The position numbers and the translations under genes were made by a program. The notes beneath the pieces are model-generated. The model did not search any database. It was not told where the DNA came from and saw only the letters and a list, made by a program, of their open reading frames with translations. Below are positions 1 through 64,000 of a DNA stretch of 64,000 bases, one piece after another. The stretch lies in NCBI GenBank assembly GCA_965637545.1, contig OZ281495.1, forward strand, positions 10,292,001 through 10,356,000. Direction: 5' to 3'. Positions within the stretch are counted from its first letter, which is position 1, and each line of letters starts with the position of its first letter. The DNA is from Phallusia mammillata. Lineage: Eukaryota.

Positions 1-1722
1 CGTCGCGTGTTTGCTCCAAACGCCACAGGTGGCCAAACTAGTGAATAGTAACCAATTGGTATACATATTAACAGGAGTCGAACTTGGGTTATTATACTTG
101 GTATTTGATTGTTGGCCCCCAATAGCCCCCTAATTATTGTTGAAAAATGTCCGAATTGATCGAAGTTTAAAGGCTTTGTACAATAGAACATGTAGGGGCG
201 CAATTACCGAATTTTATGGTATTAGCTTTGGTCTTTAAGTTGTGATTATAGCAGCTTATTTTTTACCGCTTCTGAGGCACAAGTTCAGGGAAGGGCCAAA
301 AAGCTTTATCCCCCAAAATTTTGACAATTTACAATTTGGTTTCATCAATCGGTATATTGAGCCAGTTTGTACAGAACCACAACTCTTATTTTTTTTTCTT
401 GCTACCCTACTACACACAAGTCGCAACGTACATACAAATGTGTGTGTTTTTGCTATTCGCTAGTGTTGTGTTGTTACGCAAACCTGATACCGACATTTTT
501 TCTCGTTCAAACCCTGGAGCTTAAACAAGGGGTATCCAAAGCATTTTTTAGTGGAGGGCCGCATTTTGGACTTTTTAAAGTTCAGTGGGCCTGGTTTGGG
601 GGAATGCCTAAAACGCAAAGTTTGATTTGTCAGTTTATAAAAAGTCCAAGTTTAGGTCTGTTAAGGTAACGATTAAATTTTTTAAGTAGGCCCTACCACA
701 CATTCGAATGTTCTTGCGATCGCTTCCATTTGTTTTCTCCATCGTGTCTGTGCGCAAGTGATCTTAGAAAATTTGGGAACCACTGTTCTGGTTATAACTG
801 ACGAGAGAGATAAATAATAACAAAAAAACTGATTCCAAATCTTTGGATAAACATTAACATTTTTAAGTTTTATATCATGTCGTCGTTTGCCAAGACAACC
901 GATGGACCCTTCACGACAGAACTAAGTTGATGCTTTTTGCAATTATGTTCCCGAATTTGTCAAAATTTATATAAAACTGAGACACTCCCTCGTCTCACCC
1001 GCGCCGAAACAAAAGGAAAAAAAAACGAATCAGGATCGTATATGTTTGTTTTGTTGTAGAATGGGGCTAGGAGCACGGCGGATCGGATTAAAAACATTGG
1101 TGGGCTGCAGTTGACTCTAGCTGGTTTGGATCACCACGTTGCGAACTATTGTGTTAAATGCCTGAAACAAACCACGGAAACAGATGGTCGTGTGGGAAAT
1201 CTATGTTCCTTGTGCTTACTATATCCGTAAATGAATGTGATGTGCAATGTTGCTGACTCAGCAAAATTACACGTTAGAGCTGAATTGCTTGAAAAACTTT
1301 TATCTGCAAATATGCCAATGAAGTGTACAAACAGCGGGAATATTTTACCCACAATATATGAAAACAATGGGACACATTGAAAAATTAATGCATACACTTA
1401 CCTGGGTTAAAAAAAAAACTAACATCAAGATCTGTTAAAACAAACAGCACAGAAAAAAAGCTTTTAAGTGCCATCAGTTTCTTACCGACAACAGTTCACA
1501 CACAAAGTTATTATGAATTTAATGTAGGCTTGTTTAATTGGTCCCTGTACCTTCAGCGTTTAAGTCTGGCGCGACATGGTCACCACACGTTGTCTAGAAA
1601 TCTGACGAAAAGTTAAACGCAGTCAGACATTGTTTCATGGAAAACACTTCGCAACCTACGCAAGTTGTGTAGGTATCGGCAAGTCACCGCTACTAACATG
1701 GATAACGTGGTTCATGCGTCAT

Positions 1723-1734
1723 CACGTGACGTCA
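1723..1734. promoter_or_regulatory. Overlapping E-box (CACGTG) and CRE palindrome (TGACGTCA) upstream of the lectin gene
   Basis: CACGTGACGTCA at 1723-1734, about 190 nt before the ATG; a probable 5'UTR intron lies at 1839-1908. Motif match only. Confidence 0.35.
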
Positions 1735-1920
1735 CATGTCTTTTTTTTCGGTAACGAAAATGCAGCAGATTGCAACCAGCACTTTTGAGGTCAAATAAAA
1801 ACTAACAGTGTACAAGGGAACGTACACAGACGTTAAGGTATTAACTGAAAAAGCTGTCTAGAATATCGACCATTTTTGTATACTGAAGCATTGGTTGTCG
1901 TTTTACAGATTGAAAAGAAA

Positions 1921-3840
1921 ATGAAATTGGTAATTTTTGTTTACGTAGCTGCCATTACAACATCAGCCTGGTCACAAGAGCAATGGATAAGTTTAAGGGG
2001 ATTTAATTTTAGTTATGCCATCGCCCAGTCTGGAAGCTCGTTCAACTCATCGGATCTTGGAAACATATGCCACACTTTACATCCTGAAGCGTATCCGGTT
2101 GTCATAAAGAAGTATGATCATCAACTTTTTTTGATTAGTCAAATGACTTCCGCCTGGAAGAACGCAGGTGCTAAACCAAACATTAACTTTAAATCAACAT
2201 TACTGTAAACACAGTGGTATTTTGTATAGTTTGAGTTTTTGTTAGACTGACTAGTACTACATGTTATTACAGCTTTTTGTGTACAGAAATGGATCTTTTC
2301 TACATCGGTTTGGTAAACAGTGAAAGTGGGTTTGTGTGGCGGCATGTCGAACGATTAACGTTACCAACATTTTGGGTGGATGGATACCCGAAAAACTTGA
2401 GTAACGCACGATGTGTTGCTATGATACGAAAAGAAACAATTCGGTCGATCAATATGTGGAAAACCGTTGCCTGTTCATCTCCTGGTAACGTAATTTGTCA
2501 ATTGGACGACGCAAAAGGTAAATGTTACCATAAGCACGCTTTATACAAGACCGTTTTATGTAGCGGTTTAAACCGTCAAGCTATTCCAACTTACTTCATT
2601 GAATCAAATGACAAAGGTTTTTGATAAAAAGTAAATAGAATTCAAGTCATTTTTATTTGTATTGTCACATGGGTTTATTATCGAGAACGATCTTAATGGT
2701 TGCGCAAGTATTTTTTGTGAATATTTTTGTTGATAGAACGGGTTCTAGCTTTAAAACCGTGAAATGAAGTGTATGAAATGTGTAGTTCAAAAAAACGAAA
2801 ACAAACCTCTTTTCGGTTGACTGTGACCTGCTTTAATCAAACAAAACTGCGCAAAAGCTTACAGTGTTTGACAGGTTAAAATTATTACTGAAATATTTCC
2901 ATTCTAGATACGAACACATCTACAATACCAAACACCAGCACGCCTCTATCAGTCGCAGAAACATCTGTGCCTGCAGTATATCAATCAAATACCATTGAAT
3001 TTGTTAGTTCTGCGCCAACCACCGTTGTAACCTTTTTACCCACGACAAATACAAAAGAAACCATATTACCTGGTAAAAATAGATGAATTATGATTTTGAT
3101 TTGGAATTTTACAAATGTTTTTGCTTGCAGGAAATTCAAATATGAACCGAACGTATTTTACCATCATCGTGGTAGAAGCGTTTATTATTCTGTTACTGGT
3201 CATCATAATTGTGTCAGTAATTTTTTACTTTTTAGAAAAAATCAGGTACGTGAAATTTAAAAACTTCAACACACACACACTGGGAATGTTTTTTTTTTCA
3301 TAAAACTGTTCATGTTTGTTAATTCAGAAAAATGGAATTTCCGGTTAAAAAGAAAGAACGTTCTTCAGAAGGTAAGGAACTCTAACAACAATTGCTAATC
3401 CAAACTCAATCTTTTTGACAGAATGTAACAACTAAATTTAAATTGATTATAATTAAGTTGTAATCTGGTACCTGGTTTGTTCAGTTGCGGCGGAATTTGG
3501 AAGTAATATCGACAGCTTTTCGTCTGTTTCTGAAGTTTCTGAAACAAACCAAGCTACATCGGACCTTTATTTCTCTTCGGAACAACCCCAAATACCATTC
3601 CGAAAAAGTTTATCTGGAAAACGTTCCTTTTCCAAACATTGTGCCCCAAATAGATCAAAGAAAACGAAAGTTGATTCCAATCCTAACAATGTTGAAATGA
3701 ATAGCATTTCTGAAGTCAAAGGTGTAGACAATTCGGAATATGGAAAAGGCAAGTCTTTTTGCGTGGTTGACTCTAACGGAGTTGCTCAATCTAATCCGAG
3801 AAGAGTGACTGAAAGTTACAGTGTTGTTCGGAAACTTTAA
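1921..3840 (+). CDS. Type-I transmembrane C-type lectin-domain receptor, about 402 aa; exons 1921-2204, 2273-2517, 2908-3072, 3131-3245, 3328-3371, 3485-3840
   Basis: GT-AG junctions give one open frame of 1209 nt. Signal peptide MKLVIFVYVAAITTSAWS; CTLD motifs ICHTL, FYIGL, FVW, FWVDGYP, RCVAM, WKTVACSSPGNVICQ; Ser/Thr/Pro-rich stalk; TM YFTIIVVEAFIILLLVIIIVSVIFYFL; Ser-rich tail ending ESYSVVRKL*. AATAAA at 3946-3951. The exon-2 acceptor could alternatively be 2246 or 2255 (same phase). Confidence 0.85.
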
Positions 3841-4436
3841 AATTGTATCACAGATGAAGAGCAGAATGTAAATATACTGAATTGCCTCACATAAACAAAG
3901 TATTTTATTACTATTTATGTAACACATCCTTCATATCGCTGATGTAATAAAGCATGTCGCTTTGTCACGCTATTTGGGTTTTGTATTCGTTATTATTTTA
4001 TTATTGTTTATTTATTTTTGACAAGACTTACATTATATTAATCTGTTGCTTACATTTCGGTAACCCCAAACTAAGGTTGTTAGATGAGTGCCAATTTTTA
4101 CTAGCACGTTTTCCGGAAGCTACATGACGTGTTATTACGTCATTGCAATTTGTTCCGCTATTTTCCCACGAAAGTGTGGGTGAATAGTTTAATATTGCAG
4201 CATACTTCTGTCAAGCTTTTGTTGACCGCAAGTAAACTTTGGTTGAAAGACTGCGACAGTGTCAACATTATAGAACGCCACTGTACGTCTACCACTTTCC
4301 TCAAGTCAAATCGTTTCTGTCTTAATACAGTAAAAGTCTTTTATTTAACATTTTTTTAACATAAAGTGACAAACGTCCACGGGTCCGTCCGCCTTGAACT
4401 GATACATTATACATAAGCTATTGTTGCCAGGCATAA

Positions 4437-4496
4437 TATCAAGTTTGTAGAGCTCTTCTGGCAAATGTAATTTAGAAGAGCTCTACAAACTTGATA
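4437..4496. repeat. Perfect 23-bp inverted repeat with a 14-nt loop
   Basis: TATCAAGTTTGTAGAGCTCTTCT (4437-4459) is the exact reverse complement of AGAAGAGCTCTACAAACTTGATA (4474-4496). Confidence 0.9.
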
Positions 4497-5225
4497 CATT
4501 ATACTTTTATATTGTTCTCGGATGTCATAACATTTCGATGTTTGTCGCTGTAGCGAAATTTCGTTAAAGCGTGTTTGAAAGAGGAAAAAAATTCGACCAG
4601 TTGGTTAAGTTGGAGTGGTGTTGATATGTCTGTGCCGCTTGTCTCAAACGTCTTTGAGCTTTTACTTTTGTCATACAAAATACATTTAGATACTGATAGC
4701 CCGTTTTTGTGGCAAGATCTTTTACTAAAAGCCTTAGATCCCTTTTAAAATCGTTGAAACCAGCAAAACCGTAAAAATGCACAGTTTTGTTGGCACTACC
4801 ATTGGCTTTCAAGATCGATATTCTAGAAATTGAAAGTGAAAACTTGTATGGTGTCGTTTATAAAAAAGTTCCGCCGTGGCAATTTGTACGCAGTGTAACA
4901 CAAGACTTGAATAACGGAGAAACGTATTGCAACAGTAAACAAAACCAAGGAAGCTTTCGCATTAGCTCTTGTACCGCTTGTAAATCAAGCATTTCCAGAA
5001 GACAGCAATGCTGTACATGCTGTTCACTTCTCTGCTTACTGGCTTTAGGGGTAAACGCCTTGTAGATAAGAATTGGTCGAAGCGAGACCCGAGTTTTAGA
5101 AAAGCGTCGCGTCGAGCAATTAACGCTCACGGTTCATTTATGGCTGCGAAAAGTCGCTGTAAGTTAATGTTTGTGTGGTAAAGCCTGGAGTTAACGCAGT
5201 CAGGGATAAGTTTAAATGCTTGACA

Positions 5226-5345
5226 GATGAGATTAAACAGCTACAACAGAAGCTAAACAATATGAGAAATAAGATCATGCGATTTTTCTCTTTTCGGTGC
5301 TTCAATTGAAATGATAAGGAACATTTTGCAAAAAGACCAAAAAAG
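5226..5345 (+). pseudogene. Decayed retroelement gag remnant (coiled coil plus broken CCHC knuckle)
   Basis: Translates DEIKQLQQKLNNMRNKIMRFFSFRCFN*NDKEHFAKRP, resembling C-x2-C-x4-H-x4-C with the second Cys mutated to TGA. Upstream 4560-5200 has interrupted coding-like frames. Confidence 0.4.
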
Positions 5346-7104
5346 GCTAGCTTTGGACTGGAAAGGAGTGTGATCAGATTCGCAATTAAAGACGCCGTTT
5401 CCTGTCAGTATCATGAGCCTAAGGTATAGCACCAAGAAGTATTAACACATAGAACGCCAACCAGAGTGTGTTGAACAAGTAGAACAATGTTGACATCAAT
5501 GGTGTTTCTATGATTGCTTTACAAAAATAAAGTAACTGCTTAAGTAAAGTAATTTGTTAAAAAAAAGAATCCCATTAAAACAGACCTATGTTTCAGAGTC
5601 GGAGGCATTTGATCCAAAGGAGGGCATAGGCTACTCGGTACAAGTTATATGTTGAACCAAAATTTGTGGTGAACTGCAAGTTGATGACGCTGTACTTGCA
5701 CGGTGGGTCAGCTTCTTGTTATTCGAACCACTTTACACATAATCACAAATGTTATACTTTTAGTATCAATTGTGATTTTATTTAAAAATATGTTTTAGTT
5801 CCGTGCTTGACTAACTTTGTTGGATTATTGCTGCCGATAAGACGTTACAATCTCTACTATGTGCGTAACAATGAAATTGGAAGGCGTATTGTCTCCAGGT
5901 TATGATGATTGGTTCATTTACTGTACAACTTGGCAGAGTGAGGTGACTTTATACTGCTTTGATTAAAACCGTTGTACTACATTTTTGAAAGAAAAAGGCT
6001 AAAATTCAATGTTGTTATGCCGAATGACTTCTTAGTGTGAACGTTGTTTTCTGTGATTGTTGGTTAAGTGTTTATTCTGACTTGTGTTGTGCCATAAGTT
6101 TAATTTATTATTTACATATTTGGCTCAGCATACTATATTTTCATACAGTGCTTGCAGCGAATGATTGTTTGTGTCCCAGTTCTAATCCTGTTTCTGGATT
6201 GCTTACAATCATTGTGTGCAACATTGTGGTTGTTGCCGCTGTTCAACATGACTTTTATCTCTTTGTTGCATGAAAATGCTCTATTAAAAAATTGCTAAAC
6301 GGAAAAAAAGAAAAGTGGACTGTGGTAAGTAATAATATTTGTATTACAGTCAATGTAATGTTAATTCTTGTGCACATTATTAGTGCTTTATGGCCGCAAT
6401 CTACAATATGTGACAAATACAAGGGGGAACTCCATGCAACTAAAATACTGTGCCTCCGGTTTGTGATTTTTACTAAAGTTTTGAAAAAAATATTGTTTGT
6501 GGAATCATGGACACCAAAAGTTGCTTAACAAGGTTCACGTAATTGCTAAAACGCGATGCTGCGTTCGCAATTGGGCCGGATTTTTAAGGTAAGACAAATA
6601 AAACTATTGATCAGTGTAGTAAATCCGGCTCTATAATGATAAGCTTGTGTAGAATTCAAGCAGTGTGCTAATTCTACCTTTCAGTCTCTTGACTGGCAGA
6701 ATAAGATAGCCGGTTTCAGATGCACTTTATTTTCAGTGATTTAAAACGGATTTTTGACCACCTTAATCAAATAGAATCAAAACTTCACAATTACAAACAG
6801 TCCAAACAATTTACCTTATATAACATAAAATTATCCACCTCAGCAAAGTTTGATACAACACCACAGATTTAGATACTGCTGAAACAATGACTGGGCTACA
6901 CGTGCAGAGACAAAAAACCGAGAAAGCAGGACGCACATAAAGTTGGCAGTTATGTCGTCACAATGAACGTATAGGTCACGGGTTACAACGGCGGGAAAGG
7001 TTCTTGCTATTGGGGAGCGTTACATACCGGCCCCTAAATAACGAACGTGGAAACGAAGTTATTTACACAAAACGACGTAAGGACAGAAACGAAACACAAC
7101 AAAG

Positions 7105-10100
7105 TTACGCTGCCTCAAGTAAGCACAACTTGCGAATATCGCGCGTATATACAGCCCTCGCAGTGCGAACGCGAACACTTCTGACAGCTCCTTCACCATC
7201 AGGGTACACCTCTTCGACAATGCCCTTTGGCCAGGCACCCCGCGGATTCATTTCGTCCACGACCAAAACCAGGTCACCAACCCCAAAGTTTTTAGTTGGA
7301 CGTACCCATTTCTGGCGCAGCTGAAGTATTGGCAGGTAGTCGCGAAGCCACCTCTTCCAAAACGTATCTGCCAGCCACTGGACTGTACGCCACGATCTCC
7401 GGTAGCCGTCGGCAGTCGCGAACTTGTCCGGAGGAAGAGAACAGTCCAATTTTCCTATCATTAACATGTTGGGAGTCAGTGCTCGCAGATCCCGAACATC
7501 ATCACTAAGGGCAGCTATCGGTTGGTTGTTGAGAATGCGCTCAACTTCTGCGAGCAACGTACACAACGACTCGTCGGTAAGCGAAGCATTGCCAACGATT
7601 GCTTGTAAAATTCGGCGAATAGAGCGGACGACGCGCTCCCAGACACCACCTTGGTGGCTTGCAATCGGGGGATTAAAGTGCCAGTTTGTCCCTCTTTGAC
7701 GCAGATGGCTATGAATAGCAGTTTGATTCCATTTTGCCATGCCTTCACGAAGTTCACGTTCGGCACCTACGAAATTGGTGCCGTTGTCACTAAAAACATC
7801 AGAAGCAGATCCTCTTCTGCTGGAGAACCTGCGAAACGCATTAATGAAAGAAGAGGTGTCCAGCGAATGAGCCACCTCAATGTGTACAGCCCTGGTACAC
7901 ATGCAGGTGAATACACAACCATAACGTTTGACTTGACTCCTTCCTATCTTTACCAGAAAAGGTCCCATGTAATCAACTCCCACACTGGTGAATGGTGGGT
8001 TACCAGGAGTAATTCGTTCCTTAGGTAAAGCACCCATGATCTGTGATCCGGCCTTGGCGTGGCGTAGTTTACAACCTTTGCATCGGCGAACCACACGCCG
8101 CACAGCTGAGTGCCCTTTAACTATCCAATACTTCTCGCGCACAGACGCGAGCACGTGTAACGTTCCACAATGACCTTCAGTGTGATGGTAGTGGTTGATA
8201 ATTAAGTCCGTCACGTGGTGACGGTATGGCAAAATAATGTGGTGTTTTTGTTGCTCAAATACATCTGACCTCCGCAGTCTTCCTCCAACGCAAATAATAC
8301 CGTTGACAAGACAGGGGCGCAGCTTGCACAACGACGAACGATATTTCGTTGAGCAACAATGCTGCATTGCCTCTTCAAAGCTTTTACAGTCCGGCAGGCA
8401 GGCAAGGTCAGAGGGAAACGCTTCTTGTTGTACCAACTGCACAATATATTTTGACGCATTTTCCAACTCTTGTACAGTCAGTCCTACCGGGTTAAAACTT
8501 GGCGCATCCGCAGACCTATTCTTGTCGTATTTCCAAAGCACACAATCCTTAAATCGGCTCAACCAAGCGATAGACTTTTGCAGTTTATCCCACGAAGAAA
8601 AACGCTGCAACAGCTGTTGCAGTGGCGTGTCATTGGCAGTCACCTTTGTAGTGCATATAGTATGTGATTTTATTTCGAGGTCTGTATCAGCTACAGAAAA
8701 TATGGCCGGCTGATCAGGCCAGGAATCCTGACAGTTCCATAAAAAATCTGGTCCCCTGAACCAATGTCTGGCTTTAACAAATTCGTTGGGCATTAGTCCA
8801 CGCGAAGCAATGTCAGCAGGGTTATCTTTGCTTCCAACATGTCGCCATTGTGATGGCCGCGAATGCTCATGAATTATAGCGAGGCGATTCGCAACAAAGG
8901 TCTGAAAACGGCGAGCAGTATTGTGTATGTAGTGTAGCACAGTTGTCGAGTCAGACCAAAACAACACATTGTCTACGTCATAGTCCAATTCTTGAACAAC
9001 CATTGTCCCTAATTTAACTGTAGTTACAGCAGCGACGAGTTCCAGTCGCGGTATTGTGACAGGTTTTAAAGGGGTCACACGAGATTTTCCAAGCACCAGT
9101 GAACAGTGAATATTCCCGTTTGAGTCAACAAAGCGAAGATAACACACCGCACCGAACCCGGTCTCGCAGGCATCGCCAAAGCAGTGCAGCTGTGTTGAAA
9201 CGATGACTGCATTGGGAGGTTTGTAGCAACGCGGTATAGAAACGTTTTTTAATAAAGGTACGTGGTCCAACCAAAGATTCCAGTGCTCAACCGCACTTTC
9301 GGGCAGTGGATCGTCCCAATCAAGCTGCTGGTTGCAAAGAGACTGCATTAGCCGTTTCATAGGAAGCATAAAGGGTTGGATAAATCCAAGTGGGTCGTAG
9401 ACCTGACTGATCACTGAGAGCATTCCGCGACGGGAATGCGGCTTTTGTTTTATATTCACTCGAACCCCAAAGCTGTCATTGGCCATGTTCCACTGAATTC
9501 CCAATGTTTTTTCACTGGGTAAGTCCGACAAATCCAAGTTCAGCACTGCACTTGAGCGGTCTGGTTCGTTAACAGACTCGAGGACGGCTGTCGAGTTGCT
9601 AAGAAATTTCGTCAGGTGAAATCCGCCCTCACGCAAAACCTCGGTTATGTCCCTGATTAGCGCAGTGGCTTGCGTAACTGACGACGCTGATTTGAGGCAG
9701 TCGTCGACATAAAAAAATTTCAAAATGGTCTCAATAGTATCATGCGAAAACATGTCGTTCTGGTCGAGCGCAGCCTTACGCAGCGCGAAGCTCGCGCAAC
9801 TAGGCGATGATGTGGCACCAAACAAATGTACCAACATTTGATAGTCCACTGGCGGCAGGCTTGTGTCCCCGTTGGGCCACCACAGAAATCGAAGCGAATC
9901 ACAGTCCTCGGGCAAAACCCTCACCTGGTGAAACATGCCTTTTATGTCAGCGGCAAAGGCGATCATTTCTTGGCGAAAGCGTAATAGCACTCCGACAAGG
10001 CTGTTGGTAAGGTCAGGCCCTTGCAGCAACTTGTCGTTCAAGGAAGTTCGTTTGTAGGAAGCGGCGCAATCAAAAACGATTCGGAATTTGCCACCCGTCG

Positions 10101-11292
10101 CGTGATGTGGAATGTACCATGTTTGCTTTGTACATGGCAAACTATCTGGGGGAATCTTTCGAGCAAATCCCTGTTTCAAGTAATCTTGCATCTTTTCTGT
10201 GTACCTTTCAAGCAATTCCTTATCCTTGTCGAGGCGGCGCTTTAAGTGTGACAAGCGTCGTTCTGCCAAGCTCCTGTTGTAGGGCAGAATGGGTTCAGGC
10301 GATTTCCAAGGCAAGGCTATCTGGTAATGTCCATTCACTTTAATGACACTGTTTTTCATGATTGAAAGAGCTCGTTTGTCATTAAGTGAAAGTCCTAGGT
10401 CACTCGAACGTTTATCCTGAAACTCAGTACTGTATAATTGCTCCAATTGATAATGTAGCTTTGTGTCAGCGTGTATGTGATTTACGTTCGCGTTCTCAGT
10501 GTCCTGCTTTTTCCCTGGGCCAAACAAACACCAACCCAAACCAGTGCGAATAGCAATGGGATCGCCACGAGTTCCACGTACAGCCTCATGTTGCTCGTGA
10601 GCCTCGTAAACATCGGCTGCGACGAGCAAGTCAACATTCGGACAGTTTATTGTAGAGAACTTGAGATCCCGAATGTGCGGATACCGCTTTATATCGTCCA
10701 CAGTAGGAATGCTGCCTTGTAGGTTGGGTAACTTGGGAACGACCCTAACATCCTTCAACAAAAAACATGCGCCATCGTTCAGGCCTTGTACGGATAGCGA
10801 AACTTTTCGTCTGCGCAATGTCTGCGTTCCGTTTACGGTAGTAATTGTCAAGTTGTCTTCAACACCGCTTAGTCCCAGTTTCTTTGCCAATGCTGCAGAG
10901 CACAATGACGTGTCTGACCCGTCGTCAAGAAAGGCATGTGTGAAATGGGGTTTACAATCTTTATCCAAGACGGTAACTGGCACGACCTTAAGTCGCACAG
11001 AGTGAGTTCGCAGAGTAGCAGCGGATATTCCAGGCAGGGCGGATCCGTCAACTCCCGCTAAAGCGCTAGAAGATTGCCCGGATGGGCCAGAAGGTTGATC
11101 CCAATGCAGTAGCGTGTGGTGCCTTTTCCCACAACCGTCTACACGACACACATAATTGGATGTACATTCGCCCGCACAATGCTCGGGACGAAAACAGTTA
11201 AAACACAGTTTGTTACGCCGCACTAGGGCATGGCGTTCCTTTACCGGTTGGCTCAAAGGCCTCACATTTCCACAAACAATGTGACGACCCAC
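7105..11292 (-). CDS. BEL/Pao polyprotein: Zn knuckles, aspartic protease, RT, RNase H, integrase, C-terminal domain
   Basis: CFNC..HC and CGKRHHTLLH knuckles; FLDDGSDTSL protease; ADIKGMFHQV and YVDD RT; HCFGDAC RNase H; H..GH..C..C zinc finger; GVDYMGP, SDNGTNF, GVWER integrase; ends RDIRKLCLLEAA. Confidence 0.95.
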   Translation of the reverse strand: MGRHIVCGNVRPLSQPVKERHALVRRNKLCFNCFRPEHCAGECTSNYVCRVDGCGKRHHTLLHWDQPSGPSGQSSSALAGVDGSALPGISAATLRTHSVRLKVVPVTVLDKDCKPHFTHAFLDDGSDTSLCSAALAKKLGLSGVEDNLTITTVNGTQTLRRRKVSLSVQGLNDGACFLLKDVRVVPKLPNLQGSIPTVDDIKRYPHIRDLKFSTINCPNVDLLVAADVYEAHEQHEAVRGTRGDPIAIRTGLGWCLFGPGKKQDTENANVNHIHADTKLHYQLEQLYSTEFQDKRSSDLGLSLNDKRALSIMKNSVIKVNGHYQIALPWKSPEPILPYNRSLAERRLSHLKRRLDKDKELLERYTEKMQDYLKQGFARKIPPDSLPCTKQTWYIPHHATGGKFRIVFDCAASYKRTSLNDKLLQGPDLTNSLVGVLLRFRQEMIAFAADIKGMFHQVRVLPEDCDSLRFLWWPNGDTSLPPVDYQMLVHLFGATSSPSCASFALRKAALDQNDMFSHDTIETILKFFYVDDCLKSASSVTQATALIRDITEVLREGGFHLTKFLSNSTAVLESVNEPDRSSAVLNLDLSDLPSEKTLGIQWNMANDSFGVRVNIKQKPHSRRGMLSVISQVYDPLGFIQPFMLPMKRLMQSLCNQQLDWDDPLPESAVEHWNLWLDHVPLLKNVSIPRCYKPPNAVIVSTQLHCFGDACETGFGAVCYLRFVDSNGNIHCSLVLGKSRVTPLKPVTIPRLELVAAVTTVKLGTMVVQELDYDVDNVLFWSDSTTVLHYIHNTARRFQTFVANRLAIIHEHSRPSQWRHVGSKDNPADIASRGLMPNEFVKARHWFRGPDFLWNCQDSWPDQPAIFSVADTDLEIKSHTICTTKVTANDTPLQQLLQRFSSWDKLQKSIAWLSRFKDCVLWKYDKNRSADAPSFNPVGLTVQELENASKYIVQLVQQEAFPSDLACLPDCKSFEEAMQHCCSTKYRSSLCKLRPCLVNGIICVGGRLRRSDVFEQQKHHIILPYRHHVTDLIINHYHHTEGHCGTLHVLASVREKYWIVKGHSAVRRVVRRCKGCKLRHAKAGSQIMGALPKERITPGNPPFTSVGVDYMGPFLVKIGRSQVKRYGCVFTCMCTRAVHIEVAHSLDTSSFINAFRRFSSRRGSASDVFSDNGTNFVGAERELREGMAKWNQTAIHSHLRQRGTNWHFNPPIASHQGGVWERVVRSIRRILQAIVGNASLTDESLCTLLAEVERILNNQPIAALSDDVRDLRALTPNMLMIGKLDCSLPPDKFATADGYRRSWRTVQWLADTFWKRWLRDYLPILQLRQKWVRPTKNFGVGDLVLVVDEMNPRGAWPKGIVEEVYPDGEGAVRSVRVRTARAVYTRDIRKLCLLEAA

Positions 11293-12708
11293 ATTGGGGG
11301 CATGTAAGGGTCCGTCCCGGTAGATCCTGATTCACAAATGAGTCTTCACCCGACACTGTCGAGTATGTAGCTGCGACTCGACCCGGGAACTTGCCTTTAT
11401 TGGTAACTTGGCTTTTTGACTTACGTTCCTCGTCGGAAATAAACCTCATCATTGGCGAGAGTGTATCCTCTACCAACATTTCCAAATGATCCAACAAAGC
11501 TTGAAAGGTTACTGGTTGATTTCGTAAACGAAGTTCGGATGACTTAGTGATGAACCGTCTAATTGCCCTCTGCGGCAAGCGCTGCACAACGGCCTCAACA
11601 TTTTGAGGCAGATCGAGCGTGTATTTACAGTCCCATTGACTGAATAACTTGCAGCTTGTGCACGAAACTGTTGCAAGCCCTGGAAGTCGCTATCCTTTAA
11701 TTGTGGGCGTTGCGTCAATCTGTCCATATGCGCTCTTACTACAAGGTCTAATCTCCCATGTCTCCTGTGGAGTATATCCAATGCCTCCCTGTATCCTAAT
11801 TCGGGAGGCATGCTTTTGCATTCCAAAATGTTGGTCAGGGCATTTTCAGTGCAAAATTCACAGAGATATCCCAGCTTCTCAGCATCAGATAAATACGCCT
11901 TGTTTATCTGCCGGTCAAAGTCGTTCAAAAACTTGTGATAGTTAATAGGATTGCCGTCGTACTTCATCAATGACAGTTTCGGTAAATTGAAACCTTGTTT
12001 TATAGTTTCTGCAATTACATACCAATTCTCAGTAGTCGCCGGTGGACCATGAGGGTAAGGTTTTATTGTTGCATTTTGATGCTCATTTTCAAATGTGCCG
12101 GCCCCAGTGGCTTCTGCGCAGGTGGCAACCACAGGACCGAATCCCTCTGCCTTCGCTGGGAGGACTCGAGAAGGCCCGACAGAAACCTGTGACTTGGCTG
12201 GTGCAAGTGGTTTGTCTGTCGAGTTCACATTTGTTGTTCGATCTGAAATAGCTTTCGATGGCTGTTCATTTTGGGTATGCGTTAACGCCTTTGTAGAAAC
12301 CTTTGCGTGTTGCAATAGAGGTACAGGATTCGGTCTTTTGATTGGCGTAACATCCCATCCATGTGAAGACTCACACGAATCGAACTCGCTCTCCGTTTCA
12401 GCAGCAAACTCAGCTAACTCTAATTCCTCTTGGGCTTTATCAAGCTCGAGTTCCATTTCCAAGTCCAACACTTTGGATCTAATGGCGCATCGCCGTTTTA
12501 GTTGCCCAAGTTTCAAAGCTGCAGCTTCGGCTTCTCGGCGAGCACGCGCACTGGCAGTACTTTTGACACTTCGCACCGAGCCTTTAACGGACGGGGCGCC
12601 GTCGTTGGTTTGTTCATGTCTTACTGTATCAATCACTTCAAACAACTCCTGTGACGTGCTGGGAATGTTTTCCCCCTTAATAGACATTTCTCTCGAGACT
12701 ATCGCCAC
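11257..12708 (-). pseudogene. BEL gag, frameshifted near 11625 and near 11256
   Basis: ORF 11509-12708 has the BEL coiled-coil N-terminus and a DUF1759-like PKLSLMKYDGNPINY motif. The continuation LDLPQNVEAVVQRLP...CPQCGSSHCLWKC is in a second frame, and SQPVKERHALV is in a third frame (the pol frame). Confidence 0.85.
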
Positions 12709-13230
12709 AGCAAAGCAAAACCGTTTTAAATGATGTAGAATTCAAGCAGTGTGCTAATTCTACCTTTCAGTCTCTTGACTGGCAGAATAAGATAGCCGGT
12801 TTCAGATGCACTTTATTTTCAGTGATTTAAAACGGATTTTTGACCACCTTAATCAAATAGAATCAAAACTTCACAATTACAAACAGTCCAAACAATTTAC
12901 CTTATATAACATAAAATTATCCACCTCAGCAAAGTTTAATACAACACCACAGATTTAGATACTGCTGAAACAATGACTGGGCTACACGTGCAGAGAAAAA
13001 AACCGAGAAAGCAGGACGCACATAAAGTTGGCAGTTATGTCATCACAATGAACGTATAGGTCACGGGTTACAACGGCGGGAAAGGTTCTTGCTATTGGGG
13101 AGCGTTACTGTCCGTTACAGCTTGTTTAATGATATTTACTAAACTCATTTCTACCAACCAGCCCACAGCCTAAAGTATAGGCTATATAGTTACTTTCCAG
13201 CAGGAAAAATGAAAGTATTACTCTCTATGT

Positions 13231-13785
13231 CAGGGTTCTTTACATTTGCGGTCATGTCCCATTTGACAATGTTTATTCAATCTCACTGCCCCCTAAATTA
13301 ATATCAGCATTGATAAAATCAATAAAGGATGCTTTTTGTAATCAGGTGTTTGTCTTGTTTTTCGGAAACAACATACATAGTTCCAAGCGTTGGAAAAAGC
13401 CATTTCAACACTGATAAAGTGCGAAAAAGAAGGCTGTGTGGGCGCACAGAGCCACGTTGCCAGTATTTTTTGTAAATATGACGTATTCTTCTATAAACAT
13501 GTGCATATGTCGCCCAGAAATGGTTGATGTAGTCAAGGCAATCTTCAATGCGATATTGCGAAAAAAATACATTACAGGATATAGTACAACCAGACATTTC
13601 AGAGAAATGAAGCGTTTACTTCAATTTCCAAAAATAAGTTCGAAATCAGCGCCGACATCATTACAATACGTTCATTTGCAATTGCTTGCAAGTAAATACC
13701 TAGCATCCAGATTGTGCTGCGCCCCTTCTAAACCCTTTACGCTCCCTTATGGGGTGGAGGGCGCCCCCTAGGTTAAGAACCCCTG
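13231..13785. mobile_element. Older hAT-type MITE
   Basis: Termini CAGGGTTCTT and AAGAACCCCTG; degenerate 8-bp TSD CTCTATGT / ATCTTTGT. Confidence 0.55.
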
Positions 13786-14140
13786 ATCTTTGTTTATTCA
13801 AACTGTTGTAGCAAGTGTTCGCTTTGCTTGGAACAAACACTGAGGGCTAGAAGTGACAAATTTGATCAACAGAATCCCATGTTTATTACCGTTTATACGC
13901 TGGAGAAAGAATATAGGTTTCACAAAGTTTAAGAAGAACAAATCAAATGTCAACATTTGAACAGCAAACGAATAGTGCGAAAGGGGACACGCAGGTATAC
14001 GGCTTATGATATTAATCCACCAACCAATAGCAAAAGTTGTCTTTAGAAAACAGTATTTACTATGTTATCTATAAAAGGCTTTTGATCATTCTTTACCGAC
14101 ATGGAAACTGCAATCAGGTTTTGTTCTTCGAACTATTTCG

Positions 14141-17100
14141 CTAGTTTAAACCGAAACGATACACGACACCACAGACCAGAACGACCAGCACAACTCCAAG
14201 GAAAGCATACATTTCCTGGTCGTGCGAATCTTGAATGGATCGTAGCATTTCCTCAATATCAACGTATTGTACCCTTTTCCCATCATTTTCCTTCTGGAGC
14301 TCGGAGTTGGTGTGTTGAGAGGAGATGATAATTGGGCCAGCAGAAAGGAGATGTTTATTTCCAGCGGTTGTTATCTCGCGACGACGGCGGCGCTTTTTGT
14401 CACACTGAAATGGACGAAAAACGAGTCTTACTGATTAAAAGCGTTGGTCACCAAAATGCTATTCGTAGAAGTTGCCATTATTCAGTTATGAAAACTTGCC
14501 AAGAGATTTTCAAATACAACAGAAGGTAAGGTTGAAGGTTGCATGACAGGTATTTTATCCCAATTGCAGCAGATTTTCCTGCATAAAAACATGATAGACT
14601 GAATTATGACCGCCAATGCGTTTAATAATGTGCTTAGCAGTTACACCTGTCATGAAACCTAGAAGTGTAGGTAAAATTGTATTTCAGCTAACGTGATATC
14701 TCGTGCTATTTACATTATTTCCGGATTGATTTCGGATGAGCTGACTGTAACATTGGCATCAAACACACAGGTCAAGATGAGACAGTAGATCTTGTAGCGT
14801 TGAACGGGAGCCGATGGATCAAGACGTTTTTGATTCCATACGATGTACGTTAGTTTGATCAGACCGTCAGATTCCTAGATGTAGGTTAATTAGGCTACGG
14901 TGCATTAAACTAGCAAGCTAAATGTCCCAAATTGCTGCTGCAAAACATGCCACTAATAAATGTACAGACTAACAGTATCAATTTGTTTTCGAAAAAATAT
15001 TGAATGTTTAAAATGATTTATGGTTTTACCCAATTTAATTTTTTTAGAGTTTTTTTGTGAACATTTTAAAATATTTTTTTAAAAGGCATATCTTTTGTTT
15101 CAAAGGTTTAAACCAACACGACTTACCGAAGCTACTGGGACGCATTGAGTAATGTTGAAAACAAAATATGGGCGTTGTATATTTGTCACACAACTCGGAT
15201 CAACATCTTCAGGCTTAACATCCTCGCTCGGCGCGATGTACAAGATGTCAAGTTCTTCTGCGTTGAGGTTTTTAAAATTCTCTTCGTTTAAGCTATGAAG
15301 CAAATCATTGATATTGTACAAGGTAGATTGATTAGATGTCACATATGTAACAATTTTTAATTTTTAGATAGACACATAATATTATTTAGGTGCCTTAGTT
15401 GCACGGAAGCACAACAAGAAAATCTGATGTGGTTTTAACTGACAACATTTTGATCCGTATTTGTATTTGATCCGTACAAGGGTCCGTATTTGCAATTGGC
15501 AAAACAATTGCACAACGTTGTTCTGAAGTTTAAAATTGACAAAACAACTGCACAACGTTGTTTAATACACACTCAGACTCTGCTTACTTGATAACCGTTG
15601 TTTCTCCACATTCAATTTGTGCACGGGGAGGAGGTGGACATTCTGCAAACCAACAACAGGCAATAAGCGTTGCGCAGTCCCAGATATTTTACACAAGCAT
15701 CAACATAAAATCGTGGCAATTTGACGGCAGACGTATTTGATAGGAATTTGCATTTGTTGCAAACATATCAAAACAACAGTCAGATATCACTTACTTTTCT
15801 CCACGACAACTTGAAAGAAAGTGTCAGCGGCCCCTGGTTGAGCGTCACTAGCATACATAAGTCGCACTTTGTCACCTCCAAGGACCCAGGTTGTGGAAGA
15901 AGTAAGCCCTGAGTTATAGATTCCATACCTTGTAGGGGACCCAGATTTACCTAAAGCATCCTCAGCCCAGTTTATCTAAACAGTCAAGAGCTATTTACAT
16001 CCATTAACTTAAAGGTACCTGAAACTAGGACCGTTTTATAAATACATGAAATTGTGAAACATAACAAAGTTAAATTACTGAAACTCGTCGAACTATCCAT
16101 CGGTCTATCGCAGTGGTTCGTAACCGGTGAATTACTCTCAAAGCGTCATTTGGTATTTTTAGAGGTAATTACATTACTATTTGTTATTTTCGTGACGTCA
16201 TCCTTATGTGTTAGTTGGTAAGTTTGTAGATTGTAGTATGACAACAACAAAATAGGAACCATCGGCCATCGTAACACAATTGTAAGCAAGATATTCCTTA
16301 CGAAAAGATAGTCTGTCTCTGCCAAGATCATGTCCAGCTTGAACTGAAAAATACAACCAACGTCAGCCTCAAACGTCCAAACGCAAAATAAGCCGGGTGT
16401 TAACGGTGGGCCTCTTTCAATTCTAGTAAAATCTCCAGTGTACGTTTCCCCACAATCTTGCGACGCTAGAAACAAGTTGCAAAAAGTTAGTTGCTGTAAG
16501 CTACCCCAGAAAATGCTGCTGCCACCCCAGAAATTGCCTGGCCGTATTTATATTCGTGCATTACAGATATGGGCTTCTTTCATTTACATGCGCTCTTTTT
16601 AATGGTCGGTATATTTCGAGCATGTGCAAAGCAAGCTCCGCGAAATCTCTTTTGTTTTTAAACAACGCATGGGGAAACCCGTTTGCGCTACTCGCTTCAG
16701 TGATTTCAAGTTTGCTCCACCAGAACAAGTCTGAACAGGACGTAACAATGGCAAATTTCACGTTTTTATGTGTTGTGGATGTTAATTAGCAGTTGGAGAA
16801 TATATTGTTACACAGAGTTTCATTTCCATGCACGGAAAATTTAATTGCAGCCGCCACCATGTGCGCAAATTTCGTGTCGAAACTGCAATGCCGATTCGAT
16901 AGTCTTGCAAAATTGAACTTGTAAAATTAATTTACAGATCTCTGTTTATGTATCACATGCTACGTTGCGTTTTGTGCGTTATGTTACCTTTTCAACCACA
17001 CTACTTCGGATAAATAACGCTACCCAGCACGAGATACACTTTTCCCGCCACTAACCAGTACACTGCTGTGATCACATAACTAACGCATTGTGACGTCATA

Positions 17101-17803
17101 ACTACACATATAGATGGACGATTTGTGACATGACTTTCATAGTTGTTACGTCCAAGTTAAGCAAGATTGCGTACAGAGTAATATACGTGTTTATACCCTG
17201 CCAATATCCGCGAAACGCCATCTACTAACCTTAACGAGTATCGTGGCGTGGTTTGATCACGTAAGGAACCTGACCAAATTTTGCCACCCCACAAAAGAAA
17301 ATTTATGCTAAAAAATCGCCGCCTATGCTTGTTCCTTATAAGTTTGTCAACTGATTTTGACCGGAAAGTAAACATTTTCCATACCGTGATATAATTAGTA
17401 AAACACTAAAATTGTTGAAAGAATGATAATAGAACAGGGTATGATTTCCAGAATCAATTTACCAGGATTTTAGGTGGTTGTGAATTAACAAACAAATGCG
17501 TATGACTTAATTTCAAATGTTTACCTGGCATTGGTTCCCAACTGCAATAATGCCGTTAGCCAGATAAATGGACGTACGAAACATACTTGAGATTAATATT
17601 GAAGCAAAATTACAATTGGCGTCAATTACAATTTGTCCGCCACCGCTGGTGTCAGGTGGAGCAGCTCCACAAAATCCATCAACTGAAATCGACGTAAAAT
17701 AAATATCACACGTTTTATGAAATAAATTAATTTTATTCTTACCTTGACCTGTTCTCAGGAGAACCAGCACAAAAAAGAAATGCCCCCAGGCTTTAAAATC
17801 CAT
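14141..17803 (-). pseudogene. CUB-CUB-ZP array unit U1, lacking exon C and exons I-K
   Basis: Exons A 17743-17803, B 17525-17682, D 16302-16465, E 15795-15975, F 15588-15642, G 15127-15292, H 14714-14874, L 14141-14404. B ends phase 0 but D starts phase 1. Only the acceptor and first ~6 nt of exon I remain (14573-14578). H (phase 2) to L (phase 0) is out of frame. Confidence 0.85.
16500..17327 (-). mobile_element. One-ended DNA-transposon remnant occupying the position of U1 exon C
   Basis: Not homologous to the matching U2 region. Minus strand starts CATAGGCGGCG with GGGGTGGCA subterminal motifs at both ends. The weak reading FWWSKL...FAELALHML...ERS (16561-16761) resembles a hAT C-terminal domain. 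The second TIR is missing. Confidence 0.4.
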
Positions 17804-18812
17804 CGTGAAGTTACTTGTTAAAATGTTAAATGATTAAGACCCAACAAAATTGAGATCCGACTAATCTGTTTACGAGCAAAGGCAGTAATGAAGACCCTGT
17901 ATTGGGATCTGTATGCTTTATGTCACATTAACAATGTATCGCAAGAGCAGAGGGGATAGAGAATGCACTTGGCTTAGTCATTTGTCGGTTTGCAATGGAT
18001 TGTTTTGAACCAACGCTTTGAAAATCCTTACGAACGATATGCTACATGTAGTTACAGCAACAAATTACTGGCAAACAAAATATACATCCCATCGACTTGT
18101 CTTCCATTCATTATATTACCGTTTAAGCGGGTACGTTGGCGAAAATTGATGAAATATAAATCCTCAAAAGTACTTTCAATAAATATTTATTTTGTTGAGT
18201 TTGTCTGTTGCAGACCTGAATTATGCGCGCACAATGGCTTTCTTGTCACCATGTTGAATTCACACAACATCTGTGGAAAGCTAACACGATATTTTGTGAT
18301 ATTGTCAACTTAATATAATCAAGAGTTCTCAAAAGATTCACCCTGATAGGTACCAAGTGCATGCAATCAAAGAAAATGAAGACGTTATGGTTGGTATGAA
18401 ATGATCTCAAAATTTTGGTTATTTTGTAAATGCGCTCTGGGCTAAAAAATGTGAGAAAAATTTACATAACAAATCAAGTTCAATTCAAGGAAATTTTGTT
18501 CCATCCCACACAGAGTAAAACAGGCGAATAGTTTATTTGGCTGGATGTAAAAAACACTAACAAATCTAATAGCAATTGTATTGAGGTAGGCTATAGCACT
18601 AAGAAAATTATTGTTTGAGATAACCGACTGGAATACGTCAAGCAGTTTTGTAGTTTAATGCACCCAGCGGTTTTCGAGTTTAAACCAAACAACACGATGG
18701 AATTATATCAAGCCTAATCATCTATTGTTACACGAACAACCCAAGCTCTGAATATCCTGTTTACCGCCATGGTTCAAGCTACTGACGGAGCCCTTCCAGG
18801 CAAGCGTGTTAA

Positions 18813-20895
18813 AGAGCCCCGGCACCGGAAAATTATTTTTTAATATGTTGTTTGTCGTATTTTTATAAACACGATTTCAGATTTAAAACCACAAAAATCG
18901 AAGTTACTAGTCAAATATTTACGTTTTAAATCTAAAAACACTGACACCTTGCGGAAATTTTTGTCACTGAGCTCAAACGCCATGTGACGTCACCTCGTAC
19001 CAACTTGGTTTGGAGCTTGTTTGCAGTCGGTGGTTGTTAAGGTTCTGCGGCGCCAATTACGTTAGTCAGTTTAGGTATTTTGGTGTTTAAATGTTTTCAT
19101 TTTTATACTCAAGTGTGCAAAAATGCCTGCAGTGTGTTCTTTGTATGGTTGCAATTCAAGAGGAAATCAAAAGGCCAGCAATTTGACACTTTTTCGCTTT
19201 CCAAATATAAAGCGATTGCGGTCAGCTTGGATTAAATTTGTTAACGTGAAAAAAAGGGACCAACGAAATACAGTGTTCTTTGTAGCCTACATTTCACAGA
19301 TGAATGTTTCACAAATAAAATGCAGCAGACAGGAGTATGGCAAAAATTCTGGTGTTAAAGCCAAATGCCGTTCCATGTATTCATTAGAACAGTCTTCTTC
19401 ATCAAGAAATGGCATTGAGAGCAGTTGTAAGAAAAGTAGCATATGGTATGCTTTAATTAATTGTTTTCTGACATAATCTCATTTAACATGATAGTCTTTA
19501 ATATTACCATTATGTCATACTAATTTAGTTTATTGTCATGCCATTTACTTGGTAATAACAAAAAAGTGTGGTTGTGAAAAAAGGTGTGATAATATCAATA
19601 TATTTTCATTTGGGAACCACCCAATCTAAGCTATGAGCCAAAATACATTGTATGTAAAGGAAAACTTCTTTACCTCTTAAATGGTGTACCAGAAGTAAAT
19701 TAACTGCAGATTTCCCTGGACACTCAGCTAAATTTGGTACATACACAATGATGAATGATGGATCTTTGCAACAATAAAATTGTTGCTATTAACCTTGTTA
19801 ATGTATTCAGATGGTAATTTCATAATATTTTCTAGAGCAATGAAGTGGTAAACAGCAATGATATGGAAAAAGAAGGATTCTTGGGATGCATTGAAAACAT
19901 CACAAGCAAAGGATTGTTTATTAAAGCCTTTGTGACTGACAGGCATCCACAAATCATTAAATACATTAGTGAAGAATCGTCAGAAACAAAACATTATGTT
20001 TGGCATGTAGCTACAAGTATGATAGAAATAAAAGATGAGCATACACCAGTATATTTGTGTTTATGGTTTTCAATTCAGAAATCCAAAAGAACTGACAGCA
20101 CTTTCTAACAAAGCCTATTGCAAAGAGTTGGGACCTTGGGTGAAAAGCATATGCAACCACATGTATTGTTGTGCAGCAACATCACAAGGGATTTCACAAC
20201 TTATAGTTGACAAGTGGCTGTCAGTCCGGCAACGTAACTCTGAAGTCTTCCCCAGCACCATTCAACAAATTTTAGTAAGCAGTATACCTGTAACGCATAG
20301 AGGTTGCTAGTTGCATGTTAGTAGTTAGTACAGTAAAACTTACTCGTGACGGGTGTTAATTACCCTCATCATGATTGCCTAATTGACGTTTAAATCGATA
20401 ACATGCTGCTTCTAATACACGTTGAGACATATAGATTCAAATCCAGGATATGTTTTTATACAAAGCAGATTCGACTCAGAATATTCGTTGAACTTGGCTA
20501 ACTGCTGTTGCACTTACTAATTTCATGGCAGCAAACGCATGATTTTCTCACCTACCTTTTTAAGCAAACAGTTGTTATTTATTGCTTAACTGTCAACTAA
20601 GTATCTACGTTAATTTTATCAGTTGTAAACAATAGAAAAATGTACGCATCAAAGCTAAAACAAGCAATAAAAACAACAGCTGACCAACGCCATTGTTAGA
20701 AGTTGGTACGAGGTGACGTAACAATCGCTGCTACATATCAAACCAAGGTGTCGCTCGAGAGCTCGTTGTTTGATTGAATATCTCGAAAACGACAAATCAT
20801 AGGACAAAAAAAATTAGTGATTCGAAATCCCTGATTTTTGGCAATTCTAAATATCTAAAATGTAGAAAAAGTCACATCGCCGCTGCCGGGGCCCT
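18813..20895 (+). mobile_element. Kolobok-type DNA transposon, degenerate (THAP plus DDE remnants)
   Basis: TTAA on both sides (18809-18812 and 20896-20899); TIR AGAGCCCCGGCA / AGGGCCCCGGCA; subterminal inverted GTGACGTCACCTCGTACCAACT. THAP MPAVCSLYGC...LFRFP...SAWIKFV, then frameshifted PTKYSVLCSLHF; transposase motifs SNDMEKEG, FVTDRHPQI, WHVA, WVKSICNHMY. Confidence 0.85.
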
Positions 20896-21615
20896 TTAAA
20901 CACTATGGGCGGAAATATCAGACAATTCATCCTTCGCTAAACACAGGCAACACAAACCATCCCGTTTACTGCAGTGCTTCTGCCTGCACGCGAACCTTCT
21001 GCCATTTTAGTCTTTATGCACAAATTTCGTTTAGGGAAACATGGTAACTTTTAGCAACTAAAATAAGGGACCGCGAACCCCGGTTTAGAAAACGGAGCGT
21101 TATATCGATTGTAATACCACCCTGTGAATGATAGCAATGGTGTTGTGTATACCAAGGTCTTGTTACTCTGCTGCCTTGTGCAGTACAGTTCATTACTGCC
21201 CGGGAATGTTTTTCGGCAAAAACGTAAATCTTCGTGTTTTGAGATTCAAATTACATCAATGTGTTTTGAACTTAGTTGATCAGCGACCTGAAACAAACCA
21301 CACTATGAAGGGTTATTTCGTATTTGGAGAGTTGTAAGCGTGTCCGAAATTGTGTCCCAAATTAGGCTTAAACGTCAGATTACCTAACGTGATATTACTT
21401 TACAAATGTTAATATAGGCCCTGATTCAAATTAGACATTCCCGAATCCAAATCCCTTACAATTGTAATCCATGTGCATAAAACTAATCATGACAAGTAAT
21501 AAGAGGTGTTAACCGGGTTTGTGGTCTTACCCAATACATACGGCGGTTGCAGAAGCCTTTTCGAGCACAATGGTTGTATAGTAAAGCAGGAAACATCAGA
21601 ATTAATCATCTATTG

Positions 21616-22249
21616 CAGGGGTGGGGAACCTGCAGCCCGCGGGCCGCATGCGGCCCGCTTGCCTTTTTAAAGTGGCCCGCCTCAACATTTTGTTAAAGTA
21701 CAGCATAAAACTTAACATAAAAAAAAACAATAAAATGTTTATGTACAAATATTTACTTGAAATGACTTCGACACTTCCACGTTTGACGCCAAACGTGCAA
21801 AAATTGCCACACATTCAACCACTTGCTGTATTTGTGACGTAACAGTCACTCGATTCTATTTGTGACGTAACAGTCACTCGATTCTATTTGTGACGTAACA
21901 GTCACTCGACCTCTCCTTGCAGTATTTGCCATGTGGTGTTAGTTTTAAATTGATTTTAGAGCTATAAAATGTATTCGGTATAACGGAGCTAGGGTATTCC
22001 AGAAGAATGGAAAAATGTTAGTCGAATTAAGTGATAAACCTGAATTCCATGTTTGTTGCAAATAAGTAACAGCAAAGAAAAAAAATCTGGAGCGATGAAA
22101 TATAAAAAAATCCGGAGCGTTGAAATATAAAACACTTGTGTGCTTAGGGCATTTTTACACGGAATTTGAAAATAAAAAAATATTTGGCCCGCCCGAAAAT
22201 GTTGTGCAATTCATGCGGCCCGCAGTACTAAGTAGGTTCCCCACCCCTG
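21616..22249. mobile_element. hAT (Charlie/Buster-like) MITE
   Basis: TIR CAGGGGTGGGGAACCT at both ends; perfect 8-bp TSD ATCTATTG; empty site in the paralogous spacer near 34358; internal tandem repeat. Confidence 0.92.
21829..21910. repeat. 29-bp tandem repeat, about 2.8 copies, inside the MITE
   Basis: TATTTGTGACGTAACAGTCACTCGATTCT repeated head to tail without spacers. Confidence 0.85.
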
Positions 22250-22429
22250 ATCTATTGCAATGCAAACCAATTGAGCGCTATCGAATTTCCTGTTTTTTGA
22301 CGGAACAAAGCGAGCCGCGAACTGAGCGCTTGTGTTCACCTTATAGGTAGCTGACATCATTCCTTTTGCGATAAGCTACACCAAAATGTAGCACTTAGCA
22401 TTCCGTTTTGGCATAGGCTACACTTAAAC

Positions 22430-22780
22430 CAGGACTTTCCAAACTTTTTCAATCGCGACCCCTTTTAATCTTCCCAATTTTTCTGCGACCCTTTATAGTT
22501 AATATGAACAGTGCAAAGTATGCACTTCTTGTATTTATTAAAGGCTTATTTCGAGCGTAAAATAAAAACAAAAAAGCAAACATTTATTTCGTGCGACTGC
22601 TTTCTGCTACCAAGCAAGTCCAGCCGTGGCTCAATATTTGTTAATGCTGGTCTTAAAGCTGTTTCTAGGTTGCTTAAGCTGGAACGGTATTTTGTTTTGA
22701 TTGCTGTCAACGTTGAAAAAGCTAACTTCAGAGAATATGCTCTAACGCTACCCCGGCCACCCCGAGTTTGGGAAGCCCTG
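22430..22780. mobile_element. Old hAT MITE duplicated with the array spacer (paralog 42127-42585; broken copy about 34535-35115)
   Basis: TIR CAGG(G/A)CTT(T/C)CCAAACT; the TSD is ATCTATAC / ATCTAAAC at the 42127 copy. Confidence 0.75.
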
Positions 22781-23382
22781 TTCTAAACACATGATGCAGG
22801 TAATTAATGTTTTGTTTTAGTAAATTAAAATCGACACTAACCATGCGAGGTTAACATATATATGCATGAAGTACTTTATTAAAGGAGTTTGAGTTATATT
22901 CATCTTTGAATGAACACTTTGGGACAAGAACTCTGTCGAATTGTCGCGCCCAACCTTATGTACAGTCAAAAAAACCTTGATCGGAATTAAGCCCCGGGAA
23001 CGTCCTGCGTTCCAACGCCTTGAAAAAATTGAAAGACTTGTAGGAAGTGTTCGCTTGACAGGATAATTGGCAAGTTAACCATACACAATCCTATGTTTAT
23101 TACCGTATATAAGCAGCAGAAAGAATATAGGTTTCACTGATGAACAAGCACACAAAGTTTAAGAAGAACGAACCAAATGTCAACAAATGAACAGCAAAAG
23201 AATATCGCGGAAGAGGTCATAGATTGACGGCTTAAGATCGGCAAGGCAGCGAGGGCAAAAAATCATTTTTTATCATTTGAAAACAATTTAGTTGCCTGGG
23301 TTTCTTTTCAATTTTCTTTTACGGCATGGAAATTAACTAAGAAAACTAGCAGTAACTTAGTTTTGTTCTTCGGCACATTTCG

Positions 23383-26300
23383 CTAGTTTAACGCGAAACG
23401 ATACACAACACCACACACGAGAACGACCAGTACAACTCCAAGGAAAGCATACATTTCCTGGTCGTGGGAATCTTGAATGGATCGTAGCATTTCCTCAATA
23501 TCAACGTATTGTACCCTTTTCCCATCATTTTCCTTCTGGAGCTCGGAGTTGGTGTGTTGAGAGGAGATGATGATTGGACCAGCAGAAAGCAGTTGTTTAT
23601 TTCCAGCGGTTGTTATCTCGCGACGACGGCGACGCTTTTTGTCACACTGAAATGAACGAAAGGCAATCAGTTTTCCTGACTAAACGCGTTGGTCACTTAA
23701 TTGATTAGCCCAAACACGTTTTTTTTTCGGATTTAAGTAATATTTAGCGTTATAAGTTGACATGCCGAAAGCAGATATTTCTACCACTTACAAAAGACAG
23801 CTTTTGTAGTTAGTTGTTCCAAATAAAAATGAATATTTTTCGATGCTCATCAGTATGACGTTATCGCTTACCTCATCCGGGCAAAGTCCTGCGTCAGTAT
23901 CACATATGGTGACGTCACAGTGCACGTACAATTCTTGTTCAGTGACGTTGGTCCACACAAAGGAACGAAATTTGAACTTTCCGTAGATTGGGTGACTGTT
24001 TCTCATCACCACAATTGCATTGGCAGGATCGTATGGGTTTGATGCAGGGCAGCTGAATAACAAAAAAACACAACGTTGTTGATTGCTCTTTTCTTTTTGA
24101 GCAGAATTAAATTTTAAATTGGTCTAATAAATGCTATGAGAATGTGAAAACGATGCGTTTAAATAAAAAAATTTGGTCCCCCCAAACTTTGTTGCCATCT
24201 GAAAAGTTGACAGGAATATTGCTAAAATAAATTATTTGCATTGTTTTCATGCAGACCTAGGTGACCTTACGATGTATGTGATTTCACTTTGATGAAGATA
24301 AACACAAATAAAAAAAGATACCTGGCGGTGATGATGGGATATATTGGGGTAGAAGTTGGTTCCATTCCCTCTGTAGCCCAACATGACGTCATCTGCAGCA
24401 ATCAAAACAAGATTTCTATCATTACAATTTTATAACTAAGCTACAAACAGGCAATGAAGAAATTATGTTACGTCGTTGTATTGGCAGACCCACTACACCT
24501 TACAACGTTTATTTAGCGTGCTCCGATGCAAAGTTGTAAGTTCGATAGCGCTAATCGAGTCTGACGCGGGCTTGACTTTGCACTCGACCTAATTTATGTC
24601 GCAAACGTTAAAACAACGAAATGAGAACTTACATCCACTTGAAAGTTGTCGGCGGAATCAGGGAGATCAGAAAGTTCCACTTTGGCGAAAACGTAGTCAG
24701 AAACCATAACTGTGTCGCCGTCGCTTAGTGATTCTTCAAGTGAATCGTCGCTGTACAAATCTAATGACACCTGAAATTCTCCTTCTGCTGGATCCGTGTC
24801 AAATCCAATTTTCCTGCATAAACACAAGACCCACTGAATTAGGAGCAAAAGTGTGGTTAATAATGTGCATAGCAGCTACAACTGTAATAAAACCTAGAAG
24901 TGAGGGTAAAATTGCATTTCAGCTAACGTGATATTGTGTGATATTTACATTATCTCGGGATTGATTTCGGATGAGCTGACTGTAACATTGGCATCAAACA
25001 CACAGGTCAAGTTGAGACAGTAGATCTTGTAGCGTTGAACGGAAGCCGATGGATCAAGACGTTTTTGATTCCATACGATGTACGTTAGTTTGATCAGACC
25101 GTCAGATTCCTAGATGTAGGTTAATTAGGCTACGGTGCATTAAACTAGCAAGCTAAATGTAATAAATTCCCGCCCGCAAAACATGCCACTTGTTACATCG
25201 CCATCGTACATATTATTATGTTTTCTATGTTTCCCGCCAGTAGGCTTAACTCACTTGTATGGCGCAATGTTGTGCAACCTGGTGACATTGTCTGTCACAC
25301 ATTTGGTGCTTATGATGTCACAACCTTGGCATTGTTTTACTGAAGTCCCAACTTGTAAGCGTGACTGCCTCGTGTTTATTAGCGACTGGATGTTATAGAG
25401 GCAGCATGCTTTATCTAATTGACCGGTTATGTTTGTTTCTTTGCTAACGAATAGGAAATTTGTGCTAACTGAACTGTTGCCGGTCGTCCAATGTGTAATT
25501 TGTGCATTTCTGGCCCACGGATCCCACCGTCGTCAGCCAACTTGCTGTTTGCTGTAAATAACTGTATTTTTCCGGTAAGCCTTGTTGCTTAAAGTCTCGC
25601 AGTTCGTTACTAATCTGTTTTGGTGATGTTTATTGAATTTGATGCTGTATTTGCAGAACCTAAAATCTCCTGATCGCTTTGAATGTTACTGTGACTCTGG
25701 TCCTATAATAGTTCGGTAAGAGTCAACTGTACTGATAATTTCTCGTCTGTTTCCTTAACTAAATTAGTGCATATTTGCAGAAACCGCATTTGCCTTTGTG
25801 CTCGTCTTGCTGCTGAACCCTTGAGCACCGTCTCTGTCCTGAATTGCCTTAATAAAAGAATTCGTTATTTTGGCTCTTGGTGCCTTGGAGTTGTTGAGCG
25901 CGAGGAAAGGCGCGTTGAGAACCGTTCTAGGAATTTAAGCGATCACCCCTGCTGTGCTGTCTGGGCGCATAGAGTCACGCCCTCTACCAATTAAAAGACA
26001 GCGCAACATAGTTTCGAACTAAAGGACGTTTCGAACTGAAGGACGTTTCAGAACCTTTGGACACTTGTAAGATCATATCTTATTCAATAGAATCAAGCTT
26101 GAAAATCTCTGCAATGGAAACTGGTAAATCCGTCACTCCTTCGCTTGATTTCTTTTCCATTGCTGATGCCCATGGAGGGGACAAGGTTTCCAGCTGCGCG
26201 TACGCCTGGAAACAAGCTTGTTGGCAATGTAAGGAATTAATGCTGAAGGCCAGAAATGTTGATCTCGTGAAAGGGTATATTCCGTTGGTTGAAACCATCT

Positions 26301-29300
26301 TCAACAATCTTATTGCCGCGTACGCCACCTTTGCTAATGATAACGAAACCATATCTCAAGCGCGAAAAGAATGCCAACAGGCTAAACGTGAACTCGATTT
26401 CCGTGTACAAGAATGGATAGTAAACGTCGAGAAATCTAAGGGTGACCACGAAACTCGTACAAGCTACTCGTCCAGCTCCAATCACGGTTCCGCAAGTATT
26501 CGAACGTCTGGTTCGACGGAAAGTTGCCGAAGGGCTGCTCGGGTGCGGCTGCGCGTGGCTCGCTTGTTGCGAAAGCAAGTTTACGAAGATGTAGCACTGA
26601 AGAAGCAACAAGTCGAGCATCAAGCTGCTATTGAGCAGCAGCAGGTCGCCCTCGAAGCCAAACCTGTCGTTTCTCTTGGAAACTGTTCTAGAGAGCCAGC
26701 ATACGTAACAACTAGATCACCCGCTGTGATCAAGACTCCGACGAAACATGTAAAGATGTCACTGCCGCATGTTCCGAAGATGGATGCAAAGCCAGTTCTT
26801 GCTCCTTCTGTCGGTCCACCTATCGATAGGTCACGCACCTGTTGCGACTCCTATCCTCCATACATGAACAAACCGCGTGCTTCTACCCCGCTTAAATGTG
26901 TACCTGACACTGATTTCGTACAACAGCAAATAGTCCTGCCTCAGCCGGCCATCAAGAAGTTCGACGGCGATCCGTTGAACTACTGGTCGTTTGTTCGTGC
27001 CATTGAGTCGCATGTTCATCGCAGAACAAAATCTGAAGAATCGCGACTTGTTTGCTTGCTTCAATACTGTGAAGATTCTGTTGCTGACAAACTCGAAATG
27101 TACAGCAAGGATACAGTCTCTGGGTATTCAAAGGCGCGTTCCCGACTGTATTATGATTATGGTCAGCCACACATTGTTGCCAATGCCTGCGAACGTCGCT
27201 TAAGGCTTTTCCCGCCCGTTAGACCCGATCGACCAAAGGAACTGATGGAGTTTTCTGATCTGCTTCTAAGATGCCGTAGCTCTCTGGAAGACATCCAAGA
27301 GTACGCGAGTTTGAATTCACTGGATATGTTGAAGCAATTGATCTGGAAACTTCCATTTGATCTTCAAAGGGAATGGGTGGAACGATCTTTCCAAGTGCTT
27401 GACGAGACCGGGAGACAAGCTGGATACCTTGCGTTTACAAGTTTCGTTGTGCGGTGCGCTCGTGTGGCCAATTCGCTGTTTGGAACAGAAGTGGTCTACG
27501 AGGCCGTGCGCGATAAACCGCGAATTGAAACAAGGAAAGGTTCAAGGGCCGCGGCATACAGCATCTCATTATCGAAGTTCGACAGGGCACGTTCTAAGAA
27601 TTCGCCAATTCTTGTTTCGTGTGTCTGTTGCAAGCAGTCACATGAATTGTCCGTGTGCCCGGAATTCGACAAAATGACACTGCTCAGGCGTCGTGAGTTT
27701 GTGCGCTCAAATAGCCTTTGTTTCAAATGTCTTTGTTCGGGTCATCGTTGTCGAAAATGTCCGATTCGGAAATCGTGCTCCGTTGAGGGTTGCGCTGGTA
27801 ACTTTCATCACACGAAGCTGCATGGAACCTTCAAGAGAAGGCCAGCTTTCAAAAATTCGAGAAATTCTGCCATGGTAACGACGAATGCGTCCGACAATAA
27901 CTGCGGGGTCTACCTCAATATCGTGGCGGTAAAGGTCAGACATAACGGGATTGAGGTACACACATATGCCTTTCTTGACCAAGGCTCTACTTCTACATTT
28001 TGTGAACAACGACTGATTGACAAACTCGGCTTGCAGCGTAAAGGTCGAAAAATCTGCTTGAGTACACTCACCGACAAATCCCGAGTGTATCAAGGTTCCA
28101 CGGTGTCCTTAACTGTCACGCCGTTTGAAGGTGGAGAACCTCTAAAGTTGAAAGAGGTTTTGTCCATTGACGAAATTCCTGTTTCGCCGAATTGTAATCC
28201 AGCACCGAGTGTTCTTCACGAGTTTTCACATCTTCAAGGTTGCAGCCTGCCCTGTTTGAAAGGAGGAACGGTCACCATCCTCATTGGCGCTGACGTTCCA
28301 TCTGCCTTTAACGTCCTGAGTACGTGCTCGGGTCCACAAGGTCCGTGTGCTGTAAAGACACCCCTTGGGTGGTCACTTTTTGGTCCCGAAGTTAGTTCGT
28401 CCGCTACGAACAAGACCGACGTCCGATGCATGAGAGTGGCCAAGGTTATGTACCAACAGGAAAGGAAAGGCAAATATAGCGACAGGAAACCAGTTCACGG
28501 TGCGCCTACATTTGGCAAGGAGCGAATCACTCTGGATTCAACAAAAAGGTCTGTCAAGCACCGCGATAAACGTTCAAAACTTCCGTTGTCACGGAAGGTT
28601 CGTGCAGAAACGCTGCAGGCTGGCCGCTCGATGGCTGGCAAGCGTCTCGTCAGTTTACACAGCGAAGGTTTCTGTGAAAAGGATGTTGATACGATGCAGA
28701 CTTACAATTCCAAGGGTCGTGCTGAAGAGGTTTCTACTCCCGGGCAATTTTTGTGTTTGCCGTTCAATTTGAATTCGAGTGAGAACAAGCTAGACAGGCG
28801 GCTTAACTGTTGTGCTAGGAGCCCAAAGGTCTGTCCTGATAATGCTGAAGTGCTGGGTCCTCACTTGGGTTGTGCTATGGAGCCTCCGAATGTTGACAGA
28901 ATTTGTTTTCATTTATGGCCTGATGGAAATTCATGCTGCTCTCCGACGCCTCATGGGATGAAAGTGCCCATGTTTGGGTCCTGGTTGTGTGATCTGCGAT
29001 CGTCTCGTGATGACGACATTGTTCCACTGATCGATGATTCCCGTTGCCACTTCAGTGAGAAGCTAATCTTTCGTGCCAATCCTGGTGGATTTCGAGGAGT
29101 TAATATCGAGCTCGCACTGGCGAGCGGCGGTACGCTCCGGTGTCCGGTTAAAGGACTTGACCACATTATTGATTCTGATGAGAGTTCGGCATCAGCCCCT
29201 CCGAGTGATTGCAGCCCAGACTTCTGGGATGAACGCCGAGTTGACTGTGCGGTGCGCTGGTGTTGAGGACTGTCCGACGTTGTTTTTGCCGCATTGCGAT

Positions 29301-32300
29301 GCGCGCGCGATTGGCGATGTTGTGTTTGAAAATGTGTCCCGCATTTTGTGGGGGAGTGTTACATCGCCATCGTACATATTATTATGTTTTCTATGTTTCC
29401 CGCCAGTAGGCTTAACTCACTTGTATGGCGCAATGTTGTGCAACCTGGTGACATTGTCTGTCACACATTTGGTGCTTATGATGTCACAACCTTGGCATTG
29501 TTTTACTGAAGTCCCAACTTGTAAGCGTGACTGCCTCGTGTTTATTAGCGACTGGATGTTATAGAGGCAGCATGCTTTATCTAATTGACCGGTTATGTTT
29601 GTTTCTTTGCTAACGAATAGGAAATTTGTGCTAACTGAACTGTTGCCGGTCGTCCAATGTGTAATTTGTGCATTTCTGGCCCACGGATCCCACCGTCGTC
29701 AGCCAACTTGCTGTTTGCTGTAAATAACTGTATTTTTCCGGTAAGCCTTGTTGCTTAAAGTCTCGCAGTTCGTTACTAATCTGTTTTGGTGATGTTTATT
29801 GAATTTGATGCTGTATTTGCAGAACCTAAAATCTCCTGATCGCTTTGAATGTTACTGTGACTCTGGTCCTATAATAGTTCGGTAAGAGTCAACTGTACTG
29901 ATAATTTCTCGTCTGTTTCCTTAACTAAATTAGTGCATATTTGCAGAAACCGCATTTGCCTTTGTGCTCGTCTTGCTGCTGAACCCTTGAGCACCGTCTC
30001 TGTCCTGAATTGCCTTAATAAAAGAATTCGTTATTTTGGCTCTTGGTGCCTTGGAGTTGTTGAGCGCGAGGAAAGGCGCGTTGAGAACCGTTCTAGGAAT
30101 TTAAGCGATCACCCCTGCTGTGCTGTCTGGGCGCATAGAGTCACGCCCTCTACCAATTAAAAGACAGCGCAACACCACTAATAAATGTACAGACTAACAG
30201 TATCAATTTGTTTTCGAAAAATCCGGGTCTGAAAGTGTAATTTGGCACATGGCGAGAAAGTTGATGTTTTCGATGCTTCTGTTTCTGTTTATTGACATGT
30301 AGGTCACAGTAGGGTAACAACTTTTGAATGTTTAAAAAGTTTTATGGTTTTAACCAATTTACTTAATTTTTTGTAGATTTCAAATAATTTATTTTTTTGA
30401 AAGCACATTTCTTTGTTTTTAAGGTTTAAACCAACACGACTTACCGATGCTACTGGGACGCATTGAGTAATGTTGAAAACAAAATATGGATGTTGAGTAT
30501 TTGTCACACAACTCGGATCAACGTCTTCAGGCTTAACATTCTCGTTGGGCGCGATGTACAAGATGTCAAATTCTTCGGCGTTCAACTTGTTTAGATTCTT
30601 TTCGTCAAGGCTATAATACAAAACAAGGTTTATGTGCAAAAAAGAAAGATAATTCTCTCACGCCACTCTAAATTGCATTGTTAACACTACAGAAAAACTG
30701 GCAACGTTTCACACGAGACATGCAACTGTACTTAAAGTAGAAATGTACCGAATATTCGGTTTTCCGAATTTTTTAAGCAAAGCGTTGATTTTGTACAAGG
30801 TAGATTGATTAAGCAACGATGTCACATTGGTAACAATTTTTATTTTTTAGATGGACTCCTAACAATGTTTAGGTGATTTGGTTGCACGGAAGCACAACAA
30901 GAAAACCTGATGTAGTTTTAACTAACAACATATTGACATCAGACTATTGGCATTTGGCAAAACAACTGCACAACGTTGTTCAAAACACACTCAAAATCTG
31001 CTTACTTGATAACCGTTGTTTCTCCACATTCAATTTGGGCAGGAGGAGGGGGAGGGGGAGGTGGTGGACAAGCTGCAAATCAACAACAGATAATAAGCGT
31101 TGCGCAGTCCTACATATTTTACACAAGCATCAACATGACATCGTGGCGATTTGACGGCAGACGTATATGATGAATTTGTATTTGTTGCACGGCAGACGTA
31201 TTTTGACGGCAGACGTATATGAAGAATTTGTATTTGTTGCACACATAACGAAACAACAGTCAGATCACACTTACTTCTCTCCACGTCAACATGAAGGTAA
31301 GTGTTAGAAGCCCCCGGTTGACTTTTGCTAGCATACATAAGTTGTACTTTGTCACCTCCAATGACCCAGGATTGGGAAAAATTAAACGCCCCGTTATAGG
31401 TTCCATACCTTGTTTGGGACCCAGTTTTACCCAAAGCATCCTCATCCCAGTTTATCTAAAAGGTCAGGAGCTATTTACATTGAATAACGTGAATGTATCT
31501 GAAATAGGATCGTTTTATAAATACATGAAATGGTGAATGTTAACACAGTTTAATTACTAAAACTTGTTGAATTATCCATCCGTTTGTCGGAGTGGTTCGT
31601 AACCGGGGATTAATTACTTATAAAGAGCAATTTGTATTTTTAGAGGTAATTTTCTATTTGTTATTTTCGTGACGTCATCCTCCAGTGACGTCTTAGTTTG
31701 TAGATTGTAGTAACGATAATAAAAAAGTTCGGAACCATCGGCCTTCGTAACACAATTCTAAGCAAGATATCCCTTACGAAAAGATAGTCTGCCGCTGAAA
31801 AGACCATGTCCAGGTTGAACTGAAAAGTACATCCGACCTCAGCCTCAAACTTCCAAACGCAAAATAAGCCGGGTGTTAGTGGTGGGCCTCTTTCAATTCT
31901 AGTAAAATCTTCATTGTACGTTTCCCCACAATCTTCCGTCGCTACAAACAAGTTGCGAAGTTGAACTTATCTTAGTTTATATTACAGGACCGCTAGTTTC
32001 AGAACGTTAAGCAAAACCTGATTTTTTCGCATGGCAATTGCCAAATCAAAGTTTATTTTTATTTAAAGATGAAAAAATTATCCGTACCCAAACATACGTC
32101 TTTAGATTCTAAAAATGTGCAAATTCTGTTCAATTAAAAAACTGTAAAAAATGCGCGTTTTTGTAGGTCATACATGCTTGGTGTCTCCAATCTAATGGAA
32201 AAGCAGCAGTGTTGATGCAGGTAAGAAATAAGTTGAAACCTGATGAACGCACACCACCGGTCTCTGTACCAACGTTAATAAAAGTGCCAAGCAACGTTGC

Positions 32301-33064
32301 AGTGTCATCCATTCCGTCAAAAACCTGTTCAGGCAAAATAAAATTAAAAGATAACAAATTTAAAACATTCAATATCGGCAAAAATTGTCCGACCTTTTAT
32401 GCCGAAGAAAGCCAATAAAGTCACATACTTTGAAATGCATTTCCGTAAGGTTTTACAATACATTTTGTCCTAATTTTAAGCTTACAAGTTAATAAAGAAA
32501 CAAACTTATTTCGTTGAAAAGCATCTTCAAAGGGTAATAGAAGACATTAGAATTAGAAAAGGCTAAATTCTTTTTCAATGAAATAAGCATTAAATTGTTC
32601 CTTACTAGATTGTCAACTGATTTTGACCCGAAAATAAACATTCCCCAACTTGTGATATAATCACCAAAACTTGGAAATTATTGCAAGAATGATAATAGAA
32701 CAGGGAAAGAATCAATTTATCAGGATTTAAGATGTTTTTTTTAACAAACAAATACGCATTACTTAATTTCAAATGCAGTATCTATGTTTACCTGGCATTG
32801 GTCCCCAATGAAGCCGTTAGCCAGATAAATGGACGTACGAAACATACTTGAGATTATTACTGAAGCAAAATTGCAATTGGCGTCAATTACAATTTGTCCG
32901 CCACCGCTGGTGTCACGTGGAGCAGCTCCACAAAATCCATCAACTGAAATCGACGTAAAATAGATACCACACGTTTTATGAAACAAATTAATTTTACTCT
33001 TACCTTGACCTATTGTCAGGAAAACCAGCACAAAAAACAAATGACCCCACGCTGTAAAATCCAT
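23383..33064 (-). CDS. CUB-CUB-ZP transmembrane protein, unit U2, full length, 599 aa (CUZD1-like architecture)
   Basis: Exons A 33004-33064, B 32792-32943, C 32174-32324, D 31778-31941, E 31275-31455, F 31006-31072, G 30445-30610, H 24949-25109, I 24633-24813, J 24322-24392, K 23872-24052, L 23383-23646; 1800 nt, all phases compatible. Signal MDFTAWGHLFFVLVFLTIGQG; CUB-like VFDG..LLGTF..VRSSG and CGETY..FCVWKF; ZP-C motifs CWAT, CPAS, FKFRSF, LYVHCDVTIC; KKRRRRR; EHP LLSAGPIII; TM. The CUB call is less certain than the ZP call. Confidence 0.9.
25191..30174 (+). mobile_element. Non-autonomous BEL/Pao element in U2 intron G/H, antisense to the host gene
   Basis: 818-bp LTRs 25191-26008 and 29357-30174 (TG...CA, no differences seen); TSD CCACT (25186-25190 and 30175-30179); PPT GTGGGGGAG; empty site AAAACATGCCACTAATAAATG in U1 near 14943. 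Confidence 0.96.
26057..29266 (+). CDS. BEL gag-protease ORF with vestigial RT and integrase-tail fragments (1069 aa)
   Basis: PAIKKFDGDPLNY gag motif, three Cys/His knuckles, AFLDQGSTSTF protease. Downstream there is no YxDD, RNase H or DDE motif, only eroded pieces such as DRICFHLWPDGN and GTLRCPVKGL. Confidence 0.9.
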   Translation: MDTCKIISYSIESSLKISAMETGKSVTPSLDFFSIADAHGGDKVSSCAYAWKQACWQCKELMLKARNVDLVKGYIPLVETIFNNLIAAYATFANDNETISQARKECQQAKRELDFRVQEWIVNVEKSKGDHETRTSYSSSSNHGSASIRTSGSTESCRRAARVRLRVARLLRKQVYEDVALKKQQVEHQAAIEQQQVALEAKPVVSLGNCSREPAYVTTRSPAVIKTPTKHVKMSLPHVPKMDAKPVLAPSVGPPIDRSRTCCDSYPPYMNKPRASTPLKCVPDTDFVQQQIVLPQPAIKKFDGDPLNYWSFVRAIESHVHRRTKSEESRLVCLLQYCEDSVADKLEMYSKDTVSGYSKARSRLYYDYGQPHIVANACERRLRLFPPVRPDRPKELMEFSDLLLRCRSSLEDIQEYASLNSLDMLKQLIWKLPFDLQREWVERSFQVLDETGRQAGYLAFTSFVVRCARVANSLFGTEVVYEAVRDKPRIETRKGSRAAAYSISLSKFDRARSKNSPILVSCVCCKQSHELSVCPEFDKMTLLRRREFVRSNSLCFKCLCSGHRCRKCPIRKSCSVEGCAGNFHHTKLHGTFKRRPAFKNSRNSAMVTTNASDNNCGVYLNIVAVKVRHNGIEVHTYAFLDQGSTSTFCEQRLIDKLGLQRKGRKICLSTLTDKSRVYQGSTVSLTVTPFEGGEPLKLKEVLSIDEIPVSPNCNPAPSVLHEFSHLQGCSLPCLKGGTVTILIGADVPSAFNVLSTCSGPQGPCAVKTPLGWSLFGPEVSSSATNKTDVRCMRVAKVMYQQERKGKYSDRKPVHGAPTFGKERITLDSTKRSVKHRDKRSKLPLSRKVRAETLQAGRSMAGKRLVSLHSEGFCEKDVDTMQTYNSKGRAEEVSTPGQFLCLPFNLNSSENKLDRRLNCCARSPKVCPDNAEVLGPHLGCAMEPPNVDRICFHLWPDGNSCCSPTPHGMKVPMFGSWLCDLRSSRDDDIVPLIDDSRCHFSEKLIFRANPGGFRGVNIELALASGGTLRCPVKGLDHIIDSDESSASAPPSDCSPDFWDERRVDCAVRWC

Positions 33065-34807
33065 CGTAAAACTACTTGCTAAATGATTGAGACCCAACAA
33101 AATTAAGATCCGACTATTCTGTAAACGACCTCAGGTAGTAGCCTAATGAACACCCTTTATTGGGATCTGTATGCTTTATGTTACATTAACAGTGTTTCGC
33201 AAAGGCAGAAGGGATAGAGGATGCGTTTGGATTAGTCATTTGTCGGTTTGGCATGGATTGTTTTGCACTAAGGCTTTGATTACCATACCAACGATATGGT
33301 TATTTTTAAACTGCGCTCTGGGCTAAAAAAATGTGAGAAAAATTTCCTAATCAATTTAAATTCAAAAGAATTTTGTTCAATCACACGCAGAGTAAAACAG
33401 GCGAATAGCTCATTTGGCTGGATTCAAAAACTCCAACAAATCTAATAGCAATTGGGATGGCATTTTCGAGATAAACGACTGGAATACGTCAGTCAGTTTT
33501 GTAGTTTAATGCATACGGCTTTCGAGGTTTCGAGTTTATACCAAACAACACGGTGGAATTATATCAAGCCTAATCATATATTGCTACACGAGCAACCCAA
33601 GCTTTGAATATCCTGTTTTCTGCTATGGTTCTAGCTACTGATGAAGCCGTTCCAGGTAAACACTATGGACGGAAATATCAGATTATTCATCCTTTTCACA
33701 ACACAAACCATTCTGTTTACTGCAATGCTTCTGCCAGCATGCGAACCTTCTGGCATTTTTGTCTTTGTGCACAAATACCGTTTAGGGAAACATGGTAACG
33801 TTTAGCAACTGAAATAAGGGAACGCGAACCCCGGTTTAGAAAACGGAACGTTATATCGATGGTAATACCACCCTGTGAATGATAGCAATGGTGTTGTGTG
33901 CACTATATGGTCTTGTTACTCTGCTGCCTTATGCAGTATAGTTCAAAGCTGCCCGGGAATGTTTTTCGGCAAAAACGTAAATCTACATGTTTTAAAATTC
34001 ATATTACATCAGTGTGTTTTGACCTTAGTATAGCTGCGGCCCGAAACAAACCACACTATGAAGGGTTATTTCGTATTTGGAGAGTTGTAAGCGGGTCCGT
34101 TGTGTCCCAAATTGGGCTCAAAAGTCAGATTACGTAACGTGATATTACTTTACAAATGTTAATATAGGTCCTGATTCAAATTAGACATTCCCGAATCCAA
34201 ATCCCTTACAATTCTAATCCATGTGCATAAAACTAATCATGACAAGTAATGAGAGGTATTAACCGGGTTTGCTGTCTTACGCAATACATACGCCGGTTGC
34301 AGAAGCCTTTTCGAGCACAATGGTTGTGTAGTAAAGCAGAAAACATCAGAATTAGTCATCTATTGCAATGCAAACCAATTGAGCGCTACCGAATTTCCTG
34401 TTTTTTGACGGAACGAAGCGAGCCGCGAACTGAGCGCTTGTGTTCACCTTATAGGTTGCTGACATCATTCCTTTTGCGATAAGCTACACCAAAATGTAGC
34501 AGTTAACATTCCATTTTGGCATACACTTAAACCAAGGCTCTGCGACCCTTTATAGTTAATATGATAAACAGTGCAAAAATATGCATTTCTTGTATTTATT
34601 ACAGGCTTATTTCGAGCGTGAAATAAAAACAAAAAAGCAAACATTTATTTCGTGTGATGGGTGCGACTGCTTTCTGCTACCAAGCAAGTCCAGCAGTGGC
34701 TCAATATTTGTTAATTCTGGTCTTAAAGCTGTTTCTAGGTTGCTTAAAGCTGGAACGGTATTTTGTTTTGATTGCTGTCAACGTTGAAAACGCTGACTTC
34801 AGAGAAT

Positions 34808-35101
34808 GGTAGTAGCTCACTGACGCGGTGCCTCCTAGGAGGTCCAAAAGTGCTTAATTTTCGATAGGTGGCGCAAAGAGCTGAACTATTTATTTAGCGG
34901 CTAAAGAGGGTTGGTTTAGGATGCAAGTGTTTAAAAATTTTACATTAGTAACTGATTTTTTTATTAGTTTTATTGAATTTTAAATGCTAATACCTTACCC
35001 CGACCCTAATAGCCCTAACCGTTAGCATTTTTTGAGATATACCGTTTTAAAAATTAAGCACTTTTGGATCTCCTGTGAGGCACCGCGTCAGTAGCTCTAC
35101 C
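34808..35101. mobile_element. 294-bp MITE with ~50-bp imperfect TIRs and a 9-bp TSD (Merlin- or MULE-like)
   Basis: Left GGTAGTAGCTCACTGACGCGGTGCCTC...AAGTGCTTAATTT with its inverse at the right end; TSD TCAGAGAAT (34799-34807 and 35102-35110); single TCAGAGAAT at the paralogous site near 22728. Confidence 0.88.
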
Positions 35102-35115
35102 TCAGAGAATATGCT

Positions 35116-35210
35116 GGGAGGGATGACAGCAGCCTACACGTGGCCCCTCCTGTTAAGGCATTAAGTCCTCTGCGCAAAGACGACCTCTAATGCCGAACAG
35201 ATGCTGTCAT
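35116..35210 (+). ncRNA. HDV-like self-cleaving ribozyme at the LINE 5' end
   Basis: P1 GGGAGGG (35116-22) / CCCTCCT (35145-51) with G1-U wobble; P2 ATGACAGCA (35123-31) / TGCTGTCAT (35202-10); P3 GCC/GGC with 7-nt L3 TACACGT; P1.1 AC/GT (35136-37 / 35152-53); P4 GGCATTA/TAATGCC; J4/2 C-A-G-A with candidate catalytic C35198. Activity is inferred. Confidence 0.88.
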
Positions 35211-37990
35211 AAGGACTACCGTTCAAATTCTAGGAGGAACTGTCCTCAAAGCAGGATGTCAAAACCGAGAAAACCTCTACGGGGAATCCCTTGTAGTAAT
35301 AGTCTTGAGTTCAACATCATGCAGCTAAATGTGGAAGGACTCACTTCATGCAAGCTTAACATCATCGAGCAGCTTGCCAAAGCCAACAAAGTCTCGATAA
35401 TCCTACTGCAGGAAACACATCGGACAACATCGGACAAGCTAACACTTCCAGATTTTGTGCTAGCGGGATTTATCCCCAGCAGAACACATGGCCTCGCCAC
35501 GTTCGTACGAGAAAACCTGAGCTGGACGCATGAGAGCCAATCTCCAACATCATCGGAGATCGAATGGCTCTGCACCAACGTCTGCGGGAATCACATCGTG
35601 AATGTGTACAAGCCGCCACCAACGCAATTGTCACCTTCGCCCTTCCCGGTGTTTCCAACCCCATGTATCTACGCCGGTGACTTTAACTGCCAGCACACAA
35701 CGTGGGGGTACAAATCAAGCAACACAGACGGAGAACAACTTGTCAACTGGGCCAGCAACGCCGGTCTCACCCTACTGCATCATCCAAAGGATGCCTGCAG
35801 TTTCCACTCTGCCCGCTGGAACACCGGAACTAACCCGGACCTGGCATTTGCGGCAACCGCCAGTGGCTTGCCACTTCCCGAGCGACGCGTGATAGCGAAA
35901 TTTCCTCGCTCTCAACATCGACCTTCACTGATCACTACAGGCAAATACGTAACATCAGTCACTAGCAAGCCTGTAAAGCGATGGAATTTTCGCAAGGCTG
36001 ACTGGAAACGCTTTTCCCTGATCACCAACGATGAAACGGACATGCTTCCAACACCCAACGACACCAACTTAAATCAAGCGTACCAGGAATTCTGTAAACT
36101 TCTCATAGAAGCGGCTAAAAAATGCATCCCACGAGGCTATCGAAAGACCTACACGCCGTGTTGGGACAGCGAATGCGACCGCCTTTACAGCGCCTTTCTT
36201 ACCGCACCCCCGGGTACCGAGACGGACGCATCAGCCACTTTATTGCTATCCCATCTCAACGAGCAACGTCGACATCGCTGGGCAGAAGCGGTGGAGTCCA
36301 TTGACTTCACACATTCCAGCCGGAAAGCATGGAGTACTATAAATCGACTCGCTGGCAGGTCGGCGACTCCGCCAGCAAAATGTCCCATTACCGCAAACGC
36401 CATAGCTTCGCAATTGGTCAAAAATGGAACCTTCTCGACATCAACTCGCGAATCATCACGACTCGTGACCAAAGAACTGTCAGCATTGCGGAAGGCCAAC
36501 GGACCGGACGCCAACCTGTCTGGGGATTTCACCATTGCAGAACTGTCTGTGGCCCTTCAACATCTGAAGTCTGGTAAAGCATCGGGCCCAGATCACCTTT
36601 GCCCAGAGTTTTTGCTTCATGCCGGAGCCACGCTAAAGTCCTGGTTGTGCAGCTTTCTTAACACCTGTCTGCGTCAGCTCAAGATTCCGAAAATCTGGAG
36701 AAAAGCGACAGTAATCGCTATCCCCAAGCCAAACAAACCTCTGGATGAAGCAAAGAGCTACCGTCCGATATCTCTGCTTCGCACACCATTTAAGATCTTT
36801 GAGCGCTTGATTCATGCCCGTGTAGAGCCAGTCATCGACCAACAACTCCCCCAGGAGCAGGCTGGTTTCAGATGCGGAAGATCCACTGTTGATCAAGTCA
36901 CTCTACTCACACAAGATCTGGAGGAAAGCTTCGAAGCTAAAAAGAAGACTGGTGCTGTTTTTCTAGACCTTACAGCTGCCTACGACACAGTCTGGCACCG
37001 CGGCCTTAATTGCAAACTGCTCCGCCTGTTGCCAGACAAGCACATGGTCGATATGATCATGGAGCTGGTCCACAACCGCAGCTTCGTACTCAAGACCAGC
37101 AACGGTCAGCAAAGCCGATTACGCCGCCTCAAGAATGGCGTGCCCCAGGGATCTGTTTTGGCTCCGCTACTGTTCAACATATACACTAGCGACATACCCA
37201 CTACAGTCTCTAAGAAGTATGCCTATGCCGATGACCTGGCTATCATGCATTCCGATAACGATTGGGAACACGTGGAAAAGACTCTCAGCCAGGACATGTC
37301 AGTCCTGTCAGGCTACCTTCGGATGTGGCGGCTAAGGCTAAGCGAGACTAAAACGGTTTCAGCGGCCTTTCACCTTAACAACAAGGAGGCCAAACGCAAG
37401 TTGTCCGTCCAGACCAATGGGAAAAGTCTGGACTTTAACGCCGCACCAACTTATCTCGGTGTGCAGCTGGATAGGTCACTTACCTACCGCAAACATCTTG
37501 TAACGAGCCGCAAAAAAATCACATCACGCGTTGCTCTTATCAGAAGACTGGCAGGCACTGGTTGGGGAGCCAGCGCGGACATTCTCCGTGTGTCTTCCCT
37601 AGCCCTTGTTTACGCCCCAGCCGAATACTGCGCTCCTGTGTGGGGCAGAAGCGCCCACACCCATCTTATTGATAAGTGCCTTAACGACGCAATGCGCATC
37701 GTCACTGGCTGCCTGCGCCCCACACCAGTGGACTACCTACCCATCCTGGCAGACATCCAGCCGGCTGACCTCCGTCGCAAAGAAGCCACATTACGTCTAG
37801 GACGCCGCGCTCTGATGGAACAACATCTTCTCTATCACAAGATCACAGAGCCGGCGCACAGAAAAAAAAGATTAACATCAAGGTGGCCTTTCGTACCGGC
37901 AGCTCTTGAGCTACTCGGCGACAATAGCACCTCAGACGGAACCGACTGGATGTCCACCAAGTGGAAAAAGAGATGGGAAACCAAGATGGA
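35116..37990 (+). mobile_element. Non-LTR retrotransposon (I group, Ingi/Vingi-like), 5'-complete and 3'-truncated
   Basis: Single EN-RT ORF with a ribozyme fold at the 5' end. No 3' tail, C-terminal zinc finger or right TSD; sequence switches abruptly to U3 intron sequence at AAGGTTTAAACCAAC. The clade call is from recalled motifs (QLNVEG, GTGWGA..LALVYAPAEYCAPVW), not a search. Confidence 0.85.
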
Positions 37991-38036
37991 AAGGTTTAAA
38001 CCAACACGACTTACCGATGCTACTGGGACGCATTGA
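35190..38036 (+). CDS. APE endonuclease plus reverse transcriptase; C-terminus runs into antisense U3 sequence
   Basis: APE motifs QLNVEG, LLQETH, GDFNC, TNPDLAF, SQHRP; RT motifs YRPISLL, EQAGFR, FLDLTAAYDTV, QGSVLAPLLF, YADD, TYLGVQLD. The listed ATG lies inside the ribozyme; ATG 35256 or later is more plausible. Confidence 0.92.
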   Translation: MPNRCCHKDYRSNSRRNCPQSRMSKPRKPLRGIPCSNSLEFNIMQLNVEGLTSCKLNIIEQLAKANKVSIILLQETHRTTSDKLTLPDFVLAGFIPSRTHGLATFVRENLSWTHESQSPTSSEIEWLCTNVCGNHIVNVYKPPPTQLSPSPFPVFPTPCIYAGDFNCQHTTWGYKSSNTDGEQLVNWASNAGLTLLHHPKDACSFHSARWNTGTNPDLAFAATASGLPLPERRVIAKFPRSQHRPSLITTGKYVTSVTSKPVKRWNFRKADWKRFSLITNDETDMLPTPNDTNLNQAYQEFCKLLIEAAKKCIPRGYRKTYTPCWDSECDRLYSAFLTAPPGTETDASATLLLSHLNEQRRHRWAEAVESIDFTHSSRKAWSTINRLAGRSATPPAKCPITANAIASQLVKNGTFSTSTRESSRLVTKELSALRKANGPDANLSGDFTIAELSVALQHLKSGKASGPDHLCPEFLLHAGATLKSWLCSFLNTCLRQLKIPKIWRKATVIAIPKPNKPLDEAKSYRPISLLRTPFKIFERLIHARVEPVIDQQLPQEQAGFRCGRSTVDQVTLLTQDLEESFEAKKKTGAVFLDLTAAYDTVWHRGLNCKLLRLLPDKHMVDMIMELVHNRSFVLKTSNGQQSRLRRLKNGVPQGSVLAPLLFNIYTSDIPTTVSKKYAYADDLAIMHSDNDWEHVEKTLSQDMSVLSGYLRMWRLRLSETKTVSAAFHLNNKEAKRKLSVQTNGKSLDFNAAPTYLGVQLDRSLTYRKHLVTSRKKITSRVALIRRLAGTGWGASADILRVSSLALVYAPAEYCAPVWGRSAHTHLIDKCLNDAMRIVTGCLRPTPVDYLPILADIQPADLRRKEATLRLGRRALMEQHLLYHKITEPAHRKKRLTSRWPFVPAALELLGDNSTSDGTDWMSTKWKKRWETKMERFKPTRLTDATGTH

Positions 38037-40084
38037 GTAATGTTGAAAACAAAATATGGATGTTGAGTATTCGTCACACAACTCGGATCAACGTCTTCAG
38101 GCTTAACATTCTCGTTGGGCGCGATGTACAAGATGCGTTCAACTTGTTTAGATTCTTTTCGTCAAGGCTATGATACAAAACAAGGTTTATGTGCAAAAAA
38201 GAAAGATAATTCTCTCACGCCACTCTAAATTGCACTGTTAACACTACAGAAAAACTGGCAACGTTTCACACGAGACATGCAACTGTACTTAAAGTAGAAA
38301 TGTACCGAATATTCGGTTTTCCGAATTTTTTTGTTCAAAACACACTCAAAATCTGCTTACTTGATAACCGTTGTTTCTCCTCATTCAATTTGGGCAGGAG
38401 GAGGGGGAGGGGGAGGTGGTGGACAAGCTGCAAATCAACAACAGATAATAAGCGTTGCGCAGTCCTACATATTTTACACAAGCATCAACATGACATCGTG
38501 GCGATTTGACGGCAGACGTATATGATAAGAATTTGTATTTGTTACACACATAACAAAACAACAGTCAGATCACACTTACTTCTCTCCACGTCAACATGAA
38601 GGTAAGTGTTAGAAGCCCCCGGTTGACTTTTGCTAGCATACATAAGTTGCACTTTGTCACCTCCAATGACCCAGGATTGGGAAGAATCAAACGCCCCGTT
38701 ATAGGTTCCATACCTTGTTTGGGACCCAGTTTTACCCAAAGCATCCTCATCCCAGTTTATCTAAAAGGTCAGGAGCTATTTACACTGAATAACGTGAATG
38801 TATCTGAAATAGGATCGTTTTATAAATACATGAAATGGTGAATGTTAACACAGTTTAATTACTAAAACTTGTTGAATTATCCATCTGTTTGTCGGAGTGG
38901 TTCGTAACCGGTGATTAATTACTTATAAAGAGCAATTTGTATTTTTAGAGGTAATTTTCTATTTGTTATTTTCGTGACGTCATCCTCCAGTGACGTCTTA
39001 GTTTGTAGATTGTAGTAACGATAATAAAAAAGTTCGGAACCATCGGCCTTCGTAACACAATTCTAAGCAAGATATCCCTTACGAAAAGATAGTCTGCCGC
39101 TGAAAAGACCATGTCCAGGTTGAACTGAAAAGTACATCCGACCTCAGCCTCAAACTTCCAAACGCAAAATAAGCCGGGTGTTAGTGGTGGGCCTCTTTCA
39201 ATTCTAGTAAAATCTGTTAAAGGAGCAGTGTTGATGCAGGTAAGAAATGAGTTGAAACCTGATGAACGTACACCACCGGTCTCTGTACCAACGTTAATAA
39301 AAGTGCCAAGCAACGTTTCAGTGTCATCCTTTCCGTCAAACACCTGTTCAGGCAAACAAAAAATTAAAAGATAACAAATTTAAAACATTCAATATCGGCA
39401 AAAATTGTCCGACCTTTTAAGCCGAAGAAAGCCAATAAAGTCACATACTTTGAAATGCATTTCCGTAAGGTTTTACAATACATTTTTTCCTAATTTTAAG
39501 CTTACAAGTTAATAAAGAAACAAACTTATTTCGTTGAAAAGCATCTTCAAAGGGTAATAGAAGACATTAGAATTAGAAAAGGCTAAATTCTTTTTCAATG
39601 AAATAAGCATTAAATTGTTCCTTACTAGATTGTCAACTGATTTTGACCCGAAAATAAACATTCCCCAACTTGTGATATAATCACCAAAACTTGGAAATTA
39701 TTGCAAGAATGATAATAGAACAGGGAAAGAATCAATTTATCAGGATTTAAGATGTTTTTTTTAACAAACAAATACGCATTACTTAATTTCAAATGCAGTA
39801 TCTATGTTTACCTGGCATTGGTCCCCAATGAAGCCGTTAGCCAGATAAATGGACGTACGAAACATACTTGAGATTATTACTGAAGCAAAATTGCAATTGG
39901 CGTCAATTACAATTTGTCCGCCACCGCTGGTGTCACGTGGAGCAGCTCCACAAAATCCATCAACTGAAATCGACGTAAAATAGATACCACACGTTTTATG
40001 AAACAAATTAATTTTACTCTTACCTTGACCTATTGTCAGGAAAACCAGCACAAAAAACAAATGACCCCACGCTGTAAAATCCAT
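38015..40084 (-). pseudogene. Array unit U3: recent duplicate of the U2 5' half, with C-D exon fusion, a frameshift and no exons H-L
   Basis: Exons A 40024-40084, B 39812-39963, fused CD 39083-39343, E 38580-38760, F 38361-38427, G 38015-38167 (153 nt versus 166 nt, a 13-nt deletion). The A/B region translation is identical to U2. Confidence 0.88.
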
Positions 40085-40531
40085 CGTAAAACTACTTGCT
40101 AAATGATTGAGACCCAACAAAATTAAGATCCGACTATTCTGTAAACGACCTCAGGTAGTAGCCTAATGAACACCCTTTATTGGGATCTGTATGCTTTATG
40201 TTACATTAACAGTGTTTCGCAAAGGCAGAAGGGATAGAGGATGCGTTTGGATTAGTCATTTGTCGGTTTGGCATGGATTGTTTTGCACTAAGGCTTTGAT
40301 TACCATACCAACGATATGGTTATTTTTAAACTGCGCTCTGGGCTAAAAAAATGTGAGAAAAATTTCCTAATCAATTTAAATTCAAAAGAATTTTGTTCAA
40401 TCACACGCAGAGTAAAACAGGCGAATAGCTCATTTGGCTGGATTCAAAAACTCCAACAAATCTAATAGCAATTGGGATGGCATTTTCGAGATAAACGACT
40501 GGAATACGTCAGTCAGTTTTGTAGTTTAATG

Positions 40532-41097
40532 CAGTGCTTCCCAACCGGTGGGCCGCGGCCCACTGGTGGTCCGCGACGAACTTTCTGGTGGGCCGCGAAG
40601 CTTTTCAAACTATTACCAATATAGAAGTTAAAAAAGTTGCACAGTATGTGCGAACGTACTTTCAATTTTAACATTTTTCTCAATAATATAATATTACTCA
40701 CTATGAAAGCCGGGTAAGATTTCACCTTAAACAAAGCTTTATTACACAAACAAACTGCAATTGTCGCGTCACAACAGTACTTGTACTAGTTGTAAAATAT
40801 TGATGCTAGAACTGTCTTTGTTAGCTTTATTTGGTCTTTGACTAGCTGCAAAATTGATGAAGCAAGGAAAGTAAAGAAAGAAAAGAAAAAAATCTCAGAA
40901 AGTAGTAGTGATCTCATCATATGAAATCAACAAGCTCAGGCTCCACATTAACAGAACTATTGCTTGTGTGGTTATTATTTTTCTGTCTCAATTTTAGTTA
41001 TTTTTCCATTGTGGTTTTGTCGCAATATTAAACGGTGGTCCGCCCCCAGAATTTTTTTTTTAATGGGCCGCGAGCTGGAAAAGGTTGGGAAGCACTG
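40532..41097. mobile_element. hAT MITE specific to the U3 upstream region
   Basis: TIR CAGTGCTTCCCAACC at both ends; perfect TSD GTTTAATG; empty site near 33504. Confidence 0.92.
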
Positions 41098-43125
41098 GTT
41101 TAATGCATACAGCGGCTTACGAGGTTTTCGAGTTTATACCAAACAGGACGGTGGAACTATATCAAGCCTAATCATCTATTGCTACACGAGCAACCCAAGC
41201 TTTGAATATCCTGTTTTCTGCTATGGTTCTAGCTACTTATGAAGCCGTTCCAGGTAAACACTATGGACGGAAATATCAGATTATTCATCCTTTTCACAAC
41301 ACAAACCATTCTGTTTACTGCAATGCTTCTGCCAGCATGCGAACCTTCTGGCATTTTTGTCTTTGTGCACAAATACCGTTTAGGGAAACATGGTAACGTT
41401 TAGCAACTGAAATAAGGGAACGCGAACCCCGGTTTAGGAAACGGAACGTTATATGGATGGTAATATCACACTTTGAATGATAGCAATGGTGTTGTGTGCA
41501 CTATATGGTCTTGTTACTCTGCTGCCTTATGCAGTATAGTTCAAAACTGCCCAGGAATATTTTTCGGCAAAAACGTAAATCTTCGTGTTTTGAGATTCAA
41601 ATTACATCAATGTGTTTTGACCTTAATTCATCAGCGGCCCGAAACAAACCACACTATGAAGGGTTATTTTGTTTGGAGAGTTGTAACCGGGTCCGAAATT
41701 GTGTCCTAAATTAGGCTTAAAAGTCAGATTAGGTAATGTGATATTACTTTACAAATGTTAATATAGGCCCTGATTCAAATTAGACATTCCCGAGTCCCTT
41801 ACAATTGTAATCCATGTGCATAAAACTAATCATGACAAGTAATGAGAGGTATTAACCGGGTTTGCTGTCTTACGCAATACATACGCCGGTTGCAGAAGCC
41901 TTTTCGAGCACAATGGTTGTGTAGTAAAGCAGAAAACATCAGAATTAGTCATCTATTGCAATGCAAACCAATTGAGCGCTACCGAATTTCCTGTTTTTTG
42001 ACGGAACAAAGCGAGCCGCGAACTGAGCGCTTGTGTTCAACTTATAGGTTGCTGACATCATTCCTTTTAACGATAAACTACACCAAAATGTAGCAGTTAA
42101 CATTCCTTTTTGGCATACATCTATACCAGGGCTTCCCAAACTTTTTCGATCGCGACCCCTTTTAATGTTCTTAAATTTTCCGCGCACTTTTATAGTTAAT
42201 ATAATAAACAGTGCAAAATATGCACTTCTTGTATTTATTACAGGCTTATTTCAAACGAAAAATTATAACAAGCTCCTGGTACTCAGAATGGCAACTACTT
42301 CAAAACAAAAGAGAAAACATGAATTTAGTGTGATGAGTACGACTGCTTTCTGCAACAAAGCAAGTCCAGCCGTGGCTCAATATTTGTTAATGCTGATCTT
42401 AAAGCTGTTTTAGGTTGCTAAAACTGCTGGAACGGTATTTTGTTTTGATTGCTGTCAACGTTGAAAACGCTGAGTTCCATAAGTACGTCGACACGAATGG
42501 CAGGGATGCGGTTGCTGCTTCGTCAGAGAATCATGGACATTAGCCTGTAACGCTACCCCGGCCACCCCGAGTTTGGGAAGCCCTGATCTAAACACGTGAT
42601 GCAAGTAATTAATGTTTTGTTTTAGTAAGTTAAAATCGACAGTAACTATGTGAGGTTCACATATATATGCATGAAGTACTTTGTTTGGGCAGTTTAAGTT
42701 ATGCTCATCTTAAATGAACAATTTTGGACAAAACCACGATTGAATGGTTGCGCCTAAACCTACGTACAGTCATAAAAACCTTGATCGGGATTTAAGGCTT
42801 GTAGGAAACGTTCGCTTGACATGAAAATTAACGATAACGATACATAATCCCATGTTTATTACCGTGTATCAGAAAGAACATAGGTTTCACAGATGAACAA
42901 GCACACAAAGCTTGAGAAGAACAAAACAAATGCCAACACATGAACAGCAAAAGAATATCGCGGAAGAGGCCACAGAGATTTGGATCGGCAAGCCAGTGGC
43001 AAAAGAATATCATTTGAAAACAATTGATACACAGTTGCCTGGGTTTCTTTCCAATTTTCTTTTACGGCATGGAAATTAGCCGAGAAAACTAGCAGTAACT
43101 TAGTTTTGTTCTTCGAGCTATTTCG

Positions 43126-46100
43126 CTAGTTTAAAGCGAAACGATACACAACACCACACACGAGAACGACCAGCACAACTGCAAGGAAAGCATACATTTC
43201 CTGGTCGTGCGAATCTTGAATGGATCGTAGCATTTCCTCAATATCAACGTATTGCACCCTTTTCCCATCATTTTCCTTCTGGAGCTCGGAGTAGGTGTGT
43301 TGAGAGGAGATGGTGATTGGACCAGCAGAAAGGAGTTGTTTATTTCCAGCGGTTGTTATCTCGCGACGACGGCGGCGCTTTTTGTCACACTAAAATGGAC
43401 GAAGGGCTTTTAGTTTTCCTGACTAAACGCGTTGGTCACTTAATTGATTAGCCTAAACACGGATTTTTTCGGATTTAAGTAATTTTCAGCGTTATAAGTT
43501 AACATGCCGTAAGCAGATATTTCTACCACTTGCAAAAGACAGCTTTTGTAGTTAGTCGTTCCAAATAAAAAGAATATTTTGCGATTTTGCGATGTATGAC
43601 GTTATCGCTTACCTCATCCGGGCAAAGTCCTGCGTCAGTATCACATATGGTGACGTCACAGTGCACGTACAATTCTTGTTCAGTGACGTTGGTCCACACA
43701 AAGGAACGAAATTTGAACTTTCCATAGATTGGGTGACTGTTTCTCATCACCACAATTGCATTGGCAGGATCGTATGGGTTTGATGCAGGGCAGCTGAATA
43801 ACAAAAAAACACAACGTTGTTGATTGCTTCTGTTTGAGCAAAAACGAAAATGTCGCTTTAGGCTATTGGCAAATATACTTCCGACAAGCAAAATTAGACC
43901 GTATAACGCATTTGAGAACGGAGGCGTTGCAAAAAGGGCCTTTTCGAGGAAGATGCACAATTTTTGTTCCAATATTTCGATGTTTTAAAACAACTACTTT
44001 AGGTAACGACAGAAACTTATTTCTGGCGACGCCGTCGTTGTAACTTATTTCTGGCGACGGGAAAGCAAAAACATGGTTTCCTCTTTTTAAACAAAACAAA
44101 AATTATTAATTTTAAGATTTATTATTAAGATTAATTCTTGATATTGTTTTAATGCTAAGCTATGTGTCATATGACATGTTATTTTACTTTGGTTCAGGTA
44201 GATATCAACAAAAAGATACCTGGCTGTGATGATGGGATATATTGGAGTGGACGTTGCTTCCATTCCCTCTGTAGCCCAGCATGACATCATCTACAACAAT
44301 AAATACATTATTGTTTTTGTTACAATTTCTTATCTAAACCACCATTAGGAATCATGTATTGATATGTTGTTGAATCGTCAAACCTAGTATCCCTTAACTT
44401 TTATTTCAGCACTTGCCACCTGATGTATTGAACTGGATTCAAAATTGGCCCTTCGGTTGTGTGCAAAAAGCTAATTGAGAACTTACATCAATTTGAAAAT
44501 TGTCTGCGGAATCAGGGAGATCAGAAAGTTCCACTTTGGCGAAAACGTAGTCAGAAACCATAACTGTGTCACCGTCGCTCAGAGGTTCTTCAAGTGAACC
44601 GTCGCTGTACAAATCTAATGACACCTCAAATTCTCCTTCTGCTGGATCAGTGTCAAATCCAATTTTCCTGCATTAACACAAGACCCACTGAATTATGAGC
44701 GAAAGCGTGTTTAATAATGTGCTCAGCAACTACATATGTCGTGAAACCTGAAAGTGTAAGTACAAATTTAATTCAGCTAACTTTGATATCTCGTGATATT
44801 TACATTATCTCCGGATTGATTTCAGATGAGCTGACTGTAACATTGGCATCAAACACACAGGTCACGTTAAGACAGTAGATTTTGTAGCGTTGCACGGGAG
44901 CCGATAGATCAAGGTATTTTTGGTTCCATATGATGTATGTTAGTTTGATCAGACCGTCAGATTTCTGGCATAATGTTAATTACGGTGTGTTAAACAACTT
45001 ATATGTTGAGGACACCCCTTTGATCAGAGACCGGTCCTTGCAAATTGGTTTATATTACTTGTACAATATTGAAGACACATATTTTTTAAATACTTTCCAT
45101 CTGTAAAAACATTAGCCTCTTACATTAATTATTATTTATACGGTTTTGAAGACGACATGAGGCTCATAATTTTCTTCAAAGTTTTTTATCATCAACATTT
45201 AATTTTTTTCTTTTATTTGCGTCTATCATTTTTAAGGTTTAAACCAACGCGACTTACTGAAGCTACTGGGACGCATTGAGTGATGTTGAAAACAAAATAT
45301 GGTTGTTGTATATTTGTCACACAACTCGGATCAACATCTTCAGGCTTAACATCCTCGCTCGGCGCGATGTATAAGATGTCAAGTGCTTCTGCGTTCAAGT
45401 TGTTCAGATTCTCTTCATCCAGACTATAAAGCAAAACAATGATTTTGTACGATGTATATTCATAATTTACTGACATAACTCTAAACTACATTTACATTTG
45501 AGCTGAACACGAACTGCAAACATATATTACAGTCAAAAACGTAACACTTTGTAATGAGAGCGTGAAAATATTTAGGTGATTGTGACTGAGTTGCACAGAA
45601 ACACATCAGAAAAGAATACTTTAACTCACTGCTGACATAGGCAACCGCCGGTCCGCGAGGGTTTCCTTGCCGGGCTGTATACTTTTTCAGGTATATTTTT
45701 TTAACATTCTGCCCTACTATCCCAGAGATGATAAACTAATTAAGACCTTATAATTGCTAAATATGTGTAGTTTTTTGACGGCCGGTGAGCGAAAAAATCA
45801 GTTTCAAAAATGGTCCGCAGCGCAAAAAAGATTGCCGACCCCTGCTTTAACTAATACCAATTTCATAAGACACGTCCGTAGTAAAATGAATCTATTGTCA
45901 AAACAAGTGCACAATGTGATTTTGAAGCAATACACGCTAAGATCAGCTTACTTGATAACCGTTGTTTCTCCGCATTCAGTTTCTGCAGAGTCATGGAATG
46001 AACAAACTGCAAACCAACAACAGGTAATTAGTAAGTTATTTCGCAGTCCTAGATATTTAATACAAGCATTCGTGTGAATAACGACGTGGCATGTTTCCTG

Positions 46101-46463
46101 GAATGAGCAAACAGCGATCGCAGGGAGTTTAAATTGTGTCCAACGTTTAAATAATTAAAAAAGGTTTGTTGATTTTTAGAAGAACTAGCATTGCCATGAA
46201 TGTAAAAAGACTTGCGTCTGAACGAGCGTGGTGAATTTAATAAATTCACTGAAACGAAATAAATCAAATCTATATGATAAAATTTTATCTGTGCCAAACT
46301 ATTGAATAAAATGCCAATCACACTTACACCTTTCCACGTCAACACAAAATTAGCGCAAAATTAATATTCGGAGTTTTATTACTAAAGAAATGTTATTCTT
46401 ACCTTGATCTATTGTCAGGACAACGAGTACAACAAACAACCGCCCCCATTTTGTAAAATACAT
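43126..46463 (-). CDS. Array unit U4: CUB-less signal-ZP-furin-TM protein, 379 aa
   Basis: Exons A 46403-46463, F 45952-46006, G 45258-45423, H 44804-44964, I 44487-44667, J 44220-44290, K 43613-43793, L 43126-43389; 1140 nt, no stops. A (phase 1) joins F (phase 1). Only an 18-nt scar of exon E remains (46328-46345). Confidence 0.82.
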
Positions 46464-48200
46464 TTTTAAACCCTTCGTTGAATAAATCAAACTAAAAACA
46501 GTCCGTTCTGTAAACGACCACAAGTAGCAATGAATACCCTTTATTGGATATCTGTGCTTTGTTTCACGGCATCAACGTTTCCGAGGAGCAGAAGGATCGG
46601 AGGATGTGTGTGACTGAGTGAATCATCTGTCCATAGGTTGTTTAACATACACGCTTTGCAAACGGTACGAACGATATGTTACACGTAGTTGCAGCAACAA
46701 AATAATAGCAAACAAAAACATGCATTCCATCGACTTGTCGTACATTTATCATGATAAATAATCAAACAGGAACTTTGACGGGCTTCAAAATTTAAAGATG
46801 AATCCAAAAAATAAATTTAGGGTCATTCAGGTTGGAGTGAGGCTTTATAATGACAATGGTAATTAAATCAACTTATAAACTTAGTTGATAACGTTACATT
46901 TAGTTCCTAACCCTATCCCAGTGTTACTTTTAATTTAGAATAACTGTTCTCTTTACAACATCTATCAGAATGTTGCAAAGTTTTGTGATTTGAGTTCTTA
47001 TGTTAGAAGCTCTTCCGTGTATCAATTGGTAGAGTGTTTCCAGTTTATATGCCTGATAAATAGCAGGGCCGGAAATATCGGGATTGTTCATCTGGTGTAA
47101 CACAAGCAACCTAAACCATTGTGTTTCGGCTACCGCAGTCCTCCTAGCTGCAACTACAGCTGGTCGCTGTTTCAGCCTTCGTGTACGATTTCCGTTACGT
47201 GTAACATCGTACCTTTTATAGTAGATTTAGGCAATGGGCTTCTTGATTGATTTGATATTCACCACAGACAAACAAAAAATGTGTACAACGAAACATCCAA
47301 CAACACGCCATTAAAGCCAAACCTATCTCAAATACAACAAACGAAAATAACGGTGATGAGTTTATCCTTTGGACGAGATTTTACAGTCTTAATGTTTGTG
47401 TCAACTGTCATCACAAGCTTCTTTTGGTTGTTTGAACCAATTAATCCACCTTGATGTGACCTGTTTGCATTGTTTTACGCCAGCAGCATTTTCAAAAGAA
47501 GGAGGGTTGAAGGATGCGTTTGGCTTAGTCATCTGTCGGTTTGCCATGGATTTTTTTAAAACGCACAGCACGCTTTGAAAAACCGCACCGGCGACATGCT
47601 ACACGTATCTGCGGAAACCAATGAAATCCAAACAAAATATGCATGCGTTACCTTTTAAATTTACAAGATATTGGATTAACTTCTGGTCAAATCAAGGCTC
47701 ATTTACCTTCGCTTCTTAACTTAAAATGCCGCAAAGTTCAAATAAACAGCTAACAACAGTCAACGATAGTCATATAACAGTTGCTACGAGTTTCTTGAAA
47801 TACTACTATTCACCAAACTTAACTTTCGTACACGGTTTACACTGCCCTACCGGCAGCTAAAAATATAGACGCTTAACTAACCGGAACATGAAATTTTTAC
47901 TATCTTAGCAAGTGTAACAGATGGCTAGAAGCGACAAGTTTATCATGCAGAATCTCATGTATATTACCGTGTATAAGCAGCAGAAAGAATATAGGTTTCA
48001 CAGATGAACAAGCACACAAAGTTTGGAAGAACAAAACAAATGTCACACTTCAATAAAGAACATCGCCGAACAGGCAACAGATATACGAAAGGCAAAAAGT
48101 GTCATTTAAAAACATTTCTTACACAGTACACCTGGTTCTACTTTCGAATATTCCTTTACAGCATGAAAAGTAACTTAGTTCTGTTCTCTGAACTATTTCG

Positions 48201-51200
48201 CTAGTTTAAAGCGAAACGGTACACAACGCCACAGACCAAAACGACCAGCACAACTCCGAGGAAAGCATACATTTCCTGGTCGTGCGAATCTTGAATGGAT
48301 CGTAGCATTTCCTCAACATCAACGTATTGCACCCTTTTCCCATCATTTTCCTTCTGGAGCTCGGAGTTGGTGTGTTGAGAGGAGATGATGATTGGACCAG
48401 CAGAAAGGAGTTGTTTATTTCCAGCGGTTGGTATCTCGCGACGACGGCGGCGCTTTTTGTCACACTGAAATGGACGAAGGGCAATTAGTGTTACTGACTG
48501 AATGCGTTGGTCACTTAATTGCTTAGTCCATAAAAGTCGTTATTTTTCGTATTTAAGTGATTTTCAGCATAAACAATTGACATGTCGAAAGGAGGAGGTG
48601 TTTCTATAACACTTGCAGAAGACAGCTTTATAATTAGTAGTTTCAAAAACTAATGATTATATTTCGATGCACATCAGTATGACGTTATCGCTTACTTCAT
48701 CCGGACAAATTCCTGCGTCAGTATCACATATGGTGACATCACAGTGCACGTACAGGGTTTGTTCAGTGACGTTGGTCCACACGAAGGAACGAAATTTGAA
48801 CTTTCCATAGATTGGGTGGCTGTTTCTCATCACCACAATTGCATTGGCAGGATCGTATGGGTTTGATGCAGGACAGCTGTAAAAAAACACAACGTTGCTG
48901 ATTGTTTTTTTGTGAGCAAACACAATTTTGTTCCAATATTTTGGTTGTTTAAAATAACTACTTTCAAAAACGACAAAAACTTATTTCTGCCGATGCCGCT
49001 TTACGGAAAAGCAAAAACATGGCTTCAAACTTTAAAATACAACAAAAAATATTAATATTAATTCGTCATGTTGTTTTAATGCCTAGGTATGTAATCATAC
49101 AACATGATATTTTACTTTGGCTTAAGCAAATATAAATAAAGTTGTACCTGGCTGTGATGATGGGATATATTGGAGTAGAAGTTGGTTCCATTCCCTCTGT
49201 AGCCCAGCATGACGTCATCTATAACAGGCCTGTCAAACTCGCGGCCCGCGGGCCGCATGCGGCCGACGAAGCCCTCCAATGCGGCCCACGAACAGTCAAC
49301 AACAATTGTAGTATTTTGTCAGACTTTTATCTAATTACACTAAATTTGTCTTACTTTTCAAGTTGAAAGCTATTATTTAAACTGACGTTTACCGAAACTT
49401 AATTTATACATACAAATTCATATGTTATGAATAGAAACGATAGTAATTGAACCGTTTCTTAAAGTTTCAGTCAAGGGTGTACAACCCGCGGCCGTACGGC
49501 CACATTGAAATATATGTACTGGCAGGCGTGATGTAATTAAAACTTCTTTGCCAAAACTTTTGATTTTCAAACTGCCCTAAACAGATTTTTGTGTTACCGA
49601 AAAGAGTATTACCAGCCTAGTAGCCATATGCGACAGACTTTTTGTAGGCGTATTGTGTGCAAACAATGCGAAAAACAGGTACAAAAAGCGTCACAATATA
49701 GATTATGACGTAATAATAGAGTTAAAACTGCGGGTCTTCACATTGTGGAGCTTAATCTGTATAATAAGTTGGAAATTAATCTGGGCTTTTTGGGCGTCAA
49801 TAGATGGTATATATATGATATAAACCTTTTTCTTGTAATTTTTAAACAAAAACAGCAGATAATTGGCTGCCGTTGGTGAAATAAGGATCTACAATGCGGT
49901 CGTCGTAGCGAAAAGGTTGTTTAAGTGTATACAACTAGATTAAAAATCACATGCGGCCCACGGCATAATTCCCAAACTGCAATGTGGCCCGCGAACCCCA
50001 CGAGTTTGACACCCCTGATCTATAACAATTAAAACAAGATTATTTTTTGTACCTGTTTAACTAGGCTAAAAAACGGTTCCCTATAGGATGGTTCTGGGTT
50101 TAGTTACCAAACCTGATACCCCTTAACTTATGTTTCATCACTTTACACATGTATTAAACAGGATGCTAAAATGCCTTTTCGATTGCGAAGCGATTTCAAG
50201 CAGACATTTACGAAAACTGAAAACGGTTAATTGCAAACTTACATCCACTTGAAAGTTGTCGGCGGAATCAGGGAGATCAGAAAGTTCCACTTTGGCAAAA
50301 ACGTAGTCGGAAACCATAACTGTGTCACCGTCGCTCAGTGGCTCTTCAAGTGAATCGTCACCGTACAAATCCAATGACACCTGAAATTCCCCTTCTGCTG
50401 GATCAGTGTCAAATCCAATTTTCCTGCATAAACACAAGACCGACTGACTTATGACCGAAAGTGTGTTTAATAATATGCTTAGCAGCTACAACTGTAATAT
50501 AACCTAGAAGTGTATAGGTAAAATTGCATTTTAGATAATTTGATATTGTGTGATATTTACATTATCTCGGGATTGATTTCAGATGAGCTGACTGTAACAT
50601 TGGCATCAAACACACAGGTCACGTTGAGACAATAGATTTTGTAGCGTTGAACAGGAGCCGATAGATCAAGGTATTTTTGGTTCCATATAATGTACGTTAG
50701 TTTGATCAGACCCTCGGATTTCTGGCAAAATGTTAGTTACGGTGTGTTAAACAACTAAGCTTTATGTTGAGATCAGCCCTTTAAGAAGAAATCGGTCCTT
50801 GCAAAGTGGTTTGTATTACTTGTACAAAATTGAAGACACAGATTTTTTAAAATAAGTTACTTTCCATCTGAAAAAATGGCTCCTATTGTTAACTATTATT
50901 TAGACGGCTTTAAAGACGACTGGAGGCTCACAATTGTCGTAAAAATTTTGTTGTCAACATTTTAAATTTGTTTTTTTCTGATTTGCATCCACAGAAAGTA
51001 ACTTCTGTCATTGTTAAGGTTTACCCCAACAAGACTCACTGTAGCTACTGGGACGCATTGAGTAATGTTGAAAACAAAAAATGGGCGTTGTCTATTTGTC
51101 ACACAACTCGGATCAACATCTTCAGGCTTAACATCCTCGCTGGGCGCGATGTACAAGATGTCAAGTTCGGAGGCGTTCAACTTGTTTAGATTTTCTTCGT

Positions 51201-53420
51201 TCAAGCTATAAGACACAACATTAATTTAGTACCAGGTAGATTGATCATTTACGTATACCATTGTAAGTTACACTTGCGTTTGAGTTCAAAATGGACTACA
51301 AAAAAAGACACAGTCAAAAGCGTAAAAACGTCGTTTTGAAGAAATGCACACAAAAACTACTTACTTAATATTTGTTGTTTGTCCACACTTAATGGATGCA
51401 GGGGGAGGGGGAAGTGGTGGACAAACTGCAAACCAACAACGCATGTAATTAGTCTATAGCGCTGTGTCATGATTTTGCCATGGATCTACAATGACAAAAT
51501 CCGAACGAGCAAGGACGAATATAATAAATTAACTCAAAGAAAATGGATCGAATCTTTATGATAGAAAGTGGTATCTGTGCCGAAATAACAAACAACAGTC
51601 GGATCACACTTACACATTTCCACGTCAACATGAAAGTAAGCGTATTCGGCTTGTGCCTCACTAACAAACATAAGTCGCATTTTGTCGCCCCTAACAAACC
51701 AACTTGTGGACACGCTAACTTCGGTGTTAAAAGTTCCATACCTTTTTGGCGTCCCAAAATTTTCTAAAGCATCCTCAGCATAGTTTATCTAAAATCAACA
51801 TATAAAATGACTTTAATGTATCCAAAAACATGATCGTTTAATGAATACATGAAATTGTAAAACAACACATTATAAACTATCAATCGGTCTGGCGCAGTGG
51901 TTTTAACTTGTGGGTAATTACTGACCAAGGTATAATTTTGTTTTTGTAATTACATAACCATTTGTTATTTTTGCGACTTCACCCTTCGTGGCGCCTTAAT
52001 TGGTAATTTTAGTTTTTTTTTTTTTAAACAGGAGTAATAAACGGTAGTTTTTTGAAACGGGAGTAACGGGAGTAATAAATTTAGCACTATTATATTGTAA
52101 CGCAATACCAACACGTTCTTTTTTCCTTACGAAAAGAACTTGTGTCGCTGCTAAGGTCAAGTTCAGCGTGAACTGTATAGCACATCCTAGACGAGCCTCA
52201 AACGTCCAAACGCAAAATTCACCGGCAGTCAGCGGTGGACCCCTTTCAATTCTAGTAAAATCTTCAGTGTACGTTTCCTCACAAATTTGATTCACTGCAA
52301 AGAAGTTGCTAAAATATTGATGCTGTATGGTAGGTTCGACTTGTTTATGGTTTATAAATCAGTGGCAGGCCTGTTGTACGAATACGATATTCGACGGGCA
52401 CACTGCCCAGGCTGTGTATGGATCATTTGGTAGAGCGCGAGTCCCTGGTTTATGTTACGAAATTGCTAAATCCTTTCGCACAGCTTTAATTGTATTAAAG
52501 TTTATTTTTATTTAAAAATACACTGGTGAATATGGTTACAATAAAAATAGCGGCTCTCATACTTACGACTTAGGATCGTAAAACGTACAAATCCTTTCCA
52601 AATACAAAAGTGTCTAAGCTGAAGGCCATGTAAGACACTCATACTTTAAGCATGTTTTTTAACTCTTAATAAGAGTTGTTTTCAAATCGTAATAAAAATC
52701 AGAACATACCTAATTGATATCTGAAATAAACTGGGTCAGGTCCAGTATTGGTACAGAGGAGGAATATACTCCCACTTAAAGAAAGTACACCACCGGTCGC
52801 CGAACCATCGCCAGTAAAAGTACCAAGCGGTATTCCATTGCCATCTGTTATGTCAAAAGCCTGCACGGCCAAAAACAAAACAATTTCACGACTCAAAACA
52901 ACCAACTGTGTTTTTAAAAGACCAACAAAATTAGGGTAGAAGAGAGCATTGGCATACTGAAAAAATCCAATACATAAAATAATCATTGTTACGTAAGGAA
53001 GATCAAACTAAATTGCTTGAGAACCACCGGAGCAGCCAACAAAAAAGCCACATCACACATTTGTACATGACTTTGTTGTTGTTTTTTGCATTGAGCAACA
53101 AAATAAGTCAAACTTGACTTTAAGTGCAGCATATTTGTTTACCTGGCATTGGCCTTCTTCAAAAATGGTACCTAGAGCAAGGTACATCGACGAGCGCATC
53201 GAACTTATTACTGATACCGAAGCAAAATCACAATCGCTGTCAATCGCAAGTAGTCCGCTATCGCTGTTTTCGGGAAGAGCATTTCCACAAAGTCCATCAA
53301 CTAAAGTTGGCGCAAAATGAATAGTCGGCGTGTTAAGAACAAAGTAAAGTTGTGTTTACCTTGACCTGTTTTCAGGACAACTAGCACAACAAGTAACCGC
53401 CCCAGTGCTTCAAAATACAT
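48201..53420 (-). CDS. CUB-CUB-ZP transmembrane protein, unit U5, full length, 597 aa
   Basis: Exons A 53360-53420, B 53143-53300, C 52710-52860, D 52131-52294, E 51614-51788, F 51365-51425, G 51040-51205, H 50561-50721, I 50243-50423, J 49148-49218, K 48696-48876, L 48201-48464; 1794 nt in frame. The exon-J acceptor is affected by a MITE. Confidence 0.85.
49225..50017. mobile_element. hAT MITE inserted at the exon-J splice acceptor of U5
   Basis: TIR CAGG(CC/GG)TGTCAAACTC; TSD ATCTATAA (49217-49224 and 50018-50025); near-identical sister copy at 54081-54845. Confidence 0.95.
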
Positions 53421-54080
53421 TGTTAAACCACTTGCTGGCTGGAGAAAATTGAGAACTGACTGTTCTGTAAAGGTCTCACCGTACGAATGAACAACTTTAT
53501 TGCGGTCGGGATGCTTTGTTTCACATTGTGACACTATCCATGAACGGGAGGGTCGGAGGATGCTCTTCTATTATTCATCTGTCGGTTTGCCATAGGTTGT
53601 TGCAACAGCACCATTCGAATTACAGTACTAACAATACACATAGTTGCAACAACATATCAATGGTACACCAAATATGCATGCATCGACTTGTCGTACATTT
53701 ATTATCGTACCTTTTAAACAGGTACTTCGGCGGAAATTTATGAAACTTTAAACCACAAAAGTACTTCAAGTAAGAGATGCACCGAAAATTTAGGTTCAGC
53801 AAAAAAAGTTCTTAAAAATAAATTTAGCCGAGTCAATCGAATCAATTATAACAACAAAAGTATAAGTTTTTCTACCAGTCAAAAGTGGTGTTACACTATA
53901 TAGTAGTTGTTTATCAGTATTATTTTAGTTCTGTGGGATTGAGCATCTTTGCCTGCCTGCCAATTATCTACTAACATTTTATCTGTATGGCGAAAAGTTA
54001 ATGTTTCAAAAATCAAAATAGTTGACGCGATTTTAGATATTTCGTAGTTAGAAAGATTGTGTTGTTTGTGTAGTCTAATA

Positions 54081-54845
54081 CAGGCCTGTCAAACTCGCGG
54101 CCCGCGGGCCGCATGCGGCCCACGAACAGTCAACAACAATTGCAGTATTTTGTCAGACTTTTATCTAATTACACTAAATTTGTCTTACTTTTCAAGTTGA
54201 AAGCTATTATTTAAACTGACGTTTACCGAAACTTAATTTATACATACAAATTCATATGTTATGAATAGAAACGATAGTAATTGAACCGTTCCTTAAAGTT
54301 GCAGTCAAGGGTGTACAACCCGCGGCCGTACGGCCACATTGAAATATATGTACTGGCAGGCGTGATGTAATTAAAACTTCTTTGCCAAAACTTTTGATTT
54401 TCAAACTGCCCTAAACAGATTTTTGTGTTACCGAAAAGAGTATTACCAGCCTAGTAGCCATATGCGACAGACTTTTTGTAGGCGTATTGTGTGCAAACAA
54501 TGCGAAAAACAGGTACAAAAAGCGTCACAATATAGATTATGACGTAATAATAGAGTTAAAACTGCGGGTCTTCACATTGTGGAGCTTAATTTGTACAATA
54601 AGTTGGAAATTAATCTGGGCTTTTTGGGCCTCAATAGATGGTATATATATGATATAAACCTTTTTCTTGAATTTTTAAACAAAAACAGCAGATAATTGGC
54701 TGCCGTTGGTGAAATAAGGATCTACAATGCGGTCGTCGTAGCGAAAAGGTTGTTTAAGTGTATACAACTAAAAGTCAGATGCGGCCCACGGCATAATTCC
54801 CAAACTGCAATGTGGCCCGCGAACCCCACGAGTTTGACACCCCTG
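54081..54845. mobile_element. hAT MITE, sister of the 49225-50017 copy
   Basis: Same TIRs and internal sequence; perfect TSD GTCTAATA. Confidence 0.95.
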
Positions 54846-55217
54846 GTCTAATACATACAGGGGTTTTGAACTATTTTGAGTTCATACTAATTATCACGGG
54901 CGGAATTATATCAAGCCTAATCATCTATTGTTACACGAGCAACCCAAGCTGTGAATATCCTGTTTACCGCCATGGTTCAAGCTACTGATAAAGCCTTTTG
55001 AGATAACAAACCGATTCAACAACATGGGCGGAAATATTGAAATTATTCATCTATTGTTAAACACAAGCAACCTAAACCATCCTGTTTACTGTAACGCTTC
55101 TGCCTGTACCTCCACATGTTTGCCCTTTTAGTCTTTGTGCACAAATTACGTTTTGGTTAACATGGTAACTTTTATTAAAACAAATAAGGAACAGCAAAAC
55201 TCGATTTAGGTTAAATC

Positions 55218-55397
55218 CAGTAGTGGGATTTAGCCGGTTCGCACCGGTTCTCTAGAACCGTCTCACGAAATTTAGTGAGATCAGCCAACCGGTTGCCATT
55301 ACTGGTTACTGTCAATCGAGTTTTTGTGACAGAACCGGCTAAAAAATATGACTTTTATGATAGCGCTGGATGACAAAAAAATTAAATCCCACCACTG
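55218..55397. mobile_element. 180-bp hAT-type MITE
   Basis: TIR CAGT(A/G)GTGGGATTT; perfect TSD GTTAAATC (55210-55217 and 55398-55405). Confidence 0.9.
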
Positions 55398-56175
55398 GTT
55401 AAATCAATGGCAATATCACACTGAGAATGGTAGCAATGGAATTGTGTATATCATGATCTTGTTCCTCTGCTGTATTATGCAGTAGTTCATAGCTATGTAG
55501 CTACATATTTCAGCAAACACGTTTATCTATGTGTTTTTACTTCCATACTGCATCAATTTGCTTTGACTTAAATTTAACTGTGCCCTAGCTATCATATGTT
55601 TATGAATATAAAACTAAAAACATTTGGCAAACTATGGGTAGATTTGTGTTGGGGCATGGGTTCTTTTGCTTTAAAAGTTCTAGGTCAGTAATTCTCAACG
55701 GGGACGTTTTTCTCAAAGGCGCTGGAGAATAATTTTGGCGATTAGAGAGCGCTGGGGAAAAAAGGGCAGATAACACGAAACAAAATGACGAAATCATTTT
55801 TGTTATATCTCTCCAACGACCAGTAAAAGTAAATTTGACTAAGTATTGACTGTATGTGTTTTGCTATGTGGTTTCGATGATAATGTCACAATGCATGTTG
55901 TGTGTCATTTGTCGGTCAAAATTTGCAGGTAGTAATTGAGTTGTGCTTGGCCCAACCGAGCCAGAACGCGAGCAACATGTGATACTCGTTCGGTCGCATT
56001 AACGAGCCTTTAGACTAATGATTCTTAACCTTTTTCTTGCTGCACCCCTTTCAAATCACCAACCAATTTTCGCACCTCCTGGGTTTTTGTATTTATATAG
56101 AATAGACCTAACCAACCTTAATGATTCAGCATTGTCGTACAGAAAAAAGGTTGGGAAACACTGTTCTAGGTAGTA

Positions 56176-59100
56176 CACTGTAAATGGTAGTCGTGGAAAC
56201 TAACACCAAAATTGGTGGTCCACAAACTCCAACCTAGGGTGGAGTTGCTTCCCACCTTTAGATAACGAAGGTGGTAAGTTCCACCTGTGAACTCCACCAT
56301 AGTAGGTGTGAATTTGCCCCCATTGGTGGCAACCACCACTCAGCTGTCTGCACCACTATAGGGTGTCGGTATCTCCACCTGCAAAGGTGTTCCAGTACAA
56401 CAGGGTTTCACAAAATTTATTTGCAAAACAGGTTTCACAAAATTTACTTTGCACTTCGCTTACAGCTTGTTTGAAACACGCTGTACACCAATGTGACGAT
56501 TTTTCAGTGGTAAATTTAGAATACAGCAGAAAAGTTGTAGAGACTTGACCAATTGTTTCGGAAAGCAAATGTCGAACACCCAATAGCTGCAGATCATTGC
56601 AACTACGGCTTGTGGCAAATTAGGTGCAACACATAACTTCTTTCCACCAACAAACACCAAGTATTCTTTCATCCTCCTGCATATTATAAAACAAGTTATA
56701 ACCCACAGCATTTGTGCAAAATAGCATCATTTCAAAGTCAATTACAATTTAAAATAAAAATATTACTGGTACATCACCCATTGCTTAAACCGTACACATA
56801 TTTTAAAACATGAAATTTAAATTAATATATACCTGTGAAATGTACTTGGTGATTATGATTAGGTTTAATAAGATTCTCCAGTCTCTGCAGCATTTTTGGT
56901 CACCAAATTTTTCCATGAATGTTTGCAATACATCTACTTTAAGAATCAATTCTGTTGCCAAAAATATCTGAAACAGACAAATCACTGGACATTCCAATTT
57001 CAATAAAATGGTTATTACATTAAAATGGGTACATTAAATATAATGTGAAAAGATCCACCTACCAAATTGATTTCATGAAGTGTTGGAAACTGCATGGTCT
57101 AAAATGTCATTACTTGCTGCACCTCTTGCAATGATATTTCTCCAAAACTCGAATGTACACTTATGGCAGTCTTCTATTAAATCATGACTTGGATGTGGTT
57201 TGGCCAGCTCCAATTGTGCTATTTTAGAATGCAGTGCAACGGATTCCTCATCTTCAAAACTCTGTATGCAAACACACAATTTGGAACATAACCTCACTTT
57301 TGGTGATTAACTGAAAATAAACCTATCTAACTTGCTAAACCTAGAAAACTTTTAATAAATATATGTACATACTTACATCTTTAAACAACCTCCTTGAAGA
57401 ATCCTGCCTTTCTCGACCGCCATACTTTATTTTCATAGCAGCAATTTGCACATCTGAATGAAGGGGTCTTCTTATGTCTTTAAATCTTTGTCGCAAACTA
57501 CAAACCCATGTGCTCTACAAAACAAACCAAAATCAGTACTGTGCTGGGCAGAAATCTCGCACCTACTTACTATTGGACTGCTACTGTTTTGATCTTGCAA
57601 TACTGGATATGCCTTTACTAATTCCATTAATACTGTTCTCATTTGTAAGGGTGATGGGTACCTGTAATTAATTTTTACAGTATTAGTAATATTTAATGTG
57701 TACGTTACAAGCTATTTTCAAACAAACTATATCACACTTACATATTATGTGGTAAAATTGAATCACAGACGAGTTGAACAATTTTGCTCCTAATTTTGTT
57801 GGTTAGTTTGCTTGGATAGTTGCAATCTTCCAAAGCATCACCAATGAGTTTTGGAAGCTTGTATCTAACCAACCATCCATCAGTTTCTACTGAGGGGGAT
57901 GTAGTTGAAAGTGAAGATGAGGATGAAAGATGTGTTGCAGTCTCATTATCATTTTGTATCTCCGGTAAACAATCTGAAAATTATTTAATCGCATATTTCT
58001 AAGCCAAAATTGTACAAATACAAACAACATTAAGACATATTGTCACAATCAACATGAGTGTAAAACATTAACTGGTGTATTGTATTACATGCAAATACCT
58101 TTGACAAGAAGTTTGCCACTTTCTGGCAAATCTGTTAGATTATCTACATCCACCCAGTCATTAAACGTTTGTGAGTAAAGCTGAATTGAGAACGGATGGG
58201 TGATATTGAATGTAGTCTCAATTTGATTGGTCACATCCAGTTTTGATATACAGGTTAATATCACTTTTCTCTCACCACAGGTCACATGATATTCCATATT
58301 TACTTTTTAATCTGCGAACAAAAATAACCTTAATGACGGTAACAAGGATGATACAGGAGATAAAAAGCAACCTAAATTATTATCTAAACATTTCAGAGAA
58401 TGCTCTTGCACATTACATAAGCACTCACTGAAACGTTTGGAAATTCAACATGTCATATTTTACGAAACCACTATAACACCACCATTTAAACCGAAATGTA
58501 AAATATATTTGACACCCTTTGGTTTGGTGAAGAATACTTTCTGGAGCAAAAGTTTATTGTGCAACACAATGGCGGCACAGTCACATGATGATGTTCATTT
58601 CTTAAATATTAAAGGAGTTTTTTTTAGAAATGCATTGGCAAACACACGTTTCAGTTTCATGAGGACATAAAATTCCAGCTTACATTGTTTTTTCATTTTG
58701 ATCTGAGATTTGTCTTCAAATGTACATACTTTATCAGTTGCAAGAAAAACAACATACACAACTCACTTTTAATGAACCTACAAGTTGAATCTATATTGCT
58801 GATACATATAATTTTAAAAGGTATTTTTATACTTAACACAACCAATCCACAAGACCAACAATTACCAAATGCATATAAAATAAACCAAAAACTAATGGAC
58901 AAGCAGTATTGTCTGCACCAGTGTTTCTTAACTAATTAGCTTGTGGGCCATATAGTAGTTTGTAAAGTGCTGATGTACCAATTATCAAGACCTGCTAGCC
59001 ATACTGATGAGAAAGTGGGCCATTTTTTTCTAAAAAAACGTTGACTTGGTCACGCAATAAAATAGGTTAGAGATACACAGGTCTACTACGCAACTCCATA

Positions 59101-60182
59101 CATTTTAAAAACTTTAATATGCATCCAGTTATTGGTCAGTTTGCAAGGTAAACAAAAAGTATAACCAACAAACCTTAAAACTGTTTCCGATCCGTATCCA
59201 AACTCCAAATCCTCCAAATCGGCACAAAACGTGGCGTCTGCGCAAGCTGAACTCTGGGTGTGGCTTACCGCAAACGTCATAATAAAAGAAACATGCCCCT
59301 GCAACTCAGCTTGGGCGATCCCAGAATTCTGTCTGATGTAACAATTGGGATTGTTATGCGACAATCTATATCTTGCTGTGTTGCTAAAGCTTCACTAACA
59401 ATGAAAACTCTTTCACCGGTGATTTGTTCATTTTAATTATACTCGTATTTCTACCAACTCCCCTAATATTATGATGTATACTGTATAGCGTGCATACGTC
59501 GCGTTTATGAGATCCAGCGTGATAAATGTGCATGTTTTTTTTTCAAAAAATGCCACTGGCTCGTTTGGTTACAGTTCTAAGTCGCGACTGCCATACATTG
59601 CTGCTACGGATTTCGCTCTTAGAACGTAAAAGTAACATGTAGGATACTAACATCTGCCTTAAACTTCTGAAAAACTTTTCAATTTACGTTACATAGACTG
59701 CAGTTATAGGAAGGTTTGTTGTAAAAAGATGCGTTGTTTAAATACAAATATACTACCTGGTTTATTTAATTGTCAGTATAGTAATCATTTATACTAGAGT
59801 AAATACAATTCCAAACCTCCAATGTCGTTTTTCCACGGCTTGAACATATTTCCAAACCTTGACCGCAAAGAAAACGGAAGAGAAATCCTAGCACCAAATG
59901 GTCTAAATCGCGTATTGACCGCCTAATTGCAAGTTATTGCAGTACCCAAATTGTTTCAAATGATTAGCAATGTGTTACCGCGTCTTTTAAAATACCTTTG
60001 CGCATATACCCACCCTTGTGAGAACTGAGGGTTGGTATTTACACCAATACTATAGGACGGGTGGAAATTTGGTCTCAAAATGGTGTGAAATTACACCTTT
60101 TAAGCTGTACCACCCCAATAGGTGGATCATACCACCTTTTATTTTCCCCACCCTTTGTTTTCCACCATTTCAATTTACAGTG
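56176..60182 (-). mobile_element. CACTA/EnSpm-like (CMC) non-autonomous element, 4.0 kb
   Basis: TIR CACTGTAAAT / ATTTACAGTG, flanked by TA on both sides; CCACC-rich subterminal repeats; carries a spliced accessory-type gene; no recognisable transposase core. Confidence 0.72.
56460..58297 (-). pseudogene. Multi-exon accessory gene of the CACTA-like element, frameshifted
   Basis: Exons with GT-AG signals encode MEYHV..FSIQLYSQTFNDWVDV..LPESGKLLVK, YKLPKL..IRSKIVQL, YPSP..LVKAYPVLQD, W..LRQRFKDIRRPL and AMICSYWVFDICFPK. These resemble second ORFs of animal EnSpm elements (recalled, not searched). Frameshift near 57085. Confidence 0.55.
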
Positions 60183-60701
60183 TAGGCTAAACAACTTTGT
60201 GAAATGCGAGTCCGAGTTACCAGCAAACCGAAATTTGAGCGGGATTTAATCTCGAAAGTTGGATTACTTAAAATTACTGTGCAGTTGTAAATCCAGCCCC
60301 GAATTACGCCAAGTTTAGAAAAACTAGAACGTGATTCCGAATTCCGAACCGATATAATTCAGGTGCATCAAATCAAAACATTACTATCGGCAGTGAGGAG
60401 TGTTAACCGGTATAATGCATTGCGCAAAACACGCCGCGGATTCACAAGCGTTTAGAGCTGACATGCCATACAATGGTTGTCTAGTGAAGCAGGAAATATC
60501 AGACTTAATCATCTATTGCAAATCTAACCAATCAAGCGCTATCGAGTTTCCTGTTTTTAACGGAACAAGCCGAGCTGCAAACTCAGCGCTTGTGTTCACC
60601 TTATAGGTAGCTGATATCATTCCTTTTTGCGATAAGCTACATCAAAACGCACATGATCCAAGCAAGTAATTTAAACAAAGGCTGATAGCTACGTTTTAAA
60701 A

Positions 60702-61033
60702 CAGGGGTGTGCAAGCTTTTTCACCGTGGGGTCAATTACAATTACCATAAACATATCGCGGGCCGCACCTGTATAGAACACAAAGTGATTTTACTTTGTT
60801 GCATACCAAATATGCCTATATTAAATTAATAACTATAAGTAAAATTCGCATTTAATTCCAGCCACATTATAGTCAGGTGGTAAAAAAAAACACCAGACGC
60901 ATTAATCTGCTCAAAATATTTAATAAATGGACTCGGTTTCCAGTGCTTTTGAATTCCAAGCGTCTCTGCACGTCCCACAACATTTATTCAATGGACCACA
61001 CTTGGACTGCGGGCCGCAGGTTGCACACTGCTG
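60702..61033. mobile_element. Degenerate hAT-type MITE
   Basis: CAGGGGTGTGCAA...TTGCACACTGCTG termini and GCGGGCCGCA subterminal motifs; poor TSD match. Confidence 0.55.
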
Positions 61034-62276
61034 ATATAAAGGATATACACAATAAATACACTATATAATTTAACAACAAAAATATACATTTCTTACTGCT
61101 AAACAATGTGACAGCGTTGTTAGCGGGCCCGAAATTAGAGTTTAAACCCAAAACGTTTTTGAGAAGCCCGTTTAGGCAAGAAAGTTTGATTGACATGGTT
61201 ATACATGAAAACCTAGTACAGCTGTACAGAATACAAAGAAGACATAAATAATGGGCAATAATAAAGCATGGCATAAACGAGACGTTAAAATAAATCAAAT
61301 CCTGGCATTTAGCAATGAGGAGTGTTAACCGGTTTACTGCCAATTGCGCAACACACACATCGCTTGCAGAGGCGTTTAGGGCTGACAAGCCATATAGGGT
61401 TGTATACTAAGGCAGGAAATATCAGAATTAATCATCTATTGTAAAGCAAACCAATCGAGCGCTACCGAGTTTCCTGTTTTTTACCCCGCAAACCTAACCA
61501 CGATTCCAACGCTTCCATAAAGCAACGCTTGTGTTTACCTTATAGGTAGCTGATGTTATTTCTTTTTTTGCGATTAACTACACCAAAACGCAAACAATTT
61601 TCTATTTAATGCGGTGTATCTGCAGCGCTGACCATTATCCACCAATTGTCCCCTTCATCTTTTTGTGCTCCATAACGTTTTAACGTTGCGCAACTATTTC
61701 CAGCTTGGTGATTGTTTTAGTGCTACTGTGTCGCTATGTTCACCTAGCTAAATAAACTCATCTCATCCAATTAAGCCCGTAGCTATCAGCCCAAATAAGA
61801 GCCGTAACCCAAGTCGTTATTGAGAAGCCCGTTTACGTTTGAAAGTTTCACTGATAGGTTAGAACATGGGTAATAATAAACCATGGCTAAAAGAGATGTT
61901 TTAGGGCTGTTTGGCATTTCGTTATATTCAGCAATTGACAGACTGTAATTGACAGATTTATCACAGAGAATCTCATGTTTATTACCGTGTATAAGAAGCA
62001 GAAAGAATATAAATTTCACAGATGAACAAGCGCACAAAGCTTGGGAAAAACAAAACAAATGTCAACATTTACACAGCAAAACAATAACACACAAGAATCA
62101 ACGCAGGTATACGGCCTATGATATCAATCCAAATTAAAATCTACACCACAAACGAATGGCAAAAAGTTGTTATTCAAATACAGTTTTTACACAGTTACAC
62201 ACCCTGCGAATATTCTTCTTACGAAATGGAAAGTAACTGAGAAAGCTCAGTAAGTTTTGTTCTTCAAACTATTTCA

Positions 62277-64000
62277 CTAGTATAAAGCGAAACGATACAC
62301 AACACCACAGATGAGAACGACCAGCACAACTCCAAGGAAAGCATACATTTCCTGGTCGTGGGAATCTTGAATGGATCGTAGCATCTCCTCAACATCAACG
62401 TATTGCACCCTTTTTCCATCATTTTCCTTCTGGAGCTCGGAGTTGGTGTGTTGAGAGGAGATGATGATTGGACCAGCAGAAAGCAGTTGTTTATTTCCAG
62501 CGATTGTTATCTCGCGACGACGGCGGCGCTTCTTGTCACACTGAAATGGATGAAGGGCAATTAGTTTTACTGACTAAATGTTTTTCTGACTAAACGCGTC
62601 ACTGAATTGCTTAATTCAGTGGGGGGCGATTTCGTCTACCGAGGGGGCGATGGTGACAATTTTGGGAGTTGGGGGGCGATATGACTTCACAAGAGGGCGA
62701 TTTCAACATTACTGATTGTATAAATATGTACGAGAACTGTGAGGCTCAGCTAACTTTAACTTACAAGCAGATATAGTTTGTCATGCAAACAAACACCAGG
62801 GACAAGCGTCGCATTAGCATAAAGATGCTGCTATTTGAATACATTGTGTTTACTGGTGATTGTACTTTTTGTGATCTCGAAAGCATGCTTGGGCAGTTCA
62901 TTAGCCACAGGGACTTTATTGGGGCTATGTATGGTGACCGGCCTTCTTTTTTAAATACAACGGTAACGAGCTTTACTTCAAACTTGTTTCGCTTTCACAC
63001 TGCAAATTTTCCTATAAAACTACAAGCGCTTTCCCAAAAAAAGTATTTGTATCATTTAGGATTCTCCTCTTCCAAGTAATGCCCCATTGTTTTCAACAAA
63101 AGAAAGCGATTGTTTGCGCATAATCGTAGTATTGTTTTGTCTATGAATGAACGACCTTTTCACAGGTGTGTCAAAAGAATTGCGTGAAATGGACTTTGCA
63201 TGTTGTAGAAGCAATTAAAGTAGGGAAACTTTTATACAAATAACAATCTCATAAAGGGGCTATTTTGAGCCAGTGCCTTGGAAAGGGGGCAATTGAAGCA
63301 AAAAGGTTGAAGACCCCTGGCTTAATCCATAAAAAGCGTTAAGTGATTTTCTGCGTTAAGTTGACATGTCGGAAGGAGATGTTTCTATAACACTTGCAAA
63401 AGACGGTTTTTCCTAATTAGTCGTTCCAGAAATTAATGATCATTTTTCGAACTACATCAGTATGACGTTATCGCTTACCTCATCCGGACAAAGTCCCGCG
63501 TCAGTATCACATATGGTGACGTCACAGTGCACGTACAATTCTTGTTCAGTGACGTTGGTCCACACGAAGGAACGAAATTTGAACTGTCCATAGATTGGGT
63601 GACTGTTTCTCATCACCACAATTGCATTGGCAGGATCGTATGGGTTTGATGCAGGGCAGCTGAAAAAACAAAAAAGGTTGTTAATTGCTCTTTTCTTATT
63701 GAGCAGAATTGAATTTTAAACTGTTCTTTTTTTGAAAAAAATGCTATGGGAATGTGAAAACCATCCATGTTTTCACAATGAAATTAAAAAAATTTGTTCC
63801 CCCCCCAAACTTTGTTCCCACCTCAACAGTTGACAGGAAAATTACTAAAATAAATTATATGCATTGTTTCAATGCAGACCTAGGTGACCTTACGATGTAA
63901 GTGATTTCACTTTGATGAAGATAAACAGAAATGAAAATTGTACCTGGCTGTGATGATGGGATATATTGGAGTAGAAGTTGGTTCCATTCCCTCTGTAGAC
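62277..64000 (-). CDS. Array unit U6, 3' part only (exons J partial, K, L); continues beyond the window
   Basis: L 62277-62540, K 63479-63659, J from 63944 to the window edge; open frame with the same ZP-C, RRRRR and TM motifs. Confidence 0.85.
62617..63319. mobile_element. hAT-type insertion in U6 intron K/L
   Basis: Right end GGTTGAAGACCCCTG; left end eroded; near-perfect TSD GCTTAATT / GCTTAATC; absent from the same intron in U2, U4 and U5. Confidence 0.7.

What the first reader, a model, noticed from the sequence alone, without database searches (positions are those of the whole stretch)
14141..64000. Tandem CUB-CUB-ZP array with variable heads on a near-constant ZP/TM stalk
Six units share one exon plan. 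N-terminal exons are strongly diverged. Exon E reads INWAEDALGKSGSPTRYGIYNSGLTSSTTWVLGG in U1, INWDEDALGKTGSQTRYGTYNGAFNFSQSWVIGG in U2 and INYAEDALENFGTPKRYGTFNTEVSVSTSWFVRG in U5. Exon K is identical in U2, U4 and U6 and differs by two residues in U5, and exon L is almost invariant. ZP modules polymerise after furin cleavage (established), so a homogenised ZP would let paralogs co-assemble into one filament or matrix displaying different CUB-like binding heads (inference). That would be a combinatorial extracellular recognition system for egg coat, mucus or allorecognition, evolving by birth-and-death with 3' gene conversion.
Basis: partly seen in the sequence, partly recalled or inferred. 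Interest (0 to 1): 0.85.

Follow-up and report, generated by a model that had tools for sequence, protein, structure and literature searches.

The report
Ascidian CUZD1-like gene cluster, mosaic evolution
A sea-squirt genome carries a tandem cluster of CUZD1-like (CUB-CUB-ZP-membrane anchor) genes, only some intact, whose polymerising tail is kept nearly identical by purifying selection plus patchy gene conversion while the CUB heads diverge; this is a tidy but not unprecedented case of domain-specific concerted evolution.

Summary
The array is real and lies on the minus strand. The three quoted exon-E peptides are exact. "Six units share one exon plan" is overstated. Only U2 (599 aa) and U5 (597 aa) have all 12 exons with open frames. 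U4 is an in-frame copy without CUB exons (379 aa). U1 lacks exons C, I, J and K and is frameshifted. U3 is a 99% copy of the 5' half of U2 with a stop codon, a 13-nt deletion and a LINE at its end. Only the last three exons of U6 are in the window.

The closest database protein is a Phallusia mammillata "alpha-tectorin-like" protein, so this is an ascidian locus. Fold searches give CUZD1 and PCPE-1 CUB pairs for the head and the uromodulin polymerisation region for the tail.

Between U2 and U5 the heads have dN 0.37, dS 0.5 and omega about 0.75. The tail has dN 0.04, dS 0.19-0.24 and omega about 0.18. Adjacent introns support conflicting trees (51:0 against 0:19, p=1.6e-17). Patchy 3' gene conversion is therefore shown, on top of strong purifying selection.

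Mixed-filament or allorecognition function is untested. First-reader notes report similar arrays on two other pieces of this genome.

The parts
14141..17803 (-). U1, pseudogene of the alpha lineage. Exons A 17803-17743, B 17682-17525, D 16465-16302, E 15975-15795, F 15642-15588, G 15292-15127, H 14874-14714, L 14404-14141. Exons C, I, J and K are missing.
   Evidence: Joined exons are frameshifted, and no remnant of C, I, J or K was found.
23383..33064 (-). U2, intact 12-exon gene (599 aa), alpha lineage. A 33064-33004, B 32943-32792, C 32324-32174, D 31941-31778, E 31455-31275, F 31072-31006, G 30610-30445, H 25109-24949, I 24813-24633, J 24392-24322, K 24052-23872, L 23646-23383.
   Evidence: open frame and GT/AG at every intron. 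Signal peptide, two CUB-like domains, proline-rich linker, ZP-N, ZP-C, RRRRR cleavage site, TM helix.
25191..30174 (+). LTR element inside U2 intron G-H, with 818-bp LTRs that are 100% identical (25191-26008 and 29357-30174) and a 1084-aa open frame.
   Evidence: No Pfam family on the open frame.
37991..40084 (-). U3, pseudogene: a 99% copy of U2 exons A-G. A 40084-40024, B 39963-39812, fused C/D 39343-39083, E 38760-38580, F 38427-38361 (contains a TGA), G 38167-38015 (13-nt deletion). No exons H-L.
35116..38033 (+). LINE (endonuclease plus reverse transcriptase, 959-aa open frame) abutting the truncated 3' end of U3.
43126..46463 (-). U4, intact frame of 379 aa without CUB exons, beta lineage. 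A 46463-46403, F 46006-45952, G 45423-45258, H 44964-44804, I 44667-44487, J 44290-44220, K 43793-43613, L 43389-43126. The deletion joins intron A to the last bases of exon E. Exons A and F are both phase 1.
48201..53420 (-). U5, intact 12-exon gene (597 aa), beta lineage. A 53420-53360, B 53300-53143, C 52860-52710, D 52294-52131, E 51788-51614, F 51425-51365, G 51205-51040, H 50721-50561, I 50423-50243, J 49218-49148, K 48876-48696, L 48464-48201. Intron I-J holds a 744-bp repeat at 49279-50022.
62277..64000 (-). U6, 3' end only: part of exon J 64000-63944, K 63659-63479, L 62540-62277. The frame is open as far as it can be seen. Intron J-K is alpha-like and intron K-L is U5-like.
23647..24052 (-). 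Conversion tract between U2 and U4 (partner 43390-43793): exon K plus intron K-L. Exon K dS is 0.027, and intron K-L has p=0.10 against 0.19-0.25 to the other units.
24633..25109 (-). Conversion tract between U2 and U5 (partner 50243-50721): exon H, intron H-I and exon I. About 91% identical over 485 nt, while the flanking introns G-H and I-J are unalignable between U2 and U5.
33065..33310 (-). Conserved block of about 250 nt upstream of the ATG, shared by U1-U5 across both lineages (mean column identity 74%). Likely a common promoter or 5' UTR.

Best explanation
This is a lineage-specific tandem cluster of CUZD1-like genes in an ascidian genome. Each full gene encodes a signal peptide, two CUB domains, a proline-rich linker, a ZP-N/ZP-C module, a poly-arginine furin-type site, a beta-strand after the site that fits an external hydrophobic patch, and a TM anchor with a six-residue cytoplasmic tail.

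The cluster evolves by birth-and-death. Intron sequence defines two old lineages: alpha (U1, U2, U3 and the J-K part of U6) and beta (U4, U5). Within these, copies have been duplicated, decapitated, truncated, hit by transposons and pseudogenised.

The ZP/TM half stays almost identical at the protein level for two reasons. Shown: strong purifying selection, with omega 0.06-0.10 in ZP-C and exon L. Shown: repeated short inter-paralog gene conversions centred on the 3' exons, which halve synonymous divergence and make neighbouring introns support different trees.

The CUB heads are not homogenised and evolve about ten times faster at non-synonymous sites (omega about 0.75). This fits weak constraint, with or without some diversifying selection.

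Inferred function: like uromodulin, GP2, CUZD1 and DMBT1, the proteins are cleaved at the basic site, shed from the apical membrane and polymerised through the ZP module into an extracellular coat (egg coat, mucus or another apical matrix) that displays CUB heads as ligand-binding units. Paralogs with near-identical ZP modules and a shared upstream block could co-polymerise.
For: Gene models and their defects.

Family: the closest protein is the Phallusia mammillata 'alpha-tectorin-like' protein (78% identity in exon K). Relatives in Clavelina include one named CUZD1.

Head: the model (pLDDT 70) matches CUZD1 residues 25-265 (E 1.9e-10) and the CUB pairs of PCPE-1 and neuropilin.

Tail: the model matches the uromodulin polymerisation region 4wrn (E 1.9e-11) and UMOD, GP2 and ZPD filaments. 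Pfam finds ZP-C on window exon K (1.4e-8). The Atlas feature search gives a CUZD1 cluster at 0.93.

Selection, U2 against U5: heads dN 0.37-0.39, dS 0.48-0.51. Exons G-L dN 0.036-0.038, dS 0.19-0.24. Synonymous differences are 65/171 sites in exons A-F against 46/223 in G-L, Fisher p=1.8e-4.

Conversion: informative sites in intron G-H are 51:0:0 and in intron J-K 51:0:1 for alpha|beta, but in intron K-L they are 0:19:2 for (U2,U4|U6,U5), p=1.6e-17. Triplet patterns are heterogeneous along G-L (p=6.7e-6). U2-U4 exon K has dS 0.027.

Calibration: LG protein distance U2-U5 is 0.97 in heads and 0.07 in tails. To the Phallusia protein it is 1.13-1.37 and 0.31.

Shared upstream block.
Against: Tail dS of 0.19-0.24 is not low, so homogenisation is old or patchy rather than ongoing. 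Introns G-H, I-J and J-K remain unalignable between lineages.

No CUB Pfam hit was obtained on single window exons. The CUB assignment rests on a model of the Phallusia homolog, with window exons only as alignment rows.

The Phallusia protein may be a paralog from the same or a close species rather than an ortholog, which weakens the distance calibration.

The tools give no expression, protein or polymorphism data, so cleavage, shedding, polymerisation, co-assembly and tissue are inferred from family knowledge only.

The slightly higher GC3 in tails (0.46 against 0.36-0.40) could reflect codon preference rather than biased conversion.
Confidence: 0.72

Rival explanations
1. Combinatorial recognition system. 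Heads are under diversifying selection for self/non-self or gamete recognition. Paralogs are co-expressed and co-polymerise into mixed filaments that display many different heads.
For: Head omega of 0.72-0.80 is about four times that of the whole tail and eight to twelve times that of ZP-C. ZP modules and the upstream block are shared across units. Scan notes report two more such arrays in the genome. Ascidian vitelline coats contain many ZP proteins, and polymorphic ZP proteins are candidate allorecognition molecules (PMC9265791; Kurn et al. 2007 as cited in PMC3543715).
Against: Omega is below 1 and there are too few sequences for site models. Only two intact heads lie in this window. Known ascidian egg-coat ZP proteins carry EGF repeats, not CUB domains, and the window genes have no EGF. 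No polymorphism or expression data are available.
Confidence: 0.18
2. Uniform-age duplicates with no conversion. The contrast between heads and tails comes only from different selective constraint.
For: Very low omega in ZP-C and exon L. The head/tail rate contrast also exists against the Phallusia protein.
Against: Synonymous divergence differs 2.1-2.7 fold (p=1.8e-4). Adjacent neutral introns give mutually exclusive trees (51:0 against 0:19). The head/tail distance ratio is 13.7 within the array but 3.6-4.4 to Phallusia and about 1.4-1.5 among Clavelina paralogs.
Confidence: 0.04
3. Part of the array is an assembly artefact. U3 and its upstream flank are a mis-placed second haplotype of U2 rather than a true paralog.
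For: U2 and U3 are 98.6-99.2% identical over about 2 kb (31202-33513 against 38505-40533), with 94-95% in the flanking blocks of the roughly 4 kb duplicated segment. Ascidian genomes are highly heterozygous (general knowledge).
Against: U3 carries a stop codon, two deletions, a 565-bp insertion upstream and a LINE junction that are absent from U2. It lies 5 kb away in tandem, and no N gaps flank it.
Confidence: 0.06

Closest known systems
Vertebrate CUZD1 (CUB and zona pellucida-like domain-containing protein 1)
   Same: Same order of parts: signal peptide, two CUB domains, ZP module, C-terminal TM. It is the best structural match for the head and the best Atlas feature match. A Clavelina relative is annotated with this name.
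   Different: Only about 15% sequence identity in the heads, and orthology is not established. Here it is a multi-copy tandem cluster with pseudogenes and a copy without CUB exons, plus a proline-rich linker and a poly-arginine site. The function in tunicates is unknown.
Uromodulin/GP2-type polymerising ZP proteins
   Same: The ZP-N/ZP-C module matches the uromodulin polymerisation region and the UMOD and GP2 filaments. A basic cleavage site is followed by a predicted beta-strand and a membrane anchor.
   Different: The heads are CUB rather than EGF/D8C. The anchor is a TM helix rather than GPI. Polymerisation is not shown.
Ascidian vitelline-coat ZP proteins (HrVC120/HrVC70, CiVC57 and the eleven Ciona VC ZP proteins)
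   Same: Tunicate ZP proteins with a C-terminal TM and proteolytic processing. Some are polymorphic and implicated in self/non-self recognition (PMC9265791).
   Different: Those described carry EGF repeats or vWF domains, not CUB pairs. The window genes have no EGF. The Clavelina relatives have one EGF-like domain after the ZP module.
Gene families with domain-restricted concerted evolution (general knowledge: abalone VERL repeats, DMBT1 SRCR/CUB repeats, immune receptor clusters)
   Same: A structural or anchoring part is homogenised by conversion while the ligand-binding part diverges. The turnover pattern is birth-and-death.
   Different: A different protein family and phylum. Here conversion tracts are short, centred on exons and superimposed on two old lineages.

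Membership tests
CUZD1-like (CUB-CUB-ZP-TM) proteins | Two N-terminal CUB domains | tested here: met
   An AlphaFold model of the Phallusia homolog head, with window exons B-E in the alignment, gives two beta-sandwiches. Foldseek finds CUZD1 residues 25-265 (E 1.9e-10) and the PCPE-1 and neuropilin CUB pairs. Caveat: Pfam CUB did not hit single window exons and gave only E=0.009 in a Clavelina relative.
CUZD1-like (CUB-CUB-ZP-TM) proteins | ZP module (ZP-N plus ZP-C) C-terminal to the CUB domains | tested here: met
   Pfam ZP-C on window exon K (1.4e-8) and weakly on exon I. The tail model matches uromodulin 4wrn over both subdomains.
CUZD1-like (CUB-CUB-ZP-TM) proteins | Signal peptide and C-terminal transmembrane helix | tested here: met
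   Read directly from the translated models: a hydrophobic N-terminus in exon A and an 18-residue hydrophobic stretch in exon L. A helix is predicted at the C-terminus of the model.
CUZD1-like (CUB-CUB-ZP-TM) proteins | Orthology with vertebrate CUZD1 | not tested
   No phylogeny with vertebrate CUZD1, DMBT1 or OIT3 was built. The HMMER hits were almost all tunicate.
Polymerising ZP-module proteins (uromodulin type) | Consensus basic cleavage site after ZP-C, followed by an external hydrophobic patch strand | tested here: met
   The KKRRRRRE motif is invariant in all five exon L copies. A strand is predicted 10-20 residues after it, with pLDDT about 84.
Polymerising ZP-module proteins (uromodulin type) | Cleavage-dependent assembly into filaments | not testable with these tools
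   Needs expression and microscopy.
Ascidian vitelline-coat ZP proteins (VC70/VC57 type) | EGF-like repeats N-terminal to the ZP module | tested here: not met
   No EGF in the window gene models or in P0001. The heads are CUB-like.
Ascidian vitelline-coat ZP proteins (VC70/VC57 type) | Expression in oocytes or follicle cells and presence in the coat | not testable with these tools
   No expression or proteome data could be reached.
Concerted evolution by inter-paralog gene conversion | Tree discordance between adjacent segments and locally reduced neutral divergence | tested here: met
   Intron J-K gives 51:0:1 and intron K-L gives 0:19:2 (p=1.6e-17). dS is 0.027 in exon K between U2 and U4, against 0.19-0.42 in exons G-J. 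The head/tail dS ratio is 2.1-2.7.

The most novel reading that the evidence does not exclude
The near-identical ZP modules and shared upstream block let the intact paralogs, including the copy without CUB exons (U4) acting as a spacer subunit, co-polymerise into mixed filaments whose CUB-head composition is set by which units are expressed. Together with the other arrays in this genome, this would form a diversified extracellular recognition matrix of a tunicate egg coat or mucus, maintained by conversion of the assembly module.
Probability: 0.15. Interest if true: 0.75.

Novelty: new member of a known kind. Interest (0 to 1): 0.4.

Why it matters
ZP proteins build egg coats, mucus and other apical matrices. 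How new binding specificities are added without breaking polymerisation is a real question. This locus shows, in a compact invertebrate chordate genome, a natural split between an assembly module kept uniform and heads free to diverge. That gives concrete constructs (U2, U5, and U4 without CUB exons) for testing heteropolymerisation. It also documents a tunicate expansion of a family that is best known in mammals as a single gene, CUZD1, and that I found undescribed in tunicates in the papers searched. Its value is as a worked example and a resource, not as a new principle.

Tried and rejected
This gave no view of the family's size.

2. Pfam on single exons found no CUB. Structure prediction was needed instead.

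3. Literature searches for tunicate CUZD1-like or CUB-ZP arrays found nothing specific. The Ascidiella genome paper does not mention ZP genes. Yamada et al. 2009 is not held.

4. Positive selection on heads was considered, but pairwise omega is below 1. The omega of 1.2 in U1-U2 exon E is uninformative because U1 is a pseudogene. Site models are impossible with two or three sequences.

5. I considered that exon C of U1 might be diverged rather than lost, and rejected this.

6. I considered that the 'NLFL' tblastn extension upstream of U1 exon D was a remnant of exon C. It is the translated intron polypyrimidine tract.

7. Rfam at gathering threshold found no RNA family anywhere in the window.

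8. Species identity could not be established. The Phallusia protein may be an ortholog or a paralog.
Full report
**Observation**

The three peptides quoted for exon E are present exactly, all on the minus strand. Self-comparison shows direct repeats across 14-64 kb with identities from 73% to 100%.

A whole-library HMMER search with the open frame around exon K found 38 proteins with E up to 0.001. Nearly all of the 17 I looked up are tunicate. The best is a 597-aa Phallusia mammillata protein annotated 'alpha-tectorin-like', with 78% identity over the exon. Further relatives are Clavelina lepadiformis proteins, one of them annotated CUZD1. The locus is therefore from an ascidian.

**Gene models**

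I used the Phallusia protein as a guide together with multiple alignments of the units. This gave a 12-exon plan, A to L, with GT/AG at every intron.

- Exon A encodes the signal peptide.
- Exons B+C and D+E each encode one domain of about 100 residues. Each pair is flanked by phase-1 introns and split by a phase-0 intron.
- Exon F is a proline-rich linker.
- Exons G-H encode ZP-N.
- Exons I-K encode ZP-C.
- Exon L carries an invariant KKRRRRRE site, a hydrophobic strand, a TM helix and a six-residue tail.

The state of each unit is as follows.

- U2 (599 aa) and U5 (597 aa) are the only units with the full plan and an open frame.
- U4 keeps an open frame of 379 aa. It has lost exons B-E through a deletion that joins intron A to the end of exon E. 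Exons A and F are both phase 1, so the frame survives.
- U1 lacks exon C and exons I-K, with no remnant in 13000-23300, and is frameshifted.
- U3 is a 99% copy of exons A-G of U2. It has a 54-nt C/D fusion deletion, a TGA in exon F and a 13-nt deletion in exon G, and a LINE sits where exons H-L should be.
- U6 shows only part of exon J plus exons K and L.
- Exon K is identical in U2 and U4. It differs by one residue in U6 and by two in U5.

**What the protein is**

Pfam finds ZP-C on window exon K (1.4e-8) but no CUB on single exons.

I modelled the head of the Phallusia homolog with AlphaFold, using window exons B-E from U1, U2 and U5 and the Clavelina relatives as alignment rows. The model has pLDDT 70 and folds as two beta-sandwiches. 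Foldseek places it with CUZD1 residues 25-265 of human, mouse and rat (E 1.9e-10 to 5.9e-9). It also matches the CUB pairs of PCPE-1 and neuropilin.

The tail model matches the uromodulin polymerisation region (4wrn, E 1.9e-11). It also matches UMOD, ZPD and GP2 filaments and the ZP-C domain of ZP2. The ESM Atlas feature search gives CUZD1 clusters at 0.93 and 0.92.

**Evolution: selection**

Between the two intact genes U2 and U5, four estimators agree:

| Region | dN | dS | omega |
|---|---|---|---|
| Heads (exons B-E) | 0.37-0.39 | 0.48-0.51 | 0.72-0.80 |
| Exons G-L | 0.036-0.038 | 0.19-0.24 | 0.16-0.20 |
| ZP-C and exon L | not listed separately | not listed separately | 0.06-0.10 |

The difference in synonymous divergence between the two halves is significant. 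It is 65 of 171 sites in exons A-F against 46 of 223 in exons G-L, with p=1.8e-4.

**Evolution: conversion**

Introns are more telling than exons.

- Introns G-H, I-J and J-K split the units into lineage alpha (U1, U2, U6) and lineage beta (U4, U5). Within-lineage p-distances are 0.12-0.21 for G-H and J-K. Between lineages the introns are essentially unalignable, with p-distances of 0.38-0.50.
- Intron H-I is closest between U2 and U5.
- Intron K-L is closest between U2 and U4 and between U5 and U6.

Quartet counts of informative sites make the conflict explicit:

| Intron | alpha\|beta | (U2,U4\|U6,U5) | third grouping |
|---|---|---|---|
| G-H (quartet U1, U2, U4, U5) | 51 | 0 | 0 |
| J-K | 51 | 0 | 1 |
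| K-L | 0 | 19 | 2 |

Intron K-L lies only one 181-nt exon away from intron J-K. The Fisher test gives p=1.6e-17.

Exon K between U2 and U4 has a single synonymous difference (dS 0.027), while exons G-J of the same pair have dS 0.19-0.42. Singleton patterns among U2, U4 and U5 are heterogeneous along G-L (p=6.7e-6).

Short conversion tracts centred on the 3' exons are therefore shown.

**Evolution: calibration against other species**

The LG protein distance between U2 and U5 is 0.97 in heads but 0.07 in tails. To the Phallusia protein the distances are 1.13-1.37 and 0.31. Among Clavelina paralogs, heads are only about 1.4-1.5 times more distant than tails.

This suggests that different constraint explains perhaps a four-fold contrast and that homogenisation explains the rest. 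The Phallusia protein might be a paralog rather than an ortholog, so this calibration is tentative.

**Limits on the homogenisation story**

- Tail dS is not near zero.
- Three of the five 3' introns are not homogenised.
- Omega in the tail is very low.

Purifying selection is therefore at least an equal cause of the constant stalk.

Head omega is below 1. The value of 1.2 for U1-U2 exon E is expected for a pseudogene. Diversifying selection is therefore possible but not shown.

**Regulation**

About 250 nt upstream of the ATG is conserved in all five units across both lineages, with 74% mean column identity. Head introns of the same pairs cannot be aligned. This suggests a common promoter and makes co-expression plausible. 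That step is inference.

**Function**

Nothing here measures expression, cleavage or assembly.

By analogy with uromodulin, GP2 and CUZD1, the likeliest mechanism has four steps:

1. Cleavage at the basic site.
2. Release from the TM anchor.
3. ZP-mediated polymerisation into an apical or egg-coat matrix.
4. Display of the CUB heads as binding units.

The parallels with uromodulin, GP2 and CUZD1 are established family knowledge plus the fold matches.

Described ascidian vitelline-coat ZP proteins carry EGF or vWF domains rather than CUB domains (PMC9265791; PMC3543715). An egg-coat role is therefore only one option.

I found no paper describing tunicate CUZD1-like arrays.

**Context**

First-reader notes record two further CUB-CUB-ZP-TM arrays on other pieces of this genome. 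I could not examine them.

The window also holds a BEL/Pao LTR retrotransposon, a second LTR element inside U2, and a LINE next to U3.

**Verdict**

This is a real, well-resolved tandem cluster of CUZD1-like genes. It has two intact full-length members, one copy without CUB exons, two pseudogenes and one partial unit. It evolves by birth-and-death, with purifying selection and patchy 3' conversion.

It is a new member of a known kind. The combinatorial recognition idea remains a hypothesis.

Noticed in passing
window 6648-13108 (minus strand): Full-length BEL/Pao LTR retrotransposon. It has 376-bp LTRs that are 99.2% identical (6648-7023 and 12734-13108), a 1408-aa open frame with Pao peptidase, integrase zinc-binding domain and DUF5641, and a 410-aa gag-like frame with DUF1759.
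   Followed up: partly
window 25191-30174: LTR element with 100% identical 818-bp LTRs inside U2 intron G-H, on the strand opposite to the gene. Its 1084-aa open frame has no Pfam match at E<=1e-5. It looks like a very recent insertion.
   Followed up: partly
window 35116-38033: LINE with AP-endonuclease and reverse-transcriptase domains. Its 3' end coincides with the point where U3 loses homology to U2 (about 37991). Rfam at gathering threshold reports no ribozyme or other RNA family anywhere in the window.
   Followed up: partly
window 49279-50022 and 54113-54850: A 744-bp repeat, 98% identical between its two copies. One copy lies in U5 intron I-J next to the exon J acceptor, and the other lies in the U5-U6 intergenic region.
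   Followed up: no
window 43126-46463 (U4): The copy without CUB exons keeps an open frame. Its omega against U5 is 0.03-0.35 in exons G-L, so it is either still constrained, recently decapitated or refreshed by conversion.
   Followed up: partly
window 14141-14404 (U1 exon L): The pseudogene U1 keeps an intact exon L with 10 synonymous against 2 non-synonymous differences to U2 (omega 0.05). This suggests recent pseudogenisation or overwriting by conversion from functional copies.
   Followed up: no
about 70-110 nt upstream of each ATG, e.g. window 33130-33180: Conserved motifs CAATAAAGGGTGTTCAT and GTCGTTTACAGAA occur in all five units. The second resembles a splice acceptor and could be a spliced-leader trans-splice site, which is common in ascidians.
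   Followed up: no
exon F of each unit (e.g. 31072-31006, 15642-15588, 51425-51365, 46006-45952): The proline-rich linker varies in length. It has nine prolines in U2 and U3, four in U1, an interrupted run in U5 and none in U4. This suggests replication slippage or adjustment of linker length.
   Followed up: no
exons B-E against G-L of U2 and U5: GC3 is 0.36-0.40 in head exons and 0.46 in tail exons, while introns are 0.28-0.40 throughout. This is compatible with GC-biased conversion in the 3' half but is not diagnostic.
   Followed up: partly

What the first reader, a model, noticed from the sequence alone, without database searches (positions are those of the whole stretch)
35116..35210. 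Complete HDV-like ribozyme beginning at the first nucleotide of the LINE
Every element of the nested double pseudoknot is present in the correct order: 7-bp P1 with G1-U wobble, perfect 9-bp P2, 3-bp P3, 7-nt L3, J4/2 CAGA matching C-N-R-A, and an extended P4 (GGCATTA/TAATGCC then GTC-C-TCT/AGA-C-GAC). P1.1 is an unusual AC/GU pair rather than the common CC/GG, with compensatory changes on both sides. The predicted cut site before G35116 coincides with the point where homology to the paralogous spacer (TCAGAGAATATGCT) stops. HDV-like ribozymes at 5' ends of R2, RTE and L1Tc/ingi elements are established. This instance and its P1.1 variant may be undescribed.
Basis: partly seen in the sequence, partly recalled or inferred. 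Interest (0 to 1): 0.78.

Follow-up and report, generated by a model that had tools for sequence, protein, structure and literature searches.

The report
HDV-like ribozyme heading a LINE
The first 95 bases of a jumping gene (a LINE) in this sea-squirt genome fold as a hepatitis-delta-type self-cutting RNA that marks the element's exact start; this is real and well supported, but it is a new example of a known trick.

Summary
Window 35116-35210 holds every element of an HDV-like nested double pseudoknot at the stated coordinates. A loose descriptor gives 0.14 hits per shuffled window, and none with P2 of 7 bp or more. Rfam's CPEB3 ribozyme model scores it 31.9 bits, just under the cut-off of 35.

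A 99%-identical, full-length sister copy is flanked by an 11-bp target-site duplication that places the element's first base exactly at G1 of the ribozyme. Six independent insertions in this genome start at the same GGGAG.

Homologous LINE ORFs (40-63% identity) from other sources, including the ascidian Clavelina and a teleost, carry the same fold at the same place. Fifteen of 19 pairs show compensatory changes, and the catalytic C, the L3 U...CG and the last A of J4/2 are invariant.

- The window copy lacks its 3' end (it stops near 37983).
- P2 is probably 7 bp plus a 2-nt J1/2.
- The A-U pair in P1.1 arose from a one-sided change.

No cleavage or RNA evidence could be obtained. The scan has already noted HDV-like ribozymes heading another LINE family in this genome. 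Verdict: a new member of a known kind.

The parts
35116..35122 (+). P1 5' strand (GGGAGGG). The predicted cleavage site is 5' of G35116.
   Evidence: Pairs with 35145-35151. Five of 7 pairs covary across relatives. Six independent insertions start here.
35123..35131 (+). J1/2 plus P2 5' strand. The inner 7 nt (35125-35131) form the conserved P2.
   Evidence: Nine contiguous pairs with 35202-35210. All 7 inner pairs covary and 100% of cells are paired.
35132..35134 (+). P3 5' strand (GCC)
   Evidence: Pairs with 35142-35144. Two of 3 pairs covary and 100% of cells are paired.
35135..35141 (+). L3 (UACACGU). U35135, C35139 and G35140 are invariant. A35136 and C35137 form P1.1.
   Evidence: Invariant columns T20, C24 and G25 of alignment A2.
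35142..35144 (+). P3 3' strand (GGC)
35145..35151 (+). P1 3' strand (CCCTCCT)
35152..35156 (+). J1/4. G35152 and U35153 pair with C35137 and A35136 (P1.1).
   Evidence: The inner pair is C-G in 10 relatives and U-A in 1. The outer pair is paired only in the window copy.
35157..35194 (+). P4: an extended hairpin of 7 bp, then 3 bp and 3 bp separated by single-base bulges.
   Evidence: MFE folds. Every relative has a hairpin here, of different sequence and length.
35195..35201 (+). J4/2 (GAACAGA). C35198 is the candidate catalytic cytosine.
   Evidence: C35198, A35196 and A35201 are invariant in 11 sequences (columns C83, A81, A86).
35202..35210 (+). P2 3' strand
35116..37983 (+). LINE copy with a complete 5' end. 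It lacks about 340 bp at the 3' end, including the tail.
   Evidence: 99.2% identical over 2869 bp to the sister copy L053:470-3338. Other copies also match only up to 37983.
35190..38036 (+). [quoted passage not shown] The first in-frame ATG lies in the P4 3' strand. The last ~53 nt are flanking DNA, not LINE.
34808..35101 (.). Unrelated MITE just upstream, with a 9-bp target-site duplication (34799-34807 and 35102-35110).

Best explanation
[quoted passage not shown] Inferred mechanism: the element is transcribed as part of a longer RNA or from an upstream start. The ribozyme folds co-transcriptionally into the nested double pseudoknot. C35198 in J4/2, together with a metal ion held by the G35116.U35151 wobble and the U35135.G35140 reverse wobble, cleaves the bond between U35115 and G35116. 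This leaves an RNA that begins exactly at G35116 with a 5'-OH. That RNA is the template for target-primed reverse transcription, so full-length copies start at G1.

The long ORF is open from an ATG inside the 3' half of the ribozyme. The fold probably also serves cap-independent translation initiation, as proposed for R2 and RTE ribozymes.

Shown here: the fold, its covariation, the invariant catalytic positions and the coincidence of G1 with the element's 5' terminus. Inferred: cleavage itself, the catalytic roles of individual residues and the role in translation.
For: - All helices are present. MFE folding recovers P2, P3 and P4.
- Chance expectation is 0.14 loose hits per shuffled window, and 0 of 100 shuffles give P2 of 7 bp or more.
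- Rfam CPEB3 model: 31.9 bits for the window and 37.1 bits, above the cut-off, for relative L097.
- Sister copy L053 spans 471-3677 (3207 bp) with an intact 1031-aa ORF and a (GAA)n tail. It is flanked by the 11-bp duplication CTGCTTAAAAT, so its first base is G1 of the ribozyme.
- Six independent 5' junctions in this genome start at GGGAG with unrelated flanks.
- One related family is seen on four contigs with unrelated upstream flanks; the shared sequence begins at ribozyme position 1.
- Ten relatives whose ORFs are 40-63% identical all carry the fold at the ORF start.
- On alignment A2, 92.6% of cells are paired against 38-53% when partners are slid. Fifteen of 19 pairs change on both sides, and 0 of 500 shuffles reach this.
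- Invariant positions are C35198, A35201, U35135, C35139 and G35140. These match the U...CG of L3 and the C-R-R-A of J4/2 used as the family descriptor in PMC6326823.
Against:
- The window copy itself falls short of any Rfam gathering score.
- Within this genome only two copies keep the fold intact and they are identical, so in-genome covariation is limited to one compensatory P2 pair in L047 and one G.U in L015.
- MFE folding also predicts a CUGUU/GAACAG helix that would compete with the 3' end of P1 and with J4/2.
- U35115 could extend P1 by a U.G wobble with G35152 and so compete with P1.1.
- Exon-like ORFs of the neighbouring host genes appear, by eye only, to lie on the opposite strand, so a co-transcript for this particular copy is not evident (no Pfam support).
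Confidence: 0.85

Rival explanations
1. The conserved fold is a structured 5' UTR with HDV-like architecture. It would serve as a binding site for the element's protein or as a translation-initiation platform, but would no longer cleave.
For: The ORF start codon lies inside the fold in 9 of 10 lineages. R2 protein binding and IRES-like roles are described for R2 ribozymes (PMC6765202). No cleavage data were obtained here.
Against: The positions that matter only for catalysis are invariant across ORFs as divergent as 40% identity: the J4/2 cytosine, the U and G of L3, and a G.U or G-C pair at position 1 in 8 of 10. Elements start exactly at G1.
Confidence: 0.06
2. The exact 5' end at G35116 is set by an internal promoter that starts transcription at +1, as the Pr77 region does in L1Tc, rather than by cleavage. 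The HDV-like fold would then be secondary.
For: In L1Tc the same 77 nt act as both promoter and ribozyme (PMC3383444). The window copy has no evident sense-strand host transcript upstream.
Against: A promoter would not explain compensatory changes in 15 of 19 RNA pairs or the invariant catalytic C. The two roles are not exclusive.
Confidence: 0.08
3. Chance resemblance to the HDV fold in G+C-rich LINE 5' sequence.
For: The descriptor gives one other weak hit in the window, at 38687-38794.
Against: Shuffles give 0 of 100 with P2 of 7 bp or more. There is cross-species covariation and a near-threshold Rfam score.
Confidence: 0.01

Closest known systems
HDV-like ribozymes at the 5' ends of non-LTR retrotransposons. 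Examples are R2 (Eickbush & Eickbush 2010; PMC3774820), R4/Dong, RTE and baggins/LOA (Ruminski et al. 2011, as cited in PMC3774820, PMC6765202 and PMC5786205), and L1Tc/ingi (PMC3185411, PMC4035085).
   Same: The nested double-pseudoknot fold sits at the first nucleotides of the element, and the cleavage site coincides with the 5' junction. The element has no obvious promoter requirement. The ORF begins at or inside the ribozyme, which fits the translation-initiation role proposed for R2 and RTE ribozymes.
   Different: The host LINE is a 3.2-kb single-ORF element with a C-terminal Cys-His motif, no RNase H domain and a trinucleotide-repeat tail. Its clade was not determined here. If it is Vingi-like, it is not among the six clades (R1, R2, R4, RTE, Ingi, LOA) listed in PMC5786205. 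It also inserts at dispersed sites, unlike R2 and R4.
Mammalian CPEB3 ribozyme (Rfam RF00622)
   Same: It is the best Rfam match. P1 is 7 bp and P3 is 3 bp. L3 is 7 nt and differs at one base (UACACGU here, UUCACGU in CPEB3). J1/4 starts GU. J4/2 follows C-N-R-A.
   Different: The window copy scores 31.9 bits, below the gathering score of 35. It is not intronic in a CPEB3 gene and is not orthologous. P4 is much longer. P1.1 has a second A-U pair where CPEB3 has a U.U mismatch.
Earlier findings of this scan in the same genome (s1-368999, s1-399136): 65-nt HDV-like ribozymes at +1 of another LINE family.
   Same: Same genome, same kind of element and the same position at the first nucleotide.
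   Different: This one is 95 nt with an extended P4 and belongs to a different, low-copy family. My model R1 finds at least 10 hits of 68 nt elsewhere in the genome that may be that other family; I could not fetch them.

Membership tests
HDV-like self-cleaving ribozymes (fold family) | Nested double pseudoknot with the strand order P1-P2-P3-L3-P3'-P1'-P1.1-P4-J4/2-P2' | tested here: met
   Coordinates read. Descriptor hit. Covariation in all three main helices. P4 hairpin.
HDV-like self-cleaving ribozymes (fold family) | G1 paired with a pyrimidine (G.U wobble) at the cleavage site | tested here: met
   G35116.U35151. Across 10 informative sequences the pair is GU in 6, GC in 2, AU in 1 and unpaired in 1.
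HDV-like self-cleaving ribozymes (fold family) | L3 with a conserved U at its first position and CG at positions 5-6 (reverse-wobble U.G; descriptor summarised in PMC6326823) | tested here: met
   U35135, C35139 and G35140 are invariant in alignment A2. The non-canonical pair itself cannot be tested with these tools.
HDV-like self-cleaving ribozymes (fold family) | Catalytic cytosine in J4/2 within C-R-R-A or C-N-R-A | tested here: met
   CAGA at 35198-35201. C35198 and A35201 are invariant in 11 sequences.
HDV-like self-cleaving ribozymes (fold family) | P1.1 of one or two pairs between L3 and J1/4 | tested here: met
   The inner pair is C35137-G35152 and changes to U-A in L091. The outer A35136-U35153 pair is present only in the window copy.
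HDV-like self-cleaving ribozymes (fold family) | Site-specific, Mg2+-dependent self-cleavage giving a 5'-OH and a 2',3'-cyclic phosphate | not testable with these tools
   A bench assay is needed.
Rfam RF00622 CPEB3_ribozyme | Score at or above the gathering score of 35 bits | tested here: not met
   31.9 bits for the window and 27.6 for the sister copy. Relative L097 reaches 37.1. I read this as the same fold class, not membership of the mammalian family.
Retrotransposon 5'-terminal HDV-like ribozymes | The cleavage site coincides with the element's 5' junction | tested here: met
   An 11-bp target-site duplication flanks sister copy L053. There are six independent junctions in this genome and four in a related family.
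RTE clade of LINEs | RT-domain phylogeny with reference elements | not tested
   No labelled reference sequences were available. The architecture fits my recollection of RTE: 3.2 kb, single ORF, 37-nt 3' UTR and a trinucleotide-repeat tail. The C-terminal C-x-C...H-x4-C motif (seen by eye in the translated sequence) and the PF14529 match point instead to the I/Jockey-type groups.
Vingi clade of LINEs | Compact single-ORF APE LINE without an RNase H domain (description in PMC13708176) | tested here: inconclusive
   Pfam finds only APE and RT domains and no RNase H, and the element is 3207 bp. This architecture is not unique to Vingi, and no phylogeny was done.

The most novel reading that the evidence does not exclude
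This ribozyme may define a widely spread LINE lineage (tunicates, a teleost and unidentified animals in environmental assemblies) that lies outside the six clades so far reported to carry 5' ribozymes, possibly Vingi-like. In this lineage the start codon is embedded in the 3' half of the ribozyme in nearly every member, so one RNA fold would both trim the 5' end and position the ribosome.
Probability: 0.3. Interest if true: 0.5.

Novelty: new member of a known kind. Interest (0 to 1): 0.35.

Why it matters
It adds a well-supported, covariation-backed example of an HDV-like ribozyme at the first nucleotide of a LINE, in a chordate lineage where only R2 ribozymes (in Ciona) were found in the papers I could read.

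It also shows that a whole cross-phylum LINE lineage keeps the fold with the ORF start inside it. That gives a compact natural set of about ten divergent sequences for testing how these ribozymes couple 5' processing to cap-independent translation.

It does not change the known picture of how such elements work.

Tried and rejected
- **Rfam, whole window, gathering scores:** nothing.
- **In-genome covariation:** the 21 copies of the 5' end are mostly decayed or 5'-truncated and add little.
- **LINE clade:** PDB sequence search, the protein atlas and literature searches did not settle it. Ruminski et al. 2011 and Kojima et al. 2011 are not held in the library.
- **Host gene orientation:** Pfam on four exon-like ORFs gave nothing.
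- **Earlier 65-nt findings:** fetching them by inferred coordinates (L084, L085) did not recover them.
- **Second descriptor hit, 38687-38794:** rejected as chance. It has an A+U-rich P1, no CG in L3 and a P2 of 6 bp, and the chance expectation is 0.14 hits per window.
- **L093 and L095:** these contigs come from human-gut metagenome samples and were left unused.

Full report
**Observation**

- P1 is GGGAGGG (35116-35122) paired with CCCTCCT (35145-35151), including a G35116.U35151 wobble.
- 35123-35131 pairs with 35202-35210 over nine contiguous positions (P2).
- P3 is GCC/GGC and encloses the 7-nt L3, UACACGU.
- G35152 and U35153 can pair with C35137 and A35136 (P1.1).
- 35157-35194 forms a long hairpin (P4).
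- J4/2 ends in CAGA (35198-35201).

A pseudoknot-free MFE fold recovers P2, P3 and P4 as claimed (-34.9 kcal/mol, z = -2.85). P1 cannot appear in such a fold.

**Is it more than chance?**

I wrote a loose descriptor. It requires a 7-bp P1 with G.U allowed, a 3-bp P3 with at least two G-C pairs, an L3 of 6-8 nt, a two-pair P1.1, C-N-R-A before P2' and a P2 of at least 5 bp. It finds this site plus one weak hit in the 64-kb window. One hundred dinucleotide-preserving shuffles give a mean of 0.14 hits, and none with P2 of 7 bp or more.

Rfam gives nothing at gathering scores over the whole window. On 35000-35350, however, the CPEB3 ribozyme model scores 31.9 bits (cut-off 35, E = 7.8e-7) and the HDV model 24.2 bits.

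**The 5' boundary**

The window belongs to a 240-Mb eukaryotic assembly. Earlier notes of this scan name it the ascidian Phallusia mammillata, which I did not check. The closest named protein relative is from the ascidian Clavelina lepadiformis.

The motif TCAGAGAATATGCT recurs in a paralogous spacer at 22728-22741, and homology to that spacer ends at 35115. Just upstream lies an unrelated 294-bp MITE (34808-35101) with long terminal inverted repeats and a 9-bp target-site duplication. It is present in dozens of copies in the genome.

A 99.2%-identical sister copy on another chromosome (L053) is complete:
- It is 3207 bp long, with an intact 1031-aa ORF, a 37-nt 3' UTR and a (GAA)n tail.
- It is flanked on both sides by the 11-bp duplication CTGCTTAAAAT.
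- The base after the upstream duplicate is G1 of the ribozyme.

In all, six independent insertions in this genome begin at GGGAG with unrelated flanks. The other copies are 5'-truncated.

**The LINE**

The window ORF (35190-38036, 948 aa) has an APE endonuclease and a reverse transcriptase domain and no RNase H. The window copy is not complete. Homology to all other copies stops near 37983. The next 340 bp are 95% identical to the start of the neighbouring host paralog unit at 30421-30773. So about 340 bp of the LINE's 3' end, including the tail, have been lost, and the last codons of the listed ORF are flanking DNA.

I could not place the clade.
- The size, single ORF, very short 3' UTR and trinucleotide tail resemble RTE as I recall it.
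- The C-terminal Cys-His motif, the PF14529 match and the 'X-element' name that NCBI gives a fish homologue point to the I/Jockey-type groups.
- The architecture fits the published description of Vingi (PMC13708176).

**Relatives elsewhere**

A protein search found about 200 homologues at 40-63% identity, mostly on 3.1-3.6-kb contigs. I fetched DNA for eleven of them. Two contigs from human-gut metagenome samples (L093, L095) I left unused.

In ten lineages, including Clavelina (L088) and the teleost Diretmus argenteus (L092), an HDV-like fold sits at the same place, ending at or just after the ORF start. In one family, seen on four contigs from different samples, the upstream flanks are unrelated and the shared sequence begins at ribozyme position 1.

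On the 11-sequence alignment A2 the named structure performs as follows:

| Measure | Result |
|---|---|
| Cells forming a standard pair | 92.6% (38-53% when partners are slid by 1-3 columns) |
| Pairs with changes on both sides | 15 of 19 |
| P2 | 7 of 7 pairs covary, 100% paired |
| P3 | 100% paired, 2 of 3 pairs covary |
| P1 | 93% paired, 5 of 7 pairs covary |
| Shuffles reaching the observed values | 0 of 500 |

The invariant columns include U35135, C35139 and G35140 in L3 and C35198 and A35201 in J4/2. These are the positions that the published descriptor fixes for the reverse-wobble U.G and the catalytic cytosine (PMC6326823). Every relative also has a P4 hairpin of different sequence and length. 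One relative (L097) passes the Rfam CPEB3 cut-off at 37.1 bits.

**Corrections of detail**

- In relatives J1/4 is almost always GU, and the L3 base opposite the U is U or C. P1.1 is therefore a single C-G pair, which covaries to U-A in one lineage. The window element alone gains a second, A-U pair through a one-sided change. P1.1 of one or two pairs is already described for L1Tc and CPEB3 (PMC3185411, PMC4908430).
- The two outer pairs of the '9-bp' P2 correspond to an unpaired AA in most relatives, so they are probably a J1/2 linker.
- Many relatives share a purine-rich internal loop at the base of P4: AGUA on the 5' side and GAAA before the catalytic C. The window element keeps only part of it.

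**Mechanism**

The best explanation is the established one for R2, R4, RTE, LOA/baggins and L1Tc/ingi elements (PMC3774820, PMC6765202, PMC5786205, PMC3185411). The element RNA is made as part of a longer transcript. The ribozyme cleaves 5' of G1, and the trimmed RNA is the template for retrotransposition, which is why full-length copies start at G1.

The long ORF is open from an ATG inside the 3' half of the ribozyme in 9 of 10 lineages. This fits the proposed role in translation initiation on an uncapped RNA, but that part is inference.

Cleavage itself is not shown. For this particular copy the neighbouring host exons seem, by eye only, to lie on the opposite strand. The copy is also 3'-truncated. 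It may therefore never be processed productively even if its ribozyme is intact.

**Novelty**

The kind is known, and this scan has already noted HDV-like ribozymes heading another LINE family in this genome (s1-368999, s1-399136). My covariance model also finds at least ten 68-nt hits and other single hits elsewhere in the genome. The Rfam CPEB3 model finds a separate 66-nt ribozyme at 55.3 bits on another chromosome.

What is new is the specific LINE lineage, its breadth across animals and the embedded start codon. I rate it a new member of a known kind, with interest 0.35.

Noticed in passing
window 34808-35101: A 294-bp MITE with terminal inverted repeats of about 54 nt (starting GGTAG) and a 9-bp target-site duplication, TCAGAGAAT (34799-34807 and 35102-35110). 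At least 40 copies at 92-97% identity occur across the genome.
   Followed up: partly
window 37981-38330: The LINE copy breaks off near 37983 and is joined directly to sequence 95% identical to 30421-30773, the start of the neighbouring host paralog unit. A deletion or unequal exchange removed the LINE's 3' end and the rest of the spacer.
   Followed up: partly
L052:1501-1566 (-) = G000:C6:851293-851369: A separate 66-nt HDV-like ribozyme scores 55.3 bits on Rfam CPEB3_ribozyme (cut-off 35). No LINE-sized ORF lies within 1.5 kb downstream.
   Followed up: partly
G000, e.g. C3:12277857-12277924, C1:3759503-3759570, C3:4100985-4101052, C1:7414032-7414110: The covariance model built from the cross-species alignment finds at least 10 hits of 68 nt, most scoring 41.1 bits, and one hit of 79 nt. 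These are probably other ribozyme-headed repeat families, perhaps those of the earlier notes.
   Followed up: no
L086, L088-L092, L096 (P4 base); window 35153-35156 and 35195-35197: Relatives share a purine-rich internal loop between P1.1 and P4: AGUA after the J1/4 GU, and GAAA just before the catalytic C. HDV and CPEB3 have no such loop.
   Followed up: no
window 35115; L053:470; position -1 of L090, L092 and L097-L099: The base before the cleavage site is often U. It could extend P1 by a U.G wobble with the first J1/4 base and so compete with P1.1. PMC3185411 discusses this effect for L1Tc.
   Followed up: no
L087:106-139: This contig carries a 17-nt tandem copy of the ribozyme's first bases directly upstream of G1.
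   Followed up: no
3' ends of L053, L089, L091, L096, L097-L100: Tails are short microsatellites that differ by lineage ((GAA)n, (GAC)n, (CAA)n, (GA)n), after 3' UTRs of only about 10-40 nt.
   Followed up: partly
window 38687-38794: A second, weak descriptor hit with an A+U-rich P1, no CG in L3 and a 6-bp P2. I judged it to be chance.
   Followed up: yes

What the first reader, a model, noticed from the sequence alone, without database searches (positions are those of the whole stretch)
43126..46463. U4: headless ZP paralog made by deleting both CUB domains, with a fully intact frame
Exons B-D and most of E are deleted, leaving an 18-nt scar with its donor but no usable acceptor. Symmetric phase-1 boundaries let the signal exon splice straight to exon F. 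All eight exons have canonical sites and no stops (379 aa), unlike the damaged U1 and U3. It could serve as a spacer or structural subunit that dilutes or spaces CUB heads in a mixed ZP polymer (inference), and is a clear case of exon-phase-enabled domain loss.
Basis: partly seen in the sequence, partly recalled or inferred. Interest (0 to 1): 0.72.

Follow-up and report, generated by a model that had tools for sequence, protein, structure and literature searches.

The report
Expressed headless ZP gene, sea squirt
One copy in a row of sea-squirt genes for filament-forming surface proteins has lost the exons for both of its outer CUB "head" domains yet stays in frame and appears in spliced RNA-like contigs; it is a clean, well-documented case of domain loss, not a new kind of system.

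Summary
On the minus strand, 46463-43126 is an 8-exon gene with GT..AG at every intron and one open frame of 379 aa. It sits in a tandem array of CUB-CUB-ZP-TM genes of 597-599 aa in an ascidian genome.

U4 is the only copy of nine examined that lacks head exons B-E. Intron 1 keeps a 16-nt remnant of exon E (46343-46328) with its GTAAGT donor. The breakpoints lie in a short microhomology.

B-E total 648 nt and all boundaries are phase 1, so exon A joins exon F in frame. Contigs of a public RNA-like run show all seven junctions, including A-to-F with no mismatch. DNA-like runs carry the deleted locus and lack the joints.

U4 keeps a full ZP module, an RRRRR cleavage site, a hydrophobic patch and a membrane anchor. 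Changes private to U4 in the ZP body give omega of about 0.24. Its former poly-proline linker is uniquely rewritten.

Two corrections: the scar is 16 nt, not 18, and the junction reads DQ-V-CSFHD, without Gly.

The "spacer in a mixed polymer" role is untested. U4 is a new member of a known kind (ZP-module-only proteins such as ZP3). Interest is modest.

The parts
46403..46463 (-). Exon A: start codon and signal peptide (20 codons plus 1 nt, ends in phase 1)
   Evidence: It is 18/20 aa identical to U6 exon A. Contig record 2 of run X1 covers 46473-46403.
46007..46402 (-). Intron 1 (396 nt), which holds the deletion junction
   Evidence: Run X1 skips exactly this stretch (joint 46006|46403).
46328..46343 (-). 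16-nt remnant of the 3' end of exon E (second CUB domain), unspliced
   Evidence: Alignments A1 and A2; coordinates.
46322..46327 (-). Orphan GTAAGT donor of the former exon E
   Evidence: No joint uses it in run X1.
45952..46006 (-). Exon F: the former CUB2-to-ZP linker plus the first ZP-N strand with its first conserved Cys. Linker codons 46001-45978 encode SFHDSAET instead of poly-Pro.
45258..45423 (-). Exon G (ZP-N)
   Evidence: Family alignment; fold of the paralogue.
44804..44964 (-). Exon H (end of ZP-N and the interdomain linker)
44487..44667 (-). Exon I (start of ZP-C)
   Evidence: Pfam PF00100, E=0.03 on the exon alone. Junctions seen.
44220..44290 (-). Exon J (ZP-C)
   Evidence: Pfam PF00100, E=0.035. 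Junctions seen.
43613..43793 (-). Exon K (ZP-C, with an FKF/FRSF FXF-type motif and four Cys)
   Evidence: Pfam PF00100, 32.6 bits against a cut-off of 24.6, E=9.7e-8. It differs from U2 exon K by 1 nt.
43126..43389 (-). Exon L: KKRRRRR cleavage site (43383-43363), EHP-like LLSAGPITISS (43335-43303), transmembrane segment (43191-43147) and stop (43128-43126)
   Evidence: Contig record 1 of X1 runs through it into the 3' UTR as far as 43000.

Best explanation
U4 is a transcribed, intact gene for a protein that consists only of a ZP module. It arose inside a tandem array of CUB-CUB-ZP-TM genes of an ascidian. The closest public protein is a Phallusia mammillata 'alpha-tectorin-like' protein.

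Shown:
- A deletion of about 1.67 kb removed exons B, C and D and all but the last 16 nt of exon E. Its ends lie in a short microhomology (CTTT.A.GTTGA), found at the intron 1/exon B boundary and in the tail of exon E.
- The lost exons add up to 648 nt and every boundary is phase 1, so the signal-peptide exon splices directly to exon F in frame.
- Public contigs show this transcript.

Inferred: the product is a precursor of the form signal peptide, about 10 new N-terminal residues, ZP-N, ZP-C, polybasic cleavage site, hydrophobic patch and transmembrane anchor. This is the layout of ZP3 and of the polymerising core of uromodulin. Cleavage at RRRRR would release the blocking patch and let the protein enter ZP filaments. 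These could be its own filaments or mixed ones with its CUB-bearing neighbours, whose ZP modules are about 90% identical.

Selection still acts on the ZP body. The now useless proline linker has been rewritten.
For: - Model and frame.
- Deletion topology, scar and microhomology.
- Phases and the 648-nt sum.
- U4 alone lacks head exons among nine copies (U1-U8 and C2:4.94 Mb).
- Transcript: run X1 has a 208-nt contig, 46473-46403 | 46006-45952 | 45423-45342, with 0 mismatches. It also has a 1188-nt contig that joins G-H-I-J-K-L through to the 3' UTR. All seven joints are CT..AC on the + strand, and X1 depth is zero in bins that lie wholly inside introns, except a bin over a high-copy repeat. 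The DNA-like runs X2 and X3 cover the introns and the deleted locus and lack the joints.
- ZP-C by Pfam on exons I, J and K.
- The body of paralogue P0001 (72% identical to U4) folds as a whole ZP module that matches uromodulin, ZPD and ZP3 filaments (E about 1e-13). Its head matches tandem-CUB proteins (PCPE-1, neuropilin, cubilin; E about 2e-11).
- Selection: pairwise omega of U4 against the six others is 0.14-0.22. Changes private to U4 are 8 synonymous and 7 non-synonymous, omega about 0.24, one-sided p=0.0075 against neutrality.
- Linker: all eight other copies have C-P-P-[PL]-P..., and U4 alone has CSFHDSAET. It differs from U6 at 11 of 24 nt, against 20 of 122 in the flanks, p=0.0045.
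- Literature: release of the EHP-containing propeptide is required for incorporation into filaments, and N-terminal regions are dispensable for it (PMC7737619, read).
Against: - X1 is RNA only by the tool's guess, and it is a single run of contigs. There are no raw reads, no tissue and no expression level.
- Gene conversion homogenises the stalk. Exon K differs from U2 by 1 nt, and stalk dS (0.11-0.26) is below head dS (0.13-0.58, five of six pairs at 0.34 or more). Only 15 private substitutions exist, so an intact frame by itself says little.
- Omega on the U4 branch is not distinguishable from the others (Fisher p=0.38), and it rests on few sites. Two of the seven private replacements are variable between runs.
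- D at position -2 before the junction may change where the signal peptide is cut; I did not test this.
- There is no protein evidence and no evidence that U4 polymerises.
- Both fold results come from low-confidence models (pLDDT 61 and 68) of a paralogue, not of U4 itself.
Confidence: 0.72

Rival explanations
1. U4 is a transcribed relic. It lost its function with its heads and makes a spliced RNA from an inherited promoter. Its frame is kept open only because gene conversion from working neighbours keeps overwriting the ZP exons.
For: The similarity pattern is a mosaic: exon K is 1 nt from U2 but 11 from U5, while exon H is 9 from U5 and 15 from U2. Only 15 private substitutions exist, so few disabling hits are expected even under neutrality. 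The broken copy U1 also shows few private replacements (2 non-synonymous, 4 synonymous), so the test has little power.
Against: Private changes cannot come from the sampled donors, and they are still biased towards synonymous (p=0.0075). Exon A, exon F and all splice sites lie in the poorly converted 5' part, which is about 20-30% diverged from every relative, yet they remain intact. The linker changed faster than the flanking intron sequence, which fits remodelling better than simple decay. No indels were seen in three runs.
Confidence: 0.2
2. One reading: U4 co-polymerises with its CUB-bearing paralogues and acts as a spacer that lowers the density of CUB heads along mixed ZP filaments.
For: The ZP modules are about 90% identical to those of U2 and U5-U8. 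A contig with an exact U8-type exon G lies in the same run as the U4 transcript. ZP heteropolymers built from head-less ZP3 and N-terminally extended subunits are known (PMC7737619).
Against: There is nothing direct. Tissue and cell type are unknown, co-expression rests on one contig end, and no interaction test was possible because the spliced protein has no reference to hand to the tools. A homopolymer, use in a different tissue, or a regulatory or decoy role fit the data equally well.
Confidence: 0.2
3. The head-less structure is an assembly artefact, or the array ancestor was ZP-only and the other copies gained their CUB exons later.
For: None was found. Tandem arrays are in general prone to collapse during assembly.
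Against: Contigs of 2101 and 2193 nt from runs X2 and X3 run colinearly over 45448-46600 and 45355-46600, across the junction. A run from a different study carries the A-F transcript. The exon E remnant with its donor shows that the heads were lost, not gained.
Confidence: 0.02

Closest known systems
ZP3-type subunits: ZP-module-only egg-coat proteins (signal peptide, ZP-N, ZP-C, furin site, EHP, TM)
   Same: The domain layout is the same as in U4. ZP3 enters heteropolymeric filaments beside N-terminally extended subunits. The model of the paralogue's ZP module matches ZP3 structures.
   Different: There is no orthology. U4 is about 15% identical to ZP3 in the structural alignments and lacks the ZP3-specific ZP-C subdomain. 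It is a recent secondary derivative of a CUB-bearing gene. Egg-coat location is not shown.
Uromodulin and GP2 (polymerising ZP proteins with N-terminal arms)
   Same: These are the best structural matches for the retained module (E about 1e-13). The polybasic site is followed by an EHP-like LLSAGPITISS that resembles the uromodulin patch (from my own memory of the UMOD sequence). An FXF-type motif is present. The mechanism, cleavage that releases the EHP, is described in PMC7737619.
   Different: Uromodulin carries EGF and D8C arms and a GPI anchor. U4 has no arm and a transmembrane anchor.
CUZD1 (two CUB domains plus a ZP domain, 607 aa; PMC3654630) and DMBT1
   Same: The full-length neighbours U2, U5, U7 and U8 (597-599 aa) have the CUZD1 layout of CUB-CUB-ZP with a C-terminal anchor. 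In-frame loss of phase-symmetric domain exons is known for DMBT1 (from my own knowledge, not checked here).
   Different: U4 lacks both CUBs. Orthology of the array to CUZD1 was not tested. Pfam does not recognise the ascidian heads as CUB.
Phallusia mammillata 'alpha-tectorin-like' protein A0A6F9DTY8 (P0001)
   Same: It is the closest public protein: 597 aa, 72% identical to U4 over the ZP part and 62% to U5 overall, with the same heads, poly-Pro linker, RRRRR site and TM.
   Different: It keeps both heads. Its counterpart in this genome is a separate locus at C2:14.63 Mb. The name is automatic, since alpha-tectorin has a different N-terminal architecture (from my own knowledge, not checked here).

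Membership tests
ZP module proteins (PF00100 ZP-C plus ZP-N) | ZP-C domain recognised by profile | tested here: met
   Exon K alone scores 32.6 bits against a cut-off of 24.6. Exons I and J match the adjacent profile positions at E of about 0.03. Full-length relatives score E of 1e-18 to 1e-26.
ZP module proteins (PF00100 ZP-C plus ZP-N) | ZP-N domain upstream of ZP-C, with its conserved cysteines | tested here: inconclusive
   No Pfam ZP-N hit was found on exons G and H or on the full-length relatives. The model of P0001:246-525 aligns over about 270 columns to uromodulin, ZPD and ZP3 chains that include ZP-N, and U4 keeps the aligned Cys residues 32, 73, 89 and 125. U4 itself was not folded, because the spliced protein has no reference.
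ZP module proteins (PF00100 ZP-C plus ZP-N) | Polymerisation control elements: polybasic cleavage site, EHP strand after it, and a membrane anchor | tested here: met
   By sequence: KKRRRRR at residues 295-301, LLSAGPITISS at 311-321 and a hydrophobic segment at 359-373. All are conserved across the family alignment. Their function was not tested.
ZP module proteins (PF00100 ZP-C plus ZP-N) | Forms or joins filaments | not testable with these tools
   This needs an expression and assembly assay.
CUB domain (identity of the deleted heads) | Profile match to PF00431 | tested here: not met
   No CUB hit on the U5 or U2 head exons, apart from CUB_2 at E=0.074 on exon D. No hit on P0001. A Clavelina relative gives E=0.009, below the cut-off.
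CUB domain (identity of the deleted heads) | CUB beta-sandwich fold, two in tandem | tested here: met
   The model of P0001:21-245 (pLDDT 61) matches PCPE-1 CUB1-CUB2, the neuropilin a1a2 domains, cubilin and Neto2 at E of 2e-11 to 1e-8. This was shown for a paralogue whose head aligns with that of U5.
CUZD1 orthologue group | Orthology to vertebrate CUZD1 | not tested
   Only the architecture was compared (PMC3654630).

The most novel reading that the evidence does not exclude
The array encodes a recognition system with fast-evolving CUB heads (omega 0.6-1.0) on a stalk that is homogenised and polymerises. U4 would be a selected 'blank' subunit, with a remodelled N-terminus, that sets head spacing or valency in mixed filaments. 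That would make it a genetically encoded diluent of a variable surface lattice, for example in the egg coat or another ascidian extracellular matrix.
Probability: 0.15. Interest if true: 0.6.

Novelty: new member of a known kind. Interest (0 to 1): 0.35.

Why it matters
This is a rare case in which every step of a domain loss can be read off: the donor architecture in eight sister copies, the microhomology at the breakpoints, the orphan donor left behind, the phase arithmetic that keeps the frame, a transcript that uses the new junction, and the later rewriting of a linker that lost its purpose. It gives ascidian biologists a natural head-less control for asking what the variable CUB heads of this family do. 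It does not reveal a new mechanism.

Tried and rejected
- Pfam on single head exons and on P0001 did not call CUB, so I used a fold search instead.
- The search for homologous proteins with P0001 returned only P0001 itself. I therefore have no view of sister-species orthologues or of any annotated 379-aa protein.
- The large protein search with exon K found 39 relatives, all tunicate where named. None is a close head-less orthologue. Clavelina P0003 (410 aa) shares its N-terminus with the 645-aa P0004 and lacks the anchor. It is probably an alternative gene model, so I did not count it as a parallel loss.
- Private changes in the broken copy U1, meant as a neutral control, were too few to use (2 non-synonymous, 4 synonymous).
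- My automatic exon boundaries for U6 exon C and for exon E of the C2:4.94 Mb copy gave frame shifts. I did not resolve whether these are real, and I used only their G-L exons.
- The species could not be fixed. The P0001 counterpart in this genome is 79-98% identical exon by exon. I therefore call it an ascidian close to Phallusia and go no further.
- The joined, spliced U4 and U5 proteins were built only inside scripts from window.fa, for translation, local alignment and dN/dS. They were never sent to a database, family, fold or complex tool. Searches went exon by exon by reference, and folds used the public paralogue P0001. Complex prediction was not used for the same reason.
- A retrocopy as the source of the spliced contigs is unlikely. 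Exon K has no third 100% copy in the genome, and the DNA-like runs lack the joints.
Full report
**Observation**

Reading the minus strand of 46600-43000 and assembling the exons in a script gives eight exons:
- A: 46463-46403
- F: 46006-45952
- G: 45423-45258
- H: 44964-44804
- I: 44667-44487
- J: 44290-44220
- K: 43793-43613
- L: 43389-43126

Every intron is bounded by GT..AG.

There is one slip.

**Family context**

tblastn and blastn of U4 against the window and against 32 kb fetched upstream show a minus-strand tandem array.
- U1 lacks exons C, I, J and K.
- U2 is intact at 599 aa, with a large retro-element in intron G-H.
- U3 runs only from exon A to G, with TGA at the first ZP-N Cys codon.
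- U4 is the finding.
- U5 is intact at 597 aa.
- U6, U7 (599 aa) and U8 (598 aa) follow, and there is a dispersed copy at C2:4.94 Mb.

All of them except U4 carry four extra exons, B to E, between the signal exon and exon F.

The genome has 240 Mb in 312 contigs and well over 100 ZP-C exons. The nearest public protein is a 597-aa Phallusia mammillata "alpha-tectorin-like" protein, P0001. The next relatives are from Clavelina. The organism is therefore an ascidian close to Phallusia. The counterpart of P0001 in this genome is a separate locus at C2:14.63 Mb.

**The deletion**

For every other unit, homology to U4 upstream of the junction stops at 46346-46357. Homology to the tail of exon E and the E-F intron starts at 46352-46344.

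The alignments show what lies at each side.
- In full-length units, intron 1 ends ...TTT[CA]AG followed by TTGATGG, the start of exon B.
- Exon E ends ...TTTCATGTTGACGTGGA..., followed by GTAAGT.
- U4 reads ...AATTTTGTGTTGACGTGGAAAGGT followed by GTAAGT.

The breakpoints therefore fall inside a shared CTTT.A.GTTGA microhomology. That fits a microhomology-mediated deletion of about 1.67 kb (U5 53300-51630).

What remains of exon E is 16 nt (46343-46328) plus its donor (46327-46322). The AG of intron 1 is gone, replaced by TGTG. The only AGs upstream of the remnant lie 4 and 20 nt after the exon A donor, too close to it to serve as an acceptor. The remnant cannot be spliced in.

**Why the frame survives**

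A ends in phase 1. B+C and D+E are each phase 1-1 modules. F starts in phase 1. B to E total 648 nt, or 216 codons, in both U5 and U2. Joining A to F is therefore in frame.

**Are the lost parts CUB domains?**

Pfam says no on single exons (the best hit is CUB_2 at E=0.074) and no on P0001.

A model of P0001:21-245, built from a six-sequence alignment with a low pLDDT of 61, is all-beta. Its top Foldseek matches are tandem-CUB proteins: PCPE-1 CUB1-CUB2, the neuropilin a1a2 domains, cubilin and Neto2, at E of 2e-11 to 1e-8. The heads of U5 and U2 align with P0001 without large gaps.

"CUB" is therefore supported at fold level for a paralogue, not by profile.

**What is retained**

Exons I, J and K match consecutive parts of Pfam ZP-C, and exon K alone is above the gathering score.

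A model of P0001:246-525 (pLDDT 68; 72% identical to U4 here) matches uromodulin, ZPD and ZP3 filament subunits over about 270 columns, at E of about 1e-13. That is a whole ZP-N plus ZP-C module.

U4 also keeps the following:
- KKRRRRR at residues 295-301
- an EHP-like LLSAGPITISS at 311-321
- an FXF-type motif in exon K
- four N-glycosylation sequons
- a C-terminal hydrophobic anchor at 359-373

According to PMC7737619, release of the EHP-containing propeptide is what licenses ZP proteins to enter filaments, and N-terminal regions are dispensable for incorporation. U4 thus has the layout of ZP3 or of the uromodulin core.

**Expression**

One run search and one read-laying run were allowed.

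Run X1 is called "RNA?" by the tool's guess. It holds 24% of the sampled words, against an exon share of 32%. Its depth is zero in bins that lie wholly inside introns, except one bin over a high-copy repeat. It yields two contigs.
- A 208-nt contig covers 46473-46403 | 46006-45952 | 45423-45342 with no mismatch.
- A 1188-nt contig joins G-H-I-J-K-L and runs into the 3' UTR.

All seven joints coincide with the predicted splice sites (CT..AC on the + strand).

U5 exon A differs from U4 at 13 of 61 nt, so the first contig comes from U4 and not from exon skipping in a neighbour.

Runs X2 and X3 come from another study. They cover the introns, carry the deleted locus on contigs of 2.1-2.2 kb, and lack the joints. 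The structure is therefore neither an assembly artefact nor a retrocopy. No extra 100% copy of exon K exists in the genome.

No indels were reported. The exonic differences are synonymous or conservative, and two of them (T318I and Y325N) return to the family consensus.

A loose contig end in X1 matches U8 exon G exactly. This is a weak hint that a head-bearing copy is expressed in the same sample.

The limits are plain: contigs only, one RNA-like run, and no information on tissue or level.

**Selection**

| Comparison | dN | dS | omega |
|---|---|---|---|
| Stalk exons G-L (1020 nt), seven intact copies, pairwise | 0.02-0.045 | 0.11-0.26 | 0.11-0.26 |
| Stalk, U4 against the six others | | | 0.14-0.22 |
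| Heads, pairwise | 0.12-0.36 | 0.13-0.58 | 0.57-0.98 |

The heads are fast-evolving and the stalk is constrained and partly homogenised. The mosaic distances point the same way. Exon K of U4 is 1 nt from U2 but 11 from U5, while exon H is closer to U5.

This matters for U4, because conversion from working neighbours could keep its frame open without any selection on U4 itself. I therefore counted only codons where U4 differs and all six others agree. There are 8 synonymous and 7 non-synonymous changes. That gives omega of about 0.24, with p=0.0075 against the neutral 22:78 expectation. It is not different from the other copies (p=0.38).

The sample is small, and the broken copy U1 was uninformative as a control.

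**The linker**

Exon F encodes C-P-P-[PL]-P-P... in all eight other copies, even the pseudogenes. In U4 it encodes C-S-F-H-D-S-A-E-T.

Against its nearest 5' relative, U6, the 24 linker nucleotides differ at 11 positions. The 122 flanking positions of the same alignment, mostly intron, differ at 20 (p=0.0045).

The spacer between CUB2 and ZP-N lost its constraint, and may have been reshaped, once there was nothing left to space. This also shows that the deletion is not very recent. Exon A and its flanks are about 20% diverged from U6 and about 30% from the rest.

**Interpretation**

I take three things as shown:
1. U4 derives from a head-bearing gene by one microhomology-flanked deletion.
2. 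Phase symmetry keeps the frame.
3. The predicted mRNA exists.

I take as likely (about 0.7) that U4 makes a functional protein consisting only of a ZP module.

The function is inferred. The protein would be secreted, cleaved at the polybasic site, and incorporated into filaments, either alone or with its neighbours. The main rival is a transcribed relic kept open by gene conversion (about 0.2).

**Comparison and verdict**

The full-length copies have the CUZD1 layout of two CUB domains and a ZP domain, about 600 aa (PMC3654630). U4 has the ZP3 layout.

Head-less ZP subunits, heteropolymers of head-less and extended subunits, and in-frame loss of phase-symmetric domain exons are all established. 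Ascidian egg coats contain many ZP proteins (PMC9265791), but nothing here places this family in the egg coat.

U4 is therefore a new member of a known kind, reached by a textbook route that is unusually well documented here. Interest is modest (0.35).

The spliced proteins were never sent to search, fold or complex tools, because they have no reference. That step is left out. The earlier notes on this window about the array, the MITE and the BEL element were used only as orientation.

Noticed in passing
window 38361-38427 (U3 exon F); U3 spans about 40084-37979: U3 has TGA in place of the first ZP-N cysteine codon, and nothing matches after exon G. Its 5' half gives the same blast scores against U4 as the 5' half of U2 (40318-40010 against 33298-32990). 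U2 and U3 therefore look like a recent segmental duplication.
   Followed up: partly
window 14141-17803 (U1): U1 keeps exons A, B, D, E, F, G, H and L with good splice sites, but exons C, I, J and K find no match. It is a second, different internal-deletion derivative, and this one destroys the ZP-C domain.
   Followed up: partly
window 48201-53420, 23383-33064; L001, L002, L004, L005: The heads evolve at omega 0.57-0.98 with dS 0.13-0.58 (five of six pairs at 0.34 or more). The stalks of the same genes show omega 0.11-0.26 with dS 0.11-0.26. The heads may be diversifying while the ZP/TM stalk is homogenised by gene conversion.
   Followed up: partly
window 45640-45850 (U4 intron F-G): A short repeat element lies here. 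DNA-like runs show 20- to 25-fold higher summed contig depth in this bin than in the neighbouring intron (bin 45783-45903). Contigs break at 45587, 45800 and 45844-45849.
   Followed up: no
window 49218-50030 (U5 intron I-J): An insertion of about 0.8 kb has inverted GGCCCGCGGGCC-type ends. It is flanked by a duplicated ...GTTATAGAT, which repeats the 3' splice site of exon J. The U5 frame is intact when the downstream copy is used.
   Followed up: partly
G000 C3:2.9-5.8 Mb and other loci: More than 100 further ZP-C exons with 45-55% identity to exon K cluster on contig C3. This is a very large, separate expansion of ZP genes in this genome. Closer arrays lie at C7:18.19-18.23 Mb (four units), C5:6.81 Mb and C8:11.44 Mb.
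   Followed up: no
P0003 against P0004 (Clavelina lepadiformis): A 410-aa Clavelina protein shares its N-terminus with a 645-aa relative but skips most of the head and ends before the EGF and TM parts. It is either an alternative gene model or a parallel head-less form.
   Followed up: no
window 43293 and 43313: Two of the replacements private to U4 (Y325 and T318) read as the family-consensus N and I in contigs of other runs. These are either polymorphisms of U4 or short contigs from paralogues.
   Followed up: partly
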